From contig CAKVGS010000005.1 of assembly GCA_934747335.1 (NCBI GenBank), positions 8,050 to 72,049 of the forward strand: a stretch of 64,000 nucleotides of DNA. Direction: 5' to 3'. The notes beneath the pieces were generated by a model. The model was not told where the DNA came from and did not search any database. It worked only from the letters and a program-made list of their open reading frames with translations. Positions within the stretch are counted from its first letter, which is position 1. Each line of letters starts with the position of its first letter. A program made the position numbers and the translations under genes. This document shows positions 1-64,000 of the stretch, in pieces. The stretch is from an uncultured Candidatus Melainabacteria bacterium. GTDB lineage: Bacteria; Cyanobacteriota; Vampirovibrionia; Gastranaerophilales; Gastranaerophilaceae.

Positions 1-1
1 C

Positions 2-625
2 AATAATTCTATTGTTACTGTTGAAAAGTTTTATCCTTGCGGATTGGATACAACCAAAAATGCCATGCTTTTGATTGAATTGGACGGTTTTGAATCTTCT
101 ATGCAGACTCAGCAGGAAAGAGTTGAAATGGCTTTGAATAAAGCAGGTGCAAGCAAGATTGAAACTAAAATTTCTCAAGATGAGCAAGAAGCCGTTTGGA
201 CTGCAAGACGTGCAAGCTTTGCAGCTACAACAAAACTCGCGCCAGACGTTGTTTCTGACGATATAATCGTACCGCGTGATAAATTAGCACAAATGGTCGT
301 AGGTGCAAAGAAAATTTGTGATAAATATCATCTTCAAGTTTGTGTAGTAGGACATGTGGGTGATGGCAATATTCATCCGCAGGTGGCTTTAAATTTAGAA
401 AACGACGATGAATTCAAAAATTATATTAATGCTAAAACTGAAATGTATGAACTTGCAACTTCCTTGGGTGGAACAATTTCAGCAGAACATGGAGTTGGAA
501 TCGAAAAAATTTCTTATATAAAAAATACGGTGGATGAGAAAGCTCTTGATTATATGAAAAAAGTCAAAAAGCTTTTCGACCCGAATAACATATTAAATAC
601 GGGAAAAATTTTTAAATTGGATTAA
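2..625 (+). CDS. glcD: FAD-linked oxidase, C-terminal part (GlcD-like glycolate oxidase subunit); 5' end outside window
   Basis: Reading frame is open from base 2 upstream of the listed Met; C-terminal motifs SAEHGVGIEK and LFDPNNILNTGK are typical of the FAD-linked oxidase C-terminal domain. Confidence 0.7.
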   Translation, partial: NNSIVTVEKFYPCGLDTTKNAMLLIELDGFESSMQTQQERVEMALNKAGASKIETKISQDEQEAVWTARRASFAATTKLAPDVVSDDIIVPRDKLAQMVVGAKKICDKYHLQVCVVGHVGDGNIHPQVALNLENDDEFKNYINAKTEMYELATSLGGTISAEHGVGIEKISYIKNTVDEKALDYMKKVKKLFDPNNILNTGKIFKLD

Positions 626-640
626 GATAAAGGAGAGTGT

Positions 641-958
641 ATGGATATTATAGTGATTAATTGTACAGTACCTAACAAAAAAGTTGCAAAAGAAATTACT
701 AAAATTTTAATGAAACATAAACTGGCGGCTTGTGTAAGCATGGTTGACAAAGTTCAATCTGTATTTTCTTGGGATGGTGAAGTTTGTGAAGAAAAAGAAA
801 TCTTATTGATGATTAAAACCAGAAGAGCAAATTATGGTAAGATAAAATTGGTTATTGAAGATTTGCACCCTTATACCGTGCCTGAAATTATTGCTTTACC
901 GATTGTTGATTGTAGTGAAGATTATTTGAAATGGTTAGTGAAAGAAACAGAATCATAA
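641..958 (+). CDS. cutA: divalent-cation tolerance protein CutA
   Basis: 105-aa protein with the CutA1 pattern (KLAACV...S.F.W.GE...E..L.IKT...HPY.VPEI); strong RBS aaaggag upstream. Confidence 0.85.
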   Translation: MDIIVINCTVPNKKVAKEITKILMKHKLAACVSMVDKVQSVFSWDGEVCEEKEILLMIKTRRANYGKIKLVIEDLHPYTVPEIIALPIVDCSEDYLKWLVKETES

Positions 959-1707
959 GACTAAAAGAATATTTTGAGTCTTTAGGTATAGAAGTTAATA
1001 TAGGAAAAAATAAAGCCCGAGGTAACAAGGGCTTTTTTAGAGGTACAAATAACGGCGCTTATCGTATTGATATTTCTAAAAATATCAATGAAGAAGAAAC
1101 TTTGTCTGTTCTTTTGCATGAATTTGCTCATTTTGTGCATTTTAAATATGATAAAACCTTAAGTTCACTTAATTTTGCGTTTAATAATTTGACAGAATTA
1201 ATGAGCGAAGAGCTTGTAAATGTAACGGTTAAGAAAATTCCCAAAAATGAAGCTAAGGCATTATTTGACAAAAAGGATAAACTTTCTTCCGAAATTAAAG
1301 AAATGGCAAAACAAATTAAGCAAACCTATCCTGATTTTAAGTTATCAGCGCCGTATAAGAAATTTGAAAGACATTTTAGTCTGCCTCTAAGATATTTGTT
1401 AAAATATGACCGAATAAATTTTAACAACGCCATTTATTCGGTAGAAAATTTGGGTAAAGATTTTTACGAGCTTAGCGAAGAAGAAATTTTGTATGTAAAA
1501 ATTAAATCTAAACAAAGGATGATAGGTCGAATTAACGGCAGAATTTCCAAACTAAACCGTTATTATAATAATCCGACCGAACTTTTTGCAAGATTTATTG
1601 AGTTATTTTATTCTGACAGGAAATCAGCAGAACAAATTGCGCCAAATGTGTGCAAAAACTTAAATGATATAAGTGAGTTTAAATATTTGTCTAGTATATT
1701 GTTTTAA
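931..1707 (+). CDS. hypothetical protein with HExxH (HEFAH) motif, possible metallopeptidase fold
   Basis: Long ORF overlapping the cutA end by 28 nt; the LLHEFAHFVH motif is the only recognisable element. Confidence 0.5.
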   Translation: MVSERNRIIRLKEYFESLGIEVNIGKNKARGNKGFFRGTNNGAYRIDISKNINEEETLSVLLHEFAHFVHFKYDKTLSSLNFAFNNLTELMSEELVNVTVKKIPKNEAKALFDKKDKLSSEIKEMAKQIKQTYPDFKLSAPYKKFERHFSLPLRYLLKYDRINFNNAIYSVENLGKDFYELSEEEILYVKIKSKQRMIGRINGRISKLNRYYNNPTELFARFIELFYSDRKSAEQIAPNVCKNLNDISEFKYLSSILF

Positions 1708-1768
1708 TAAATTTTTACTTTATTTTTTCACGATTTTAATATATAATACTTTTGAAAGAGAGCTGTAA

Positions 1769-2548
1769 ATGATTACTAACTTAAATAGTAAAACATCAAG
1801 AAAAGATGATGCCAAGTTATTAACTTGGATTATTTGTGGCTTTTTATTCATTGCTTGGTTGTGTACTCCTCCTGGAAATAAGTTTTTGCAAGTATGTTTT
1901 TGGGGAAATAATACAAAACTTTTTATTGCAAAAGTAACGAATAATTCTGAAGCGACAGAATATATTTTTCATAGAAATAATGCTATTTATCTTGCAAAAA
2001 TGTATGAAAACAAGAAAAGAGCATTATTAGAAATGGATAAAGCAATCAATACTTTACCGTCCTATGTATCCGATAATGAGCTTAAGGCTTTATATAAAGA
2101 CAGAGCTAACATTAAACTAATGTCAGGCGATTATAAAGGCGCTTTAAACGACTTTTTGCATTCTGACGATATTCAATTCAATGACAATTTAAAAGTTGCG
2201 ATGTTGTTTAAAGAACAAGGTAATTATAGAGAAGCAATGTCATATTGTAATAGAATTTTGTCAGTGGATGGGACTGCTTATGCAGGATTTGCTTGTTTAG
2301 CAGACTTATATACTTCGTTAGGCAGATATGATGTAGCTGTAAGAGTTTTGGATTTATTAATTGATAGAAAACCAAACATTCCTAGAGCTTATGCAGACAG
2401 AGCTATGATTAAGAAGAAAATGGGTGACAATGTCGGCTATGAAGCTGATGTAGCAAAAGCCAAAGAATATTTACCAACAATTGATTTAGATGACTCTATT
2501 ACTTATGATGCTCTTCATCCCAAAATGCTAAATTTGAGTATTAGATAG
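1769..2548 (+). CDS. TPR-repeat protein with N-terminal membrane segment
   Basis: Hydrophobic N-terminus (LLTWIICGFLFIAWL) followed by TPR-like A/Y/L periodicity. Confidence 0.6.
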   Translation: MITNLNSKTSRKDDAKLLTWIICGFLFIAWLCTPPGNKFLQVCFWGNNTKLFIAKVTNNSEATEYIFHRNNAIYLAKMYENKKRALLEMDKAINTLPSYVSDNELKALYKDRANIKLMSGDYKGALNDFLHSDDIQFNDNLKVAMLFKEQGNYREAMSYCNRILSVDGTAYAGFACLADLYTSLGRYDVAVRVLDLLIDRKPNIPRAYADRAMIKKKMGDNVGYEADVAKAKEYLPTIDLDDSITYDALHPKMLNLSIR

Positions 2549-2628
2549 ATTTCTGAATCTTTATAATTAATTAATTTTCACCTAAAGTTTTTTTAGTTAT
2601 AATAGTAATTGTAACTAATTGACTTGAG

Positions 2629-4266
2629 GTGAAATATTATAAAATGAAATACTCCGAATATTCCGTTGTAATAGTAGGAAGCGGCGCAGCAGGTTTATAT
2701 TCTGCTTTGAAAATATCCCAACAAATAAATTTGCCTGACGGCATACTACTTTTGACAAAATCTACTCTAGGCGAAAGTAATTCAAAATACGCTCAAGGCG
2801 GCATCGTTGGTGTTATTCACCAAAACCCTGAAGATAACGTACAATCACATGTCCAAGATACATTAAAAGCAGGTGCCGGTTTAAGTGAGGAAAAAACCGT
2901 TGAATATATTTCAGAAGCATCTGATGAAGTAATTAATGATTTAATTGCCAACGGTGTTAAATTCGACAAGAATTCTGACGGCAAACTAACTTTCACCCTA
3001 GAAGCAGCTCACAGCATAAGAAGAATTCTTCATTCAGGTGGCGATGCAACAGGTAAAGGTATTACGGACGCTTTAGTGCAAGATGTAATTAATGACAGTA
3101 ATATTACAGTTATGGAAAACACTATGGCTGTCGAACTTCTTGTAGATTCCGATAAAGAATGTAAAGGTATAATTGTTTATAATGAATTGACAGGCGAACA
3201 TGAAATTGTTTACACTTCAGCACTTGTTCTTGCAACAGGCGGTGTCGGACAGGTTTATAAATTCACTACAAACCCTGATGGTGCAACGGGTGACGGCGTA
3301 GATATCGCATATAACGCGGGTGCAATTATTCAAGATATGGAATTCATTCAATTCCACCCGACCGCTTTAGCTCTTAGCCCTACAAGCAAAGACAGATTTC
3401 TGATTTCAGAAGCTGTTAGAGGCGAGGGCGCTAAACTTATAAATAAAGAAGGTAAAGAATTCATGTCACACTATCACGACAAGCGTGAACTTGCGCCACG
3501 TGACATTGTGACTCGTGCTATTTATTCGGAAATGGCAAAAGAACATTCGTTCAATGTGTTCTTAAACGCTTCTATGATTGACCATACAAAACTATTTAAA
3601 CGTTTCCCAACTATTTCAAAACGCTGTGATGAAAAAGGCATTGATATTTCACACAATCCTATTCCTGTTGCACCGGCTGCCCACTACACAATGGGCGGAA
3701 TTAAAGCAACAGTAGAAGGTAGAACATCTTTAAAAGGTTTGTATGCAATCGGAGAAGTGGCTTCAACTGGCTTACACGGTGCAAACAGACTTGCTAGCAA
3801 TTCTCTTTTAGAATGCGTTGTTTGTGCTTACGAACTTGCGGATTACTTGTCTTTTGCAAACTTAAGTACACCAAAGAAAATTGATGATTCTATACGTGAA
3901 ACAATCGAAACATATTCAGCACCGCTAAGTGAATCTGATTTTGATATCCCGACATTAAAACAAAATTTGAAAAACTTGATGTGGAACAAAGTCGGTATTG
4001 TAAGAAACGAAAAAGATTTATTAGTAGCAAAATCTGAAATTGATAGAATGAAATCTGAATTTAAACGTACAAGAAAATGCTTAAATCAAGATGAATACGA
4101 ATACAGAAATATGCTTACGGTAGCCGGTTTAATCGTAGAAGGTGCTATTTCAAGAAAAGAATCAAGAGGCGCACATTCAAGAGCCGACTATAAGCAAACT
4201 GACAGTGTTGCTAAACACTCAAATATTATGAAAAGTGAAGAAAGAGAGTTAGTTTATGTTAAATAA
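2629..4266 (+). CDS. nadB: L-aspartate oxidase
   Basis: FAD fold VVIVGSGAAGL, HSGGDATG, C-terminal ESRGAHSRADY; 11-nt overlap with nadC. The listed start is GTG; an ATG at 2644 is an alternative start. Confidence 0.9.
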   Translation: MKYYKMKYSEYSVVIVGSGAAGLYSALKISQQINLPDGILLLTKSTLGESNSKYAQGGIVGVIHQNPEDNVQSHVQDTLKAGAGLSEEKTVEYISEASDEVINDLIANGVKFDKNSDGKLTFTLEAAHSIRRILHSGGDATGKGITDALVQDVINDSNITVMENTMAVELLVDSDKECKGIIVYNELTGEHEIVYTSALVLATGGVGQVYKFTTNPDGATGDGVDIAYNAGAIIQDMEFIQFHPTALALSPTSKDRFLISEAVRGEGAKLINKEGKEFMSHYHDKRELAPRDIVTRAIYSEMAKEHSFNVFLNASMIDHTKLFKRFPTISKRCDEKGIDISHNPIPVAPAAHYTMGGIKATVEGRTSLKGLYAIGEVASTGLHGANRLASNSLLECVVCAYELADYLSFANLSTPKKIDDSIRETIETYSAPLSESDFDIPTLKQNLKNLMWNKVGIVRNEKDLLVAKSEIDRMKSEFKRTRKCLNQDEYEYRNMLTVAGLIVEGAISRKESRGAHSRADYKQTDSVAKHSNIMKSEERELVYVK

Positions 4267-5086
4267 TTTTTTTATAGAAGATCACGTTAAAAACGCTTTG
4301 CAAGAAGATATCGGATTTGGTGATATTACTACCGATTATCTTACAAACGAAGAAGATAGAATGTCTTGTGTACTTAATACAAGAGTTGATGGTATTTTCT
4401 GTGGAAAGAACGTATTTGAGATGGTATTCAAAGTTCTTTCACCTTCTATTAATATTAAATTCTATTTCAACGATGGTGACAAAATCAAAAAAGGCGATAA
4501 AATTGCTGACATAGAAGGCCCTGCGAGATATATATTAATGGGCGAAAGAACAGCTTTAAACTATGCTCAAAGAATGAGCGGTATTGCAACTGAAACAAAC
4601 AAATACCAAAACGCTGTGGGTGAATTTAAGGCAAGAATTGTTGATACAAGAAAAACTACACCGGGATTTAGAGCATTTGAAAAATATTCTGTAAAAACAG
4701 GTGGTGGAAGTTTACACCGCTTTAATCTTTCAGACTGCGCTATGATTAAGGATAACCATATTAAATATGCAGGTTCTTTAACAAAGGCTGTTGAAAAATT
4801 ACGTCAACATATTTCTCATGCTCATAAAATTGAGGTTGAATGCGATACAGTAGAACAAGTTAAAGAAGCTGTTAATTGCGGCGCAGACATCATTATGCTT
4901 GATAATATGTCACTAGATACAATGAGAGAATGCGTAAAACTTATTAATGGCAAAGCTATTGTTGAAGCAAGCGGAAATGTTAATTTGAACACTGTTCATG
5001 ATATTGCTTCAACAGGCGTTGATATTATTTCTTCAAGTGCAATTGTAGCAAAAGCACCTACATTGGACTTAGGTTTAGATATGTAG
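4256..5086 (+). CDS. nadC: nicotinate-nucleotide diphosphorylase (quinolinate phosphoribosyltransferase)
   Basis: QPRTase motifs (DTRKTTPGFR, MIKDNH, IMLDNM); operon partner of nadB. Confidence 0.9.
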   Translation: MLNNFFIEDHVKNALQEDIGFGDITTDYLTNEEDRMSCVLNTRVDGIFCGKNVFEMVFKVLSPSINIKFYFNDGDKIKKGDKIADIEGPARYILMGERTALNYAQRMSGIATETNKYQNAVGEFKARIVDTRKTTPGFRAFEKYSVKTGGGSLHRFNLSDCAMIKDNHIKYAGSLTKAVEKLRQHISHAHKIEVECDTVEQVKEAVNCGADIIMLDNMSLDTMRECVKLINGKAIVEASGNVNLNTVHDIASTGVDIISSSAIVAKAPTLDLGLDM

Positions 5087-5110
5087 AAATTTCTAGTTTT
5101 AATCTTAATT

Positions 5111-5455
5111 ATGTTACCAAAAGAAAACCGTTTAAAGAAAAAAAGTGCATTTAATGCAACATATAAAACAGGTAAAACCATATATAAAGATGGTATTACG
5201 TTGTTTTGCGGTAAGAATAAAACAGGAGATTATCCGACCAAAATAGGTTTTGTAGTTAGCAAAAAAATTCATAAGCGTGCGGTTAAAAGAAATCGTATAA
5301 AAAGGCTTATGAGAGAAAGCATGCGTCTTATTATTAAAGATAATGCTCTTGATACAAATTGCATGTCTTTGGTTTTTGTTGCATCTGCTAAACTATTAAA
5401 TAAAAATTTCGCAGAAATAGACAATGCAATTAAAAAACTGGTGGCAAAATTATGA
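5111..5455 (+). CDS. rnpA: ribonuclease P protein component
   Basis: Basic 114-aa protein with KRAVKRNRIKRLMRE (RNR motif). Confidence 0.85.
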   Translation: MLPKENRLKKKSAFNATYKTGKTIYKDGITLFCGKNKTGDYPTKIGFVVSKKIHKRAVKRNRIKRLMRESMRLIIKDNALDTNCMSLVFVASAKLLNKNFAEIDNAIKKLVAKL

Positions 5456-6009
5456 TTGATGGGATTCTAACTCCTGCTCTTCGTGATATCGATTATTTGG
5501 CTCCTGCTGCACCTTATCCCGTAATACCATCAGGAATTACGGTGCATCAAAACACGATATACCGCTATGCAATTCCAACGGATGAACAGCCTACGCTTAC
5601 AATTTTAAACTATATTCCGGATTATAACGGGAATTTTATAAAGCCCGGACATTACGAACTGGCTTTGTCGGATGATAGAGAATTCTTATATCTGATTGAA
5701 TCAAAAGACCTTATTGCCGTAATTCCTGTATTTAAATTGGCAGAGAATGAAAAAGAGCTTAAAAAATATTACGAAAAGAATAAAGAATTAACAAAGCATG
5801 AGAAGGCAGAGCTAAAACGCAAAAAACGAAAAGAAAAATTTCAAAATATAATAAATGCCAAATACGCTAAAACAGGTGCAACTCCACCAAAAGAATATGA
5901 ACACATGGAAGCAACAATTGAATATGTTCAAAATGGCGGATATTATCTGATTATGTATGAAAAAGGATTTTTGCGCGCTTGGGGCGCAATAAAGGTTAGA
6001 AAAGATTAG
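5452..6009 (+). CDS. hypothetical protein (K/E-rich central segment)
   Basis: ORF with 4-nt overlap to rnpA; no recognisable motif. Confidence 0.5.
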   Translation: MIDGILTPALRDIDYLAPAAPYPVIPSGITVHQNTIYRYAIPTDEQPTLTILNYIPDYNGNFIKPGHYELALSDDREFLYLIESKDLIAVIPVFKLAENEKELKKYYEKNKELTKHEKAELKRKKRKEKFQNIINAKYAKTGATPPKEYEHMEATIEYVQNGGYYLIMYEKGFLRAWGAIKVRKD

Positions 6010-6010
6010 T

Positions 6011-7249
6011 TTATATAATTTTTTTCAAATACTTGGCTAAACCTTCGCCCATAGAAAAACAAGATGGTATGATTCTAAGTGCACCTTGCGCCTCAAAATC
6101 AATTGATATACAACGTCCAACTACAAAAAGATTGTTTTTTACTATAAGAGATTCTATTGGCAACTGATACTCTTGATAAACTCTTTCAAGTTTTGATGCG
6201 TCTTTTTTGTTGGAATGAATATCAATAGGATAATTTGATATTACAACAGGATGTTCAAACTTTTTGCCGCTTTTCAAATCTTCTTTCGTGTAAACATATT
6301 TCCCTTTAACACGGTTCGAAACACGCACCCCGAGTGAATTTGCAATGTTTGAAATATAAGCGTTTTCAAAGCCTTTCAGATATTTTTTACAAAAGTTTGA
6401 TAATCTCAATATACTTGCACGTCCATCTATATAAGGATTTTGAGGATTTAATAGCCTAGGGCAGTTGAAAGCAATGGAATCTGACGTTCCTGCTACCGAA
6501 AATAGCTGAAAATAGTTGGAATCCGCCTCAGTAATAACTCCATCCTCAATAGCCTGCTTAAACAAAGGCTTTAAAGCCCAATTTCTACCGCTATCCCAAG
6601 TATACGCTGTTGATAAATAGATTTTACCGTCTACAACACAGCTTGTTGTAACATCTCTATCTTTATCAAATTTCATAATCCAATTAGAAAATTTTTCTAC
6701 ATCAATTCCTGACATAATAAATCTTAAATTTATCGGTTGAGATTTTTTTTCTAAAAATTCACAATTTAATTTTTCACAAATTTTTGCATCGCCTGTCGCA
6801 TCTACTAGATATTTCGTATCGATAGGGTGTGATAACGTATCTTCAAAAAGAAGATTATTATTACCATTTATCGCAACGATATATGATGATAATTTTTCTT
6901 CTATTTTTTCTATATAAGATTCAAATCGAATTTCTACATGTGCTTCCTGCATCATTTCATCTAGCACAATTTTTGTAAGCTCAGGATTAAACCATCCTTT
7001 ATTGCCGTCAGAATATGTTATTGCTCCACCATTTATGTGTAATTTATTATATAAAGCATCGAAAAAGTCAGTATTTATTGCATTTTCAGAAGTTTTCATC
7101 GCAGGAACTACAAGTGAAGATGTAATTGAGCCGCCTAAAAAAGAATTCTTTTCAATTAATAAGACCTTTAGTCCCAATTTGCCTGCAATATAGGCACAAG
7201 CACATCCTGCTGTTCCGCCTCCAACAATCGTTATATCATACTTATTCAT
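6011..7249 (-). CDS. FAD-dependent oxidoreductase (FAD_oxidored-type)
   Basis: N-terminal dinucleotide fold YDITIVGGGTAGCACAYIAGKLGLKVLLIEK...LGG; 8-nt overlap with the upstream MnmC-type methyltransferase gene. Confidence 0.75.
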   Translation of the reverse strand: MNKYDITIVGGGTAGCACAYIAGKLGLKVLLIEKNSFLGGSITSSLVVPAMKTSENAINTDFFDALYNKLHINGGAITYSDGNKGWFNPELTKIVLDEMMQEAHVEIRFESYIEKIEEKLSSYIVAINGNNNLLFEDTLSHPIDTKYLVDATGDAKICEKLNCEFLEKKSQPINLRFIMSGIDVEKFSNWIMKFDKDRDVTTSCVVDGKIYLSTAYTWDSGRNWALKPLFKQAIEDGVITEADSNYFQLFSVAGTSDSIAFNCPRLLNPQNPYIDGRASILRLSNFCKKYLKGFENAYISNIANSLGVRVSNRVKGKYVYTKEDLKSGKKFEHPVVISNYPIDIHSNKKDASKLERVYQEYQLPIESLIVKNNLFVVGRCISIDFEAQGALRIIPSCFSMGEGLAKYLKKII

Positions 7250-8615
7250 TCTCTGAACCTCTCAATTTAATATATTTAGACGAACTCATCAGCGTACTGT
7301 GCCTATATTCGTATTCTCTAAGCTCTAAAATATCTTTGCTGTCAAAAGATAAATTCGGGTCATGATAAGGAATTCCTGCCTTAGTTAAACATAAACCCAA
7401 TTCATAATTATTTAAAGGATATTTAATTCTTGATTTATCTTTGGATGCAATTGTACCTATAAACTTTTTGTTTTTCTCATTATAAATCTTTCCAACAAAG
7501 AAATTATTTTCTAAAAGTGTGTTTCTAACTTGTACCGAATTAGAATATGTCATAAGCACGCCATTCGGAGCAAGTCTTTTGTATAACTCTGCCACAAATT
7601 CCATTGACCAAAGTTGTGGGGCTTTTGTGTATGTAAATGCGTCTAAAAATATGCAGTCATATTGCTCGTTTAATTCTAAAATAGTCTTTCGAGCATCATT
7701 TATCCAAAAATTCAACGTAATAAGGCTCTCAATAGCCTTAAAATCTATTTTTTTATTTCGTTTCGATAAATGGTCATAATATATATTATGTAAGAAGGCC
7801 GATAGAATAGTATTAGATGACTTATTATACCCCCATTTTTGATTAAACTTGGCATATTTAATAAGAGATTTTTCAAAAAATCGCTTATTTTTATTTTCTC
7901 GAAGAATTTCTTTCAGATTTTTGTCGGGATAATTAGAACCGAATTTTTCCGCAAGTGAATTTAAAATTATATAATTAACAATCGGATTAACTTTGTACTC
8001 TTTTTCTATATGCATATTTCTAAATTTTATATCCAAGAGCTCATTAATTTCTTTTCGGTTCTTAGGTAAAAAATAAGACATTAAATCAGAAAACAAATCT
8101 TTGAGTTTATAATAAGAATCAAAGCAATCTAAAAACTGTGGAACAAAATCCGTATAAATTTCATCAGGAGTTTTTATTGTTTTAAACAGAGGGGATAATT
8201 CTACAATTTCTTTATTAATTTCTAAGCAGTCGATTTTCAAAGTTTGATTTTTATTATCATATATCGACTCGTTATGTATTAATAATTCATTACCTTTTTT
8301 ATAGATATTTTTATTGGCATGTTTCGATACGATATTATGTATTTGTGAAAAAGTTTTTTGTAAAAAATTTTTTTTATAAATTTTATTTTTATTTATAAAA
8401 AAACTCATCAAAGCTTTTGAATTATATCCTATTCCATAACAAACATCGAGAACTTTTATTTCCGAATTATTATTTTTATCCAAACCTGATGGCAGAATAA
8501 ATTTCTCCCAAGCTTCAGTTAAAGCACCAAACTTTGAATGATATACATCCTTATCCGCAAAGGAATATAGCCCAATTGAGCCATCTTCCGTATAATATGG
8601 TTCATAATCCCTCAT
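7242..8615 (-). CDS. MnmC(m)/DUF752-type SAM-dependent tRNA methyltransferase domain protein with a large N/K-rich insertion
   Basis: N-terminus YYTEDGSIGLYS...YHSKFGALTEAWEKF, motif I VLDVCYGIGYN, distal DCIFLDAFTYTKAPQLWS...GVLMTYS as in the MnmC methyltransferase domain; about 240 aa of low-complexity sequence between them. Confidence 0.7.
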   Translation of the reverse strand: MRDYEPYYTEDGSIGLYSFADKDVYHSKFGALTEAWEKFILPSGLDKNNNSEIKVLDVCYGIGYNSKALMSFFINKNKIYKKNFLQKTFSQIHNIVSKHANKNIYKKGNELLIHNESIYDNKNQTLKIDCLEINKEIVELSPLFKTIKTPDEIYTDFVPQFLDCFDSYYKLKDLFSDLMSYFLPKNRKEINELLDIKFRNMHIEKEYKVNPIVNYIILNSLAEKFGSNYPDKNLKEILRENKNKRFFEKSLIKYAKFNQKWGYNKSSNTILSAFLHNIYYDHLSKRNKKIDFKAIESLITLNFWINDARKTILELNEQYDCIFLDAFTYTKAPQLWSMEFVAELYKRLAPNGVLMTYSNSVQVRNTLLENNFFVGKIYNEKNKKFIGTIASKDKSRIKYPLNNYELGLCLTKAGIPYHDPNLSFDSKDILELREYEYRHSTLMSSSKYIKLRGSENE

Positions 8616-8767
8616 AGACTGTATTATAGCGTAAAATCAAGTATTTTGCCAATGTTAAGGATTTTTTGACTTTTTACTTAACAAAAGTATATAATAATAT
8701 AAAGTTATATTTAATCCGATTTATAGACAATGGAACACACAAAAGATTATATTGTGAGGATGGTTGT

Positions 8768-9436
8768 ATGAAAAAATTATTTACCTTAATAATACTGGCG
8801 GGGTTATCAATCGCACCAACACTGGCAAAGAGCTATGAGCCGGTGCCTTCTAACGTAAAATTGCCTGCTAAATACACTCAGGAATATATTAACAGCATTT
8901 CAGACGAATATAAAAATGTTTCTAATGAACAAATTTTCCATGTTGCATTAGACATGCTTAAAGACACATCAGGCGAATTTTCAAGAAAAGCGTTATTAGG
9001 CTACAATGTAACCCAAATGCCCGTTAAGGTCATGTTTAAAGATCTTTCGGAAATCAATGAAGCTTATGCATCTTTTGATGCAGTAGGATGGAAGAAAAAA
9101 GGGCGTTTGTATGTTTACATAAACCCTAAACACGAATATGCACCACCGGGGGCGCTTGCAGCTCTTTTAGCCCATGAAGCATTGCATCAAGATGAATATA
9201 ACTCCTTGAGTGAAGAAACTTATGCTTGGACTATGGAAGCAATAGTTTGGACTGAAATTCTAAAACGTTATCCTGAGTCTAACAACTTAGAATCAGCACT
9301 CGTAACCAGAGAGAATGTTCTAAAACAATTGCTAGAAAAGGGAAATCATACTAATAAATACATTAAGAAAACAGTTTTTGCAAATGAAGGTTACAAAAAC
9401 TTGCCGTTAACTTCTCCAGGATTTAATAATCAATAA
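8768..9436 (+). CDS. secreted hypothetical protein with HExxH (HEALH) motif
   Basis: Start moved to the internal ATG giving signal peptide MKKLFTLIILAGLSIAPTLA, preceded by gaggatgg; AHEALHQDE motif. Confidence 0.6.
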   Translation: MKKLFTLIILAGLSIAPTLAKSYEPVPSNVKLPAKYTQEYINSISDEYKNVSNEQIFHVALDMLKDTSGEFSRKALLGYNVTQMPVKVMFKDLSEINEAYASFDAVGWKKKGRLYVYINPKHEYAPPGALAALLAHEALHQDEYNSLSEETYAWTMEAIVWTEILKRYPESNNLESALVTRENVLKQLLEKGNHTNKYIKKTVFANEGYKNLPLTSPGFNNQ

Positions 9437-9487
9437 AATAATTTCTCCTTTTATTTATGATAAAATAAAACAAAAGGGAGAGGTTGT

Positions 9488-11128
9488 ATGTCAAAGATTA
9501 AGGATTTTGTATTAAAACATCAAGAATTGTTTACTATTCTTGGTTTAGGTATTCTATTTTATTTCATATTTTTCCATAACATTTGGGCCTATGCTTTAAT
9601 GGATGTAGATGAATCAAGATATGTTTCAATGTCAAAAGACATGTTCAATACAAAGGATTTTTTGACACTATATCTTAACAATGAATTTTTCTTTGAAAAG
9701 CCTCCTCTTTATTTTTGGGGAGAATGTTTGTCTTTTGCAATATTTGGCAAAATAACTGAATTTACGGCACGTTTTCCTGTTGCTTTGTATGGAACATTAT
9801 GCGGTTTCTTAACATATTTTGTGGGACGAAAAATTGTTTCAAGAACGTACGGTGTAGTATCAGCATTGATTCTATCTACATCTTTAGAATTTTTAATTCT
9901 TTCAAAATTCGCTATTCTTGATATCGTCGTTGCAACTTGCGTGTGGTTTTCATTATGTTTTGGAATGTTAACAACTTTTTGCGAAGAAAAAAATAAAAAA
10001 TATTTTTGGTGGTTATTCTACATTTTTTCAGGCTTAGCTGTTATGGCGAAAGGAATTCCAGGTTTTGTAGTGCCATTTGGTTCAATGTTCTTTATCTCAA
10101 TTTTTTCTAAAAAGTTTAAAGAAATCTTCAAACCTCAATATTTTTTAGTAGGTTTTGTTTTATTTTTCTTAATAACACTTCCTTGGCATATTATCATGCT
10201 AAAAATACATGACCCTTTATTTTTCCAAGAATATGTAATAAAACACCATATAGCAAGATTTTTAGGGTCAAATGAATTAGGTCGTCAACAACCTTTCTAT
10301 TTCTACTTTTTGACAATACTTTGGGGATTTTTCCCTTGGGTCGTATCAGGTTTAGTTGTGCTAATCAGAAAATGCATTAAACGCGATTTTGTATTTAAAG
10401 ATTTATCTGATACTCAAAGATTTTTAGTTTATAACGGAATAATTGCAGTATTTACGCTGTTATTCTTCTCTTCTTCAAAAACAAAATTAATTACGTATAT
10501 TTTACCGATTTATCCGTCACTAGCTTGTTTGGGCGGTTATATTTGGACTAAATATATTGAAAAAGGTGAGTACAGCAGATTTATTAATAAAACAGTATAC
10601 GTTTTGGGTGGAATATTTGTTTTGGCATCAATTGTTGCAATATTTACACCGTTGTTTTTACCAGCTCAATTTGTTCAAGATATAGCGAGTGCTAAACCAT
10701 TATGTATAACGCTTTTATTTGCGTCAGGTTTAGCTTCAATTTTATTTGCCAAACGCGGAAGATATTTAGGTGTATTTTTTACATACGTCTTACTTATGCT
10801 TGTATTATCAGCATTTGGAACAGAAAAATTCTTTAAAATTGATTATAAATTTGGACAAGACGATTTGTTAAAATACGCACAAATTGCAAAAAATGAAAAT
10901 AAAACTCTTACTTGTTACAGATTTTCTCATAAGTATTCATTGATTTATTATGGCGGAAAACCTGTCGAATACGGCAAGGACTTCACACCTGCCGATTTAA
11001 AAACAGCATTAGATAAAACTGATAACCTTGTAATTATTCCTCATAAAGCCATTGATGAAGAGGTTGAAAGTCTTGATTATAATGTAATAGAGGATGGCAG
11101 GAAGTATATATTGGTTGAGAGAAAATAG
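9488..11128 (+). CDS. ArnT/PMT-like (GT39/GT83) membrane glycosyltransferase
   Basis: Multi-TM protein with the N-terminal loop DESRY...EKPPLYFW typical of ArnT/dolichyl-phosphate-mannose transferase-like enzymes. Confidence 0.7.
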   Translation: MSKIKDFVLKHQELFTILGLGILFYFIFFHNIWAYALMDVDESRYVSMSKDMFNTKDFLTLYLNNEFFFEKPPLYFWGECLSFAIFGKITEFTARFPVALYGTLCGFLTYFVGRKIVSRTYGVVSALILSTSLEFLILSKFAILDIVVATCVWFSLCFGMLTTFCEEKNKKYFWWLFYIFSGLAVMAKGIPGFVVPFGSMFFISIFSKKFKEIFKPQYFLVGFVLFFLITLPWHIIMLKIHDPLFFQEYVIKHHIARFLGSNELGRQQPFYFYFLTILWGFFPWVVSGLVVLIRKCIKRDFVFKDLSDTQRFLVYNGIIAVFTLLFFSSSKTKLITYILPIYPSLACLGGYIWTKYIEKGEYSRFINKTVYVLGGIFVLASIVAIFTPLFLPAQFVQDIASAKPLCITLLFASGLASILFAKRGRYLGVFFTYVLLMLVLSAFGTEKFFKIDYKFGQDDLLKYAQIAKNENKTLTCYRFSHKYSLIYYGGKPVEYGKDFTPADLKTALDKTDNLVIIPHKAIDEEVESLDYNVIEDGRKYILVERK

Positions 11129-11172
11129 ATACCTCACCAAATAAAATGGATTGCCACGAAAATTAAAATTTT

Positions 11173-11245
11173 CTCGCAATGACACCCAACTTGTAACTAA
11201 CACATCAAGTCATTGCGAGGAGCGTTAGCAACGAAGCAATCTACA
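11173..11245. repeat. GC-rich palindromic element upstream of waaA
   Basis: ctcgcaatgac (11173-11183) pairs with gtcattgcgag (11209-11219), followed by gagcgttagcaacgaagcaatc. Confidence 0.7.
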
Positions 11246-11263
11246 CTACAATGAAGGATAAAC

Positions 11264-12493
11264 ATGAACATAGTTAACATAACAAGCGAATTAATATTCA
11301 GACTTATAAAACCGCTATTAAAGTTGTTACACTCAAAAGCAGGATATTCTGCCGAAGCTTTTAATCGAAAACTCGGAGATTTTGAAGCACCAAATTTTAC
11401 AAATGAGCGTGTAATAATGTTCCATGGAGTTTCGGTTGGCGAAATTAATGCAATAGAAAAATTAATTAAAACTACAAGAGAAACTTTTCCTAACGCTAAA
11501 ATAGTTGTAACAACAGGAACGAACACTGGTCAAGAAATCGCTCATAAAAAACTTGATAGTGTTGCGGATTTGATTACGTATTTTCCTTTCGATACTCCAA
11601 GTTGCGTGAATAAGTTTTTAGAAAAAATCAAACCGACTGAAATTTTGATGGCAGAAACTGAAATTTGGCCTAATTTTGGCGGAATTTGTAAAAAACGCGA
11701 AATAAAATTATATATTATTAACGGACGAATTTCAGATAGAACTTTTAATTCTTATAAAAAATTAAAATTCTTTTTTAAACCCCTCTTACAAAACTATACA
11801 GGCATTTTTACGCAGTCAACGGAGGACTTAAATAAGTTTTTATCACTCGGTGCAAATGCTGAAACTACAAAGCGCATGAACAATTTAAAATTTGATATTA
11901 CGGCTCCGAATGTAGATTTCGATTTTGAAAAAGGCGGGCGAATATTTTTAGCAGCTTCTACACATTCAGGTGAAGATAAAATTGTATTTGATACTTTTAA
12001 AAAGTTAAAGCCAAAACATGCTGATTTGAAATTTATTATAGCTCCAAGACATTTAACAAGATTAGACGAAGTAAAATCAATTGTTAAGGAGTATTGTTTG
12101 CGTTCCGAAAACGGAAGTTTAAATCAACATGATGTAATGATATTAGACACTATGGGTGAACTCGGAAAAATGTTTGCTTTTGCGGATGTAGCATTTATTG
12201 GCGGAAGCTTCAATAAAACAGGCGGTCACAATCCTCTTGAAGCTACAATTTTTGGCAAACCTGTTATTTCAGGGCCTTCCATAAATAATTTTAAAGACAT
12301 TTATGCAATTATTCAAAACGCAAAAGCTGGTTTTGTTGTAAAAACTGAAGATGAATTATTTAATATTGCCGATGAATTGTTTAGCGACAGTGCTTTTTAT
12401 CAGACAACAGCTCTAGCAGGCAGAAAAGTTTTTGAGGAGCAACAAGGTGCTTTAGAGTTTGTAATAAATGTTTTAAAAGAAAATCACAATTAA
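11264..12493 (+). CDS. waaA: 3-deoxy-D-manno-octulosonic acid (Kdo) transferase
   Basis: FHGVSVGEINA motif, GT-B C-terminal half with GGSF...GGHNPLE. Confidence 0.85.
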   Translation: MNIVNITSELIFRLIKPLLKLLHSKAGYSAEAFNRKLGDFEAPNFTNERVIMFHGVSVGEINAIEKLIKTTRETFPNAKIVVTTGTNTGQEIAHKKLDSVADLITYFPFDTPSCVNKFLEKIKPTEILMAETEIWPNFGGICKKREIKLYIINGRISDRTFNSYKKLKFFFKPLLQNYTGIFTQSTEDLNKFLSLGANAETTKRMNNLKFDITAPNVDFDFEKGGRIFLAASTHSGEDKIVFDTFKKLKPKHADLKFIIAPRHLTRLDEVKSIVKEYCLRSENGSLNQHDVMILDTMGELGKMFAFADVAFIGGSFNKTGGHNPLEATIFGKPVISGPSINNFKDIYAIIQNAKAGFVVKTEDELFNIADELFSDSAFYQTTALAGRKVFEEQQGALEFVINVLKENHN

Positions 12494-12539
12494 TATAATT
12501 TTTACAAACCTTAATACGTCCTTGTGCTAAATTATAGTT

Positions 12540-15500
12540 ATGGCAAATTTTATACCTTTACATATTCACTCTGAGTATTCGCTATTAGATGGAATGATTA
12601 GAGTTGGCGACTTGGTTAAGTACGCTCAAGAGAATAATCTTCCTGCTATTGCAATCACAGACCACGGTGTAATGTATTCCGCGGTTGAATTTTATGAACT
12701 TGCAGAGCACGCAGGAATAAATCCGCTTATAGGTTGTGAATTTTATGTAAATACAGGTGATATTCATGTAAAAGATAGTGCCAATAATCCTTTATATCAC
12801 TTAATTTTAATTGCAAAAGATAATAAGGGTTATAAAAATCTTATTAAATTAGTTTCAACGGCTTGGTGCGAAGGCTTCTATTATAAACCTCGTATAAATT
12901 TTGAGTTATTAAAAGAGTATCATGAAGGTTTGATTTGTGCGTCTGCTTGTTTAGGTGGCGAAGTTTTGCAGCACCTACTTAAAAACGAATATGACCAAGC
13001 TAAAGAAGTTGCAAAGCGTTATCAGGATTTGTTTGGAGATGATTATTATATCGAGCTTCAAGACCACAATATGGAAGAGCAAAAACGCACTAATCCTGAC
13101 TTGATGAAGATTGCCAAAGAACTTGGTATTAAAATAATTATCACAAACGACTCACACTATTTGAGAAAAGAGGATGCGGACGCACAGGATACTTTATTAT
13201 GCCTTCAAACTAACGCGAATAAAGATGACGAAAAGCGTTTTCATTTCCCGAATAATGAGTTTTATGTTAAATCAAAAGAAGAAATGCGACAAGCGTTTTC
13301 TTGGATGGACGACGCGACTTTTGAAGAATGTTGTGCGAATACAGAAGAAGTTGCAAATAAATGTAATGTAGAAATTGAACTTCACAATGCACCACTTCCG
13401 CATTACGATGTTCCGGAAGAATTTATATTCACTTCTGACGATGTTGATCCGAAAATCATTGAACGATTAAAGAAAAAAAACAAAACCGAGAATACAGCCG
13501 ATGTTATGGAAGAAGCTAAGTATATTCAAGGAATTGAAAACTACTTAGAACACATTGTGTTTGAGGGTTTGAAGAAGCGATACGGCGATCCTCCACCTGA
13601 AGATATTATTAAACGTGCTAAATATGAATTGGGCGTAATCAATCACATGGGCTTCCCTGCATACTTTATGATTACGTGGGACTTTATTCACTTTGCAAAA
13701 ACTCATGATATTCCAGTTGGTCCCGGTAGAGGTTCGGCTGCTGGTTCTGTTGTCGCGTATGCCTTAGAAATTACGGATATTGACCCGATTTATCACAAAC
13801 TGTTGTTTGAAAGATTTTTGAATCCTGAACGTTTTACCATGCCCGATATTGATATCGACTTTTGTATCGAAAAACGTGGTGATGTTATTGATTATGTTAC
13901 AAAAAAATATGGTGAAGATAAGGTTTGTCAGATTATTACATTTTCTACTTATGCGCCAAAAGCAGCTTTTAAAGGTGTAGGACGTGTTCTACAAGTTCCT
14001 TTTGCCGAAAGTAACAGAATTACAGGTTTGATTGAACCGGCTCTTGATGTTGCAAGAGCATCTAATCCGAAAGCAGAGTGGCTTAGAGATATAGTTGCAG
14101 CTGAAGGCACATCCGATTTTAAACAGCTTTATGATGAAGATTATCAAATCATGAACCCTGAGAGTGGTAAAACAATCAGTTTTAAACGCTGGGTTGATAT
14201 GGCAATTGCAATTGAAGGTTTGAAATGCGGAACAGGTACTCACGCAGCTGGTGTAATTATTTCTCACGCGCCTTTGGATACGATTTTGCCAGTACAACCT
14301 TCTAAAGACGGCATTGTTCAAACAGGTTATCCTAAACACGAAGCAACAGAAGTTTTAGACCTTCTTAAAATGGACTTTTTGGGATTAAGAAACTTAACCA
14401 TGATTACAAAAACTTGTAAAATGGTTAAAAAATATCGTGGAATTGATGTTGACATTAACAATATTCCTCTTGATGATAAACCTACCTATGAAATGCTTGT
14501 ACGCGGTGAAACAATAGGTGTATTCCAGTTAGAATCACAAGGTATGATGAACCTTGTTAAACGTCTTAAACCTGACGTTTTTGAAGATTTAGGCGCGTTG
14601 GTTGCGTTATTTAGACCGGGTCCTTTGGGTTCCGGCATGGTTGATGATTTCGTAGCCAGAAAACACGGTAAACAAGAGATTACTTACGCACATCCGCTTC
14701 TTGAGCCTGTGCTTAAAGATACTTATGGAACAATTGTTTACCAAGAACAAATCATGCAGGTTTTCCAAGTTTTAGCAGACTATTCACTTGGTCAAGCCGA
14801 CCAAGTCCGTCGTATGATGGGTAAAAAAGACCTTAAAACAATGGAAGAACAAAGAGGTAAGTTTATTGCCGCTTCTGCTAAGCACGATATGAAAAAAGAG
14901 GATGCAGAAAAACTCTTTAACCAAATTTTAGCATTCGCTTCATATTGTTTCAACAGGTCGCACTCAGCAGCTTACGCGTTTGTAGCTTATCAAACAGCGT
15001 ATTTAAAAACGCATTACCCTGTTGAATATTTTTCAGCCTTACTATCAAGTGTAGCCGATAATAAAGACCAAACGCAGCTTTATATTGAAGAAGCTCAAAG
15101 ACTTGGCAGTAAAGTTTTAGCGCCTGATATTAATAAATCATATTTAGAATACGCACCTGACGGTGACAATATTCGTTTCGGGATGGCTGCGATTAAAGGT
15201 GTTGGCGCACCTGTTGTTGAAGCAATTATAAAAGAGCGTGAAGAAAATGGCGACTTCAAAAATATTTTTGATTTCTGCAAACGCGTAGACGCTAAATATG
15301 TAAACAAAAAGTCTTTAGAAGGTTTGATTAAAGCCGGCGCATTTTCTAATATTGAAAAAAGCAGGAAACAGCTTTTTGAAAACATGGAACATATTTTAGA
15401 TGTAACCTCAAAAGAAGCTAAAGATAAAGCAATGGGACAAGTTAGTCTGTTTTCGGCTTTAGGTGGTGATAATGAGTTTGAAAACGTACAGTATCAGCTT

Positions 15501-16178
15501 ATCGGAAGTGATGCTGAATATACTGATAAAGAAATTCAGCAGTTTGAAAAAGAATTTTTAGGTTTTTATGTAACCTCACATCCACTATTTTCAATACGCG
15601 ACAAATTGCCATTTTTGATGACTCATAGAGTGGCGGAACTTAAGGAACTAAAAGAAGAGGAAGTTGTAACGCTTTGCGGTTTAATTACTGCCACAAGACA
15701 AATCCCTACTAAAAAAGATCCTTCAAAATTCTTGAGATTTATAACACTTGAAGATTTAACGGGAAAAGTTGATTGCGTATGTTTCCACAAAAAACTTATG
15801 GAATTCGGAGAACTGCTTGTACAAGATAACAAAGTTGTTATAACAGGTAAAGTGCAACATCGTGGAGATGAAGGCGCAGTAAGCATTCTTATTGACAACG
15901 TTAAATCTGTTGAGAATTCAAACATTGTGACTTTAGAACTTAAACGCGATGTTAAATATGAAGAACTTTGCGGAATAAAAAACATTTTAGCAAAACACCA
16001 TGGTGATGATCCTGTAATGTTTAAAATGCCACCTGTTGACGGATACAGCACAAAAATATTAACAGCACCAATATTTTGGGTAAGTTCAACAAACGATTTA
16101 GTAAGTCACATGCAACAAGTATTTCCGAATACAATGAACGTGACAATTCGTTCGTTAGACCAGCCGTTGGAAGTTTAA
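12540..16178 (+). CDS. dnaE: DNA polymerase III subunit alpha
   Basis: PHP N-terminus LHIHSEYSLLDG, GPGRGSAAGS, PDIDIDF, 1212 aa with C-terminal OB region. Confidence 0.97.
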   Translation: MANFIPLHIHSEYSLLDGMIRVGDLVKYAQENNLPAIAITDHGVMYSAVEFYELAEHAGINPLIGCEFYVNTGDIHVKDSANNPLYHLILIAKDNKGYKNLIKLVSTAWCEGFYYKPRINFELLKEYHEGLICASACLGGEVLQHLLKNEYDQAKEVAKRYQDLFGDDYYIELQDHNMEEQKRTNPDLMKIAKELGIKIIITNDSHYLRKEDADAQDTLLCLQTNANKDDEKRFHFPNNEFYVKSKEEMRQAFSWMDDATFEECCANTEEVANKCNVEIELHNAPLPHYDVPEEFIFTSDDVDPKIIERLKKKNKTENTADVMEEAKYIQGIENYLEHIVFEGLKKRYGDPPPEDIIKRAKYELGVINHMGFPAYFMITWDFIHFAKTHDIPVGPGRGSAAGSVVAYALEITDIDPIYHKLLFERFLNPERFTMPDIDIDFCIEKRGDVIDYVTKKYGEDKVCQIITFSTYAPKAAFKGVGRVLQVPFAESNRITGLIEPALDVARASNPKAEWLRDIVAAEGTSDFKQLYDEDYQIMNPESGKTISFKRWVDMAIAIEGLKCGTGTHAAGVIISHAPLDTILPVQPSKDGIVQTGYPKHEATEVLDLLKMDFLGLRNLTMITKTCKMVKKYRGIDVDINNIPLDDKPTYEMLVRGETIGVFQLESQGMMNLVKRLKPDVFEDLGALVALFRPGPLGSGMVDDFVARKHGKQEITYAHPLLEPVLKDTYGTIVYQEQIMQVFQVLADYSLGQADQVRRMMGKKDLKTMEEQRGKFIAASAKHDMKKEDAEKLFNQILAFASYCFNRSHSAAYAFVAYQTAYLKTHYPVEYFSALLSSVADNKDQTQLYIEEAQRLGSKVLAPDINKSYLEYAPDGDNIRFGMAAIKGVGAPVVEAIIKEREENGDFKNIFDFCKRVDAKYVNKKSLEGLIKAGAFSNIEKSRKQLFENMEHILDVTSKEAKDKAMGQVSLFSALGGDNEFENVQYQLIGSDAEYTDKEIQQFEKEFLGFYVTSHPLFSIRDKLPFLMTHRVAELKELKEEEVVTLCGLITATRQIPTKKDPSKFLRFITLEDLTGKVDCVCFHKKLMEFGELLVQDNKVVITGKVQHRGDEGAVSILIDNVKSVENSNIVTLELKRDVKYEELCGIKNILAKHHGDDPVMFKMPPVDGYSTKILTAPIFWVSSTNDLVSHMQQVFPNTMNVTIRSLDQPLEV

Positions 16179-16189
16179 ATTTAGATATT

Positions 16190-16840
16190 TTAAATATAAA
16201 GTTTAGCAAAGTCCAAATCACTTTTAATTGTGATTTTAATATTCGTATAACTGCCATTAACGATATAAACTGGAATATTCAATTCTTCAAGCATAGAGCA
16301 ATCATCCGTGAAATTACCGTCTTTCAATTTTTCATGGGCATCTTTTATTATTGAAGTCTTAAACGCCTGCGGAGTCTGTGTATTATACAATTTTGAGCGA
16401 TCAATTGTGCGAATAATTCTGCCTGTTGAATCAACTTCTTTAATTGTATCAGTAGTTTTTGTCATAACAGTTACGGCATCTTTATCCAAGACGGCTTCTA
16501 AAACGTAAGCAATTGTGTCTTTTCTGATTAGCGGACGAGCTCCATCGTGAATTAAAACATAGTCATTTTTTACAACCTGCAAAGCATTATAAACGGACTT
16601 TTGCCTTGTATTCCCGCCTTCAATAATTTTAACTTTCGGATTATTCAATAATTGCTGTAATATTTCGATTATTGAACGGTTTGCAGAAATTATTATTTCA
16701 TCAATTTCATCAAAATCAATAAACTTTGATACAGTTTCTTCAATAACTGTTTTTTCGTTAATTTTTTCTAATAATTTGTTTGTATTGCCATAACGCGAAG
16801 ATGTTCCGCCAGCTGTTATTATAAGTGAAAAATTTCTCAT
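16190..16840 (-). CDS. ispD: 2-C-methyl-D-erythritol 4-phosphate cytidylyltransferase
   Basis: AGGTSSRYG, IHDGARP, TQTPQAF motifs. Confidence 0.9.
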   Translation of the reverse strand: MRNFSLIITAGGTSSRYGNTNKLLEKINEKTVIEETVSKFIDFDEIDEIIISANRSIIEILQQLLNNPKVKIIEGGNTRQKSVYNALQVVKNDYVLIHDGARPLIRKDTIAYVLEAVLDKDAVTVMTKTTDTIKEVDSTGRIIRTIDRSKLYNTQTPQAFKTSIIKDAHEKLKDGNFTDDCSMLEELNIPVYIVNGSYTNIKITIKSDLDFAKLYI

Positions 16841-17703
16841 GCTTCCTCTTTCCCAAAATGGTTATATAAACCTAATTCATCATAACTATAATACTTTTTA
16901 TTACCAACTTTTAAAATATAATCTTGTTTTTCAACTACCTTGCCGATTATTTCATATTCGGTAAGTTTTTTCAAAAATTCTCTTGGAACAGTTGCTACAA
17001 GTTTATAATCTTCTGCTCCGAAAATTCCTTCTACAAATTTTGAATCAATCGAAACATTGCTTGAGCTTGCAATTTGGAACAAAGCATCAGCTAAGCCGTC
17101 TGACGTGTCCATCATTGCATATTCCGAGTTAATTTGAGTCGCAATCTCATTTGCAAAATTTTCTTCTAATTGCGGTTCCAAATGCGCTCTAATAAGTTCA
17201 GAATCATTTCCGCCATTCATTAATTCTTTTAATCCCAATGAGCTTTTTCCAAACTCACCTTTTGTAATAACAACATCACCGACATGTGCATTACTTCTTG
17301 ACGAAATTTTGCGTCCACTAGTTGTACCGATTGCCGTAATTGAAATATAGATTTTATCCGCACCTGTAATATCGCCACCAATGATTTTAGCGCCTCTTAA
17401 AGCTGAATTTGCACCTTTGTAAAATTCTTCTATAAAACATTCTTCTATGTTTGAAGGAAGAGATAGCGCGATGGTTAGATATTTAGGTTCAGCACCGGAT
17501 GCTAACACATCGCTAATATTAACTGTAACAGCCTTATATCCTAATTGAAACGGCGTGCACCAATTCAGTTTAAAATGAACATCTTCGACAAGACTATCTT
17601 GTGTTATAACAATCCCTAAGTCTTTTAGAAACGCACAATCGTCACCTATATATTCAGTGCCGATTTGTTTTTTTATAATATTTATAAAATCTTGTTCTTT
17701 CAT
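16837..17703 (-). CDS. thiL: thiamine-monophosphate kinase
   Basis: GDDCAF N-terminal motif, AIR-synthase-like fold signatures (GGDIT, DTSDGL). Confidence 0.85.
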   Translation of the reverse strand: MKEQDFINIIKKQIGTEYIGDDCAFLKDLGIVITQDSLVEDVHFKLNWCTPFQLGYKAVTVNISDVLASGAEPKYLTIALSLPSNIEECFIEEFYKGANSALRGAKIIGGDITGADKIYISITAIGTTSGRKISSRSNAHVGDVVITKGEFGKSSLGLKELMNGGNDSELIRAHLEPQLEENFANEIATQINSEYAMMDTSDGLADALFQIASSSNVSIDSKFVEGIFGAEDYKLVATVPREFLKKLTEYEIIGKVVEKQDYILKVGNKKYYSYDELGLYNHFGKEEA

Positions 17704-17742
17704 ACAATTTATGAGTTTAGCGAATTAAATGAATTCATTGCT

Positions 17743-17780
17743 TTAAAAAAAAGGGTGAAATTTAAATTTCACCCTTTTTC
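17743..17780 (-). terminator. intrinsic terminator after lysS
   Basis: aagggtgaaat ttaa atttcaccctt, with an 8-nt T run on the minus strand. Confidence 0.8.
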
Positions 17781-17785
17781 ATAAA

Positions 17786-19321
17786 CTAATTTTCCAATTT
17801 CTTTAAAGTAGGGAACGCAATTACGTCACGAATTGTAGGAGAATTAGTTAATAACATTACTAATCTGTCAATTCCCATTCCCATACCGCCAGTTGGTGCT
17901 AAACCGTATTCAAGAGCGTTGATGTAATCTTCATCATAAGACATTGCTTCTTCATCACCGTTAGCTTTTGCTAAAGCTTGAGCTTCAAATCTATGTCTTT
18001 GGTCGATTGGATCAGTTAATTCTGAAAATGCGTTTGCAATTTCCCAACCGTTAACTCTGGTTTCGAAACGTTCTGTCAATCTGTCATTATCTCTATGAAC
18101 TTTTGCCAAAGGTGAAATTTCACGAGGATAATCAATAATGTGGCAAGGTTGAATTAGAGTTGGCTCAACTGTTGCTTCAAATACAGCTTCAACAATTTGT
18201 CCCCAATTCATTTCTTCATCTACTTCGATATGCAAAGCTTTCGCTTTCTCATAAGCTTCTTTCGCAGTAAAGAATTCGCCGAAATCAATTCCGGTAAATT
18301 CCTTAATAGAACCTAACATAGTTTTTCTATCCCAAGGTGGAGTTAAATCGATTTCGTTTTCACCGTATTGAATTTTCATTGTTCCTAAAACTTCTTGAGC
18401 AACGTAAGCTACAAGATTTTCAGTCAATACCATCATTTCGTTATAATCTACATAAGATTGGTAAAGCTCAATCATTGTAAATTCAGGATTGTGACGCGTA
18501 TCAATGCCTTCGTTACGGAAACATCTTGAAAGTTCAAAGATTTTTTCGCTTAAACCGCCAACCATTAATCTTTTCAAGTGAAGTTCAGGTGCGATTCTTA
18601 AAGTTAAATCCATATCCAAAGCATTGTGGTGAGTGATAAACGGTCTTGCGTTTGCACCTGATGCTTGAGTGTGCAACATTGGAGTTTCAACTTCGATAAA
18701 TCCTTGTTTTGTCAAGTATTCTCTAACTTTTTGAATAATTAAACTTCTTTTTCTGAACGTATCTCTGGTTTTTTCGTTCATAATCAAGTCAACATATCTT
18801 TGACGATACTTAGTTTCAGTATCGTTCATGTTGTGATAAGCCTTCAATTGTTCCAACTTTTCTTCGCTAATTTGTTTGTTAGGAAGCGGAAGAAGTGATT
18901 TTGAAAGCATTTTGAATGATTTAGCCTTGATAGAAAGTTCTCCACGCGGTGTTCTTCTGATTGAACCGTAAAAACCTAAAATGTCACCAATATCAACTAA
19001 TTTCAAGGTCTTAACCATTTCAGGATCCATGTTTTCTTTGTGTGAGAATATTTGGATTTTGCCTGTTGCATCCATCAAGTCAATAAACATGCCTGAATTT
19101 CTAATTGCCATTACACGACCTGCTACTGAATAGAAATCTTCTGTTTCTTCACCTGCCTGTAAATCTTTATATTTTGTTTGCAAATAAGCTGCGTCAGCAT
19201 CTTTGTCAAATGCATAAGGATATGGATTAATCCCTTTATCAGCAAGTTCAGCAAGTTTTTGAATCCTTGTCTGTCTTATAGTTTCTTTCGCCGAAATAGG
19301 CTCTTTTGTTTGTTGTGTCAT
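17786..19321 (-). CDS. lysS: lysine--tRNA ligase (class II)
   Basis: OB N-domain, class II motifs FRNEGIDTRHNPEFT and GMGMGIDRL. Confidence 0.95.
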   Translation of the reverse strand: MTQQTKEPISAKETIRQTRIQKLAELADKGINPYPYAFDKDADAAYLQTKYKDLQAGEETEDFYSVAGRVMAIRNSGMFIDLMDATGKIQIFSHKENMDPEMVKTLKLVDIGDILGFYGSIRRTPRGELSIKAKSFKMLSKSLLPLPNKQISEEKLEQLKAYHNMNDTETKYRQRYVDLIMNEKTRDTFRKRSLIIQKVREYLTKQGFIEVETPMLHTQASGANARPFITHHNALDMDLTLRIAPELHLKRLMVGGLSEKIFELSRCFRNEGIDTRHNPEFTMIELYQSYVDYNEMMVLTENLVAYVAQEVLGTMKIQYGENEIDLTPPWDRKTMLGSIKEFTGIDFGEFFTAKEAYEKAKALHIEVDEEMNWGQIVEAVFEATVEPTLIQPCHIIDYPREISPLAKVHRDNDRLTERFETRVNGWEIANAFSELTDPIDQRHRFEAQALAKANGDEEAMSYDEDYINALEYGLAPTGGMGMGIDRLVMLLTNSPTIRDVIAFPTLKKLEN

Positions 19322-19393
19322 TTTATTTTCCTCTTTTAAGAATACTCTAATAAAATTCTACCATAAAATATTTTTGTGTCATAATAAAAGAAT

Positions 19394-19669
19394 ATGAAAG
19401 TTTTACCTATAAAACAAGAAATACATACCGCAAAAAACAGAGTAAAATCAGGCGCAAAATATGTAGAACATAAAGTCGGTGGTGTTGTTCCACAAAAACT
19501 TAAAAATACATATAAAGAAAAAATGCCTAAAAAAATTACTTGGGATAATTTTCCTGCAGTGGTAGGTTTTTTAGGCTTATTTACACCTATTCCTGGCGCA
19601 AGTGTAGCATTATACGGAATAGCAAAAGCTATCCAAGTGGCTAGAAAGAAATTTCTTCACAAACCTTAA
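19394..19669 (+). CDS. small hypothetical protein with one C-terminal hydrophobic segment
   Basis: 91-aa ORF, basic, segment AVVGFLGLFTPIPGASVALYGIA. Confidence 0.45.
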   Translation: MKVLPIKQEIHTAKNRVKSGAKYVEHKVGGVVPQKLKNTYKEKMPKKITWDNFPAVVGFLGLFTPIPGASVALYGIAKAIQVARKKFLHKP

Positions 19670-19677
19670 TATTAAGA

Positions 19678-19706
19678 TTTACAAATGCATAAATATTTGA
19701 TATACT
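19678..19706 (+). promoter_or_regulatory. sigma-70-like promoter upstream of rimP
   Basis: TTTACA - 17 nt - TATACT. Confidence 0.5.
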
Positions 19707-19728
19707 CAAAATGTAAATAGTTTCTTAG

Positions 19729-19761
19729 AAAAAGAACGGTACAATTCCCGTTCTTTTTTTA
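19729..19761 (+). terminator. intrinsic terminator-like hairpin in the rimP leader (or terminator of the small upstream ORF)
   Basis: aaaagaacgg tacaattc ccgttct followed by a T run. Confidence 0.55.
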
Positions 19762-19805
19762 TTAGGAGAATAAAAAATATTCTCAAAACAAAAGGAAGGA
19801 GTGTT

Positions 19806-20288
19806 ATGAAGCAAGATGTAAACAGATTTGAAGTCTTAGAAAAAATTACACCGCTTATTGAAAATACAGCAATGCGTTATAATCTTATTCCTATTGAAAT
19901 TGAATTTGTGAAAGAAAATCACAAGTGGTTTTTGAGAATTTATTTATATTCTTACGAAAAAGATATTACGTTAGACGATTGTGAAAATGTAACAAGAAGC
20001 TTAAATGATTTTCTGGACGAACTTATTCCTGTAAAATATTATTTGGAAGTATCTTCACCGGGGCTAGAAAGAAAATTCAAATCAGATAAAGAATTTTTAA
20101 TCTTTAAAGGAAGAAGAATTAGCCTCAAACTAAAACAACCATTGGAAGGTGAAACAGAGAAAATATTTAAAGGCGAAATTTTAGATTGGGATGACAATAA
20201 AGGTTTAACTTTTTTCCGTTTCGAAGATGGCGAAGAATTACAAATACCGAAAACGAATATTCAGTCGGCGAAATTATATATTGATTAA
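19806..20288 (+). CDS. rimP: ribosome maturation factor RimP
   Basis: LEVSSPGLERKF motif; position upstream of nusA; RBS aaggaagg. Confidence 0.9.
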   Translation: MKQDVNRFEVLEKITPLIENTAMRYNLIPIEIEFVKENHKWFLRIYLYSYEKDITLDDCENVTRSLNDFLDELIPVKYYLEVSSPGLERKFKSDKEFLIFKGRRISLKLKQPLEGETEKIFKGEILDWDDNKGLTFFRFEDGEELQIPKTNIQSAKLYID

Positions 20289-20290
20289 AA

Positions 20291-20334
20291 GGGAATAGGG
20301 TAATAAGGTAATAAGGCAATAAGGGAATAAGAGG
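20291..20334. repeat. left arm of the inverted repeat flanking the four-helix-bundle gene; tandem 8-mers G(G/T/C)AATAAG
   Basis: gggaatagggtaataaggtaataaggcaataagggaataagagg; 17 nt (ggcaataagggaataag) are perfectly complementary to 20755-20771, and pairing extends imperfectly. Confidence 0.9.
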
Positions 20335-20343
20335 TTTTAAATT

Positions 20344-20706
20344 ATGTTTCATAAAGATTTGGAAGCTTGGAAAGAATCTATAAAACTTGTGAAATTAGTT
20401 TATAAATTAACTAATGATTTCCCTAACCAGGAACTCTATGGATTAACATCCCAAATAAGACGAGCTGTTATTTCTGTTCCATCTAATATAGCAGAAGGTA
20501 ATGCAAGAGCAACTGCTAAAGAAACTATAAGATTTATTGATATAGCTTTAGGCTCTTTAGCAGAATTAGATACACAATTAACAATTGCACAAGAGTTAAG
20601 TTATATAGAAAATTACAAAATTGAAGATGAACAGATTAAAAAGGTAAATGCATTAATAAGCGGACTAAGAAAATATTTTTTAGAAAAAGTAAATAATAAC
20701 AAATAA
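20344..20706 (+). CDS. four-helix-bundle protein (23S rRNA intervening-sequence protein family, Avd-like superfamily)
   Basis: Family pattern LEAWKES..LV..VY.LT..FP..ELYGLTSQIRRAVISVPSNIAEGNAR....E...F..IALGSLAELDTQL. Confidence 0.9.
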   Translation: MFHKDLEAWKESIKLVKLVYKLTNDFPNQELYGLTSQIRRAVISVPSNIAEGNARATAKETIRFIDIALGSLAELDTQLTIAQELSYIENYKIEDEQIKKVNALISGLRKYFLEKVNNNK

Positions 20707-20754
20707 ATGGAGATAAGAATAATAGAACAATAATGAGCATAGCGAATATAACCA

Positions 20755-20789
20755 CTTATTCCCTTATTGCCCTATTACCTTATTCCCTC
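20755..20789. repeat. right arm of the same inverted repeat
   Basis: cttattcccttattgccctattaccttattccctc, the reverse complement of the left-arm 8-mer array. Confidence 0.9.
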
Positions 20790-20805
20790 AAAAAGGAGAA
20801 AAAAC

Positions 20806-22041
20806 ATGATTAAAATCGGAACAGCATTATTTGAAGCTTGCGAAGAGCTTGAAAGAGAACGTGGTATTTCTAAAGAAGTTCTTATTGCGTCATTATGTGA
20901 TGCAATGGTAGCTGCTTATAAAAAACACATGCACGTAAAAGAAGCTGCTAATATAGAAGCAATTTTGGATGAACAAACCGGCGAAATCGGTGTATTCAGC
21001 ACAAAAACAGTAGTAGAAGAAGTTGAAGATCCTGATACTCAAATTTCATTGGAAGAAGCTCAAGAAATCGACGATGAAGTTGAAGTTGATGATGAAGTTA
21101 AGATTGAAGTTACACCTGAACAATTCGGACGTATTGCAGCACAATCTGCTAAACAAGTTATTACTCAAAGAATTAGAGATGCAGAAAGAAATAACATTTT
21201 GAACGAATTCTTAGAAAAGAAAGGTACTTTGGTAACAGGTATTATTCAAAGAGTTGAAAATAGAAATGTTATCGTTAATATCGGTAAAACGGATGCTATC
21301 ATGCCTCAAAAAGAACAAATTCCTCGCGAATACTATAAACCTGGTAACAGAATCAGAGTATTTGTTCTTAACGTAAAAGAAACAAGCAGACTTCCACAAG
21401 TTATTGTTTCTCACGCTCACCCTGAAATTGTTAAGGAGTTGTTTGAACTTGAAGTTCCTGAAATTGAAGACGGAATTGTAGAAATTAAATCTATTGCTCG
21501 TGAAGCCGGATTCAGAACAAAACTTGCGGTTTGGTCAAATGACCCTGAAGTTGATTCAGTTGGCGCTTGTATAGGACCTCGCGGCTCAAGAATTCAAACT
21601 ATCGTTGGTGAATTAAAGAACGAAAAAATTGATATCGTTAGATGGTCACCGGACCCTGTTGAATACATTGTAAATGCTATTTCACCGGCTAGAGTAGTTT
21701 CAGTTGATATTATGACTGACGATGAAGAAACAAAAGACGCTTTGGTTGTAGTTCCTGATGATCAGCTTTCTTTAGCTATCGGTCGTGAAGGTCAAAACGT
21801 AAGACTTGCTCACAGATTGACAGGTTGGAAGATTGATATCAAGAGCGTTTCTCAAATGGAAGATGAAGAAGCTCGTAAGAATTCAAATTACGACTATGAA
21901 GAAGAAGCTGTTGAAGATGAAGAAAGAACAGTTGATTCTGATGAAATCCAAGAAGAAATTGAAGAAGAAATGAATCAACAAGCTCTTGATGAAGAAGATA
22001 TTCAACAAGAAGAAGTTGAAGAAGCTTCTGAAGAAGAATAA
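20806..22041 (+). CDS. nusA: transcription termination/antitermination factor NusA with acidic C-terminal tail
   Basis: N-terminal domain, S1 and two KH regions (GACIGPRGSRIQ, AIGREGQNVRLA); start moved to the ATG at 20806 behind aaaaggag; the upstream part of the listed ORF overlaps the inverted-repeat arm. Confidence 0.95.
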   Translation: MIKIGTALFEACEELERERGISKEVLIASLCDAMVAAYKKHMHVKEAANIEAILDEQTGEIGVFSTKTVVEEVEDPDTQISLEEAQEIDDEVEVDDEVKIEVTPEQFGRIAAQSAKQVITQRIRDAERNNILNEFLEKKGTLVTGIIQRVENRNVIVNIGKTDAIMPQKEQIPREYYKPGNRIRVFVLNVKETSRLPQVIVSHAHPEIVKELFELEVPEIEDGIVEIKSIAREAGFRTKLAVWSNDPEVDSVGACIGPRGSRIQTIVGELKNEKIDIVRWSPDPVEYIVNAISPARVVSVDIMTDDEETKDALVVVPDDQLSLAIGREGQNVRLAHRLTGWKIDIKSVSQMEDEEARKNSNYDYEEEAVEDEERTVDSDEIQEEIEEEMNQQALDEEDIQQEEVEEASEEE

Positions 22042-22060
22042 TTAAAGATTATTTTGGTTT

Positions 22061-22096
22061 AATCAGGGGTGGTGCAAGCTTCCCCTGATTTTTTAT
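22061..22096 (+). terminator. intrinsic terminator after nusA
   Basis: aatcagggg tggtgcaagctt cccctgatt ttttt. Confidence 0.8.
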
Positions 22097-22105
22097 TGAT
22101 TTTAA

Positions 22106-22515
22106 AGTTAATAACACCCTCTCCCGCCTTCGGCACCCTGTCTTGGATTATTCGGGCGAGCATAACATTCCAATAACAACAAATCCTTACGGATTTTAGT
22201 AGTCATTTCCATGTTATTTGCTCTTACGGGCTTGCTCGCTTACGCTCGACATCGCCCTACCAAAAATCCGCTCCCCCGAGGGAGGGAACTAAAGTCGTTC
22301 GTTTTAATTAAACTACATGCGCTAAATTAACTTTAATTATCTATATCACCCTCATCTGAGCGGAGCTCTGATGAGGGTGGTATAGACAAATATTATTAAC
22401 GAATTTTCCATTCTCCACTTTCAATTTTCCATTTATCAAAACCCACCCGCATCTGTAAGGCTCGGTATAGCCTCACCAACAGCTGCGACCTCCCTAACCA
22501 TGGAGGTTTTTATTT
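22106..22515. repeat. left GC-rich mosaic repeat island (modules M6 interrupted by E133, short M4, AT-rich spacer, M3 inverted)
   Basis: Direct comparison with 23499-24121, 45084-45480, 46491-47004 and 54603-54708. Confidence 0.9.
22140..22272 (+). mobile_element. E133: 133-bp small element inserted inside module M6
   Basis: The host reads ...cggcaccct|cccccgaggg... uninterrupted at 24075-24095 and 54668-54690 (opposite strand); here gtcttggatt...aaaatccgct lies exactly between the two halves. Confidence 0.7.
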
Positions 22516-22638
22516 TTAAAAATTTGTAACAATCATGTAAAGTTTTGTAACAATATTGTCATACATGTGAAATTCTCAAGTCTTGGAAGACTTTATATAT
22601 ATAAAAGTACAAATAGACACGGAGACTAGATACAGACA

Positions 22639-23427
22639 ATGGCATTCTTAATGTTATTACATGAAAAAATGAGGCTTCAACGTAAAGTCAACAAATTGAC
22701 TTTACAAGAACTTCGTATATCTAGTCGAAAGGAAAGGATAACGAAGAACATTTCTAGAGTACAAAAAATGTATTCTAGTAAAATGTCTCAACTTGAGAAA
22801 CAAGCACAAATAATGCAAAGTCAAGCTACGGTATTCTTCCAAAATCAAATGGGATTGGGCACTCAAAATCAAGCATTTAATCCTTGGAATATGAATGGTA
22901 GCGGTGTAACAAGCTTTGTTCTAAACCAAATGGGTAGTATGCTTGCAAGTGGTCAAATTCCAAAAGACAAAGATTCTAAGTTTGATGCAATTGATGGTAC
23001 AAGATTCCAAGAAATGTTGCAAGATTATTATGTAACAGGATTGCAACAAACAAAAAATGCTGATGGTAACTACTTAGGTGATGATAAATTTGGTACAGAT
23101 GGTAAGTTTACAAAAGACGAAGTAACTGCTTTCAAGATGGCAATGTCAGCAGCTCAAAACAACCAATCTCAAGCTCAAGCAATGTGCAGTCAGATGAGTT
23201 CTCAATACCAAAGCAATGTTTCAATTTGGTTAGAAGCAGCAAAATCACAATTAGAAGCAGAACAAGATATGGCTCTTGCTCCGTTAGAAGAAAAAGAAAC
23301 CGAAATGGATTTGGACAAAGAATCTTGCGAAGCTCAACTTGCAGATGCAAAGGCAAGATTGGAAAGCATCAAACAAGCTTGTTCAGAAGGAATCAAGGAC
23401 TCAGCTCCAACCTTCGGTTTAGGTTAA
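22639..23427 (+). CDS. orphan Q/N-rich coiled-coil protein
   Basis: 262-aa ORF with heptad-like N- and C-terminal segments and a Q/N/S/M-rich middle; no recognisable domain; weakly placed ggag 14 nt upstream. Confidence 0.55.
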   Translation: MAFLMLLHEKMRLQRKVNKLTLQELRISSRKERITKNISRVQKMYSSKMSQLEKQAQIMQSQATVFFQNQMGLGTQNQAFNPWNMNGSGVTSFVLNQMGSMLASGQIPKDKDSKFDAIDGTRFQEMLQDYYVTGLQQTKNADGNYLGDDKFGTDGKFTKDEVTAFKMAMSAAQNNQSQAQAMCSQMSSQYQSNVSIWLEAAKSQLEAEQDMALAPLEEKETEMDLDKESCEAQLADAKARLESIKQACSEGIKDSAPTFGLG

Positions 23428-23464
23428 TCAAATATCGGATAGTAATTATTATAATAATTGACTC

Positions 23465-23497
23465 CGCCTGCTCCCAAAAGAGCAGGCGTTCTTGTAT
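23465..23497 (+). terminator. hairpin after the orphan coiled-coil ORF
   Basis: cgcctgctc ccaaaa gagcaggcg ttcttgtatt (weak T tract). Confidence 0.5.
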
Positions 23498-23614
23498 TAA
23501 AACCTCCATGGTTAGGGAGGTCGCAGCTGTTGGCGAGGCTATGCAGAGCCTTACAGATGCGGGTGGGTATTTGATAAATGGAAAATTGAAAGTGGAAAAT
23601 TAGTTAATAATTTT

Positions 23615-23755
23615 TATCTATACCACCCTCATCAGAGCTCCGCTCAGCTTCTCCCCTCGAGGGAGAAGCGGTAGAATACGTTAAATTGGCGCAAGTGACG
23701 GCTTCGCCCTTGAGGGGAGAAGCTGAGCGGAGCTCTGATGAGGGTGGTATAGATA
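23615..23755. repeat. module M4, full copy: 44-bp perfect inverted repeat around a 53-nt centre
   Basis: tatctataccaccctcatcagagctccgctcagcttctcccctc (23615-23658) is the exact reverse complement of 23712-23755. Confidence 0.95.
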
Positions 23756-23766
23756 ATTAAATTAAT

Positions 23767-23830
23767 CCATGTTATTTGCTCTTACGGGCTTGCTCGCTAA
23801 CGCTCGACATCGTCCTACCGAAAATCCGCT
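23767..23830 (+). repeat. E133 3' half copy, with the same right junction (ccgct|cccccgag) as the copy at 22140-22272
   Basis: ccatgttatttgctcttacgggcttgctcgctaacgctcgacatcgtcctaccgaaaatccgct. Confidence 0.8.
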
Positions 23831-24139
23831 CCCCCGAGAAAGGGAGTGATATACGTTAATTGAACGACTGTGGTTATTCCATCTCCGAGGGAGAGGGCTA
23901 GGGTGAGGGTTTTGCAATACGTAAAGTAAACAAATTTTATAAACTAAATCGCCTACGGCACGACCCCTCACCCGAAAATCTAAGTTTCGCACAGCTCAAC
24001 TTGATTTTCTACCCTCTCCCAAAGAGAGGGTTTGTGCGAACCCCGAACGACTTTAGTTCCCTCCCTTTTGTCCATTTTACTCGGGGGAGGGTGCCGAAGG
24101 CGGGAGAGGGTGTTATTAACTATAATAAAAAGCCTACAA

Positions 24140-27100
24140 CTAACCCGCAGTCAAAGAGAAAATATCGTAGATTTCTTGGTCTGAAAGTTCTGTAATAATC
24201 TTTTCGCCTTCGTAAACCGCCAAATCAGCAAGTTCTTTTTTAGACTTCAACATCTCGTCAATCTTTTCTTCAAAAGTTCCGAGTGTAATAAGTCTATGCA
24301 CCATAACGTTCTTTTCTTGACCGATACGGTACGTTCTATCTGTCGCTTGATCCTCTACCGCCGGATTCCACCACAAGTCATAGTGAATTACGTTAGTTGC
24401 ACTTGTTAAGTTCAAACCTGTACCACCGGCTTTCAGTGAAAGTATCATAATTTTTCTATCGTTATTCGTTTGGAAATCTTCAATCAATTTTTCACGTTGT
24501 GGAACTGTTAATGAACCGTGGAAAAATGAAGGTTCTGAACCACATTCTTCAAGTAGCATTTTAGTTAATAAATCGCCCATTTCTTTATATTGAGTGAAAA
24601 TAAGAGTTTTTTCATTATTATCCAAAATACTCTGCACCAAAGAAACGCATTTTTCTGCCTTACCTGAAAGTTCTTTAGAAGTTTCACCGCTTTTTAAGAA
24701 TTGATAAGGGTGATTACAAATTTGTTTAAGCGCAGTTATAAGCTTGAAAATATTACCGCGTCTGTTAACACCTGTAAATCCGCTGATTTTTTCCATCATT
24801 TCGTTAAGCGTTTTTTCGTATAAAATAGCTTGAGATTTAGCCAAATAGCAATAATCGTTCATTACCATCTTGTCAGGCAAATCCGAAATTACGTGTTTAT
24901 CGGTTTTTAAACGTCTTAAAACAAATGGTGAAACAGAAAGTTTAAGTTTTGACGCCCTTGTTTTTTCTTTAAACCTTTCAATAGGCACAGCATAACTCTT
25001 TTGGAATTCCTTTAATGAGCCTAAATAACCTTTGTTGATGAAGTCGAAAATACTCCAAAGCTCTGTAAGACGGTTTTCCACCGGAGTACCTGTCATTGCA
25101 ATCTTGATATCTGATTTTAGTGATTTAATCGCCAAAGTTTGCGCCGTGTCAGGGTTTTTAATATTTTGAGCTTCGTCTACAACAATCATGCCCCAAGTAT
25201 TTTTCTTCATTTCTTCAACATCTATTCTCATGATTGCATAAGTTGTAAGAATAACGTCGCATTTTAAATCAAGTTTTCTATCCATTCCATGATAAGTCGC
25301 AGTTTTTAGAGAAGGTGCAAACAGTTGCAATTCTTTCATCCAGTTACCCATCAAAGTAGTTGGACAAATTACCAACACAGGGTTTTTAATTTTCTTTTCT
25401 TCTTTTAGTTTAAGAATTAAGCTTATAACCTGAATGGTTTTACCTAACCCCATATCGTCAGCCATACAACAACCAAAACCTTTTGAAACATTTGTCCAAA
25501 GCCATTTAAGACCTGTCATTTGGTATGCTCTTAAATCGCCCTTCAAACCTTCAGGCTGAGTAACTTCAACAGGCTTTGCAAAATCCTTGATAACGTTTGC
25601 ATAAGCTTCATCATAATTGAAGTCATAATTTTGAAGTTGACCTGACATAGAAGCGTGTATAAGTTCAAGTCTTGTCATCTTCTTATGATTAGCATTTTGA
25701 ATTTGTTCAACAAGCTTCAAGCCTTCAGCTTTATCAACTAAAATGTATTTGCCGTTGTATTGAATTAGGCCGTTGCTTTCGTTTACAAGTTTGTTAAACT
25801 CTTCCAATGAAATCTTTTCATCACCTAATGAAATTTCGTAAGTAAAGTCTAAAATATCATCAAGAGAAATTGCACTGCTTGAAACAGTGTTAAAGATATT
25901 CATTAAATCGTCTGAACGAGAAGCTTTAACTTTAGCATTAATTGATGCTCGCGGAATAATAATATTTGTTAACTCTTCCGGTAAGATTACGTCAATTTGT
26001 GCTTTTTGTAAGTAATAAGCCGTTTGAGCAATAATTTTATAAACTTCATTTAAGTTCAAAGTTAGAGCTAGTTTGTCTTCATCTTCAAAAAGAGTTTCAA
26101 GCTCCGGCATGTATCTAACGGCATAATTAAGTTGTTTTTCAATAATTTTAGATATATCAGCCGTATCTAAGCCCCAAATCTCATCTTCATGATAAAGTTC
26201 GTCAAGAAGAATTGTCTCATCAGTTTTTCTATTTTTGATATGGATTTTAAGTTCAAACTGATCATCGCTAACTTTATTTACCTTGAAGAATGGGATTAAG
26301 TCATATTTGCCGAGATACAATTCATCGAACCATTGCGCAAAGTTTTCGGCAAGGTCTTTACCCTTCATTAAGCATCTTTGTTCTAAATCCTTAATCATAT
26401 AATGACCGGATTTAATGTCTTTGAAACGGTAAGCCTTAATTCCTAAGAATTTGTAAACAAGGTAGTTCAAATATTCTCTGACAAATCTTTCAACAAAATC
26501 TTTTGGCTTGTCACCTTTAATGAACAAGTTTTCAGGTAGATTGTTTTCAAGCTCGTTAATAATTTTTGCAGATTCTTTATTAGAAATAATCGGCTCATAA
26601 ACAATTCTGAAAGAACCGCCTGATGCGCCTTCTTTTCTATGTACTGTCGGTATAAAGTACAATTTTTCAATAAGCTTCATAACAAAGTGTGTAAGCTTGT
26701 TGAAATATGCAAAAGTTTGAGTTAATGAAGAGAAATCAACAACTTCACCAAATCCGCCAAAATAGTCTAAAACTAAATCTAATGGCATGATGTAGCCGAT
26801 TTGACCGTTAACTTCTTTAGACGTAAATCTAAACATTGAACCTTTAGATTTTAGATAAAATTGAAAATTGTTTGTAGGTGTTACAAAAAACGACAATTTA
26901 GGATTAGTCACCGTACCATCGTTTATAAGCAAGAAATCAGTATTTCTTACAGGTGAATTCGGAGATAGAAAAATCCCCTCAAACTCATCCTCTACAAGCT
27001 GATAAATCAAACTTAACGTGTAACGGAAATCTTTGTTCTTGAAACCGTTTGGGTTTTCACTCAAATTGTAAAAGAACTCATCTACATTGTTTTTCTTTAG

Positions 27101-27145
27101 TGATAAATCTATATTTAATGGTTTAACGTTATTTTCTTCAGTCAT
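24140..27145 (-). CDS. SNF2-family helicase/ATPase with long N-terminal SNF2-associated region
   Basis: DDMGLGKTIQ, DEAQNIKN, TGTPVENRLTELWS, GGTGLNLT...WWNPAVEDQATDRTYRIGQ. Confidence 0.95.
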   Translation of the reverse strand: MTEENNVKPLNIDLSLKKNNVDEFFYNLSENPNGFKNKDFRYTLSLIYQLVEDEFEGIFLSPNSPVRNTDFLLINDGTVTNPKLSFFVTPTNNFQFYLKSKGSMFRFTSKEVNGQIGYIMPLDLVLDYFGGFGEVVDFSSLTQTFAYFNKLTHFVMKLIEKLYFIPTVHRKEGASGGSFRIVYEPIISNKESAKIINELENNLPENLFIKGDKPKDFVERFVREYLNYLVYKFLGIKAYRFKDIKSGHYMIKDLEQRCLMKGKDLAENFAQWFDELYLGKYDLIPFFKVNKVSDDQFELKIHIKNRKTDETILLDELYHEDEIWGLDTADISKIIEKQLNYAVRYMPELETLFEDEDKLALTLNLNEVYKIIAQTAYYLQKAQIDVILPEELTNIIIPRASINAKVKASRSDDLMNIFNTVSSSAISLDDILDFTYEISLGDEKISLEEFNKLVNESNGLIQYNGKYILVDKAEGLKLVEQIQNANHKKMTRLELIHASMSGQLQNYDFNYDEAYANVIKDFAKPVEVTQPEGLKGDLRAYQMTGLKWLWTNVSKGFGCCMADDMGLGKTIQVISLILKLKEEKKIKNPVLVICPTTLMGNWMKELQLFAPSLKTATYHGMDRKLDLKCDVILTTYAIMRIDVEEMKKNTWGMIVVDEAQNIKNPDTAQTLAIKSLKSDIKIAMTGTPVENRLTELWSIFDFINKGYLGSLKEFQKSYAVPIERFKEKTRASKLKLSVSPFVLRRLKTDKHVISDLPDKMVMNDYCYLAKSQAILYEKTLNEMMEKISGFTGVNRRGNIFKLITALKQICNHPYQFLKSGETSKELSGKAEKCVSLVQSILDNNEKTLIFTQYKEMGDLLTKMLLEECGSEPSFFHGSLTVPQREKLIEDFQTNNDRKIMILSLKAGGTGLNLTSATNVIHYDLWWNPAVEDQATDRTYRIGQEKNVMVHRLITLGTFEEKIDEMLKSKKELADLAVYEGEKIITELSDQEIYDIFSLTAG

Positions 27146-27184
27146 TGTTTTCTCTCAATATAATTATGTAGTTAAAGATTTTAG

Positions 27185-27285
27185 AAGTTGAATAGTTGAA
27201 AGGTTGAAAGGTTCTTTAAATTCGCTAACGCTCATAAAGGTTATAATGAACGATTCAACTGTTAAGCTTTTCAACTATTCAACTT
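27185..27285. repeat. 17-bp perfect inverted repeat with 67-nt spacer between gpmI and the SNF2 gene
   Basis: aagttgaatagttgaaa (27185-27201) versus tttcaactattcaactt (27269-27285); a ttgaaagg x2 tandem sits inside. Confidence 0.8.
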
Positions 27286-27295
27286 TTTCTCTTTT

Positions 27296-28834
27296 TTATT
27301 TAATCAAACTATCGCAATCCATTTCTGCTGGTTTTTCGATACCCATCAACTGCAATACTGTTGGTGCTACATTGCATAAAGCTCCGTCATTTTTAAGTTC
27401 AAGATCTTTAGGGCCGTTGATAACAACGAAAGGAACTTCATTTGTTGTATGTGCAGTGTGTGGCTTACCTGTTTTGTCGTTGAACATTACTTCTGCATTA
27501 CCATGGTCAGCTGTAAGTAACATAACAACGCCGTTTTCTTTACATTTTTGAGCAATTTTACCAACACATTCATCAACTACTTTACAAGCCTTTTCAGCAG
27601 CTTCAAGTACACCTGTGTGACCAACCATATCAGGGTTTGCGAAGTTTACAAGAACAAAACCGTATTCAGGATTTGCAACAGCTTCCAATACGTTTTCACA
27701 AACTTCAGGTGCGCTCATTTCAGGTTGCATGTCATAAGTTGCAACTTTAGGAGAGGCAACAAGTTTTCTTGTTTCGTGAGGTTGAGGCTCATCAATACCA
27801 CCATTGAAGAAGAATGTTACGTGTGCATATTTTTCAGTTTCTGCTGTTCTGAATTGGTGAACACCGTTTGCTTCCAATACATCGCCCAAAATGTTTACAA
27901 GTTTAGTTTTAGGGAATGCAACAGGGAAAGTAAATGTTGCTTCGTAACTTGTCATTGTACAGTAGTAAATATTGTTTAAAACTTTCTTTCTATCAAAACC
28001 GTCAAAATCTTTGAAGTTAACAGCCTTAGTAATTTCTCTTGCTCTATCAGGACGATAGTTGAAGAAAATAATAGCATCGTTATCTTGAATTCTGCTTTCA
28101 TTTACTTCAGCTTCAGTGCCGATAGCTGTTGGAAGAACGAATTCATCAGTTACGCCTTCTTCGTAAGATTTTTGAACAGCTTCGCAAGCAGTCGCTGCGT
28201 GGTTGCCTTCACCTAACAACAAGCAGTTGTAACCTTTTTCTACTCTATCCCAACGGTTATCTCTATCCATAATGTAGTATCTGCCGATAACTGTTGCAAC
28301 TTTTGGTAAGTTGTATTTCTTTAATTCATCTTCAACAGTTTGCAAGTATGTGCAAGCACTTGAAGGTGGTGTATCACGACCATCTAAGAATGCGTGTACA
28401 TAAACTTTTGTAAGTCCTTCATCAGCCGCAAGTTTAATTAAGGCTAAAACGTGGTCAAGTGATGAGTGAACGCCGCCTGTTGAAACTAAACCGTAAATAT
28501 GAAGTGAAGAATTGTTCTTTTTAGCATGGTTGATTGCTTCTAAGAATTTTTCGTTTTTAAAGAATGAACCGTCTTTAATTGCTCTGTTGATTTTTGACAA
28601 ATCTTGGTAAACAACTCTACCTGCACCCAAGTTCAAGTGACCAACTTCACTGTTACCCATTTGACCTTCTGGTAATCCAACGTATTCGCCGTCTGCGTGG
28701 ATTTTAATTGAAGGGTAGTCTTTTATAAGTTCAGGAACATTTACAGGATGTGAAAGCTTTGTAGCATCATATTTGTCTGCACCTGTTGAAATTCCCCAAC
28801 CGTCCATAATACATAATAAAACTCTATTTTTCAT
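27296..28834 (-). CDS. gpmI: 2,3-bisphosphoglycerate-independent phosphoglycerate mutase
   Basis: MDGWG, NSEVGHLNLGAGR, ADHGNAE motifs; 512 aa. Confidence 0.95.
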   Translation of the reverse strand: MKNRVLLCIMDGWGISTGADKYDATKLSHPVNVPELIKDYPSIKIHADGEYVGLPEGQMGNSEVGHLNLGAGRVVYQDLSKINRAIKDGSFFKNEKFLEAINHAKKNNSSLHIYGLVSTGGVHSSLDHVLALIKLAADEGLTKVYVHAFLDGRDTPPSSACTYLQTVEDELKKYNLPKVATVIGRYYIMDRDNRWDRVEKGYNCLLLGEGNHAATACEAVQKSYEEGVTDEFVLPTAIGTEAEVNESRIQDNDAIIFFNYRPDRAREITKAVNFKDFDGFDRKKVLNNIYYCTMTSYEATFTFPVAFPKTKLVNILGDVLEANGVHQFRTAETEKYAHVTFFFNGGIDEPQPHETRKLVASPKVATYDMQPEMSAPEVCENVLEAVANPEYGFVLVNFANPDMVGHTGVLEAAEKACKVVDECVGKIAQKCKENGVVMLLTADHGNAEVMFNDKTGKPHTAHTTNEVPFVVINGPKDLELKNDGALCNVAPTVLQLMGIEKPAEMDCDSLIK

Positions 28835-29071
28835 ATCAAAATTTCTCCTCTATAAAGTCTTTTTAACCTAATAAGTTTATGACAAAAACAGGGGAATGTA
28901 AAGAGGGAAATGTATTCTCTAACCGAACTAATAGAAAGTGATTAGAAAAATTTTAGCTATATAAATAAGACCTACAACTTTTTAATAATTTTTACCGATA
29001 TTTTTTATAATTGATGGTTGAATAGCTAAGCTTTAAATCACAATTTATAGTGGTAACAAGGTGGTACTACT

Positions 29072-29974
29072 ATGAAAAAATTTCTTGCGACATTCCTAAT
29101 ATTTGCGTATATATTCGGTTTTACTGGATTTAGTATTGAAGCTGCAACCCAAAAGCCTGATAGCTTAATTACTAAAATTGAAAATGATATTTACGGTTTT
29201 GACTACTCTAATGACAGTGCGCAAAATCGAATTTCACGTCTTGAAAAAACTGTTTATGGGAAATCTTCAAACGGTGACATTAATAAAAGAATTAAAAAGC
29301 TTTCCGGCGATATTTCGGCAGACGTAATAGGTTTGGAAATTGAACCAACTGAAGACAGTTTTAAAGAAGATGAAACCATAGCTGATAGTTCAGTAAATTA
29401 TCCTATTGTGGATGAAATCGAACAGAAAATATTTAATCAAACATATAAGAATCGTGATTTTCATTCACGTATAGTTGCAATCGAGCGTAAAATATTCGGT
29501 AAAATATATGATGTAGATGATTATTCTACAAGAATGGATAGAATAAAAGCCAAAATAATGCCGGAAACAATTGCTAAAAATTCTTATAATGATGATTTTA
29601 GAAATCAAAGTTATTATGATAATGATACTTTAACATCAAATGATTTATCAGGTTTGAGTAGCAATCGTTTTAAAATGCCGTTTGGACAAAGAAATTACAC
29701 TAGACCTTATACTAATTATGGCGATATGACCGGCGGTTCTGCAATGCTTCCATCTAATCCTAATTTAAATGAAGAGCTCTCACAGCTTGAATATGAAACC
29801 TTTGGGACTGAATTTTCAAATGAAGATACGGCTTCACGTATTAAAAGACTAAACAGTGTAAGTAAAGCTAAAAAATCAGCTTCTAAATATGATTCAAATA
29901 AATTTTCACAGCGCATGTCAACTGCTATGGAGATTGGGGCTATGATTTTGATGATTCTTGCAATGGTCTTATAA
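29072..29974 (+). CDS. secreted/anchored repeat protein (about 5-6 copies of an [LI]Exx[IV][YF]G...R[IM]xx[LI] unit)
   Basis: Signal peptide MKKFLATFLIFAYIFGFTGFSIEA, C-terminal hydrophobic anchor, internal repeats seen in the translation. Confidence 0.6.
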   Translation: MKKFLATFLIFAYIFGFTGFSIEAATQKPDSLITKIENDIYGFDYSNDSAQNRISRLEKTVYGKSSNGDINKRIKKLSGDISADVIGLEIEPTEDSFKEDETIADSSVNYPIVDEIEQKIFNQTYKNRDFHSRIVAIERKIFGKIYDVDDYSTRMDRIKAKIMPETIAKNSYNDDFRNQSYYDNDTLTSNDLSGLSSNRFKMPFGQRNYTRPYTNYGDMTGGSAMLPSNPNLNEELSQLEYETFGTEFSNEDTASRIKRLNSVSKAKKSASKYDSNKFSQRMSTAMEIGAMILMILAMVL

Positions 29975-30033
29975 TATTTTTATCTCTTTTTATCGCAACA
30001 AAAGAGATAAAAATAAACATTTCAAAATAATTC

Positions 30034-30074
30034 TTACTTTTTTCTTCTTTGAAAAAGCAAGAAGAAAAAAGTAA
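30034..30074. repeat. 16-bp perfect A/T-rich hairpin
   Basis: ttacttttttcttctt tgaaaaagc aagaagaaaaaagtaa. Confidence 0.8.
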
Positions 30075-30099
30075 CAAAAAAGAAGAAACTTTTGCTGTT

Positions 30100-30335
30100 T
30101 TCTACAACCTGTCGGTTGTGGTTCAAATGGATGTAGCAGGCAGAGCCTGCACTCTTACGCTCACTATCGCAGCTAATCGCTGCACGCTCGCGGCGCGAAT
30201 GTCGTTCAATTGTTAAAAGCTGTGCCAAAATCATTCGTTATTAGCACAATCCCTCACTTTGGGAGAGGGTAGAAAATCAAGTTGAGCTCTGCGAAACTTA
30301 GATTTTCGGGTGAGGGTTCGAGCCGGAGGCTACAT
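30100..30335. repeat. mosaic island (small hairpins, M5, M1)
   Basis: acgctcgcggcgcgaatgtcgttcaat is shared with 33710-33736; the M1 copy ccctcactttgggagagggtagaaaatcaagttgagc...gattttcgggtgagggtt is shared with 23951-24040, 45101-45190 and 46525-46614. Confidence 0.85.
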
Positions 30336-30349
30336 GAATGAGGTTGATA

Positions 30350-30766
30350 TTATTTTCTACCCGTATTTTGGTCAATAATATCAGATACCCACGGTATATA
30401 GCTATACATTCCCATACCTGCAGTTATTGCTAAATACAAAATAATTGCTGTTGTAATTGTCTGAACAACAGAAAGTCCAAAAACAAACGGCAATGGCATA
30501 TTAATAAAATAAGGTATTGCATTTATAAATGGAATTCTATAAAGAATTACATAAATTAATTCTGCAAATGTTGCAAGCAAAAAGTATGCAATTGATAAAA
30601 ATATTGATTGCAAAATATGATACATCAAAAATGGCGTAACATTCTTTTTCATTAATGTAGCAATAATAAGCCACACAAAACCCGCTCCACCGGCTGTCAA
30701 ATATGAGCCTGCTGATATTAGTCTTTCAATCGGATAAATTTGTCTAGAAGGTTGCAACGATATCAC
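30350..30766 (-). CDS. hypothetical integral membrane protein (about 4 TM)
   Basis: Hydrophobicity pattern; 23-nt overlap with the upstream TPR gene. Confidence 0.55.
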   Translation of the reverse strand: MISLQPSRQIYPIERLISAGSYLTAGGAGFVWLIIATLMKKNVTPFLMYHILQSIFLSIAYFLLATFAELIYVILYRIPFINAIPYFINMPLPFVFGLSVVQTITTAIILYLAITAGMGMYSYIPWVSDIIDQNTGRK

Positions 30767-31814
30767 CCTTTCTTTGTTGTTCTATATAATCATCTAAAAC
30801 TTGAATGAAAACTAACTTATATTCATCATTTTCAGGACGCATATTTACAGCAGCTCGATATGAGTAAATTGAGCGTTCTACTTCATTATTCATATAATAA
30901 ACATTCGCAATCAATACATAAATGCTTGGATCAAGCTTATTAATTTTAAGAGCTTCTTTATACTCTGCTTCTGCTTCTTTAAATTTTTTGATATTAGAAT
31001 ACAAGTTTCCTGTTAATATATAAGCATTAGCTTCTTTAGGATTAATTTCGATAGCTTTTTTGTACAATTCAATAGCATCTTCATAATCTTTAAAATCTGA
31101 TTTCGCTATCGCATAGCAAATATAAGCCTTATAGTTATCACCCGGAAGTGCAATCGCTTTCTCAAAATAATCATAACATTTTTCTTTGTCTTTTGATACT
31201 GCAAGCGTATTTGCAATACAAAGAGCCACAGTTTTGTTATCAGGTGCAAGCTTGAACACTTTGTAATAGTATTCAAGAGCTTTATTATAGTCAAATAATT
31301 TAAAACAAACATTTCCTAAATCCACCAACGCTGTTAAATTATCCGGGTCAAGCGATAAAGCTTTTTCATAATATGCTCTTGATTCAACATAATCTTCAAA
31401 GTCATGGTATAAAAGCGCAATAGCATTATAAATTTCAGGGTCTTGAGAATTAAAATCAAGCGTTCTGTTATAGTAATGCAAAGCTTTTGAGAAGTTTTTA
31501 AGCTCTGCATAAGTGTTCGCCATATTATAGTAAACTAAATAATTACTTGGATTAACTAGCATTGCTTGGTTAAAATATTTTAAAGCTTTTTTGTATTCTT
31601 TTGAATAGAACCAAATGCTACCTAAATTCAACAAGGTTTGTAAATCTTTTGGATCTATTTCTAAAAGACTTTCGTATACAGAAATAACTTTGTCATACTG
31701 ATTATCCATAGCATAGTATTTAGCAAGCTCGTGATAATGCTCAGTATTTTTAGGCTCCATTGCCATTTTTAAAACGGTTTTTTCTATTGCTTTATTTAAT
31801 TCTTTTTTATCCAT
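30744..31814 (-). CDS. TPR-repeat protein
   Basis: Repeated ...A..Y..AL..(D/N)P.N.. units through the whole ORF. Confidence 0.8.
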   Translation of the reverse strand: MDKKELNKAIEKTVLKMAMEPKNTEHYHELAKYYAMDNQYDKVISVYESLLEIDPKDLQTLLNLGSIWFYSKEYKKALKYFNQAMLVNPSNYLVYYNMANTYAELKNFSKALHYYNRTLDFNSQDPEIYNAIALLYHDFEDYVESRAYYEKALSLDPDNLTALVDLGNVCFKLFDYNKALEYYYKVFKLAPDNKTVALCIANTLAVSKDKEKCYDYFEKAIALPGDNYKAYICYAIAKSDFKDYEDAIELYKKAIEINPKEANAYILTGNLYSNIKKFKEAEAEYKEALKINKLDPSIYVLIANVYYMNNEVERSIYSYRAAVNMRPENDEYKLVFIQVLDDYIEQQRKGDIVATF

Positions 31815-31859
31815 AATATTCCTTATTGTAAGCTCTCTTGTTAATTCATAAAAAATAAA

Positions 31860-32267
31860 TTATTTTTTAATATTTTCATAAACAGAATATTCAATTGACT
31901 CTTCTAACCAAGTGTTACGAGGAATGCTGAACGCGTGATTCCAGAATTTTTCAATAGCATAGGCTTCTCTTTCATCTTGTTGAAGAATATGAACAACTAC
32001 ATCACCGTAATCAATCAAGTTCCAACGATTTTTGACATCGTTTTCTCTGCCTAAAGGTAATCTTGAAAATGTTGATTTAACTTTTTCAGCCAAATTTTCG
32101 GTTAAAGCTTTAACTTGTGTACTTGTTTGCGCCGAACATATTACAAAATAATCTGCGAAAGATGAAACATTGCTGATATTCAAAATAGAAATATCACTTG
32201 CAATTCTTTCTTCCAAAAATCTTGCAACCGCGCAAGCGAACTTATATGATGTAATTTCTTCTGTCAT
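31860..32267 (-). CDS. rsfS: ribosome silencing factor RsfS
   Basis: FADYFVICSA.S..QV.A....L......W.LIDYGDVVVHI pattern. Confidence 0.9.
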   Translation of the reverse strand: MTEEITSYKFACAVARFLEERIASDISILNISNVSSFADYFVICSAQTSTQVKALTENLAEKVKSTFSRLPLGRENDVKNRWNLIDYGDVVVHILQQDEREAYAIEKFWNHAFSIPRNTWLEESIEYSVYENIKK

Positions 32268-32693
32268 TTATAACTCCAATTTATTTATTCTTCTTTCGTG
32301 TCTTCCGCCTTGAAAATCTGTATTTAACCAAATTTCAACAATATCAAGCGCAAGACCTGTGCCTGTAATTCTTTCGCCTAAACATAAAATATTTGAATTA
32401 TTGTGCATTCTTGTCATTCTTGCAGTAAAAGTGTCTGTGCAATGTGATGCTCTAATTCCCTTAAAACGATTTGCTGCAATTGACATGCCAATCCCGGTTC
32501 CGCAAACAAGAATTGCTTTTTTGCCTGTTGATAAAACTTTTTTAGCAACATCTTGTGCTATATCAGGGTAATCACAAGATTCTTCCGAATAACAGCCACA
32601 ATCTTCAACAGTATGTCCTAATTCGTTTAAATATTTTATAATTTCTTGTTTTAATTTATAACCACCATGGTCTGAACCGATTAGTATTTCCAT
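32268..32693 (-). CDS. rpiB: ribose-5-phosphate isomerase B
   Basis: MEILIGSDHGGYKLK...CGTGIGMSIAANR; start moved to the ATG at 32693; the listed N-terminal extension runs into a repeat module. Confidence 0.9.
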   Translation of the reverse strand: MEILIGSDHGGYKLKQEIIKYLNELGHTVEDCGCYSEESCDYPDIAQDVAKKVLSTGKKAILVCGTGIGMSIAANRFKGIRASHCTDTFTARMTRMHNNSNILCLGERITGTGLALDIVEIWLNTDFQGGRHERRINKLEL

Positions 32694-32702
32694 ATTTAAT
32701 TC

Positions 32703-32768
32703 CTTAATAATACCCCTCATCAGGGCTCCGCCCAGCTTCTCCCACAAGGGGCGAAGCACCAAATTCGC
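32703..32768. repeat. M4-derived fragment
   Basis: acccctcatcagggctccgcccagcttctccc...ggggcgaagc resembles the M4 arm and centre. Confidence 0.6.
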
Positions 32769-32850
32769 TCACAATACAAGCTACCTTTCAAATTGTAACA
32801 TTTTTGCAATAATTTAGCAATAATTTACATTTTTCATTTTTAATAAAGAT

Positions 32851-33627
32851 ATGATAGGTCGTTTGAATAGTATTAATATTCCTTTTCGTGCGTCAATTTC
32901 CGATAATGATATTGACAAATTTGAAAGCACAAAACAGCATTTTAGTGACTGTTACTTAATGACGACCTTAGAAACCCTATCACACACCCCAAACGGGCGT
33001 AAAGTTATAAAAGAACATATTCAATACGACGATAAAAATCCAAAATTAATAAATTGCTATTTATACGCACCAAATAATAAAGAAGAGAAATATACAATCC
33101 CGACAAATGCTATCGTAAAAGGTTACGAAAAGCTATATCGATTACAAAATAATGAAATAATAAGAAGCATGGACGTTTCTGTTGCTCAATACGAAAACAA
33201 GTATAAGGCAAAGCCTTGGATTTGCAGGTTTACGGACAATTTTAAAGATTATGCTTTTGAAAACAGCTTACCGTCACACTTTATGAAAATTTTTACAGGT
33301 GTTGAGCCTCGCGTGATTGCAGAGGAAGATTTTAATTTCGATTTAAGCGGATATAAAGATGAAGTTATGAACCTGTTTGAGCGCATGGACAAGGAAAAGA
33401 AACATAGTTTTGTCATCGGAACAGGCGTTAAAATGCTTGATGGCAGAACTTGGCACGTATACATTTTAGAAGATGTGGACTTAAAAAATGGTACTGTCAC
33501 TGTTAAGGAGAAACGCGGTAACAAACCTCGAGTGATGAGTATTGATTCAGCGCTCAATACATTTAAATTTATTGTAGGCTATTTTGATAGCGATTTAAAA
33601 GATTCAAAGAAAGTTAAAGATAACTAG
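32851..33627 (+). CDS. hypothetical protein, possibly a papain-fold (calpain-like) cysteine peptidase
   Basis: SDCYLMTTLETL resembles the calpain catalytic-Cys motif (GDCWLLAA), and a later WHVYIL could supply the His; weak, by eye only. Confidence 0.35.
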   Translation: MIGRLNSINIPFRASISDNDIDKFESTKQHFSDCYLMTTLETLSHTPNGRKVIKEHIQYDDKNPKLINCYLYAPNNKEEKYTIPTNAIVKGYEKLYRLQNNEIIRSMDVSVAQYENKYKAKPWICRFTDNFKDYAFENSLPSHFMKIFTGVEPRVIAEEDFNFDLSGYKDEVMNLFERMDKEKKHSFVIGTGVKMLDGRTWHVYILEDVDLKNGTVTVKEKRGNKPRVMSIDSALNTFKFIVGYFDSDLKDSKKVKDN

Positions 33628-33652
33628 TTTTTTATAATAAAAATAAAAAATA

Positions 33653-33790
33653 ATAATCCAAGACAGCGGGTGAACCCGCACTCTAGCGCTCGCTAAAAAA
33701 CGCTCGCGGCGCGAATGTCGTTCAATAATTATGGACAGTTGTGTCCTATTATGTTAGGGAATAACCGCAACTTGTTTACTTAAAATATTA
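33653..33790. repeat. island with the E133 end (inverted) abutting module M5
   Basis: ataatccaagac (reverse complement of the E133 5' end) is followed by agcggg..., then gcactctagcgctcgct...acgctcgcggcgcgaatgtcgttcaat. Confidence 0.7.
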
Positions 33791-33802
33791 TATTAGAAAT
33801 TC

Positions 33803-35053
33803 CTAAAACGGAATTTCTACAATAAAAGTAGAGCCATTATTGATTTCACTAATCAGAGAAATTTTTCCTCCGTGAAGTTCAACCAATTCCTTTGTAATAG
33901 TTAATCCCAAGCCAGTCGAACTTTCTTTTTTTGTATACGCACTATCAAGTTGAACAAATTTTGCAAAAATCTTACCATGATATTTTTTATCAATGCCAAT
34001 CCCATTATCATGCACTAAAATTCTGAAATTCTCGTCATCAGAGTTTACAGATATTTCAACCTCATCATTCTCCGGAGAATACTTTATAGCATTGCTCACC
34101 AAATTATACAAAATTTGTTGGATTTTTTGATAATCCGCAAAAACTTCAAAATCCACATCCATGTTTTTTATAAGTTTAATATTTTTCTTCTGTGCAAGTG
34201 GAGAAAGTATATTTGCAACCTCATCAACAGCTCTTGAAATCCAAAACGCACTTTTCACAACCTTCATAGCATTTGCTTCAATTTTTGACATATCCAAAAC
34301 TTCATTAATCATACCAAGAAGATGTGTTGCTGAAATTTTAATATCATTTACATATTCTTCTTGTTTTGGATTTAAATTTCCATATAATTGCGTTCCCAAA
34401 ATATCAGAAAAACCTAAAATAGAGTTCAAAGGAGTCCTGAGCTCATGTGAAATATTCGCTAAAAACTCATTTTTTACCTTATCTGCTTCAAGAATTTTTT
34501 CATTTTGCTCTTTTATGGTTTTATATGCGTTATTTTTTTCTACAATCCCATCTTTTAAAGCTTTTAGCTGAATTTTAAACACATTTGATAATTCAACATC
34601 TTTTAATAAATATGAAAACACTGAAGAAACGGCGTCAAGCGCATCCAAATCTTCTTGTTTATAGAAATTCTTTTCTCTTTTTGATAAAACAACAATCCCA
34701 AAAACAGTCGATTTAATAGAAATTTTTGATACCAAATAAGATTTTTGAGAACTTCCTTTTAATTCTAATGCTTCTACTAAATCAGATGTTTCATCTGTTA
34801 TTTTACCATTTTTTGAGAAAATAAATTTCTTTAAATCTGATTTTAATTTAAAAGTTGCTTCTTTTTCATAGTTTGCATGTTTTTTGTAACTATATTTTAA
34901 TTGCAGACTATCAGGATTTGCATAGTAAATAAAACCCTCGTCAAAAGACAGGATTTTTTCGAAGTTTTTGAACAAATGTCTTTCACTATTCAAATCAGTT
35001 TCAAATAGTGAAGGAATCAGTTTTAAAATTTTATCCGACGTTAATAAAGCCAT
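33803..35053 (-). CDS. sensor histidine kinase (GAF-like N-terminal region, HisKA, HATPase_c); no adjacent response regulator
   Basis: H-box ISHELRTPLNSILGFSD; N, G1, G2 boxes (NAIKYS, DNGIGI, GLGL). Confidence 0.9.
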   Translation of the reverse strand: MALLTSDKILKLIPSLFETDLNSERHLFKNFEKILSFDEGFIYYANPDSLQLKYSYKKHANYEKEATFKLKSDLKKFIFSKNGKITDETSDLVEALELKGSSQKSYLVSKISIKSTVFGIVVLSKREKNFYKQEDLDALDAVSSVFSYLLKDVELSNVFKIQLKALKDGIVEKNNAYKTIKEQNEKILEADKVKNEFLANISHELRTPLNSILGFSDILGTQLYGNLNPKQEEYVNDIKISATHLLGMINEVLDMSKIEANAMKVVKSAFWISRAVDEVANILSPLAQKKNIKLIKNMDVDFEVFADYQKIQQILYNLVSNAIKYSPENDEVEISVNSDDENFRILVHDNGIGIDKKYHGKIFAKFVQLDSAYTKKESSTGLGLTITKELVELHGGKISLISEINNGSTFIVEIPF

Positions 35054-35200
35054 ATCTCTGTTTGAAATATAGCATATAATTTGGCAGATGTAAACTTAAA
35101 TATAAAATTTTTAAATTGCATAACAAAACAGATTATAATAAGCATGCAAAATCCCCATTAGTGTATTGATTACGCATTGTTCTTGATGTTAAATTGTGGT

Positions 35201-36451
35201 ATGAAGAAAAAGCAGTTACTTATATTTGTATTGTCCGTATTAATTTTAGTAATTTTTAACAAGGTCTTTATGTCTGTGTTTACTAAAACTAATGCATTTT
35301 ATACACGTCAAGCTTTAATCAATAATGAAGAAATTGCACCACAAAAACTTTTTGATAAAACTTGGAAAGTTATCAACCGTGAATATTATGAACCTAGTTT
35401 AAATAATCAAAATTGGTACAGATGGAAAGAACATTATAGAAATAAGATTAAGACTGATGAAGATGCGAGAGTTGCAATTGATACAATGATTGCAAGCTTA
35501 AACGAGCCATATACACGCTTCATGCCTAAAAAAGACTTTGAAGACTTAACAACTTCTATTACATCTAAAATTTATGGAATTGGTGTAAATATATATTCAA
35601 ATGCAGGAAAAATTGAAATATTTAACGTTATGCCGGCAACTCCTGCTGATTTTGCACAACTCAAACAAGGTGATATTATTACAGCCGTAAATGGTAAAGA
35701 CATTAACGGCATGAATGTTTCTGATGTTGCAGCTATTGTTCGAGGCCCTGAAAATAGTGTTGTAGAGCTGACAATTTTGAGAAACAATAAAAAACTTACT
35801 AAGAAAATAAAGCGTAAAGAAATTAAAATCAAGAGTGTAAAAAGCTCTGTATTAGATAACCACATCGGCTACATCCAAATCTTAAGTTTTATGAGTGGAA
35901 CGACTCCTAACGAGTTTCTGGAAGCTTTAGAAAACACTAAAAATACAGACTCCTTAATTCTTGATTTGCGCGGGAATACAGGTGGCTTGCTTGATAATGC
36001 GGTATTTATCGCCGACATGTTTATAAATAACGGCACAATTGTTGATATTATTTACAGGAATGGTTACAAAAAGTCTATAAAAGCTCAAGATGAACATTTT
36101 GGAATGCAAAAGCCTGTTGTAGTTCTTGTAAACGGTGCAAGCGCAAGCGCAAGTGAAATTCTTTCAGGTGCATTAAAAGACACCCACAAAGCGACGCTGG
36201 TCGGCAGAAAAACATTTGGCAAAGGATTGGTGCAAAAAGTTGTACCGCTTCCTAATCAAACAGGCGTTAATGTTACAATTGCTCGTTATTTAACACCAAA
36301 CGGCACTGATATTAATAAATTAGGAATTAAACCTGATATAGAAGTCGGAAATGAGTTTGACTTTTTTGTCGGTAATCAAAAAGACGAACAGTTAGAAAAA
36401 GCTAAGGAAGTATTGAATAATGATAAACGAATTGGAAATTCTAAAAAATAA
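35201..36451 (+). CDS. ctpA: C-terminal processing peptidase (S41, PDZ-containing)
   Basis: PDZ segment, DLRGNTGG, GASASASEI, TFGKG motifs; start moved to the ATG at 35201 (MKKKQLL signal anchor). Confidence 0.9.
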   Translation: MKKKQLLIFVLSVLILVIFNKVFMSVFTKTNAFYTRQALINNEEIAPQKLFDKTWKVINREYYEPSLNNQNWYRWKEHYRNKIKTDEDARVAIDTMIASLNEPYTRFMPKKDFEDLTTSITSKIYGIGVNIYSNAGKIEIFNVMPATPADFAQLKQGDIITAVNGKDINGMNVSDVAAIVRGPENSVVELTILRNNKKLTKKIKRKEIKIKSVKSSVLDNHIGYIQILSFMSGTTPNEFLEALENTKNTDSLILDLRGNTGGLLDNAVFIADMFINNGTIVDIIYRNGYKKSIKAQDEHFGMQKPVVVLVNGASASASEILSGALKDTHKATLVGRKTFGKGLVQKVVPLPNQTGVNVTIARYLTPNGTDINKLGIKPDIEVGNEFDFFVGNQKDEQLEKAKEVLNNDKRIGNSKK

Positions 36452-37538
36452 AGGACAGTTGCGAACTATTCCCAATATAGAATCGAAATCAGACGGTAAA
36501 ATTGTTATTGATGGTAAAGAATATATTAATTTTGCTTCTAACGATTATTTGGGAATCAGTACAAAAACTGAGCTTGAAAAAGAGTTTCTAAACAATCATT
36601 TTTATCAGCTTTCAACTGCTTCTGCAAGGCTTTTGACAGGCTCATCACCTGAATATAAAGCTTTAGAAAAAACGGTTGCGCAAATTTTTAATAAAGAAGC
36701 AGCGCTGATTTTTAATACAGGTTATCAATGTAATTTGGGCGTTATTTCTGCGCTGGCAGGTCGTGGTGATGTTGTTTTTTCTGACAAATTAAACCACGCA
36801 AGTATAATTGACGGTATGCAGCTTGCACAAGGTGATTTTTTCAGATACAAACATTTTGATTACGATAATTTGGAAAGACTTTTAAAAGCGAAACGAAAAG
36901 ATTACAAAAAAGCTATAATTGTTTCAGAATCAGTGTTCAGTATGGATGGCGATGTTGCAAATATTGATAAACTTGTTGAACTTAAAAATAAATACGATTG
37001 TTTGTTGATGATTGATGAAGCACACGCATTTTGCGCTTACGGAAACACGCTTGCAGGAGCTTCATATTTGAAAGATGTTGATATAATTACCGCAACCTTC
37101 GGCAAGGCTGTCGGCTCATTTGGCGCATTTTGCGTATCTTCTGAAACGGTTATATCATATTTAATAAACAAAGCGCGTTCATTTATATTTTCAACCTCTA
37201 TTCCTCCATTAAATATTGCTTGGTCAAACTGGCTTTTGACAGAAAAAAGAGAATATTTGGTTGAACAGAAAAATAAGTTAAACAAATTAACCGCTGATGT
37301 TCACAAATTAATGCAGGATAGAGGAATTGAAACAGTTTCTACAACACACATTATACCAATAGTTGTCGGAAGTAACGATGATACGGTTAAAATATCAGAA
37401 AAACTACGTGCAGAAGGGTATTACATTCCTGCAATCCGTCCGCCTACTGTACCCGAAGGCACTTCAAGATTAAGAATATCCTTAACAGCAGATTGCAAAT
37501 TGGAAGATTTCGCAAAAGTTTTGGATATAGTTAGATAA
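36420..37538 (+). CDS. bioF: alpha-oxoamine synthase family enzyme (8-amino-7-oxononanoate synthase-like)
   Basis: NDYLG, DEAH, PLP-lysine context TFGKAVGSFGA; BioF, Kbl and Spt cannot be separated by eye. Confidence 0.65.
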   Translation: MINELEILKNKGQLRTIPNIESKSDGKIVIDGKEYINFASNDYLGISTKTELEKEFLNNHFYQLSTASARLLTGSSPEYKALEKTVAQIFNKEAALIFNTGYQCNLGVISALAGRGDVVFSDKLNHASIIDGMQLAQGDFFRYKHFDYDNLERLLKAKRKDYKKAIIVSESVFSMDGDVANIDKLVELKNKYDCLLMIDEAHAFCAYGNTLAGASYLKDVDIITATFGKAVGSFGAFCVSSETVISYLINKARSFIFSTSIPPLNIAWSNWLLTEKREYLVEQKNKLNKLTADVHKLMQDRGIETVSTTHIIPIVVGSNDDTVKISEKLRAEGYYIPAIRPPTVPEGTSRLRISLTADCKLEDFAKVLDIVR

Positions 37539-37602
37539 TTAAAAAGGTGGGAAAAGCGTAAGCGGTTCACACCTTATGTATTTGAAGGATAATGAAAAGA
37601 AT

Positions 37603-37630
37603 GTTAATGGTGCAAAAAATTGCACCCTAC
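37603..37630 (+). repeat. solo copy of the ggtgcaaaaaattgcaccctac hairpin repeat
   Basis: gttaatggtgcaaaaaattgcaccctac, identical to the reverse complement of 38563-38590. Confidence 0.85.
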
Positions 37631-37679
37631 ATATCTTTAGTCCAACTTAATAAAAAAAGCATAGTAGATTTAAAATTAG

Positions 37680-38378
37680 TTAAGAGTTGTAGTTGTTAAG
37701 TTTAAAGGCAAGAATTGTGCTTTCAGGGGCATTATCTGATTCAAATACGGCAACAAAATAGAGAAAATATTTTTTGTATAAATCTATTTGCAATTTAATT
37801 ATTTCTTCATCATTCCCTATTATTTGTTTTTTTGTCTGATTAATTTTTACAGCAGGATAAATTATAAATTTTTTATCTTTAGTTTCAATAGTTAAAGTTA
37901 AATTTTCAATAAAAGTAGTTACTAAAGGTGCTCCAGACTTTCTTGTTGCAGTAATAGTTCTAACTATACCTTTTAGCTCGGCACTAATAATTTCTGATTT
38001 CATTATTGAAAAATCATTATTTTTTATAGTGTTTTTAAAAAATAAATTGTTATTATTAAAAGTAATATATTTTATATTAGGTGTAGTGTAAAATTTATGG
38101 CGCGCCATTTTAGTTCTGCATAATTCCATAAAAAATCTTACAAGAAAATAAAGTGGACATAATACAAATATAAAAAACATTCCTAGCACAACAAATACCC
38201 CCGAATCTTGAATTGATTGCAAGAAGTCTTGTAAATAATTTTTGTCAATTAATAAGGAAGGTATTTCAAAAATAAATAATACAATATACAAAGATAAACC
38301 TATAAAATGACTTATAAAACCAATACCACTAACCGCTTCAGGAATATTATAAATAGTGTTAATTTCTACATTTTTCAT
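37680..38378 (-). CDS. orphan membrane protein (2-3 TM N-terminal half, soluble C-terminal half)
   Basis: Very AT-rich ORF, hydrophobic N-terminal segments; bracketed by copies of the ggtgcaaaaaattgcacc element. Confidence 0.5.
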   Translation of the reverse strand: MKNVEINTIYNIPEAVSGIGFISHFIGLSLYIVLFIFEIPSLLIDKNYLQDFLQSIQDSGVFVVLGMFFIFVLCPLYFLVRFFMELCRTKMARHKFYTTPNIKYITFNNNNLFFKNTIKNNDFSIMKSEIISAELKGIVRTITATRKSGAPLVTTFIENLTLTIETKDKKFIIYPAVKINQTKKQIIGNDEEIIKLQIDLYKKYFLYFVAVFESDNAPESTILAFKLNNYNS

Positions 38379-38484
38379 TTTTGAATTATAACTAAAAAAC
38401 AGTTAATAATAAACTAGCTTTTTCGCTTTACAATACACTTTCAAACATGCAGGTCAGGTTCAACATTTTCATTAAACACGACAA

Positions 38485-38590
38485 GTTAATGGTGCAAAAA
38501 TTGCACCCTACAATTGGCAAAGAAATATATGTTCGATTTTGAACGTATTTTATTCAAGAAACGTAGGGTGCAATTTTTTGCACCATTAAC
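38485..38590. mobile_element. 106-bp MITE-like element with 27/28-bp terminal inverted repeats that are themselves hairpins
   Basis: gttaatggtgcaaaaattgcaccctac ... gtagggtgcaattttttgcaccattaac; a third solo copy lies at 37603-37630. Confidence 0.7.
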
Positions 38591-38637
38591 GTTAATCCAT
38601 TTGTCGTATTGGATAAAAATTGTCCAACCCTACCTAT

Positions 38638-39123
38638 CTATTTTTCCATATGTTCAATTACTTTGTTAATCTTGGTTTCACCATCTTTTGTCAAACCAAT
38701 TAACGAAACATAACCGCGTTTTACATATTTTGAATTTTCGAAATTCTCGGCAAATTTTTGAATTGTTTGTTCGACTTTCTTTATAACCTTTGTCCAAGTT
38801 GAGAAAAACGGCTTATCAAGTCCTTTAACTTCACCGGATTTATTATCAATTTCTACTTGAGCATTACGTGTACTAATCAAGGTTTTGCCTTGCATTTGCT
38901 CATTATCTTTAACTTTTTTAAGTAAAAATCTGCTATCATAAAATGTTGCGCTGTCATCGCATAACCTTAAACGAGTCAGATGTGAAGTCGAAAACACATT
39001 GCCACCGTTTATATAACCGGTGTTATGATTCATCTTGGTTAAAATCGATTTCATATTGTTATAAGCGTTATCTGAAAGATAGCGAGTTTTTCCTTGAAAA
39101 CTGATTGGTTGTACTGTACTCAT
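38638..39123 (-). CDS. hypothetical protein
   Basis: 161-aa ORF directly downstream of the kinase-like gene; no motif recognised. Confidence 0.5.
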   Translation of the reverse strand: MSTVQPISFQGKTRYLSDNAYNNMKSILTKMNHNTGYINGGNVFSTSHLTRLRLCDDSATFYDSRFLLKKVKDNEQMQGKTLISTRNAQVEIDNKSGEVKGLDKPFFSTWTKVIKKVEQTIQKFAENFENSKYVKRGYVSLIGLTKDGETKINKVIEHMEK

Positions 39124-39154
39124 ATTTATATCTCATAATCTATTAAAAAAAACA

Positions 39155-40039
39155 CTATCCCTCAAAATTATTAGTAATCGCATGGATATATTCTAAAATC
39201 TGAGAGAAATAAGCCAAATTTGTATCGCCGTTAATAATTATATCAGCTTCGTTTCTATAAGGCTTAACATATTTTTCACCCGCACCAAGAATATATTCCC
39301 AGTGCTTTTTAGCGTTCTCTAAATCCTGATTACGTTCAGTATATGCTCTAGTTAAGAAACGTTCTTTTCTTAATTCCAAATCTGTTTCAACATAAACCTT
39401 GATATCAAAAATATCTTTGTTATCACCGAACATTGAAGCCATACCTTCAACTACAATAATTTTGTTTGATGGAACAAATTTAGCCTTTGGAACGGAAACG
39501 CCTGTGCCGTTTAGCAAATATTCAGGAGAATAAATATCTTCGCCTTGAGATATTTTATTCAAATCATCGTGTAAAACATCTAGTTGGAAACTGTTTGGTG
39601 AATCTACGTCATAACCGTTGTCACGCAAATTATCAAATGTTCCGTACGTTTTAATAAGTTCTGAAATATCATTGAAGTAATTATCCGTCGTCAGGATAGT
39701 AACAGGCATGTTAAAACGTTTGATAACATTTTCTATTTCACGGCAAATAGTAGATTTGCCGGATGCTGATTCACCCGTAATCCCAATCATAATCCTTTTG
39801 TTAGGATTTTGAATAAGTCGTCTTGAAAACTTCTGAATAAAATCATACCGAACCTCAATAAAAATCGGTTCGGCAGCTTTATTATCGTATGCTAATACTT
39901 GTTTGAATTTTGATTGTAAATAGAACGCAAGAAGTTCTCTACCTGTCTTTTGGTTGAAATCAGGTTTTAAAATTTTATCAGAGGAAGTTAATTCCTTCTC
40001 TATTAGATGGGAAATTCCCGTTTTATCATCTTCTGTCAT
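39155..40039 (-). CDS. uridine kinase/phosphoribulokinase-family P-loop kinase with N-terminal extension
   Basis: Walker A GITGESASGKST; start placed at the ATG at 40039 behind ggaag (the listed TTG at 40078 is possible). Confidence 0.65.
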   Translation of the reverse strand: MTEDDKTGISHLIEKELTSSDKILKPDFNQKTGRELLAFYLQSKFKQVLAYDNKAAEPIFIEVRYDFIQKFSRRLIQNPNKRIMIGITGESASGKSTICREIENVIKRFNMPVTILTTDNYFNDISELIKTYGTFDNLRDNGYDVDSPNSFQLDVLHDDLNKISQGEDIYSPEYLLNGTGVSVPKAKFVPSNKIIVVEGMASMFGDNKDIFDIKVYVETDLELRKERFLTRAYTERNQDLENAKKHWEYILGAGEKYVKPYRNEADIIINGDTNLAYFSQILEYIHAITNNFEG

Positions 40040-40087
40040 ACTTTTCTTCCAATTGAATGATATTTTAATATTATACAACAGACAAAA

Positions 40088-41680
40088 TTAAGACTCAAAT
40101 AGTTCACTAATTTTATCTGCAATATCTCTAGGGTCTATTTCTTGGGTAATTTTATTAATGTCTTGCGCCATTTGGTATAATTTAGCAGCTTCAACTTTAT
40201 CTCCGATAATTGAAATTGCTCTGGCCAAATTGAAGTGAGCTAATGCGTAATTAGGATTAGCATCAACGGCTTTTCTAAACAATTCAATAGATTTGTTGAC
40301 ACGACCTAAATCGTCCAAATAAATTACGCCTAAGTTATTGTATGCAATATCATATTTGTCATTATATTTTATAGCCAATTCATAAGACTTGATAGCTTCT
40401 TCCGTATCGCCTTTACCCCAATACAAGAAGCCTAAGTTACAATGGATTTTAGCGTTGTATGGCTGTAACTCTAAAGCTTGACGGTAAACGGCTAACGCAT
40501 TTGCATAATCTTCTTTATCGTAGAAGGCGCTACCTAAATTTACGTAAATATCAACATCTTCAGGAGTCAAAACATAAGCTGTTTGATACGCAGAAATCGC
40601 AGCATCAGGATCTGATTTATTTTCTTGATAAACAAATCCCATTGTCTGAGCAATAACACTTGTCCAAGCTCTGTTTGGATTCAATGTAATTGCAGTTTGG
40701 TAATTAGAAATCGCTAAATCAAATTCGCCTTTAATATAATAAATATTTGCTAAGTTTGAATATAAATCAGGAATATTTGGTGCCATTGCAATTAATTTAT
40801 TATAAATGTCAATTGCTTGGTTATAATCACCTTGTTCTTCATAAGCTCTGCACAAATGACGATATGCGGCAATATTAAATGAATCCAACCAAATTGCCAT
40901 TTTGTATTCAGTAATAGCATCATCATAATATCCTGTTGAAAGGTAAATATCACCTAAAACGCAATATAAAGGTGCAAATCCGGGAGCTGTTTCAATAGCA
41001 TTTTTGTATAATTCAATAGCTTTACCGAAATCTTTTACTTGAATAGCATAAAATCCTTTCAAAAATAAAGGTAAAAAGCGCATGTAAGAAACATTTTTAA
41101 TAATATTTTCAATAGCGTTTCTATCAAATGGCGCAAGTAAAATTGATTGTATTTTTTCGCACCATGATTTTAATTTGATTCTTGTATTTTTAAATGAAGA
41201 TGCTTCATAAAGCTTGTATAACAAGAAATGCGCGCTTGAAGAACCTAATCTTGAACAAATTACAGCACCTTCAGCCGCATCAATAGCATCTGTAAAGTGA
41301 GCTTTTTTTACAAAAGTTTCTGCAAGCATGTAATAAGCGTCATAGTAGTTTTTCTTCTTTTCTAAAGCCATTGTGAAATAGTTAATAGCCTTATCCAATT
41401 CGCCTTTGTGGTAAAATGCAACACCAAGCTTATAGTAGATTTCATGCGATTCGATTAAAGATTCCATCGCAAGTTGATATTCAGTAATAGCTTCATCAAT
41501 GTATTGACCTGCATTAAAAATATCTAAGTGCCATTTTACGTATAAATCTCCCAAACGAACATGAAGCGCAGGATTTGTAGGATCTTTTTGTAAATCCAAC
41601 CTGCATCGCTCGATTTGGTCAAACATTTTATTTTTAATAATATTTTCTTTTTTAACGTTATTTTCTGCTAAGTCTTTCAT
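40088..41680 (-). CDS. TPR-repeat protein
   Basis: More than 10 TPR-like units (A...Y..A..L.P....A..NLG..Y). Confidence 0.8.
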   Translation of the reverse strand: MKDLAENNVKKENIIKNKMFDQIERCRLDLQKDPTNPALHVRLGDLYVKWHLDIFNAGQYIDEAITEYQLAMESLIESHEIYYKLGVAFYHKGELDKAINYFTMALEKKKNYYDAYYMLAETFVKKAHFTDAIDAAEGAVICSRLGSSSAHFLLYKLYEASSFKNTRIKLKSWCEKIQSILLAPFDRNAIENIIKNVSYMRFLPLFLKGFYAIQVKDFGKAIELYKNAIETAPGFAPLYCVLGDIYLSTGYYDDAITEYKMAIWLDSFNIAAYRHLCRAYEEQGDYNQAIDIYNKLIAMAPNIPDLYSNLANIYYIKGEFDLAISNYQTAITLNPNRAWTSVIAQTMGFVYQENKSDPDAAISAYQTAYVLTPEDVDIYVNLGSAFYDKEDYANALAVYRQALELQPYNAKIHCNLGFLYWGKGDTEEAIKSYELAIKYNDKYDIAYNNLGVIYLDDLGRVNKSIELFRKAVDANPNYALAHFNLARAISIIGDKVEAAKLYQMAQDINKITQEIDPRDIADKISELFES

Positions 41681-41692
41681 AATTTTTCCTAA

Positions 41693-42298
41693 TTAATCAG
41701 TGCTATTTGAATATAAATACATATAATATAATAAAGCTTGTCTGTCATCTTCTGTCATGTTGGAATATACAGCAGTAAATTCATTGTCATAAACAGGATC
41801 CGCATCGGTAACGGTTGCTCTGAATTTAATTGTACCATAATCTTTTGGTAAAATTAACTCACAATTAAACGAATCATCTACATTTAATTTAGTGTCACAA
41901 TAAAATTTTATATGGTCAGTCGCCAACTCAAATGTTTTCACGCTTATTTCATTTTCTTCACCAACTCTTATAATAAGTTTTTCAATTGCATCAACGGTTG
42001 GAATTTCTTCTGAAGGTGTTAATTTCATTGCATTATAATCGAGTTCTATACAAAAATTATCCTCTAGAGGTGACGCTATAACAACTGTATTAAAATCAAC
42101 AGTCCCCATTTTAGAAAAAACTTTTACTGTTAATTTACATCCAACTTGCAAAAAATTAATGTAGCGCATGAAATATGGCGGTAATTCAATTACCATCCTG
42201 TCTTCCAAAAGCCCAGAAATTGTTGAGCGAATTTCTATAAGCTTGTTTCCATCTTCTATAAATAAACTTAAATTTTGACCTATTTTAAATAAATCCAT
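41693..42298 (-). CDS. hypothetical protein (possibly degenerate PilZ/YcgR-like two-barrel fold)
   Basis: Size and beta-rich pattern only; no RxxxR motif seen. Confidence 0.4.
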   Translation of the reverse strand: MDLFKIGQNLSLFIEDGNKLIEIRSTISGLLEDRMVIELPPYFMRYINFLQVGCKLTVKVFSKMGTVDFNTVVIASPLEDNFCIELDYNAMKLTPSEEIPTVDAIEKLIIRVGEENEISVKTFELATDHIKFYCDTKLNVDDSFNCELILPKDYGTIKFRATVTDADPVYDNEFTAVYSNMTEDDRQALLYYMYLYSNSTD

Positions 42299-42340
42299 AC
42301 TTTATATTATAGCTTAATCCTAAGGTTTTAACAATAATCA

Positions 42341-43156
42341 CTATTTTTGCTTTACAACCATGAATGATTTTAAAGCTCGACCGGTATCGCCCGTAGATTG
42401 AGTCGATACAACGTTAATGTTTTTGTAGTTTAATGAAGTTGAACTTCCACCGTCAAACGCCATTGCACTGTCTAAACCGTAGCTTGCACATAAATCCCTT
42501 GCTTCATAAATATCCATCGGATGTTCATTTGTTACGATAAAAATATGCGCTTCTTGAGTACTACTATCTATATTTTTTATACCAATTAAAGTTCTTGCCG
42601 TTTTATGTAATACAGACGCGGATTCTCTAACTACGTTTCCATCTTTATCTTTAACGACAAAAAATTCTTCTTCCAACCTTAAGTTAGGCAAAAGTTGAGG
42701 ACCGCCTTGGGCGGATGTTTTAACCGAACACATAAAATCAATTTTGGAATTGTGCTGCGCGATTTCATATTTTAATTTGCTGTCGCAATCTAATATTCTA
42801 AATTCAGTTCTATTCAAAACTGTTTTTAGATTTTGTCTTAAAACAGGGTTCATCATAATGTTTTCATTAAACAAAGGGTCTTCAACCGTCTGAAAATCAT
42901 TAACTATATAAGAAATTGTTTTTTCATTTTTTGGATCAAAAAAGCCTGTATTTATTGTAAGCAAAGAATCACTTTTTTTGTGCGCTTCTCTGTTGGTAAT
43001 TAAAGACGGAGATGATACAAATTGAATTTGTTTTTTTATTTTATCACCACTTAATACAATATGATAAATTCCATCATTATAATCAACTTTTATGGGTGAA
43101 GCAAAAACAGCTAATGTTGAAATTAACATGCAAACAAAAATTAAAGTTTTTTTCAT
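42341..43156 (-). CDS. phosphodiester glycosidase family (DUF2233) secreted protein
   Basis: Signal peptide; INTGFF, AQGGPQLL, ARTLIGI, AMAFDGGSSTSL motifs. Confidence 0.65.
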   Translation of the reverse strand: MKKTLIFVCMLISTLAVFASPIKVDYNDGIYHIVLSGDKIKKQIQFVSSPSLITNREAHKKSDSLLTINTGFFDPKNEKTISYIVNDFQTVEDPLFNENIMMNPVLRQNLKTVLNRTEFRILDCDSKLKYEIAQHNSKIDFMCSVKTSAQGGPQLLPNLRLEEEFFVVKDKDGNVVRESASVLHKTARTLIGIKNIDSSTQEAHIFIVTNEHPMDIYEARDLCASYGLDSAMAFDGGSSTSLNYKNINVVSTQSTGDTGRALKSFMVVKQK

Positions 43157-43157
43157 T

Positions 43158-44282
43158 TTATAAATCCCTAGATTTGTAGAACATTATAATAGCGAATAAA
43201 AACGCCAACGGTGGAATTGCAGCCGTCGCAAGCGGCGGTAAAACACCTTTTTCTGCCAATAAATCAAAGAAAGGCAGAGTTATATAGTACACAAAGATAC
43301 AGCCAATTGCAATCGTAAAGCCGATTAATCTTTGTTCACGCGGTTTGCTGAAACCTAATAAGCATCCCATAACAGCTAAAAGTACGCAAACAAACGGGTG
43401 GAAGAATCTTTGATAATACTTATTTGCCATCAACCTGTAATCTTCATCTAAGTTTTCTTTTTTCAACAAATCAACGTATTTTTTTAAATTTTTATTATCA
43501 ATATCTCTATCTTTTTTGGTCGAATTAATCATAATTGTATATGCATCATTTGCATCTTCGCCATTTAAGATATAAGCTTTGTCATGCTTTGTGATTTTTC
43601 TAAAGATACCATCTTCGTTGATATCATAAGATGTTACGTTATCTAAAACCCAACTTGGTTCACCGTTTGGGTTAACTCCTTTATGACCGATTTCTCCAAC
43701 TAAAATATTATCTAAACCATGTAAATCATTGAAAACTTGCTTTGAAAAATTCATGACAATAACGTCATTCATTTCACCTTCAAAAAATCTTGAGACTATT
43801 ACAGCTTGCTCAGGATGGTCGTTTTCATCTTTTTTTGTGTAAATATATTGGGTTAGCATTTGCCCGCCCTTAATTTCTTCCAACTTTTGACAAGTATACG
43901 GAATCCATTTGTCATAAGTTACGAAACAAAGATATGTTACGATAAAACTCAATACTAAAAGCGGACGCAATATTCTTGAAAAAGACATGCCAACGGCTCT
44001 GAAAATAGTTAATTCAGAGTCTTTACTTAATTTGTCAAACGTAAATAATGAACCCAACAATAAACCTACTGGAAACGCTTTACCAAGAATTTTAGGCATT
44101 TCATAAATCAAAACAAGAACGCCTGTTTTTGGAGTGTAAGCACCTTCCAAAACTTTTTTAATCGTATTCAAAAGCATTTCAGGCGCAATCCAAACGATTG
44201 TAAACAGCATGATTGCTACAATAGTTGTAATTAAAACTTGTGTAAAAATATATCTGTCATAAACAGTAAAAGGCTTTTTCAT
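43158..44282 (-). CDS. LptF/LptG-family LPS export permease
   Basis: N-terminal YDRYIFTQVL..., 6-TM architecture with a large periplasmic loop; adjacent to lptB. Confidence 0.8.
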   Translation of the reverse strand: MKKPFTVYDRYIFTQVLITTIVAIMLFTIVWIAPEMLLNTIKKVLEGAYTPKTGVLVLIYEMPKILGKAFPVGLLLGSLFTFDKLSKDSELTIFRAVGMSFSRILRPLLVLSFIVTYLCFVTYDKWIPYTCQKLEEIKGGQMLTQYIYTKKDENDHPEQAVIVSRFFEGEMNDVIVMNFSKQVFNDLHGLDNILVGEIGHKGVNPNGEPSWVLDNVTSYDINEDGIFRKITKHDKAYILNGEDANDAYTIMINSTKKDRDIDNKNLKKYVDLLKKENLDEDYRLMANKYYQRFFHPFVCVLLAVMGCLLGFSKPREQRLIGFTIAIGCIFVYYITLPFFDLLAEKGVLPPLATAAIPPLAFLFAIIMFYKSRDL

Positions 44283-44283
44283 A

Positions 44284-45009
44284 CTAGAGCTTGAAGTCCT
44301 TTCCTAAATAGAATTCTTTGGCAACAGGGTCATTTGCAACATCCGTACTCTTACCTTGAATTTTGATTTTACCGTCAAAAATCACATAAGCTCGGTCTGT
44401 AATGGAAAGAGTCGCTTTAGGGTTGTGGTCAGTAATTAAAACTCCTAAGCCTTTTTCCTCAGATATTTTTCTTATATTGTCTTTAATTTCACCAATTGCA
44501 ATAGGGTCAATACCGGCAAACGGTTCATCTAAAAGCATGAAATCAGGACTCGCAGCAAGGGCGCGCGCGATTTCAACACGTCGTCTTTCACCACCTGATA
44601 AAGCTACTGCCGGAGATTTCCTAAGCTTCATAACACCAAATTCAGTTAACAATTCTTCAAGCTTCTTCTTCTTTTCATTAACTGTTAATTTATCATTCAT
44701 TTCTAAAACCAATTGAATGTTATCTTCAACTGTCAATTTCCTAAAAATTGAATTTTCTTGCGGAAGATAACCAATACCGGCTTTTGCACGTAAATTCATC
44801 GGCCATGCCGTAATATCTTTTCCGTCAATAAATACGTTTCCTGTATTTGGTTTAACTAAACCAACAATCATATAGAAAGTAGTAGTTTTTCCGGCTCCAT
44901 TCGGACCAAGCAAACAAACAACTTCGCCTTTATCCATAAAGAAACTTACGTCGTTTACAACGCTTCTATCCCCATATATTTTAACTAAATTTTTTGCTTC
45001 GATTCTCAT
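44284..45009 (-). CDS. lptB: LPS export ABC transporter ATP-binding protein
   Basis: Walker A GPNGAGKTT, signature LSGGERRR, Walker B LLDEP; start moved to the ATG at 45009 (MRIEAKNL). Confidence 0.9.
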   Translation of the reverse strand: MRIEAKNLVKIYGDRSVVNDVSFFMDKGEVVCLLGPNGAGKTTTFYMIVGLVKPNTGNVFIDGKDITAWPMNLRAKAGIGYLPQENSIFRKLTVEDNIQLVLEMNDKLTVNEKKKKLEELLTEFGVMKLRKSPAVALSGGERRRVEIARALAASPDFMLLDEPFAGIDPIAIGEIKDNIRKISEEKGLGVLITDHNPKATLSITDRAYVIFDGKIKIQGKSTDVANDPVAKEFYLGKDFKL

Positions 45010-45083
45010 TCTTATTCCCCAATGCTGTATCTCTATATAATACAACAAAATAAATTTAGATGAAAGAATTATAAAAATTTACT

Positions 45084-45480
45084 AATGTCGTTCGCTGATG
45101 GCGCAAGCCCTTCTCTTTGGGAGAGAGTAGAAAATCAAGTTGAGCCACGCGAAACTTTGATTTTCGGATGAGGGTTCAAACCGTAAGGCAATTTTTACTT
45201 ATTATTTTGTAAAACCCTCTCCCTAGCCCTCTCCCTCGGAGAGGGAATAACCTAAACTCGTTCACTGATTGCGCTAGCGACCTCCATTAATATGAAGGTC
45301 GCAGTTGTGCGAACGTGAGTGAGCTACAAATGCGGGTGGGTTACGACTTTTTAAGACTCTTCTATACCACCCTCATCAGCTCTTCGGGCAGCTTCTCCCC
45401 TCTAAGGAGAAGCGGTAGAATGCGCCAAATCAGCACAAATGACGGCTTCGCCATCGAAGGGAGCTCTGATGAAGGTGATA
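45084..45480 (+). repeat. mosaic island upstream of the pilin gene (M1-M2-M3-M4, degenerate M4)
   Basis: Collinear with 46518-47004 in the same orientation. Confidence 0.9.
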
Positions 45481-45525
45481 CAAACACAGCAAAACAACAA
45501 TTTCAACAACTCTCACCTCAAACCC

Positions 45526-45553
45526 TTGCAAGCTGCACAAAATATGTTATAAT
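45526..45553 (+). promoter_or_regulatory. promoter of the pilin-like gene (extended -10)
   Basis: TTGCAA - 16 nt - TGtTATAAT. Confidence 0.5.
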
Positions 45554-45597
45554 TAAATTACAGATTTGAATTTATTATTGAATAAGGAGAGTATTAT

Positions 45598-46425
45598 ATG
45601 AAACATGGTTTTACACTGGCAGAAGTGTTAATAACTTTGGGTATTATCGGTGTAGTTGCAGCATTATCAGCACCAAGCTTGGTCCAAAACGCAAGTTCTG
45701 CACAAGTAGGACCAAAATTGGCAAAAGCTATATCAACATTTGAAACAGCAAACGAAAACTTATTGCAAGAAGCAAGTGCGACAAGAATCGCAAATTCCGG
45801 AGCAACAGAAGGCAGTGGGAATGATATTCAGCAAAATTATATCGTTAACCTTTCTAAATATATGAAAATTGCCTATTTAAATGAAGGAGAAGGTAGTTCA
45901 AAATATGCTTCTATGATAAAAAATTACAATGGTTCAGCTATAAAAAACCCCGGAGATACTAGTTCCAATTCAAACTCTAACTCTAACGGAGGGCTTGTTG
46001 ACAAAGTTAGTTTTGACAAATTTCTACCAGACTTGGTGGGGCTAAAAACAGATGAAGCAGTAAAACATTTGGGCCTTACAAAAGATGGCATGTTATTTGC
46101 AATTGCACTAAATACAACTCCTGCAAACTTACAACAGATCGCCGTTGACAAAGATGGTAACGTTGTTGGTAACGCAAATGATGTATCTCCTGCTCACCAA
46201 ACACAATATGGCACAGTGCTTATTGATGTTAACGGAAAGGCCAAGCCAAACAGGATTGGTAAAGACGTATTTTTATTTAGGATGATGGAGGATGGAACAT
46301 TATCACCTTATGGTGCAGGAGGACTATGGAACACCGGCACTGATAAATGTAACGCAAGTGAAGTTACAACAGGTAATACTTGCGGAGCGTCAATCTTAGA
46401 AAATGACAGAAAAGTTATTTACTAA
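45598..46425 (+). CDS. type IV pilin-like / pseudopilin protein (prepilin N-terminal methylation motif)
   Basis: MKHGFTLAEVLITLGIIGVVAAL class III signal; strong RBS aaggag; own promoter and terminator. Confidence 0.8.
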   Translation: MKHGFTLAEVLITLGIIGVVAALSAPSLVQNASSAQVGPKLAKAISTFETANENLLQEASATRIANSGATEGSGNDIQQNYIVNLSKYMKIAYLNEGEGSSKYASMIKNYNGSAIKNPGDTSSNSNSNSNGGLVDKVSFDKFLPDLVGLKTDEAVKHLGLTKDGMLFAIALNTTPANLQQIAVDKDGNVVGNANDVSPAHQTQYGTVLIDVNGKAKPNRIGKDVFLFRMMEDGTLSPYGAGGLWNTGTDKCNASEVTTGNTCGASILENDRKVIY

Positions 46426-46440
46426 TAAGTATAATAAAGA

Positions 46441-46479
46441 AAAATAGCTTGAGTATAAAAATACTCAGGCTATTTTTTT
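46441..46479 (+). terminator. intrinsic terminator after the pilin-like gene
   Basis: aaaatagcttgagtat aaaa atactcaggctattttttt. Confidence 0.8.
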
Positions 46480-46490
46480 GCCATCTCATG

Positions 46491-47004
46491 CACCACCCCT
46501 CTCTGTATAAGTCCTTCACCAATGGCACAAGCCCCTCTCTTTGGGAGAGGGTAGAAAATCAAGTTGAGCCACGCGAAACTTAGATTTTCGGGTGAGGGTT
46601 CAAGCCGCAAGGCAATTTTTTATTTGTATACTTATTGTTTTGTAAATCCATCACCCTAACCCTCTCCCTCGGAGAGGGAATAACCTAAAGGCGTTCACTG
46701 ATTGCGTTAGCGACCTCCATGAATAGGGAGGTCGCAGTTGTTGGCAAGGCTCTGCCGAGCCATACAAATGCGGGTGGGTTACGATTTTTAGACTATTCTA
46801 TGCCACCCTCATCAGAGCTCCGCTCAGCTTGTCTTGGATTATTCGGGCGAGCATAACATTCTAATAACAAAAAATCCTAACGGATTTTAGTAGTTATTTC
46901 CATGTTAAATGCTCTTACGGGCTTACGCCCTACCGAAAACCCGCTCTTCCCTCAAGGGAGAAGCGGTAGAGATGCATCAAATTAGCACAAGTAACAGCTT
47001 CGCT
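46491..47004 (+). repeat. mosaic island downstream of the pilin gene (M1-M2-M3-M4 with E133 insertion)
   Basis: Collinear direct repeat of 45084-45480. Confidence 0.9.
46831..46945 (+). mobile_element. E133 second copy (115 bp, internal deletion) inserted inside module M4
   Basis: The host reads ccgctcagctt|ctcccctcgagggagaagcgg uninterrupted at 23641-23670; here the same gtcttggatt...aacccgct element splits it. Confidence 0.7.
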
Positions 47005-47013
47005 TAAATTTAT

Positions 47014-47042
47014 TTGAAAAATTTTCCAATAAATTATAAAAT
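47014..47042 (+). promoter_or_regulatory. candidate promoter of the Toprim gene
   Basis: TTGAAA - 17 nt - TAAAAT, 22 nt upstream of the TTG start codon. Confidence 0.4.
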
Positions 47043-47063
47043 ACATTTATAAGGAAAATTCAC

Positions 47064-48047
47064 TTGAAATACAAACAGCTTACAAAAGAACAAATTTTAA
47101 TATCACTAGACAGGCTAACACGTTTTAAGCCGACTAAAGAAAAATACTTGCGCGTTTTTTTTGACATAATTTTGAACAATATTATAGAACCCAAGTACAA
47201 AAAAACGGAATTAGAAACTTTTGATACAGAAATAATTAGGGATTTAGCAGTTGAAGTACTAAACGGCTCATTGGATGAAACTTCCACAAACAATATAAAT
47301 ACAAAATTATTAAATTACGAAAATTCTATTTTCAACAATGATGAGCAAACACAAGTTCTGCTAAACAACAACATACATTACGATTCAGCAATAAAGCTTA
47401 TTGATGAAAATTGTGTAGTAAATTTGCGTTGGCTAAAATCTTTAGCCGAAGATGCAGATTTAAAACTCATGCGAGAAGAACACTATTTGAAATTTCCGAT
47501 AGAAAAAGTCTTATTAGTAGAAGGTTTGACAGAAGAGACATTATTGCCGGCATTCTCAAAATTCTTAGGGCATGACTTTTACCAAAAAGGGATTCAGGTA
47601 ATTCCTGCGGGAGGGAAAAGTCAAGTCGTTAAGATGTATTATAAATTATCAGAAGAGTTAAAGCTACCTATATTTGTACTTCTTGATAAAGATGCAGAAG
47701 AAAATATTGCACAAATTAAACCAAAATTAAGAAATTGCGATAAAATCCATCTCGTTTCTTGCGGAGAGTTTGAAGATTTGTTGCCAAAATCTCTTATTAT
47801 AAAAACTATAAACAAGCATTTGGAAAATTTTAACTCAATTAGCGAACAAGATTTTGAAGAAGGAATTCCAAATGCAAAAAATTTAGAAAATATTTTCAAA
47901 ACAAAAGGTTTACACGAGTTTAAAAAAGCTGAATTTGCAAAACTGGTAAGAACAAATATTACAGAAAACACGGACGTTTCGGACGAAATAAAAGAAATTA
48001 TTAAAGAAATATCAAACAAAACTCTTGACAGTCAATTTTGTTCCTGA
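47064..48047 (+). CDS. orphan Toprim-domain protein (OLD-family/AriB-like nuclease domain, no ATPase domain)
   Basis: LLVEGLTEETLLP (Toprim Glu), IPAGGKSQV, VLLDKDAEE (DxD), EFEDLLP; TTG start 8 nt after aagga; about 140-aa N-terminal region of unknown fold. Confidence 0.55.
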   Translation: MKYKQLTKEQILISLDRLTRFKPTKEKYLRVFFDIILNNIIEPKYKKTELETFDTEIIRDLAVEVLNGSLDETSTNNINTKLLNYENSIFNNDEQTQVLLNNNIHYDSAIKLIDENCVVNLRWLKSLAEDADLKLMREEHYLKFPIEKVLLVEGLTEETLLPAFSKFLGHDFYQKGIQVIPAGGKSQVVKMYYKLSEELKLPIFVLLDKDAEENIAQIKPKLRNCDKIHLVSCGEFEDLLPKSLIIKTINKHLENFNSISEQDFEEGIPNAKNLENIFKTKGLHEFKKAEFAKLVRTNITENTDVSDEIKEIIKEISNKTLDSQFCS

Positions 48048-48132
48048 TACTATAAATCTTGTGGTTAATCCACAGCCGAAGTATAAAAGGTTTTTGATAA
48101 ATAAATAGTTTTTACAAATTTTATAAAAATTT

Positions 48133-48205
48133 GCGCTTGTAGCTCAGCAGGTAGAGCACTCCCCTTTTAAGGGATAGGTCGCGCGTTCGAATCGCGCCAA
48201 GCGCA
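48133..48205 (+). tRNA. tRNA-Lys (anticodon UUU)
   Basis: Hand-folded cloverleaf: acceptor gcgcttg/caagcgc, D arm gctc-agcaggta-gagc, anticodon loop cTTTTaa, T arm gcgcg-ttcgaat-cgcgc; CCA not encoded; one C-U mismatch at pair 27-43. Confidence 0.85.
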
Positions 48206-48432
48206 ATTTTTTTTGTCAATTTTACTAAAGTTAAGCGCAAGCATTATTGTACTTCACCAGCTAGAGAGTCCCCTTTTTGAGGGATAGGTCGTGCTTTGTA
48301 CCGAATCGCGCCAAGCGCAATTTTTTTGTCAATTTTATTAAAGTTAAACGCAAGCATTATTGTACTTCACCAGCTAGAGAGTCCCCTTTTTGTGGGATAG
48401 GTCGTGCTTTGTACCGAATCGCGCCAAGCGCA
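48206..48432 (+). repeat. two tandem units (114 and 113 bp), each holding a degenerate tRNA-Lys-like sequence plus T-run and spacer
   Basis: Each unit ends ...gggataggtcgtgctttgtaccgaatcgcgccaagcgca + T-run, copying the tRNA 3' half with a 6-nt insertion in the T arm; the 5' part is degenerate (broken acceptor, 8-nt anticodon loop ctttttga / ctttttgt). Confidence 0.85.
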
Positions 48433-48463
48433 ATTTTTTTTGTCTATACACTTTTAATAGAAA

Positions 48464-48514
48464 AACCCTCACCCTAGCCCTCTCCCTTGGAGAGGGAATA
48501 ACTCAAGTCGTTCA
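48464..48514 (+). repeat. solitary M2 module
   Basis: aaccctcaccctagccctctcccttggagagggaataactcaagtcgttca. Confidence 0.85.
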
Positions 48515-48594
48515 TTTTTTGATAAAAAAAACCAATCTTTTATTACAAACATATTCATGCTAAAATCCTTATATAAAATTTTAGAGGAGTAATA

Positions 48595-49419
48595 ATGAAA
48601 GTTCTTGTAACAGGTGCTAAAGGCATGCTTGGGCAGGATTTATGTCCGATTTTAGAAGATTACGGTTTTGAAGCAATAGAAACAGACTGTGACACCCTTG
48701 ATATCACAAACGAATTAATGGTGCACAAGGTTTTTGATGATAAAAGCCCCGATTATGTAGTACATTGTGCGGCTTACACCAATGTTGATAAAGCCGAAGA
48801 AGATTTGGAAACAGCTTCAAAAATTAATGTACAAGGTACAGAATATATTGCCAAAGCTTGTGCAAAGCACGATATTCCGCTTTTATACATATCAACTGAC
48901 TATGTTTTTAACGGAAAAAAACAAACACCTTATTTAACGACTGATATTCCAAGCCCTATTAATAATTACGGATTTACAAAATATCAGGGTGAAGAAATTA
49001 TCAAAAAATTATGTGATAAATACTATATTACAAGAACAAGTTGGCTTTATGGTCACCATGGCAAAAATTTTGTCGAAACAATGATATCACTAAAAGATAA
49101 AGATGTTCTAAAAGTTGTTGACGACCAAATAGGCTGCCCTACTTGGACAGTAGAACTTGCAACCGCAATTACGGGACTTTTGCAAACAGAAAATTATGGA
49201 ACATACCATGTTTGCGGTTCAGGCTCAACCAGTTGGTACGGTTTTGCAAAAGAAATATTTGATTATCTCAATTTGGATGTTAATTTACAACCTTGCGAAA
49301 CTTTAGAGTTTCCAAGACCTGCAAAGCGCCCTCATTACAGCGTAATGGAAAACAACAAAATTTGCAGATTTTGGAAAGATGCGCTCCACGATTATTTAGA
49401 TTTGAGAATAGAGGAATAA
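48595..49419 (+). CDS. rfbD: dTDP-4-dehydrorhamnose reductase
   Basis: VLVTGAKGMLG, STDYVF, YG.TK motifs. Confidence 0.9.
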   Translation: MKVLVTGAKGMLGQDLCPILEDYGFEAIETDCDTLDITNELMVHKVFDDKSPDYVVHCAAYTNVDKAEEDLETASKINVQGTEYIAKACAKHDIPLLYISTDYVFNGKKQTPYLTTDIPSPINNYGFTKYQGEEIIKKLCDKYYITRTSWLYGHHGKNFVETMISLKDKDVLKVVDDQIGCPTWTVELATAITGLLQTENYGTYHVCGSGSTSWYGFAKEIFDYLNLDVNLQPCETLEFPRPAKRPHYSVMENNKICRFWKDALHDYLDLRIEE

Positions 49420-49420
49420 A

Positions 49421-50536
49421 ATGAAAAAGAAAATAAGTATATTAGGTTCAACAGGCTCAATCGGCAGACAAGCTCTTGAAGTAATCGAAAAACTTCAGGA
49501 TAAGTTTGAAATTATAGCTTTAACGGCGGGTGCCAATACCGAACTTTTGAACGAACAAATAAAAAAGTTTAAACCAAAATATGCTTATGCAGAAAAAATA
49601 AACGAAATTGTTGGCGCTAAGCCTTTGAGTTTGGAAGAAATTTGCTCAAACAAAGAAAATGATATCATTTTGGTAGCTGTTTCGGGCAGAATAGGTTTAA
49701 GACCAACAATCACAGCTATTAACAATGGAATTGATATTGCTTTGGCAAACAAAGAAACGCTTGTCATGGCAGGTGATATTGTCATGCCATTAGCGAAAGA
49801 AAAAGGCGTAAAAATTGTTCCAGTTGACAGTGAACATTGCGCAATTCACCAGTGTATCAAAAACGTTACTCAGGTTGACAAATTAATAATTACGGCCTCA
49901 GGCGGGCCATTTTTGAAGAAAACGGTAGAAGACATGAAAAATGCTACTGTTGAACAAGCTTTAGCGCATCCTCGTTGGAATATGGGACGTAAGATTACGG
50001 TTGACAGTGCAACTCTTATGAACAAAGGCTTAGAAGTTATTGAAGCGCATCATTTGTTTGGTATGGATTATGACGACATTCAAGTTGTTGTTCACCCTCA
50101 AAGTATTGTGCATTCTGCCATTGAATACGTTGATGGAAGCGTTATTGCACAATTGGGATTGCCAAGCATGCACATTCCTATTCAGTACGCAATTACTTAT
50201 CCCGAAAGATACGAAGGCATAAAATCAAAAAGTTTCAACTTTGCTGAAATTGCACATTTGGATTTCGAAGAACCTGATTGGGATAAATTTAAAGCTCTCA
50301 AATTAGCGTATAACGCAGGCAGAGTAGGTGGTTCAGCAACTGTTTGTTTGAATGCCTCAAACGAAGAAGCCGTATTTGCATTTTTAAAAGGTCAAATAAA
50401 ATTATTTGATATTATTGAGTCTGTTGAAAAAATGATGGCAGAGCACAAGGTAATAAAATCACCTGATTTAGATGAAATTTTCGCAATAGACGAAGAAATT
50501 CGACACAAAACCAAAGAATTATTTAAGGTTTTATAG
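49421..50536 (+). CDS. dxr: 1-deoxy-D-xylulose 5-phosphate reductoisomerase
   Basis: ILGSTGSIGRQ, LANKE, DSEH, HP.W.MG.KITVDSATLMNKGLE. Confidence 0.95.
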   Translation: MKKKISILGSTGSIGRQALEVIEKLQDKFEIIALTAGANTELLNEQIKKFKPKYAYAEKINEIVGAKPLSLEEICSNKENDIILVAVSGRIGLRPTITAINNGIDIALANKETLVMAGDIVMPLAKEKGVKIVPVDSEHCAIHQCIKNVTQVDKLIITASGGPFLKKTVEDMKNATVEQALAHPRWNMGRKITVDSATLMNKGLEVIEAHHLFGMDYDDIQVVVHPQSIVHSAIEYVDGSVIAQLGLPSMHIPIQYAITYPERYEGIKSKSFNFAEIAHLDFEEPDWDKFKALKLAYNAGRVGGSATVCLNASNEEAVFAFLKGQIKLFDIIESVEKMMAEHKVIKSPDLDEIFAIDEEIRHKTKELFKVL

Positions 50537-50615
50537 TGTAAATGTAACAATCTTTTAAAATTTCGTTACAAACTAGCAACTTTTATTGTTCAGCGTACTT
50601 TAATTAGATGTAGGA

Positions 50616-52508
50616 ATGTATTGTCATGGTAGGTCTTATTTGAAAGTACAAAGCTCAACAGTTCAAAATACTAATAGAAATGATAAGCAAGAGAAATCCA
50701 ATGTAGCATTTAAATCAGGCATGGTTAACGCCTTGAACGCTTCAGGTGCGATTATGCAAGGTATTGAAAATGGAGGTTTTCTTGCGTCGTTCTTAATTCA
50801 GGATGGAATTGGCATGACCGTTCCACGTACGGCTGCGGGTTTTTTGCGTGACAAAGAACACACAGGTCACTACAATGTACAAGAAGGTTTCGAAGTATTG
50901 GGCAGAGAAGGTTTGACAGGTCCTTGCATGATGGCTGTTGCACCTTTATCATTGTTAATCGCAGCAAAATTCGGCCGTTCAACAAGTGTTAACACTCAAT
51001 TAATAAAACGTTTTGGCAACAGTTTAAAAGAAATATTGGCAAAACCTGAATTTGACAAATCTCTATTAAAAGATGCCGAAAAATTCAAAAATGAGTTTTA
51101 TAAAACTAACATTGAAAAAATATTAGGCGAAACAGTTGGTAAAGAAAATGCCTCAAAAGATTCTGTTGAGTATATTTTAAAACAGATTAACAATATGGAA
51201 AAAATTCCTACTGACGCAAAATTAGAAAAATTCAGAGGGAAATCCAAATACAAAAATCAATGTATGCAAAATATTATTGAGCATATCAATAATGTTAAAT
51301 ATAAAACCAGTGATGATTTGAATATGCTGCAAAAAGTTAAATTCGGCTCTGAAAAACTGGACAGCATTAAGAAATTTAAAACAAAAGATACAATTGATGC
51401 AATGATTAAGTATACAGATGACGCAATCGTTGCGAACAAACATTTGGATAAATTAGATGAACTTCAAGCTGAAAGTATTAAAAATAAATCATTGGCAAAA
51501 AGAATGATTACAAATGTTGCAATGATTTTTGCAACATTGGGTGTTCTTTCGGTACTTCCTAAAATTTATGCAAGAAATAGCGTAGCTCCGGGTGCAAGAA
51601 AAGCTCCCGAAGAAAATAAAAACGAAGAAGTATCATTCAAGGGAAAGGGAAAGCCCGGACTTTTGGAAAGACTTGGTAAATTAATCGGTAAAAATAACAG
51701 CGATTTTGCTTCGCATGAACTTGAATACAACGGTCATAACTTTACAAATTCCTTAATGGCAGGGCTATCTATATTCGGTTTGCTTACTCCTAGAGGATTG
51801 CATGCTTATAACAGAGCTCAGAAAGATGAAAACGGCAAAAAAGATTTAACAGAATTATATGAAATCTTGCTAAGAGATTTAACATCAAGCTTAGCAGTTG
51901 TATTTGCAGTTCCAATGGGAACTAGAGCTTTTGTAACTTCTTATGAAAAGAATTCAGGCTTTGTTCTTATGCATAAAGACAGAAGTATGGGAAAAACTAA
52001 AACAATTGCAGATTTATTCAATCCTTACTCAAAATCTCATGTACTTACCAACGCTGAAATATCAGCATTATATGACAATGTAAATTCTAAAGATAAAATG
52101 TTGAACTTCTGTAAATATATCGACAAAAACGGCGGTGATTTGCAAAAAATCATTTCTAAATCTGAAAATGCAGAAGAAATGTTTAACAGTTCTTCTCTTG
52201 ATTTGAAATCACTTAAAGGTATGAAAAAAGCCGATAAAAACAAGAAAATTATATCTTTTGTAGAAAAATTTGATAAATCGGATGAACTGATCACTAAAGT
52301 TATGAAAGGTGCAGGAAAGGGTCGTGGCAACAAGATTGCATCATTTGCAAGAGGTTTGAACTCTATGCCGGGCTTATTGACAACATTCTTCATATCTCCA
52401 TACTTATTGGGTTGGTTTATTCCTCGATTGACTTATAAGAACACAAGAAGAATTCACGAAAAACAAGACAGAGAACGTGAAGCAAAAAATCTTTCAACTA
52501 ATGCCTAA
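50616..52508 (+). CDS. orphan 630-aa protein with several hydrophobic segments
   Basis: Long ORF, no recognisable domain; start codon uncertain. Confidence 0.5.
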   Translation: MYCHGRSYLKVQSSTVQNTNRNDKQEKSNVAFKSGMVNALNASGAIMQGIENGGFLASFLIQDGIGMTVPRTAAGFLRDKEHTGHYNVQEGFEVLGREGLTGPCMMAVAPLSLLIAAKFGRSTSVNTQLIKRFGNSLKEILAKPEFDKSLLKDAEKFKNEFYKTNIEKILGETVGKENASKDSVEYILKQINNMEKIPTDAKLEKFRGKSKYKNQCMQNIIEHINNVKYKTSDDLNMLQKVKFGSEKLDSIKKFKTKDTIDAMIKYTDDAIVANKHLDKLDELQAESIKNKSLAKRMITNVAMIFATLGVLSVLPKIYARNSVAPGARKAPEENKNEEVSFKGKGKPGLLERLGKLIGKNNSDFASHELEYNGHNFTNSLMAGLSIFGLLTPRGLHAYNRAQKDENGKKDLTELYEILLRDLTSSLAVVFAVPMGTRAFVTSYEKNSGFVLMHKDRSMGKTKTIADLFNPYSKSHVLTNAEISALYDNVNSKDKMLNFCKYIDKNGGDLQKIISKSENAEEMFNSSSLDLKSLKGMKKADKNKKIISFVEKFDKSDELITKVMKGAGKGRGNKIASFARGLNSMPGLLTTFFISPYLLGWFIPRLTYKNTRRIHEKQDREREAKNLSTNA

Positions 52509-52512
52509 CTAA

Positions 52513-53178
52513 TTACAGATAATTAGATAAAATAGATTTAACGTAATTTTGTGTTTCTTTATAAGGCGGCACGCCATCGTATTTGTCGACAGCTCCAGGG
52601 CCTGCATTATATGCAGCGAGTGCAAGAATTACATTTCCATTATATTTGTTAAGCATTGATTTTAAATATTTAACTCCGCCTTCTACATTCTGTTCAGGAT
52701 CCATTGCGTTTGTAACGCCCAAACCTTTTGCAGTTGCAGGCATTAATTGCATTAATCCCATTGCACCAACTTTTGATTTAGCATTAGGATTAAAACCTGA
52801 TTCTTGTTTAATCAATGCATTAACAAGTTTTTCATCAACGCCATGTTTTTTAGAAATTTTTGAAACCAAACCTTTAATCTGTTCTCTTGTTGTAACTTTT
52901 TCAGCGACTCCTGATGCTTTTGCTGTATAAATATTAGCGTTAACTCTTGTTGAAGGATTTGTAAGTAAGTCCCCAAACTTAACTTGTGCGGAATTTTTTA
53001 ATACATTATCAAAAGATTGAATCTTATTATTTGTATCAGATAACGCGTTTGCATTCTTTTCAACAGGTGCCCATTGTGAATTAAGATTATTCACATAATT
53101 ATTCATTTGAACAGCTCTTTGCATAGCGCTTGATTTACCTGAAGATGTTAATAAATTCTGAATCATTGACGAAAACAT
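52513..53178 (-). CDS. lytic transglycosylase (SLT domain) with N-terminal extension
   Basis: IKQESGFNP (catalytic Glu), GLMQLMP, AYNAGPG; start moved to the ATG at 53178 behind aaagga. Confidence 0.85.
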   Translation of the reverse strand: MFSSMIQNLLTSSGKSSAMQRAVQMNNYVNNLNSQWAPVEKNANALSDTNNKIQSFDNVLKNSAQVKFGDLLTNPSTRVNANIYTAKASGVAEKVTTREQIKGLVSKISKKHGVDEKLVNALIKQESGFNPNAKSKVGAMGLMQLMPATAKGLGVTNAMDPEQNVEGGVKYLKSMLNKYNGNVILALAAYNAGPGAVDKYDGVPPYKETQNYVKSILSNYL

Positions 53179-53337
53179 AGTTATAAATCCTTTCAATAAT
53201 TATGTCGGATATTAATTATTAAACTTTAGAAATAAAAATCAAATATCCACCATTTGGTTTAATAATATTTTTTTTATTGTCAAAAATTTATACGATAAAC
53301 GATTGAAAAAGCGATATATAGATGATATTATTTAGAC

Positions 53338-53700
53338 ATGTTAAAAAAGTGTTTATTAATTTTAGTATTAACATTGTTTTTGCCCGCTTTCGCAGGTGAA
53401 GTAGAAAACGCAATCAATAAAGGATATAACGTGTTTTTGTATCTCTATACACCAGATTGCGGTTATTGTAAAAAGTTTTCACCAAAATATGACAAACTTT
53501 CCAAATTATATGACGGACAATACAACTTTTTCAAAATTGACGCAAGTACTGACTACGGACGCGATTTAATGATTAAATATCGTGGAATGTATGTACCTTA
53601 TGTATTATTACTTAATAATAAAAAAGGCGTACAAGTTAATCCGGATTGCTTAATGGACAATGTTTGCATAGAAAGAAATATGAAATATTTTAGAGGATAA
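53338..53700 (+). CDS. secreted thioredoxin-like protein
   Basis: Signal peptide plus the CGYC active-site motif in a thioredoxin-fold context. Confidence 0.7.
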   Translation: MLKKCLLILVLTLFLPAFAGEVENAINKGYNVFLYLYTPDCGYCKKFSPKYDKLSKLYDGQYNFFKIDASTDYGRDLMIKYRGMYVPYVLLLNNKKGVQVNPDCLMDNVCIERNMKYFRG

Positions 53701-53709
53701 GGAGTTTTT

Positions 53710-54597
53710 ATGAAGGGAATTGTATTAGCAGGAGGAGCAGGAACAAGATTATATCCGGCATCACAGCCTATTTCAAAAATTTTATTACCGATTTATGATA
53801 AACCAATGATTTATTATCCGCTTTCAACTTTAATGTTAGCAGGTATTAAAGATATATTAATCATTACCAATGAACTCGATTATGATAACTTCATCAAAGT
53901 TTTGGGTGACGGTTCTCAATTTGGTTTGAACTTACACTACAAAATACAATATGTTCAAAGAGGTATTGCAGACGCATTTTTAATTGCAGAAAATTTTATT
54001 GCAGGAGATGATGTTGCTTTAATTTTGGGTGACAATATTTTCCACGGTCACGGCTTCTCTACAATAATGAAAAATGCCCTAAAAAAACACGCCGGTGCAA
54101 CCGTTTTTGGTTACACTGTTAAAGACCCTGAAAGATTCGGCGTTGTTGAATTTGATGAAAACCAAAAAGCAATCTCTTTAGAAGAAAAACCCGCTCATCC
54201 GAAATCAAATTATGCGGTAACAGGTTTATACTTCTACGACAACAAGGTTTGTGATTTTGCAAAACAGCTTAAACCATCCGCCAGAGGCGAATTGGAAATA
54301 ACAGATTTAAACAGAATATACTTAGAACGCGGAGAATTAAATGTAGAAATTCTTGGACGCGGTTTTGCTTGGCTTGATACAGGAACACATGATTCAATGC
54401 TTCAAGCAAGTTTATTTGTTCAAACAATGGAATTGAATAAAGGCGTTAAAATTTCTTGCTTGGAAGAAATTGCTTTTAATCAAGGATTTATTACAAAAGA
54501 CGAATTGCTTAAAAAGATTGAAAAATACGGTACAAAGAACGATTATTACAACTATGTTCGCACGGTAATAGAGCATCCAACACCTGCGTTTGTTTAA
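53710..54597 (+). CDS. rfbA: glucose-1-phosphate thymidylyltransferase
   Basis: GIVLAGGAGTRLYP, GDNIF, LEITD, WLDTGT. Confidence 0.95.
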   Translation: MKGIVLAGGAGTRLYPASQPISKILLPIYDKPMIYYPLSTLMLAGIKDILIITNELDYDNFIKVLGDGSQFGLNLHYKIQYVQRGIADAFLIAENFIAGDDVALILGDNIFHGHGFSTIMKNALKKHAGATVFGYTVKDPERFGVVEFDENQKAISLEEKPAHPKSNYAVTGLYFYDNKVCDFAKQLKPSARGELEITDLNRIYLERGELNVEILGRGFAWLDTGTHDSMLQASLFVQTMELNKGVKISCLEEIAFNQGFITKDELLKKIEKYGTKNDYYNYVRTVIEHPTPAFV

Positions 54598-54602
54598 GCA
54601 CA

Positions 54603-54708
54603 ATAACTAAAGTCGTTCAAACAATATCGATTTGTTGCGTTAATTTAACGCATGTCACCCCCTCCCTCGGGGGAGGGTGCCGAAGGCAGGAGAGGGTGTT
54701 ATAAAAAT
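54603..54708. repeat. solitary M6 module plus an aactaaagtcgttca motif
   Basis: ccctccctcgggggagggtgccgaaggcaggagagggtgttat, the uninterrupted version of the nusA-cassette terminus. Confidence 0.85.
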
Positions 54709-54817
54709 TTAGTCTAAAGAGTTGTAAAGAAGAAATTACAACCGCTTGAAATTTGAAAAGGGTTGTTATAACATAATCATGTATTACAAATATGCTATAA
54801 AGGTGGTGAAAATATAA

Positions 54818-54991
54818 ATGGCAGAAGTTAAAGTTGGCGAAAACGAAAGTATCGAAAGCGCTTTAAGAAGATTCAAAAAGAAAATTCAAAAAGCTGGTAT
54901 CTTATCAGAAGTTAAAAAACGTGAAAGATATGAAAAGCCAAGCGTAAAGAGAAAACGCAAATCTGAAGCAGCTCGTAAACGCAAGGTATAA
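54818..54991 (+). CDS. rpsU: 30S ribosomal protein S21 (57 aa, below the ORF-track cut-off)
   Basis: Hand translation [57 protein letters not shown]; RBS aaggtgg; terminator follows. Confidence 0.9.
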
Positions 54992-55005
54992 ATAAATTTA
55001 AAAAA

Positions 55006-55036
55006 AGCGGTTGATTAAAAATCAATCGCTTTTTTA
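55006..55036 (+). terminator. intrinsic terminator after rpsU
   Basis: agcggttgat taaaa atcaatcgct ttttt. Confidence 0.8.
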
Positions 55037-55076
55037 GCTTTATAATTTACTTCTAAAACACTTCTATTATTTACAA

Positions 55077-55400
55077 TTATTCAACTTTTAAAGCTTTCAC
55101 AAATTTGTACAAAGTTTCAATTTTTTCTCTATTTTTTATTTCAGAAATATCTTTCATAATTTCATTAACCAATTCTTCTTGCGGTTTTAAATGGTCAAAT
55201 GCAAACAACTCAAAAGAGGTAATATTAAACACTTTGCAAAACATCTCTAAAGTTTCTGCTTTTACAAAATTCTCACCATTTTCAATTCCACACAATGTTC
55301 TTGTGGAAATCTGCATCTTTTCAGCCAACTGCTCTTGCGTATAGCCGAATTTAGTACGCATTCGTTTTATTTTTTGTCCTAGCAGTTTTTTAAAATTCAC
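55077..55400 (-). CDS. XRE-family helix-turn-helix transcriptional regulator
   Basis: YTQEQLAEKMQISTRTLCGIENGEN HTH pattern. Confidence 0.85.
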   Translation of the reverse strand: MNFKKLLGQKIKRMRTKFGYTQEQLAEKMQISTRTLCGIENGENFVKAETLEMFCKVFNITSFELFAFDHLKPQEELVNEIMKDISEIKNREKIETLYKFVKALKVE

Positions 55401-55415
55401 AAAGTTACCTCTCTC

Positions 55416-55445
55416 TAATAATTCTATTTAATTTTAGAATTATTA
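55416..55445. promoter_or_regulatory. 11-bp perfect inverted repeat, candidate operator of the XRE regulator
   Basis: taataattcta tttaattt tagaattatta, 16-45 nt upstream of the XRE start codon; a second palindrome aatcttaa-ata-ttaagatt lies at 55503-55521. Confidence 0.45.
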
Positions 55446-55684
55446 TTAACGAGATAATATTGCGTATACCACTAATTATCAGAATAATTATTTCTTGCTC
55501 AAAATCTTAAATATTAAGATTTATTAAGAGCGTGCTAGATAGAGCATTTCTTGTTTTTAGCTGTTTTACGAACATTTATTTCATATTATGCGCAATTTTC
55601 ACTCATAAAAATACTTTATATATACATAAGAAGAATCATCATAAAAATTAATTAATAGTTTAACACGAAATAAGGAGAGAAAAA

Positions 55685-56359
55685 ATGACACAACCTATTA
55701 CAAACACAACACCTGTAAAAGCAAACGCTTATGTTCAAGTTGAAGGTGGGGTAAACAATTACACAAATGCTAGAGAATTAAATTTAGGTGCAACTCTTGG
55801 TGGACAAATCAATAAAGGTAAAACTTATGCTAACGCAGAAGTCGGCTATGGAACTACATTTAAAGCAAGAGCAGAAGTAGGGCACGAGTTTAATATAGGA
55901 AAAAGTATGGGCTTAGAATTGTCAGGCAATGCTGAATATAAAGAATCTACTACACCAAGTGCTTTTCATAGTTCATTTTCTGCTGGAGACTATACGATGT
56001 CACGCACTAATAAATGGCATGATGGACTAAAAAAAGCTGGCGCATCTTTAATGATGACATTCAATGGTAAAAAAGGCAATGTTAAAATCGGCGCAGAAGT
56101 TGGTGCTTACGCAAATTCAGCACCAAATATTTCCCATAACTATACAATTAATGAAGATAAAAAATTGACAGTAGATAACAATGAAACAATTATAAGAAAA
56201 TCTCACACTGCAGAATTACGTTATAATGGTAAAAATAGTGGCGCATACATAACTCCTAAAATATCAGCTGAATTAAAATTAGGCAAAACCGGTAATTGGT
56301 CAGCTGTTGCGAATGCAGATGCCTTTGGCGGTAATGCAGGAATCAGATACACATTTTAA
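55685..56359 (+). CDS. beta-strand-rich hypothetical protein with OMP-like C-terminus (..GIRYTF) but no evident signal peptide
   Basis: Alternating G/aromatic pattern, terminal Phe; RBS aaggagag. Confidence 0.5.
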   Translation: MTQPITNTTPVKANAYVQVEGGVNNYTNARELNLGATLGGQINKGKTYANAEVGYGTTFKARAEVGHEFNIGKSMGLELSGNAEYKESTTPSAFHSSFSAGDYTMSRTNKWHDGLKKAGASLMMTFNGKKGNVKIGAEVGAYANSAPNISHNYTINEDKKLTVDNNETIIRKSHTAELRYNGKNSGAYITPKISAELKLGKTGNWSAVANADAFGGNAGIRYTF

Positions 56360-56375
56360 GAATAAAAAAAACAAT

Positions 56376-56412
56376 GCGAGGATGTAATGAATTACATCCT
56401 CGCTATTTATTA
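56376..56412 (+). terminator. hairpin after the beta-rich ORF
   Basis: gcgaggatgta atgaat tacatcctcgc tatttatt. Confidence 0.6.
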
Positions 56413-56469
56413 TCATTTTTGCAAATCCATTTCTCTCAAGCTATAATAAACATAACTTGAGAGGTAAAA

Positions 56470-58452
56470 ATGAACTTATACGAACTATCCGAAATAGCTG
56501 ATAAAAGATTTTCACACGGCGAAGAAATCCCGCAAAATATAATAGAAGGTGTAAAGCAAATTGTTTCCAATGGTGGATTTATCGGCATGGCACAAATAAA
56601 TCCTATTGCAGGGGATATCGAATACAACGCAAAAAAAATCGCAAAATATATTAAATATTCGTGTAAAATTGGCTTATATATGGTTGTTTTTCCAGAATTG
56701 GCTCTAATGGGTTATCCAATTGAAGATACTATCGACAGACACCCGATTATTGTCGAAGAAAATATTAAATGGCTGAAAGGTTTGGCTAAAATCACAGTCG
56801 GAACAACCGCTCTAGTAGGGTTTGTTGAACCTCGAAAACAAGATGCGGAAGGCAAAAAATACTTTAATTCTGTTGCAATTTTAAAAAACGGAAAAATTAC
56901 GGGAATTGTAAGAAAATCACTACTTCCAAATTACTCAGAATTCAATGATTACAGATATATTGAGCCATCTCCTGTTGTTGGTGTTCAACCGACAGAAACT
57001 TTGGGAGTTTTTGATAAAGACAATATTAAAGAAAATAGTAAAATTTTTGAAAAATACGGAATCTCAATTTGCGAAGACTGTTGGAACAATAAAGAATTTT
57101 TTGAAAAAAATCTTTACGATAAAGATCCGATTGATGAACTTGCGCAAGAAAATCCTGAGATTTTCATTAATTGTTCAGCTTCTCCAACCAGAGCTAAAAA
57201 AGAACAATTAAAACATAACATGCTCTCGTTTATTGCTAAAAAATACAAAACACCGATTGTATATGTAAACCAAGTCGGTGCGATTGACAACAGTTCATTT
57301 GACGGTTCCAGCAGAGTTTTTGATGCGGACGGGAAATTATTAGCAAGAGCAAAATCTTTTGAAGAACAATTTTTAATTGTAAATCCGAAAGAAAAAATTG
57401 GCAAAATTTATCCGCTAACTAAAGGTTTAGATAAATCTCTTAATGAACAAAAAGTCTTTACTTTAGAATATGAATCCGATTTAGAGAGAACATACAAAAC
57501 AATTGTTCAAGGGATTAGAGATTATTTCAAAAAATGCGGTTTTAAGCGCGCGGTTTTAGGACTTTCAGGCGGTTTGGATTCAACCGTTTGCGCAGTACTT
57601 TTAGCTGATGCTATTGGCAAAGAAAATGTTTTTGGTATCTCGATGCCATCACATATTACGAGCAAAGAAAGTAAATCTGACGCTCAACAATTGGCACACA
57701 ATTTAGGTATTCATTTCACTGAAGCCACAATACGCCCAATGATTGATACAACAACAGAATGCTTAAACGAATTATTTAAAACCGTTGAATCTAAGTGGGA
57801 CGGACGTTATAAGACTTCGTTCACGCCTGATAATATTCAAGCACGTTCCAGAGCAATGTTTCTGTGGGGAATAAGTAATGAATTTGCCTCTTGTATCCCT
57901 ATTGCTACTTCTGATAAATCCGAACTTTACATGGGTTATGCAACAATTAACGGCGATATGTCAGGCGGTTTTGCACCAATTGCAGATGTACCTAAAACGA
58001 AGTTGTTTGCGTTTGCCCGTTGGATGAATGAAAATCGCGAAGAAAAAAATGCTATTCCTGAAGCGATTATTCTTAAAAAACCGGGGGCTGAACTTGCAAT
58101 TGACCCTAAAACAGGAAAACCGCTGATTGCAGAAGACGCGCTTATGCCTTATGAATTTTTGGATGAAATCATTTGGCGTGTTGAAAATAAAAACGAAGGC
58201 TACCATGACCTTTTAGAAACAGAATTCGTTTATGAAAAACACAACACAGTTACTAAAGAACAAAAGATTGAATGGTTGGACAAATTCTTCAGACGTATGT
58301 CTACCGCGCTTTACAAGTGGTCAATCCTTCCGCCGTCAGTAATTGTAGAATCTCGTTCTATCAATAAATATGATTACAGACAACCGATAACTTCTTCAAG
58401 AATTAATTATAAAGGGGTTGAAGACAGTTATATTAAAAATGTTTTGGATTAG
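56470..58452 (+). CDS. nadE: glutamine-dependent NAD+ synthetase
   Basis: N-terminal CN-hydrolase domain (FPELALMGYP, ICEDCW) plus C-terminal PP-loop LSGGLDS. Confidence 0.9.
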   Translation: MNLYELSEIADKRFSHGEEIPQNIIEGVKQIVSNGGFIGMAQINPIAGDIEYNAKKIAKYIKYSCKIGLYMVVFPELALMGYPIEDTIDRHPIIVEENIKWLKGLAKITVGTTALVGFVEPRKQDAEGKKYFNSVAILKNGKITGIVRKSLLPNYSEFNDYRYIEPSPVVGVQPTETLGVFDKDNIKENSKIFEKYGISICEDCWNNKEFFEKNLYDKDPIDELAQENPEIFINCSASPTRAKKEQLKHNMLSFIAKKYKTPIVYVNQVGAIDNSSFDGSSRVFDADGKLLARAKSFEEQFLIVNPKEKIGKIYPLTKGLDKSLNEQKVFTLEYESDLERTYKTIVQGIRDYFKKCGFKRAVLGLSGGLDSTVCAVLLADAIGKENVFGISMPSHITSKESKSDAQQLAHNLGIHFTEATIRPMIDTTTECLNELFKTVESKWDGRYKTSFTPDNIQARSRAMFLWGISNEFASCIPIATSDKSELYMGYATINGDMSGGFAPIADVPKTKLFAFARWMNENREEKNAIPEAIILKKPGAELAIDPKTGKPLIAEDALMPYEFLDEIIWRVENKNEGYHDLLETEFVYEKHNTVTKEQKIEWLDKFFRRMSTALYKWSILPPSVIVESRSINKYDYRQPITSSRINYKGVEDSYIKNVLD

Positions 58453-58535
58453 CATTTAACCAAACTTAACACTTTTCTTCAAACTTTGGCATGTTTATAG
58501 TATTATAAAGAAAAAGTTGGAGGGATTATTTTATA

Positions 58536-59351
58536 ATGTCAGTAGCATTAGAACAAAAACAAGGTTTAATCGCAGGTGATGGTCTTTTACCTGTAAAAAT
58601 GGCTCAATATGCTAAAGAAAATGGTTTTGACGTTGTTGCAATTTCTTTATCAAATGATAATTATGCACAACTTAAAAAATATTGCTCAAAAGTTTATTCT
58701 TTCTGCCCCGGAGAAGTTCAAAAGATTGAAGACACTCTTAAAGCAGAAGGTATTAAACAAATTACTTTTTTGGGAAAAGTTAGCAAAACAATTTTGATTA
58801 AACGTCCTAAATTTGATGCAAGAGCTTTGGACTTTATCAAAAAAGCCATAAGATTAAACGATGATAAAGTAATGCTAATGATTATAGAAGAATTGGAAAA
58901 AATTGGTGTAACAATTTTAGACCAAACTTTGTTTATTAAAAATTTAATGATTCCATCAGGAGTTTTAGGGAAAGTTCAACCAACTCCTGAACAAGTTGAA
59001 GACGTAAACTACGGTTACTGGTTAGCTAAAGAAACAGGGAAATTAGATGTCGGTCAATCAGTAATCATAAAAGATAAAATGGTTATGGCAGTTGAAGCAA
59101 TCGAAGGCACAGATAAATGTATTAAACGCGGTTGCAAAATCGCAAAAAGAAATTCCAGAGTTATTAAAGTTGCAAAACCATCTCAAGACAAGAGATTCGA
59201 TATCCCTGCAATCGGTTTAAGAACATTAAAAACAATGCATAAATATAAAGCTGATTTAATTGCCGTTGAAGCAGGTGAGACCATTATTGTAGATAGAGAA
59301 GAAGTTATTAAATACGCAAATAAGCATAATATTGTTGTAATGGCTGTATAA
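58536..59351 (+). CDS. lpxI: UDP-2,3-diacylglucosamine diphosphatase LpxI (DUF1009)
   Basis: GLIAGDGLLP N-terminus, DVGQSV...AVEAIEGTD, position directly upstream of lpxB. Confidence 0.75.
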   Translation: MSVALEQKQGLIAGDGLLPVKMAQYAKENGFDVVAISLSNDNYAQLKKYCSKVYSFCPGEVQKIEDTLKAEGIKQITFLGKVSKTILIKRPKFDARALDFIKKAIRLNDDKVMLMIIEELEKIGVTILDQTLFIKNLMIPSGVLGKVQPTPEQVEDVNYGYWLAKETGKLDVGQSVIIKDKMVMAVEAIEGTDKCIKRGCKIAKRNSRVIKVAKPSQDKRFDIPAIGLRTLKTMHKYKADLIAVEAGETIIVDREEVIKYANKHNIVVMAV

Positions 59352-59355
59352 TTTT

Positions 59356-60480
59356 ATGAAAAAGATATTTATTATTACAGGCGAATACTCCGGAGATATC
59401 CATGCCGGCAAGGTTTTAGAGATGTTAAAACGCTCTATGCCTGATATAGTGGCAGAAGGTATTGGTGGAGAAAATTTAAAATCAGCTGGTGCAAAAATCT
59501 TTTGTGACCATTCAAAAATGTCAGGTTTTGGTTTAAATTTTAAGATGATTGTTGATCACTTATCATTAGAAAAAAAAGTTGCTGATTATATTTTAAACGA
59601 ATTTAAACCTGATTTGGTTTTGTTAATTGATTACGGCACATTTAATTTAAGAGTTGCAAAAAGACTTAAAGGAAGCGGAATTAAAGTATTCCATTATATT
59701 CCTCCACAAATTTGGGCGAGTCGCAAATGGAGAATAAAAGGTATAAAAAAATATGTAGACAAAGTTCTTTGTATATTCCCATTTGAACCTGAAATTTATC
59801 AAGAAGAAAACATTGATGTACATTATTGCGGACATCCTCTTGTTAAACAATTACCACCAAGAGCTGACAGAGAAGAGTTTTTTAAACAGCACGAATTGGA
59901 TACTAATAGACCTTTGGTATCAGTTTTTCCCGGCTCACGTCCGTTAGAACTTAAGCTCTTTGGAGAACGCTTTATTGAAGCCGCTAAGGTTTTACAAAAA
60001 CGCCATCCTGAATTACAAGTTTGTATTTCGCATGCACCAAACTTGAAGGATGATATTTTTGATAAGTACATTAAAAATACTGATTTTAAAGTTATTAAAG
60101 GCGAAAACCAAGCTTTGTTGAGCGTTTCTGATTCATTAATTTTAGCATCAGGAACAGTTGCTTTAGAAGCTAGTTTATATCAAGTCCCAATGCTTATTGC
60201 ATATCGCGGACCTTGGTTGCTTTATTTGATTTATTTGCTTGTAAGATGTATCAAGAGAGTTTCTTTACCAAATATTATTATGGATGAAGATATCGTGCCT
60301 GAATTAGTTCAGCATAAATTCAGTGTTGAAAATATTTGCTACGAAACAGAAAAAAATCTGTATGACAAAAAGCATAGAGATTGGATGATTAATGAACTTG
60401 CTAAAGTCAAAGAAAAACTTTCTGATAAATATTCTGCAGAAGAAGTTGCTAATTGCATAATTAAAGAATTAAATAGATAA
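59356..60480 (+). CDS. lpxB: lipid-A-disaccharide synthase
   Basis: ITGEYSGD, YI.PQIWA.R, PGSR..E, SGT..LE motifs. Confidence 0.9.
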   Translation: MKKIFIITGEYSGDIHAGKVLEMLKRSMPDIVAEGIGGENLKSAGAKIFCDHSKMSGFGLNFKMIVDHLSLEKKVADYILNEFKPDLVLLIDYGTFNLRVAKRLKGSGIKVFHYIPPQIWASRKWRIKGIKKYVDKVLCIFPFEPEIYQEENIDVHYCGHPLVKQLPPRADREEFFKQHELDTNRPLVSVFPGSRPLELKLFGERFIEAAKVLQKRHPELQVCISHAPNLKDDIFDKYIKNTDFKVIKGENQALLSVSDSLILASGTVALEASLYQVPMLIAYRGPWLLYLIYLLVRCIKRVSLPNIIMDEDIVPELVQHKFSVENICYETEKNLYDKKHRDWMINELAKVKEKLSDKYSAEEVANCIIKELNR

Positions 60481-60486
60481 AGAAAG

Positions 60487-60513
60487 AGCCGGACATTTGC
60501 CGGCTTTTAAATT
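60487..60513 (+). terminator. hairpin after lpxB
   Basis: agccgg acatttg ccggct tttaaattt. Confidence 0.55.
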
Positions 60514-60645
60514 TCTACAACCTTTTTCTAACCTTATATATTAATAAAGTTTTCTTTTGTTAAAAAATTGCTTTTTTATGACGAAATGTAAAGTTAATTT
60601 ATGTTATACTTTTTTTGAACGAATATAAATAGCAAAAGGGAAATC

Positions 60646-61797
60646 ATGAGAAAGAGTTATTGTCTATTGCCACTGGCTCTTGGAACACTTGGACTTGGCT
60701 TAACTGAATATGTAATGATGGGAATTCTACCCGATACAGCACAATCTATGCACTGTTCTATTCCTGCTGCAGGAAACTTTATTTCATTTTATGCACTCGG
60801 TGTTGTTTTTGGTGCAATAATACTCGTCATAGTAGCAAGAACCAAACCTCTAAAAACAATATTATTGTGGCTTATGGCAATATTTACAATTGCTAATTTT
60901 CTAACAGCATTTGTAACAAACTATTATATATTTTGCTTAATAAGATTTATTGCAGGACTGCCACACGGATGTTTCTTTAGTGTTGGTGCAATTTCAGCAG
61001 GAAAACTTTGTGAAAAAGGCAAAGAAAATCAAGCTGTTGCTACTATGTGTTCTGGCATGACATTTGCAAACCTTCTTGGAATACCACTGGGAACAATGAT
61101 AAGCCATAGTTTGTCTTGGCGTCTTATATTCCTATTCATTGGGTTATTCGGGCTTCTTATATTATATTCTATTAAAAAGCTTATTCCAAATTTAAAACCA
61201 CTTCCTGATACAGGTTTTAGGGGGCAATTCCGCTTTATGAAGCATCTTGCTCCTTGGTTATTGATTTTAGCTGTAATAATGGGCAATGGCGGTATATTCT
61301 GTTGGTACAGCTATATAAATCCACTGCTTGTAAACGTTTCGGGGATATTACCACAATTTGTATCACTTATTATGATATTAGCGGGAGCAGGAATGTGTAT
61401 TGGTAATTTCTTAGGAGGGAAATTGTCTGATAAATATTCTCCTTCAATTGTCGCAAGTTTGACACAATTATTAGCCTGTGTTTCGTTAATTTTTATATTC
61501 TTCTATTCACACAATCCAATCTTGTCTATAATCTGCATGATTATATGCACCGGTTGTTTATTTGCTGTATCAGCACCACAACAAGTCCTATTAATTAGCA
61601 ACGCTAAAGGTGGAGAAATGTTAGGCGCATCATTTTCACAAATTTCTTTTAATTTAGGTAATGCTCTGGGTGCTTTTATTGGCGGCATTCCAATTGAACA
61701 TGGTTACAATTATAACTATACAGCAATCCCTGGAGCTTGTTTTGCATTTGTAGGATTTTTATTGTTATATTACTTTTTCCTAAGATATAAGAAATAA
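60646..61797 (+). CDS. MFS transporter
   Basis: About 12 hydrophobic segments, 383 aa, MFS-like loop 2-3 region. Confidence 0.75.
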   Translation: MRKSYCLLPLALGTLGLGLTEYVMMGILPDTAQSMHCSIPAAGNFISFYALGVVFGAIILVIVARTKPLKTILLWLMAIFTIANFLTAFVTNYYIFCLIRFIAGLPHGCFFSVGAISAGKLCEKGKENQAVATMCSGMTFANLLGIPLGTMISHSLSWRLIFLFIGLFGLLILYSIKKLIPNLKPLPDTGFRGQFRFMKHLAPWLLILAVIMGNGGIFCWYSYINPLLVNVSGILPQFVSLIMILAGAGMCIGNFLGGKLSDKYSPSIVASLTQLLACVSLIFIFFYSHNPILSIICMIICTGCLFAVSAPQQVLLISNAKGGEMLGASFSQISFNLGNALGAFIGGIPIEHGYNYNYTAIPGACFAFVGFLLLYYFFLRYKK

Positions 61798-62009
61798 TAA
61801 ACATATATTAATTCATTAATATTAAGTTTTGTAAAGATTTCTTCAGAAATAGGCATTTTGTGTAACATTTCTTTACAAATGTATTGATAAATATATACTT
61901 TTGATATACTATGAGTATATAAGAAAACTTTGTTATGTGTTTATCTTAATTCGTGTATCGTTTTCCAATTAAAAAATTATTACCCCATTTACCCATAGGA
62001 GCTTATAGT

Positions 62010-62882
62010 ATGAAAGAACAATTTATCTCAATGAAAACAACATCAAATCCAAACAAATTCTGCGGTGAAGAATTCAGTGCTTATTCAAGAAAAGTAAATT
62101 CATTCAAATCATTGACAGCAGAAGAAGAAAAAGAAATTGCAACAAGAGCAAAAGCAGGTGACAAAGCTGCAAAAAAAGTTTTGGTTCAATCAAATTTAAA
62201 ACTGGTTTTAACAATCGCACGAAAAACAATCCATGTTGCAAAACTACCAATGATTGATTTGATTCAAGAAGGAAATTTAGGTTTAATGATTGCTGTTGAA
62301 AAATTTAATCCTGAATTGGGTTATAGATTTTCTACATACGCAAGTTGGTGGATTAAACAAGCAATGTTTAAGGCTATTTCTGAACAATCATACTGTATGA
62401 AGATTCCTGTATATATCCAAGAAACATTGTCAAAGTTCTCAAAAGTAAAAACCGAAATGGAAAGAGCATACAACTGTCAAGTTACAAACAAAGACGTTGC
62501 AGAAAAAATGAATTTAGAACCTGAAAAAATTGACACTTATTTGTCTGCTTATTCAACAACCGTTTCAATTGAAGGCAGCTTTGACGGCAAAAACGGCAGT
62601 GAATTAAATGTTGCAGATATTTTGGAAGATGAAAACACTAACGTTGAAGACAATATTGAATATGAACAATTGAAACAAGATTTAAACAATGTTGTTTCTA
62701 CACTAAAAGATAGAGAACAAACAGTTATCAAAATGCGCTTCGGTTTAGGTGATTTTGCAAAAACAACATTGGAAGAAATCGGCAAAATGTACGGAGTAAC
62801 TAAAGAATGCATCCGACAAACAGAAGCAAGAGCTTTAAATAAATTGAGAAATAACCTAGTTTTAACTTGCTACGCTGATTAA
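62010..62882 (+). CDS. RNA polymerase sigma factor, sigma-70 family (no long region 1)
   Basis: Region 2 DLIQEGNLGLMIAVEKF...YRFSTYASWWIKQA, region 4.2 TLEEIGKMYGVTKECIRQTEARALNKLR; start moved to the ATG at 62010 behind aggag. Confidence 0.9.
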   Translation: MKEQFISMKTTSNPNKFCGEEFSAYSRKVNSFKSLTAEEEKEIATRAKAGDKAAKKVLVQSNLKLVLTIARKTIHVAKLPMIDLIQEGNLGLMIAVEKFNPELGYRFSTYASWWIKQAMFKAISEQSYCMKIPVYIQETLSKFSKVKTEMERAYNCQVTNKDVAEKMNLEPEKIDTYLSAYSTTVSIEGSFDGKNGSELNVADILEDENTNVEDNIEYEQLKQDLNNVVSTLKDREQTVIKMRFGLGDFAKTTLEEIGKMYGVTKECIRQTEARALNKLRNNLVLTCYAD

Positions 62883-62891
62883 TCCTTTAAA

Positions 62892-62926
62892 TAGAAAAAA
62901 AGACTCTTTATGAGTCTTTTTTTCTA
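62892..62926. terminator. bidirectional terminator between the convergent sigma-factor gene and the orphan ORF
   Basis: tagaaaaaaagactc tttat gagtctttttttcta. Confidence 0.8.
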
Positions 62927-64000
62927 TGCGATTGAAGTTTCATCAAAACCATTTTGTCTTTGTTCTTGTGCAACCATTTTTTCTATTGGAGCAGAAAGCT
63001 TTAAGTTATATTTTGACAAGTCAAAACTGCTTGCAATTGCCTTCATGCCATAATAAGAATTTTTAACGCCTTCATTATTTAAAAATAATTTTTGCATTGT
63101 ACCGGAAGCTTCTTCCAAATTATTACTTGCCCATTGTCTAATTGGTTGGAATGCCCTGCCATAATGTTTATAAACATCAGTAACAAACTCCAAAATTGTA
63201 TCACCAGAAAGTTTTAAATATTCCGGAACAGCAGTTACACTTTGAAATGCTTTATTTCTTTGAATACTAATTTGTTTAGCTTTAGAAAATTCTGTCGTTG
63301 TTTCTTCTACTTTTTCATTTTTATCAACAATAAATTTATTATTTGCTTGATTATCATTTGAATTAGCAATAATACGATCAAATGTTATTTTTTGCTGAGC
63401 TACATTTTGATTATGTTCTTCTACTGTTTGCTTATTTTCATGCCCAACAGTTCCTTGTTTTTCTTCGTATGGAGGTTTTGTTTCTGCATCGCTATTAGAT
63501 GCTACGATTGAATAATTTCCATTAGTCACTTCATCTAACAATTTTGTCAATTCTTCTTTTGACATTGTTAAAGCTTCAGGATGTTCTTCAAAATATTCAT
63601 TGATTTGTTTTATAACTTCTCTATAAATAGGAAGCTTATAAGCATCTTTGTTCATTGTACAAAGGATTTCTTTTTTAGCATCTTCAGGAACTTTTGTATT
63701 AACGGCAGTACCTGACATTGTGCCTGAATAAAGATTTTTGTACAAATCTCTTTGTGCAACAAGTTCTTTTTCTTCTTGAGTTAATTCAATACCTTTTGCT
63801 TCTTTTTCTTTAATAGCTTTTAATTTTTCAGCATTTTCTTGGAAAAATAATTTAGCAGGTTCACTCATTTGAGAATAAGTTTCTTTAATGCTTTCTTCTG
63901 ATTTTTCTGCAAAAACACCGGCAACAATAGCAGTTTGGTCCTTATCAGTTGGAACCATACCTTCAACGTCTTTTGTTGTCATAACTTTAACAAGCTCATC
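62924..64000 (-). CDS. orphan E/K-rich hypothetical protein; frame stays open to the window edge, so the 5' end may lie outside
   Basis: Long ORF, no stop between the listed Met (63982) and base 64000. Confidence 0.5.
   Translation of the reverse strand, partial: DELVKVMTTKDVEGMVPTDKDQTAIVAGVFAEKSEESIKETYSQMSEPAKLFFQENAEKLKAIKEKEAKGIELTQEEKELVAQRDLYKNLYSGTMSGTAVNTKVPEDAKKEILCTMNKDAYKLPIYREVIKQINEYFEEHPEALTMSKEELTKLLDEVTNGNYSIVASNSDAETKPPYEEKQGTVGHENKQTVEEHNQNVAQQKITFDRIIANSNDNQANNKFIVDKNEKVEETTTEFSKAKQISIQRNKAFQSVTAVPEYLKLSGDTILEFVTDVYKHYGRAFQPIRQWASNNLEEASGTMQKLFLNNEGVKNSYYGMKAIASSFDLSKYNLKLSAPIEKMVAQEQRQNGFDETSIA

Follow-up and report, generated by a model that had tools for sequence, protein, structure and literature searches.

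The BoxC / PIT / TM_ECO repeats of E. coli carry an "intrastrand triplex motif", and CD, NMR and footprinting with DMS in vivo have shown that TM_ECO folds into a triplex (Holder et al. 2015, PMC4666352). TM_ECO is intergenic, has no strand bias, builds inverted A+B doublets and has no link to transposons, and PIT elements have neither promoter nor terminator activity (PMC4666352). RNA does not form purine-motif triplexes, and E. coli strains differ to an unusual degree at their TM loci (PMC4666352).

Here we analyze a stretch of 64,000 nucleotides, called the window below, in which nine intergenic islands contain the GC-rich modules M1-M6. We will show that these islands are probably mosaics of BoxC / PIT / TM_ECO-class DNA repeats, with extra hairpins and an inserting element, M7. 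What is new is a variant of a long-known E. coli repeat, with loop-2 hairpins and M7. We compare this interpretation with four others, which invoke structured RNA, transposase-driven mobility, host signals and local duplication.

Islands and Modules

An earlier, sequence-only reading of the window had described at least six kinds of module in at least ten intergenic regions. All of its copies are recovered, exactly or to within a few bases, and the islands are indeed richer in GC (43-67%, compared to 33.3% for the window), but their number is nine. The copies are the following.

M1: 23965-24030 (minus strand), 30251-30316, 45109-45174, 46533-46598
M2: 23872-23909, 45211-45250, 46647-46686, 48462-48501
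M3: 22442-22510 (minus strand), 23501-23569, 45279-45344, 46713-46782
M4: 22338-22392, 23614-23756, 45361-45482, 46797-46985, 32712-32760
M5: 30184-30215 and 33700-33731, 94% identical to each other
M6: 22106-22301, 24040-24121, 54655-54702

The signature 9-mer GGRNGRGGG is found 19 times in the window, with 0.65 expected, and all 19 occurrences are in islands. RTCGTTCR is found 12 times (4.5 expected), and the eight of these that read GTCGTTC(A/G) are all inside islands. A relaxed three-block pattern gives five matches, compared to none in 100 shuffles.

Several of the copies need to be redrawn. M6 at 22111 and M4 at 46800 are genuine but not continuous, being interrupted by M7 (22140-22272 and 46831-46945, respectively). 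The M3 copy near 45278 is present at 45279, but with a different second hairpin, and the M5 copies are real but constitute the 3' end of a ~90-nt module and not a complete one. The "44-bp element" at 22338 is likewise present, and represents the 143-bp palindrome of 23614-23756 in collapsed form. The features of the islands are:

22106..22301, minus: M6 unit interrupted by M7, ending with the linker AACTAAAGTCGTTCG; blocks on the minus strand are C strand CCCTCCC, G1 GGG^AGGG, hairpin GCCGAAGGC and G2 GGGAGAGGG
22140..22272, plus: M7, a 133-bp MITE-like element inside M6, GTCTTGGATTATTCGGG...CCAAAAATCCGCT, with subterminal inverted repeats
22338..22392, no strand: collapsed M4 doublet (tail, loop-2 hairpin, tail)
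22410..22510, minus: M8 (AT-rich, 22410-22440), then M3 (22442-22510)
23501..23612, plus: M3 unit (CCTCC / GGAGG / GGTGG, 38-nt loop-2 hairpin), then M8
23614..23756, no strand: M4L, a 143-bp palindrome and head-to-head doublet of two units, each CTTC(T/G)CCC, loop, GGGGAGAAG, CT, GAGCGGAGCTC, T, GATGAGGGTGG; the 59-nt arms are 95% complementary
23766..23846, plus: 3' fragment of M7, then the degenerate hairpin CCCCCGAGAAAGGGAG
23872..24030, minus: M1-spacer-M2 inverted doublet (M1 23965-24030, M2 23872-23909)
24040..24121, plus: linker GAACGACTTTAGTT, then an M6 unit whose loop 1 holds a 14-nt insertion
30120..30316, plus: M5 (30120-30212, GC hairpins, ending in GAATGTCGTTCA), then solo M1 (30251-30316); an orthologous copy exists at L019, a locus of a related species
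32712..32760, minus: single M4-type unit directly upstream of rpiB, CTTCGCCCC, TTGT, GGGAGAAG, CT, GGGCGGAGCCC, T, GATGAGGGG
33660..33726, plus: M5-type module, GCGGGTGAACCCGC ... ACGCTCGCGGCGCGAATGTCGTTCA
45085..45482, plus: array upstream of a pilin-like ORF, in the order linker, degenerate M1, spacer, M2, M3 (variant hairpin), M4 doublet
46511..46985, plus: second copy of this array, on the downstream side of the pilin-like ORF and a direct repeat of 45085..45482; its M4 doublet carries M7 (46831-46945) in the left arm, at GCTT^CTTCCC
48462..48516, minus: solo M2, CCCTCTCC, AA, GGGAGAGGG, CTA, GGGTGAGGG, plus linker; the M2 follows tRNA-Lys and two tRNA-Lys pseudo-copies
54602..54705, plus: orphan linker AACTAAAGTCGTTCA and M6 unit, downstream of rmlA

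In addition, an inverted repeat of ~160 bp surrounds the ORF 22639-23427, matching 22356-22513 with 23501..23612.

The Three-Strand Unit

The modules are not of six independent kinds, since M1, M2, M3, M4 and M6 are versions of one three-strand unit. Judged by its sequence, this unit is what is known in E. coli as the "intrastrand triplex motif", BoxC / PIT / TM_ECO (PMC4666352). It consists of a C-rich strand, a short loop, a pairing G-rich strand (G1), a second loop and a second G-rich strand (G2). Loop 2 is either 3 nt long or a conserved hairpin of 11-38 nt, with 38 nt being the length in M1 and M3 and 11 nt that in M4 and M6.

G2 is the mirror image of G1, with one A changed to T. A pyrimidine block such as CCCTCTC(C) is thus accompanied by the pairing purine block GGGAGAGGG and the mirror purine block GGGTGAGGG. 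The asymmetric M4 arm has GGGGAGAAG as G1, which mirrored gives GAAGAGGGG, and its actual G2 reads GATGAGGG; in the GC-rich relatives, G1 is GGGGAGAAGG, its mirror GGAAGAGGGG and the actual G2 GGATGAGGGG. In both cases, G2 tracks G1 in mirrored order and does not simply repeat it. M6 fits the mirror rule imperfectly. M5 and M8 are no triplex units. The mirror-repeat third strand, which defines the unit, was absent from the sequence-only description.

A conserved linker, ACTAAAGTCGTTCR-CTGATKGCGCAAG, connects the units, which are arranged in inverted doublets (M1-spacer-M2; M4L) and in longer arrays, the largest of which reach eight units. The expanded and conserved loop-2 hairpins, the linker, and the doublets and arrays are what sets this lineage apart.

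The BoxC doublet at E. coli hrpB-mrcB aligns block for block with M1-spacer-M2, the hairpin of M1 appearing as 35 extra nt in loop 2. In 1768 E. coli genomes, intergenic sites match M2 with 88.9% identity over 36 nt. The window contains no match to the TM_ECO pattern exactly as published; compared to it, the C block here has one base less, and the length of loop 1 is 2-5 nt. The collapsed M4 doublet at 22338..22392 is a counterpart of the "palindrome effect" known from E. coli doublets. While the triplex has been shown for TM_ECO, the units here are known from sequence alone. By analogy, when the DNA becomes single-stranded during replication, transcription or repair, blocks 1 and 2 would form a hairpin, and the third block would fold into its major groove to give a purine-motif triplex with G.G-C, A.A-T and T.A-T triads.

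Covariation

We now turn to the constraints on the fold. The second hairpins of M1 and M3 show the excess of compensatory change that selection on structure, as suggested earlier for M3, would produce. In M1, six pairs with 68 cells changed on both sides are not reached by any of 500 shuffles, and in M3, with four pairs, the observed score is again reached by 0/500. A compensatory change is also seen between the loop-2 hairpins of M4L (GAGC/GCTC) and of the unit at 32712..32760 (GGGC/GCCC).

Position 4 of G1 and position 6' of G2 are A/A in 43, G/G in 13, G/A in one and A/G in none of 57 distinct M1-like copies, counts that exceed the number of independent events since the copies share descent. 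Both the A/A and the G/G states are present in all three hairpin backgrounds. These positions are partners in a purine-motif triad and cannot form a Watson-Crick pair, and their co-variation fits triplex triads but not Watson-Crick pairing.

The hairpins could also be read as RNA. According to this explanation, which we consider unlikely, the modules, chiefly M1 and M3, are small-RNA genes or domains and the islands RNA clusters, in which the hairpins and a conserved single-stranded G-rich tail act as RNA, for example by binding a protein or target. The compensatory changes in the second hairpins agree with it, and tandem G.A pairs could arise in the hairpin tip GAGC-NNN-GCGAA, which in L030 and L033 accommodates a nested extension of 62 nt. 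The tip and the unpaired bases are strongly conserved across phyla, as would be expected for a functional RNA or a protein recognition site. The complement folds less well than the given strand in 57/57 copies, which base composition alone could explain, and many M1 copies are followed by a small GC hairpin and a T-run. The architecture of M1 is that of Rfam whalefall-1, which is "certainly RNA" according to its authors. However, this resemblance is weak (20.6 bits, compared to a gathering score of 37), and Rfam gives no other match in the window or in six related loci. The orientation of units relative to genes is not consistent (32 co-oriented, 18 opposed), seven copies are antisense to both neighbors, and island F, located in a divergent intergenic region upstream of a predicted pilin promoter, lies outside every predicted transcript. 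Furthermore, M1 has its nearest relative in M2, the BoxC unit of E. coli, and no promoter, terminator or RNA role has been found for that unit. Finally, the mirror symmetry and the A/A to G/G co-change are inexplicable by RNA base pairing.

Dispersal and Mobility

The view of the modules as a dispersed mosaic family, extragenic, palindrome-rich and of the BIME/REP kind, is borne out. They are present beyond the window in other Melainabacteria MAG species: M1 occupies intergenic sites that are not homologous to each other in at least six Melainabacteria/Vampirovibrio MAG species, where M2, M3, M5, M6 and M7 are found alongside it. No match of the modules to an IS, a prophage or rRNA was obtained. 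A pattern in which the stems can vary freely reveals more variants in metagenome contigs, namely from gut, from rumen and GC-rich ones. In Rhizobium, Sinorhizobium, Azospirillum and Shinella, 258 replicons hold the right-half unit, at 676 places in total, and GC-rich versions of the unit are carried by replicons of the first three genera.

A REP/REPIN-type origin, which we regard as quite unlikely, would make the units non-autonomous mobile elements moved by a single-copy HUH tyrosine transposase (RAYT/IS200-like) with its gene elsewhere in the genome. The inverted doublets would then be excised and pasted as single-stranded hairpins, with the third G-rich block being a recognition or guide sequence and not a triplex strand. 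Extragenic palindromes in spacer-bearing inverted doublets and clusters fit the REPIN definition (PMC3116915), and GTAG lies directly 5' of the long M1 hairpin. Several species carry copies at non-homologous sites, copies within a genome resemble each other more than the flanking DNA does, and the associated M7 inserts without target duplication. On the other hand, GTAG was preset in the search patterns, and M2, M3, M4 and M6 lack it. E. coli BoxC has no known RAYT association, and TM_ECO is reported to be unlinked to mobile elements. In ~0.9 Mb of searched DNA, we found no RAYT, IS200, TnpB or integrase candidates and no ORF with HUH and Y..NP motifs, the latter being a weak negative because RAYT is single-copy. 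Nor is there a clean single-unit insertion polymorphism with defined ends: the one indel observed is a 310-bp block of four further modules, present downstream of rmlA in the relative L088 and absent at 54602..54705 of the window.

Genomic Context

The islands do adjoin orphan and accessory genes, as described in the sequence-only reading, but they are not kept away from core operons, as nusA, rpiB, an lptB-like gene, rmlA, rmlD and tRNA-Lys are also neighbors. One can ask about host signals, i.e. cis-acting (bidirectional) terminators, mRNA stabilizers or sites for nucleoid or regulatory proteins, repeated because many genes need them. We find this highly improbable. The GC-rich hairpins do stand in an AT-rich genome, often 25-60 nt after a stop codon, and proteins could bind to the AT-rich M8 and to the conserved linker. 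The islands are also conserved above coding DNA in a pair of 97%-identical strains, with 0/441 differences to strain L002 in islands C, D and E, compared to ~10 expected. Yet most units lack a T-run, terminator-like sites are few in a scan of the islands, and the evident terminators of nusA and of ORF 22639-23427 are ordinary hairpins apart from the units. Units also occur upstream of genes and in divergent promoter regions, arrays of up to eight go well beyond what a signal needs, and blocks come and go between close relatives with the flanking genes unchanged. The E. coli PIT elements, as mentioned above, lack terminator and promoter activity.

Plain decaying duplication, neither selected nor dispersed, is already refuted: one local duplication each could account for the pilin arrays (87-90% identical) and for the inverted repeat around ORF 22639-23427, but unrelated loci in other species and phyla hold the same modules, compensatory and G1/G2 mirror covariation is found, and the islands are conserved above their flanks.

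Returning to the triplex-type repeats, we envisage the units as non-coding, semi-selfish structural repeats, whose homogeneity may be maintained by selection for the fold or by conversion among the copies. Relatives gain and lose whole blocks, the repeats often flank accessory genes, and the likely effect would be on local recombination and rearrangement and not on gene regulation. Where synteny between the window and L019 breaks down, it does not do so at island elements, and the tie to rearrangement is thus shown only for some sites.

The Inserting Element M7

M7 is a separate, seventh element, MITE-like and 87-136 bp long, with subterminal inverted repeats. Its nested insertion was not recognized in the sequence-only reading. 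At seven sites in five sources, it is inserted after C(C/T)T and before C(T/C)(T/C)CC, always in one orientation, at one place within the unit and without target duplication. The preferred target is CCCT^CTCCC, the complement of the middle block of the unit; for M6, the intact copies at 24040-24121 and 54655-54702 give the insertion point as CCCT^CCCCC. M7 is present in phage contigs, too.

Repeat islands of the window

The sequence-only reading had described a set of GC-rich intergenic repeat modules, M1 to M6. The finding is real and statistically secure, and its interpretation as a mosaic of repeats is broadly right: every family listed was recovered by the repeat search, and each island was read directly. 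The arrangement in mosaic islands stands, while the number of intergenic regions involved, put at ten or more, comes to nine.

Repeat islands (positions in the window)
22104-22512: island A
23499-24125: island B
30120-30335: island C
32712-32760: island D
33660-33726: island E
45085-45482: island F
46511-46985: island G
48462-48516: island H
54602-54705: island I

The GC content of the islands is 43-67%, compared with 33% for the whole window. The 9-mer GGRNGRGGG occurs 19 times in the window against an expectation of 0.65, always within islands; RTCGTTCR occurs 12 times (4.5 expected), and all 8 copies of GTCGTTC(A/G) lie inside islands. Some assignments had to be amended. The M6 copy at 22111 and the M4 copy at 46800 were correctly located, but each is split by a seventh element, here called M7, and what had been taken for a "44-bp inverted repeat" at 22338 proves to be the collapsed version of a 143-bp palindrome at 23614-23756, called M4L.

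The islands do lie beside accessory or orphan genes, as had been claimed (a 262-aa ORF without Pfam hits, a pilin-like ORF and an OLD-type TOPRIM ORF), but they also adjoin core genes, which they had been said to avoid: nusA, an SNF2 helicase gene, the iPGM neighbourhood, rpiB, the gene of an lptB-like ATPase, tRNA-Lys, rmlD and rmlA. The pilin-like ORF is bracketed by arrays in the same way as an orphan 534-aa ORF downstream of gyrA in the related locus L010, which is flanked on both sides by co-oriented M1-M2-M3-M1 arrays. Kinship of the bracketed orphan ORFs was considered and rejected, the ORFs at window 22639-23427 and 50616-52508 and the 534-aa ORF of L010 not being homologous. The proteins of the window are present unchanged on human-gut metagenome contigs from Hadza and other cohorts, and the nearest species-level genome with its genes, L019, has a DNA identity of 86-90%.

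Architecture of the units

When the copies are read side by side, five of the modules turn out to have a common plan, in which a C-rich block and the complementary G-rich block (G1) enclose a loop of 2-5 nt, and a second loop leads on to a further G-rich block (G2).

Composition of the five modules (blocks in the order C block / G1 / G2)
M2 (reverse strand): CCCTCTCC-GA-GGGAGAGGG-CTA-GGGTGAGGG
M1: plan of M2, but with TAG, a 38-nt hairpin and C in place of loop 2
M3: CCTCC / GGAGG / GGTGG, with a 38-nt loop-2 hairpin unlike that of M1
M4, each arm: CTTC(T/G)CCC / GGGGAGAAG / GATGAGGG, loop 2 being a small hairpin, GAGC-GGA-GCTC
M6: CCCTCCC / GGGAGGG / GGGAGAGGG, loop 2 being GCC-GAA-GGC

In the asymmetric units the last block mirrors the middle block rather than copying it, with one A changed to T. 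M1, M2, M3 and the arms of M4 all consist of a pyrimidine block, the purine block that pairs with it by Watson-Crick rules and a mirror purine block, G.G, A.A and T.A triads being allowed; the fit of M6 to this mirror rule is imperfect. A conserved linker, ACTAAAGTCGTTC(A/G)-CTGAT(T/G)GCGC(A/T)AG, joins the units and explains the "cgttca" ends that the modules had been seen to share. M4L is a head-to-head doublet of two M4 units and M1-spacer-M2 a tail-to-tail doublet; the inverted doublets of the window are M1-M2, three times, and M4L. All copies are intergenic.

Some variants were also observed. The AT-rich module M8, AAATGGAAAATTGAAAGTGGAAAAT, follows M3- and M1-type units regularly in several species (window 22410-22440 and 23570-23600; also loci L011, L014, L024, L027 and L078); it has TGGAAAAT as a direct repeat and matches a weak promoter-like pattern directed away from the bracketed ORF. 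At 900-984 of locus L026 there is an M1 without its 5′ C block, 33 nt upstream of an ORF whose ribosome-binding site is good; no other copy has a clear 5′-leader position. In two rumen MAGs (L030, ~4000-4130; L033, ~7170-7300), the tip of the M1 hairpin carries a 62-nt nested extension repeating GAGC...GCGAA, which is either an extension of the stem or a like element inserted into the loop. Many M1-like and M3 hairpins have the tips GCGAAGC and GCGAAAGC, which would correspond to the DNA mini-hairpins that Hirao and colleagues called "extraordinarily stable".

Identity with the BoxC/PIT/TM elements

Elements of the BoxC/PIT/TM type have been known since the 1990s, and the present repeat family is of this already described kind. 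TM_ECO, the earlier BoxC and PIT element of E. coli, has the pattern CCCTCNCCC-N3-6-GGGNGAGGG-N3-GGGNGAGGG (Holder et al. 2015, PMC4666352, where earlier work by Hoyne/Maher and Bachellier is cited). It is present in 23 copies in E. coli K-12 and in 3610 in 262 proteobacterial genomes, always intergenic, without strand bias, often in inverted A+B pairs and unlinked to transposons; its purine-motif intrastrand triplex was demonstrated by CD, NMR and in vivo DMS footprinting, and TM loci are more variable locally between strains (PMC4666352).

The exact published pattern has no match in the window, because the local C block has 8 nt, a base less than in that pattern, and loop 1 has 2-5 nt; loop 2 ranges from 3 to 38 nt. 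A relaxed three-block pattern gives 5 matches in the window and none in 100 shuffles. Intergenic sites in 1768 E. coli genomes match M2 with 88.9% identity over 36 nt, and the BoxC doublet between hrpB and mrcB of E. coli is collinear, block for block, with M1-spacer-M2 of the window. Relative to this doublet, loop 2 of M1 has 35 nt inserted, which form the hairpin, and the spacer of the window is longer and AT-rich.

The likeness extends to several levels. Both families have a C block, a G block and a mirror G block with one T, the E. coli unit having almost the same sequence as M2, and the "mm" variant (G opposite A) occurs in both. Both form inverted doublets with a spacer as well as collapsed doublets, and both are strictly intergenic, without orientation bias, their copy content varying between relatives. 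Five features, on the other hand, seem to be new. The units are hosted by a Melainabacterium of 33% GC, whereas the published pattern search concerned Proteobacteria; loop 2 of M1, M3, M4 and M6 is expanded to a conserved hairpin of 11-38 nt, compared with 3 nt in TM_ECO; the units, unlike TM_ECO, are strung by the conserved linker into arrays; they are, again unlike TM_ECO, targeted by a MITE-like element (M7); and they show mirror covariation. The expanded-loop variants and the mirror covariation provide natural "mutants" for testing the importance of the triplex in vivo.

Covariation and the proposed three-strand fold

The earlier suggestion of selection on structure is borne out by the hairpins. 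Six pairs of the M1 hairpin (68 cells) and four pairs of the M3 hairpin have changed on both sides, in each case with a score that no shuffle reached, and in M4 the loop-2 hairpin has changed in a compensatory way (GAGC/GCTC vs GGGC/GCCC). From these compensatory counts it follows that the idea holds.

A second kind of covariation concerns the purine blocks. Among 57 distinct M1-like copies, position 4 of G1 and position 6′ of G2 are A/A in 43, G/G in 13 and G/A in one, while A/G does not occur. The A/A and G/G states are each found with all three hairpin types, and the co-change must therefore have arisen, or been transferred, more than once. Watson-Crick pairing between these two positions is impossible; a purine-motif triplex would make them direct partners (A.A-T vs G.G-C). 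Together with the mirror order, as opposed to direct order, in the asymmetric M4 and rhizobial units, this covariation is the best evidence that the present analysis can offer that the three-strand fold would be what is conserved. Since RNA does not form purine-motif triplexes (PMC4666352), the evidence points to single-stranded DNA. The blocks of the unit seem to be held in place by the fold and not by the shared ancestry of the hosts.

The modules, M1 and M3 above all, might instead be small structured non-coding RNAs, and the covariation in the hairpins and the conserved unpaired bases are in line with this. The given strand also folds better in 57 of 57 copies, which base composition could equally explain. 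In addition, M1 aligns end to end with the Rfam family whalefall-1 (RF01762), at 20.6-21.5 bits and E 0.003-0.03, below the gathering threshold of 37 bits. The two have in common a hairpin CUCUCC/GGAGAG, AGA, a second hairpin and GGGUGAGG, and the whalefall-1 consensus appears to follow the mirror rule, as M1 does; unlike M1, whalefall-1 has whale-fall metagenomes as its sole source and is regarded as RNA, its authors rating it as certainly so (Weinberg et al. 2010, PMC2864571). We consider it improbable, however, that the modules act as RNAs. Their orientation is mixed, the upstream gene being co-oriented with the copy in 32 of 50 cases and opposed in 18, with 7 copies antisense to both neighbours, and island F is situated between divergent genes, upstream of the predicted pilin promoter. 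RNA pairing leaves the mirror covariation unexplained, and other Rfam matches to the modules were not found: at the gathering threshold the window yields tRNA-Lys only, and the searches at gathering and E-value thresholds over the window, the islands and six related loci add whalefall-1, below its threshold, and artefactual miRNA hairpins on the long palindrome. The M1 hairpins contain 584 Watson-Crick pairs, 2 G.T and 0 A.C, and are thus so nearly perfect that the wobble asymmetry (G.T vs A.C) cannot decide the strand. Islands of this kind can be mistaken for sRNA genes or riboswitches. A hammerhead ribozyme was also considered for CTGATGAG of M4, but the closing stem, GAAA and an Rfam match are all absent.

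Two other folds were considered and rejected. An enclosing helix between the 5′ C block and the 3′ tail is possible for "G-type" copies, but there position 4 of G1 and position 6′ of G2 pair with different C-block bases, and their co-change is not predicted. Nor is it predicted by a G-quadruplex formed from four G-tracts.

Occurrence beyond the window

The modules are not confined to the window, as other species carry them. The invariant 19-mer of M1 is found, with unrelated flanks, at 21 loci of at least six Melainabacteria/Vampirovibrio or gut-MAG species (eight more matches, in coding DNA, are due to chance), and M2, M3, M5, M6, M7 and M8 are present in the same 8-kb loci. The viral contig collection gave no match to the M1 core.

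A wider scan of the metagenome collection, with a pattern fixing only the unpaired parts of M1, returned three groups. The first consists of many more AT-rich M1 copies, whose long hairpin shows compensatory changes such as AAAATC/GATTTT vs AATTTC/GAAATT, and also GTTAAT/ATTTAC. The second comprises GC-rich M1-like versions on contigs of 65-68% GC, in which a right-hand unit, CCCCTCATCC-ggcccttcgggcc-CCTTCTCCCC-TCAG-GGGAGAAGG, comes after the M1-like unit; the right-hand unit has 676 sites in 258 replicons of Rhizobium, Sinorhizobium, Azospirillum and Shinella. The placement of these contigs is weak, resting on 66% DNA identity to glgX of Sinorhizobium, Shinella and Azospirillum. The third group contains some families of unrelated appearance.

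High-copy intergenic palindromes of rhizobia and Azospirillum, CCTTCTCCCC-TGA-GGGGAGAAGG-T-GGCCCGAAGGGCC-GGATGAGGGG, are built like M4 and M6, and they pair with the M1-like unit in the GC-rich metagenome contigs. They differ from the window units in their 10-nt GC-rich stems and in their organisms, and the AT-rich spacers and linker are not seen. The literature on rhizobia may know these palindromes, from Rhizobium, Sinorhizobium and Azospirillum, under the names RIME, Sm-repeat or A/B/C palindrome. With nearly the same unit in an AT-rich gut Melainabacterium and a GC-rich form in rhizobia, the class is therefore far wider than the proteobacterial survey showed.

A tentative and rather doubtful extension of this is that the M1/M3-type "hairpin-in-loop" units are an old structured DNA element across phyla, namely in Melainabacteria, in the organisms of the GC-rich contigs (probably Alphaproteobacteria) and possibly in whale-fall organisms. 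If this were true, the A.A to G.G co-change would supply comparative evidence, the first of its kind, for the formation and selection of intrastrand purine triplexes in living cells. The whalefall-1 "RNA" of Rfam would then be the same DNA element, and M7, as a mobile element, would recognise the folded unit and land there, in bacterial chromosomes and phage genes alike.

Peat and soil metagenomes (L042, L045, L048, L068, L070, L080, L085 and L095) contain another conserved family, distinct from these units, TCGTCGA-GGTAGAGACCCCC-[hairpin with GAGCGAAGCGAA]-GGGGG-AT-GGGGGG-...-TCGACGA. No Rfam name was found for this family; it may be a triplex-type unit with a hairpin in loop 1.

Comparison with REP elements and small dispersed repeats

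The window family has the layout of REPINs, that is, short extragenic imperfect palindromes, mainly as inverted doublets forming a hairpin (Bertels and Rainey 2011, PMC3116915). It shares with REP/BIME/REPIN elements the long-hairpin inverted doublets, the mosaic clusters and the homogeneity within a genome, whereas those elements are without the mirror-repeat third block of the window units. No ORF with HUH and Y..NP (RAYT/IS200) was found in the window and 112 loci, which make up a small part of any genome. A recurrent transposase among the neighbours was also sought by clustering 539 ORFs, but the sole recurrent set consists of orthologous prophage-like genes. Nunvar and colleagues reportedly described, in 2010, a conserved GTAG-type tetranucleotide 5′ of the REP palindrome; here GTAG precedes the palindrome in M1, where the search patterns required it, and is absent from M2, M3, M4 and M6. 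The cyanobacterial small dispersed repeats of Elhai and colleagues (from 2008) are said to be hairpin repeats of about 20-30 nt, nested in one another. Nesting is seen in the window family too, with M7 inside units.

The MITE-like element M7

M7 is a non-coding element of 87-136 bp (133 bp in island A, 115 bp in island G) with the subterminal inverted repeats GGATTATTCGG/CCGAAAATCC, and it folds with its ends paired. Copies are present in the window, in L015, L020, L031, L055 and L090, and in nine viral contigs. M7 thus has several features of a MITE: a length below 200 bp, no coding capacity, subterminal inverted repeats and multiple dispersed copies.

Seven insertions into units were analysed, two in the window and one in each of the five other loci. 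All have one orientation and lie in the strand complementary to the middle block of the unit, after CCCT (6) or GCTT (1) and before C(T/C)(T/C)CC. No target-site duplication beyond an ambiguous CT was found among the seven, and the GCTT^ site contradicts even CT; a 2-bp CT duplication or core may be involved. Like MITEs and the palindrome-associated elements derived from IS200/IS605, M7 is short, non-coding and present in many copies, in host as well as phage DNA, and it is specific in its insertion, which occurs at a short defined sequence, always in one orientation, and leaves no clear target duplication. By this analogy, its style of insertion resembles that of IS200/IS605-derived or CT-core elements. 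No transposase or autonomous partner was found beside the M7 copies; in the viral contig L107 the end of an apparent zinc-ribbon ORF, TnpB-like at first sight, adjoins an M7 end, but it is part of a capsid-like phage protein. The targeting of the middle block may reveal enzymes that read these structures.

The relatives in the nine viral contigs (L104-L112, IMG/VR; e.g. L105 1506-1592, and L106) are shorter, with 87-96 nt. In two groups of homologous phage genes the M7-like element is located at the same codon near the 3′ end, after CT (...GWSYNPA|), and its removal restores a short natural C-terminus and a stop. These copies may be tolerated insertions, or the element may be removed from the mRNA.

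Probable gain, loss and conversion

At locus L088, where the flanking rmlA-like gene is 93% identical, there is an extra block of 310 bp consisting of an M1-type unit, M6, M3 and a fourth hairpin; the window has just "gcacaataa" and an orphan linker at this site. The 97% identical strain represented by L002 has 441 differences over the shared 14.7 kb, none of which lies in islands C, D and E, against about 10 expected there. Between near-identical strains the islands differ at a few positions, among them a conversion-like cluster in M7. The picture suggests homogenised units with block-wise gain and loss, which would be in line with the E. coli report. The synteny breakpoints between the window and L019 were also compared with the repeat units, but they lie elsewhere.

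Synteny of L002 with the window is lost right after island B. At L002 14695-14770, compared with window 24125-24160, the DNA past the SNF2 helicase gene is wholly different and has GGGGTAAATCGATA-type short repeats, followed by a second hisKA-rpiB-rsfS gene block, 79% identical. This break could be a real rearrangement or a chimeric assembly. Islands of this kind break metagenome assemblies.

Other features of the window

Behind the tRNA-Lys(UUU) gene at 48132-48206 come two degenerate pseudo-tRNA copies of 113 bp in tandem, which share its 3′ half and terminator (region 48132-48433), and upstream of the gene are the OLD-type TOPRIM ORF (47064-48047) and the pilin-like ORF (45598-46425). The region looks like a small accessory islet from repeated integration at the tRNA.

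Between rimP and nusA (region 20299-20787), a 120-aa 23S_rRNA_IVP / bAvd-like ORF at 20344-20706 is flanked by a 41-nt inverted repeat of GGTAATAA-like heptamers at 20299-20339 and 20747-20787. The ORF at 37680-38378 (232 aa, with no Pfam hit on record; region 37600-38593) is likewise bracketed by an inverted repeat, of 38 nt and 92% complementary, that contains the hairpin GGTGCAAAAAATTGCACC. The two arms of this repeat could be copies of a single bidirectional terminator, or they could mark the limits of a cassette.
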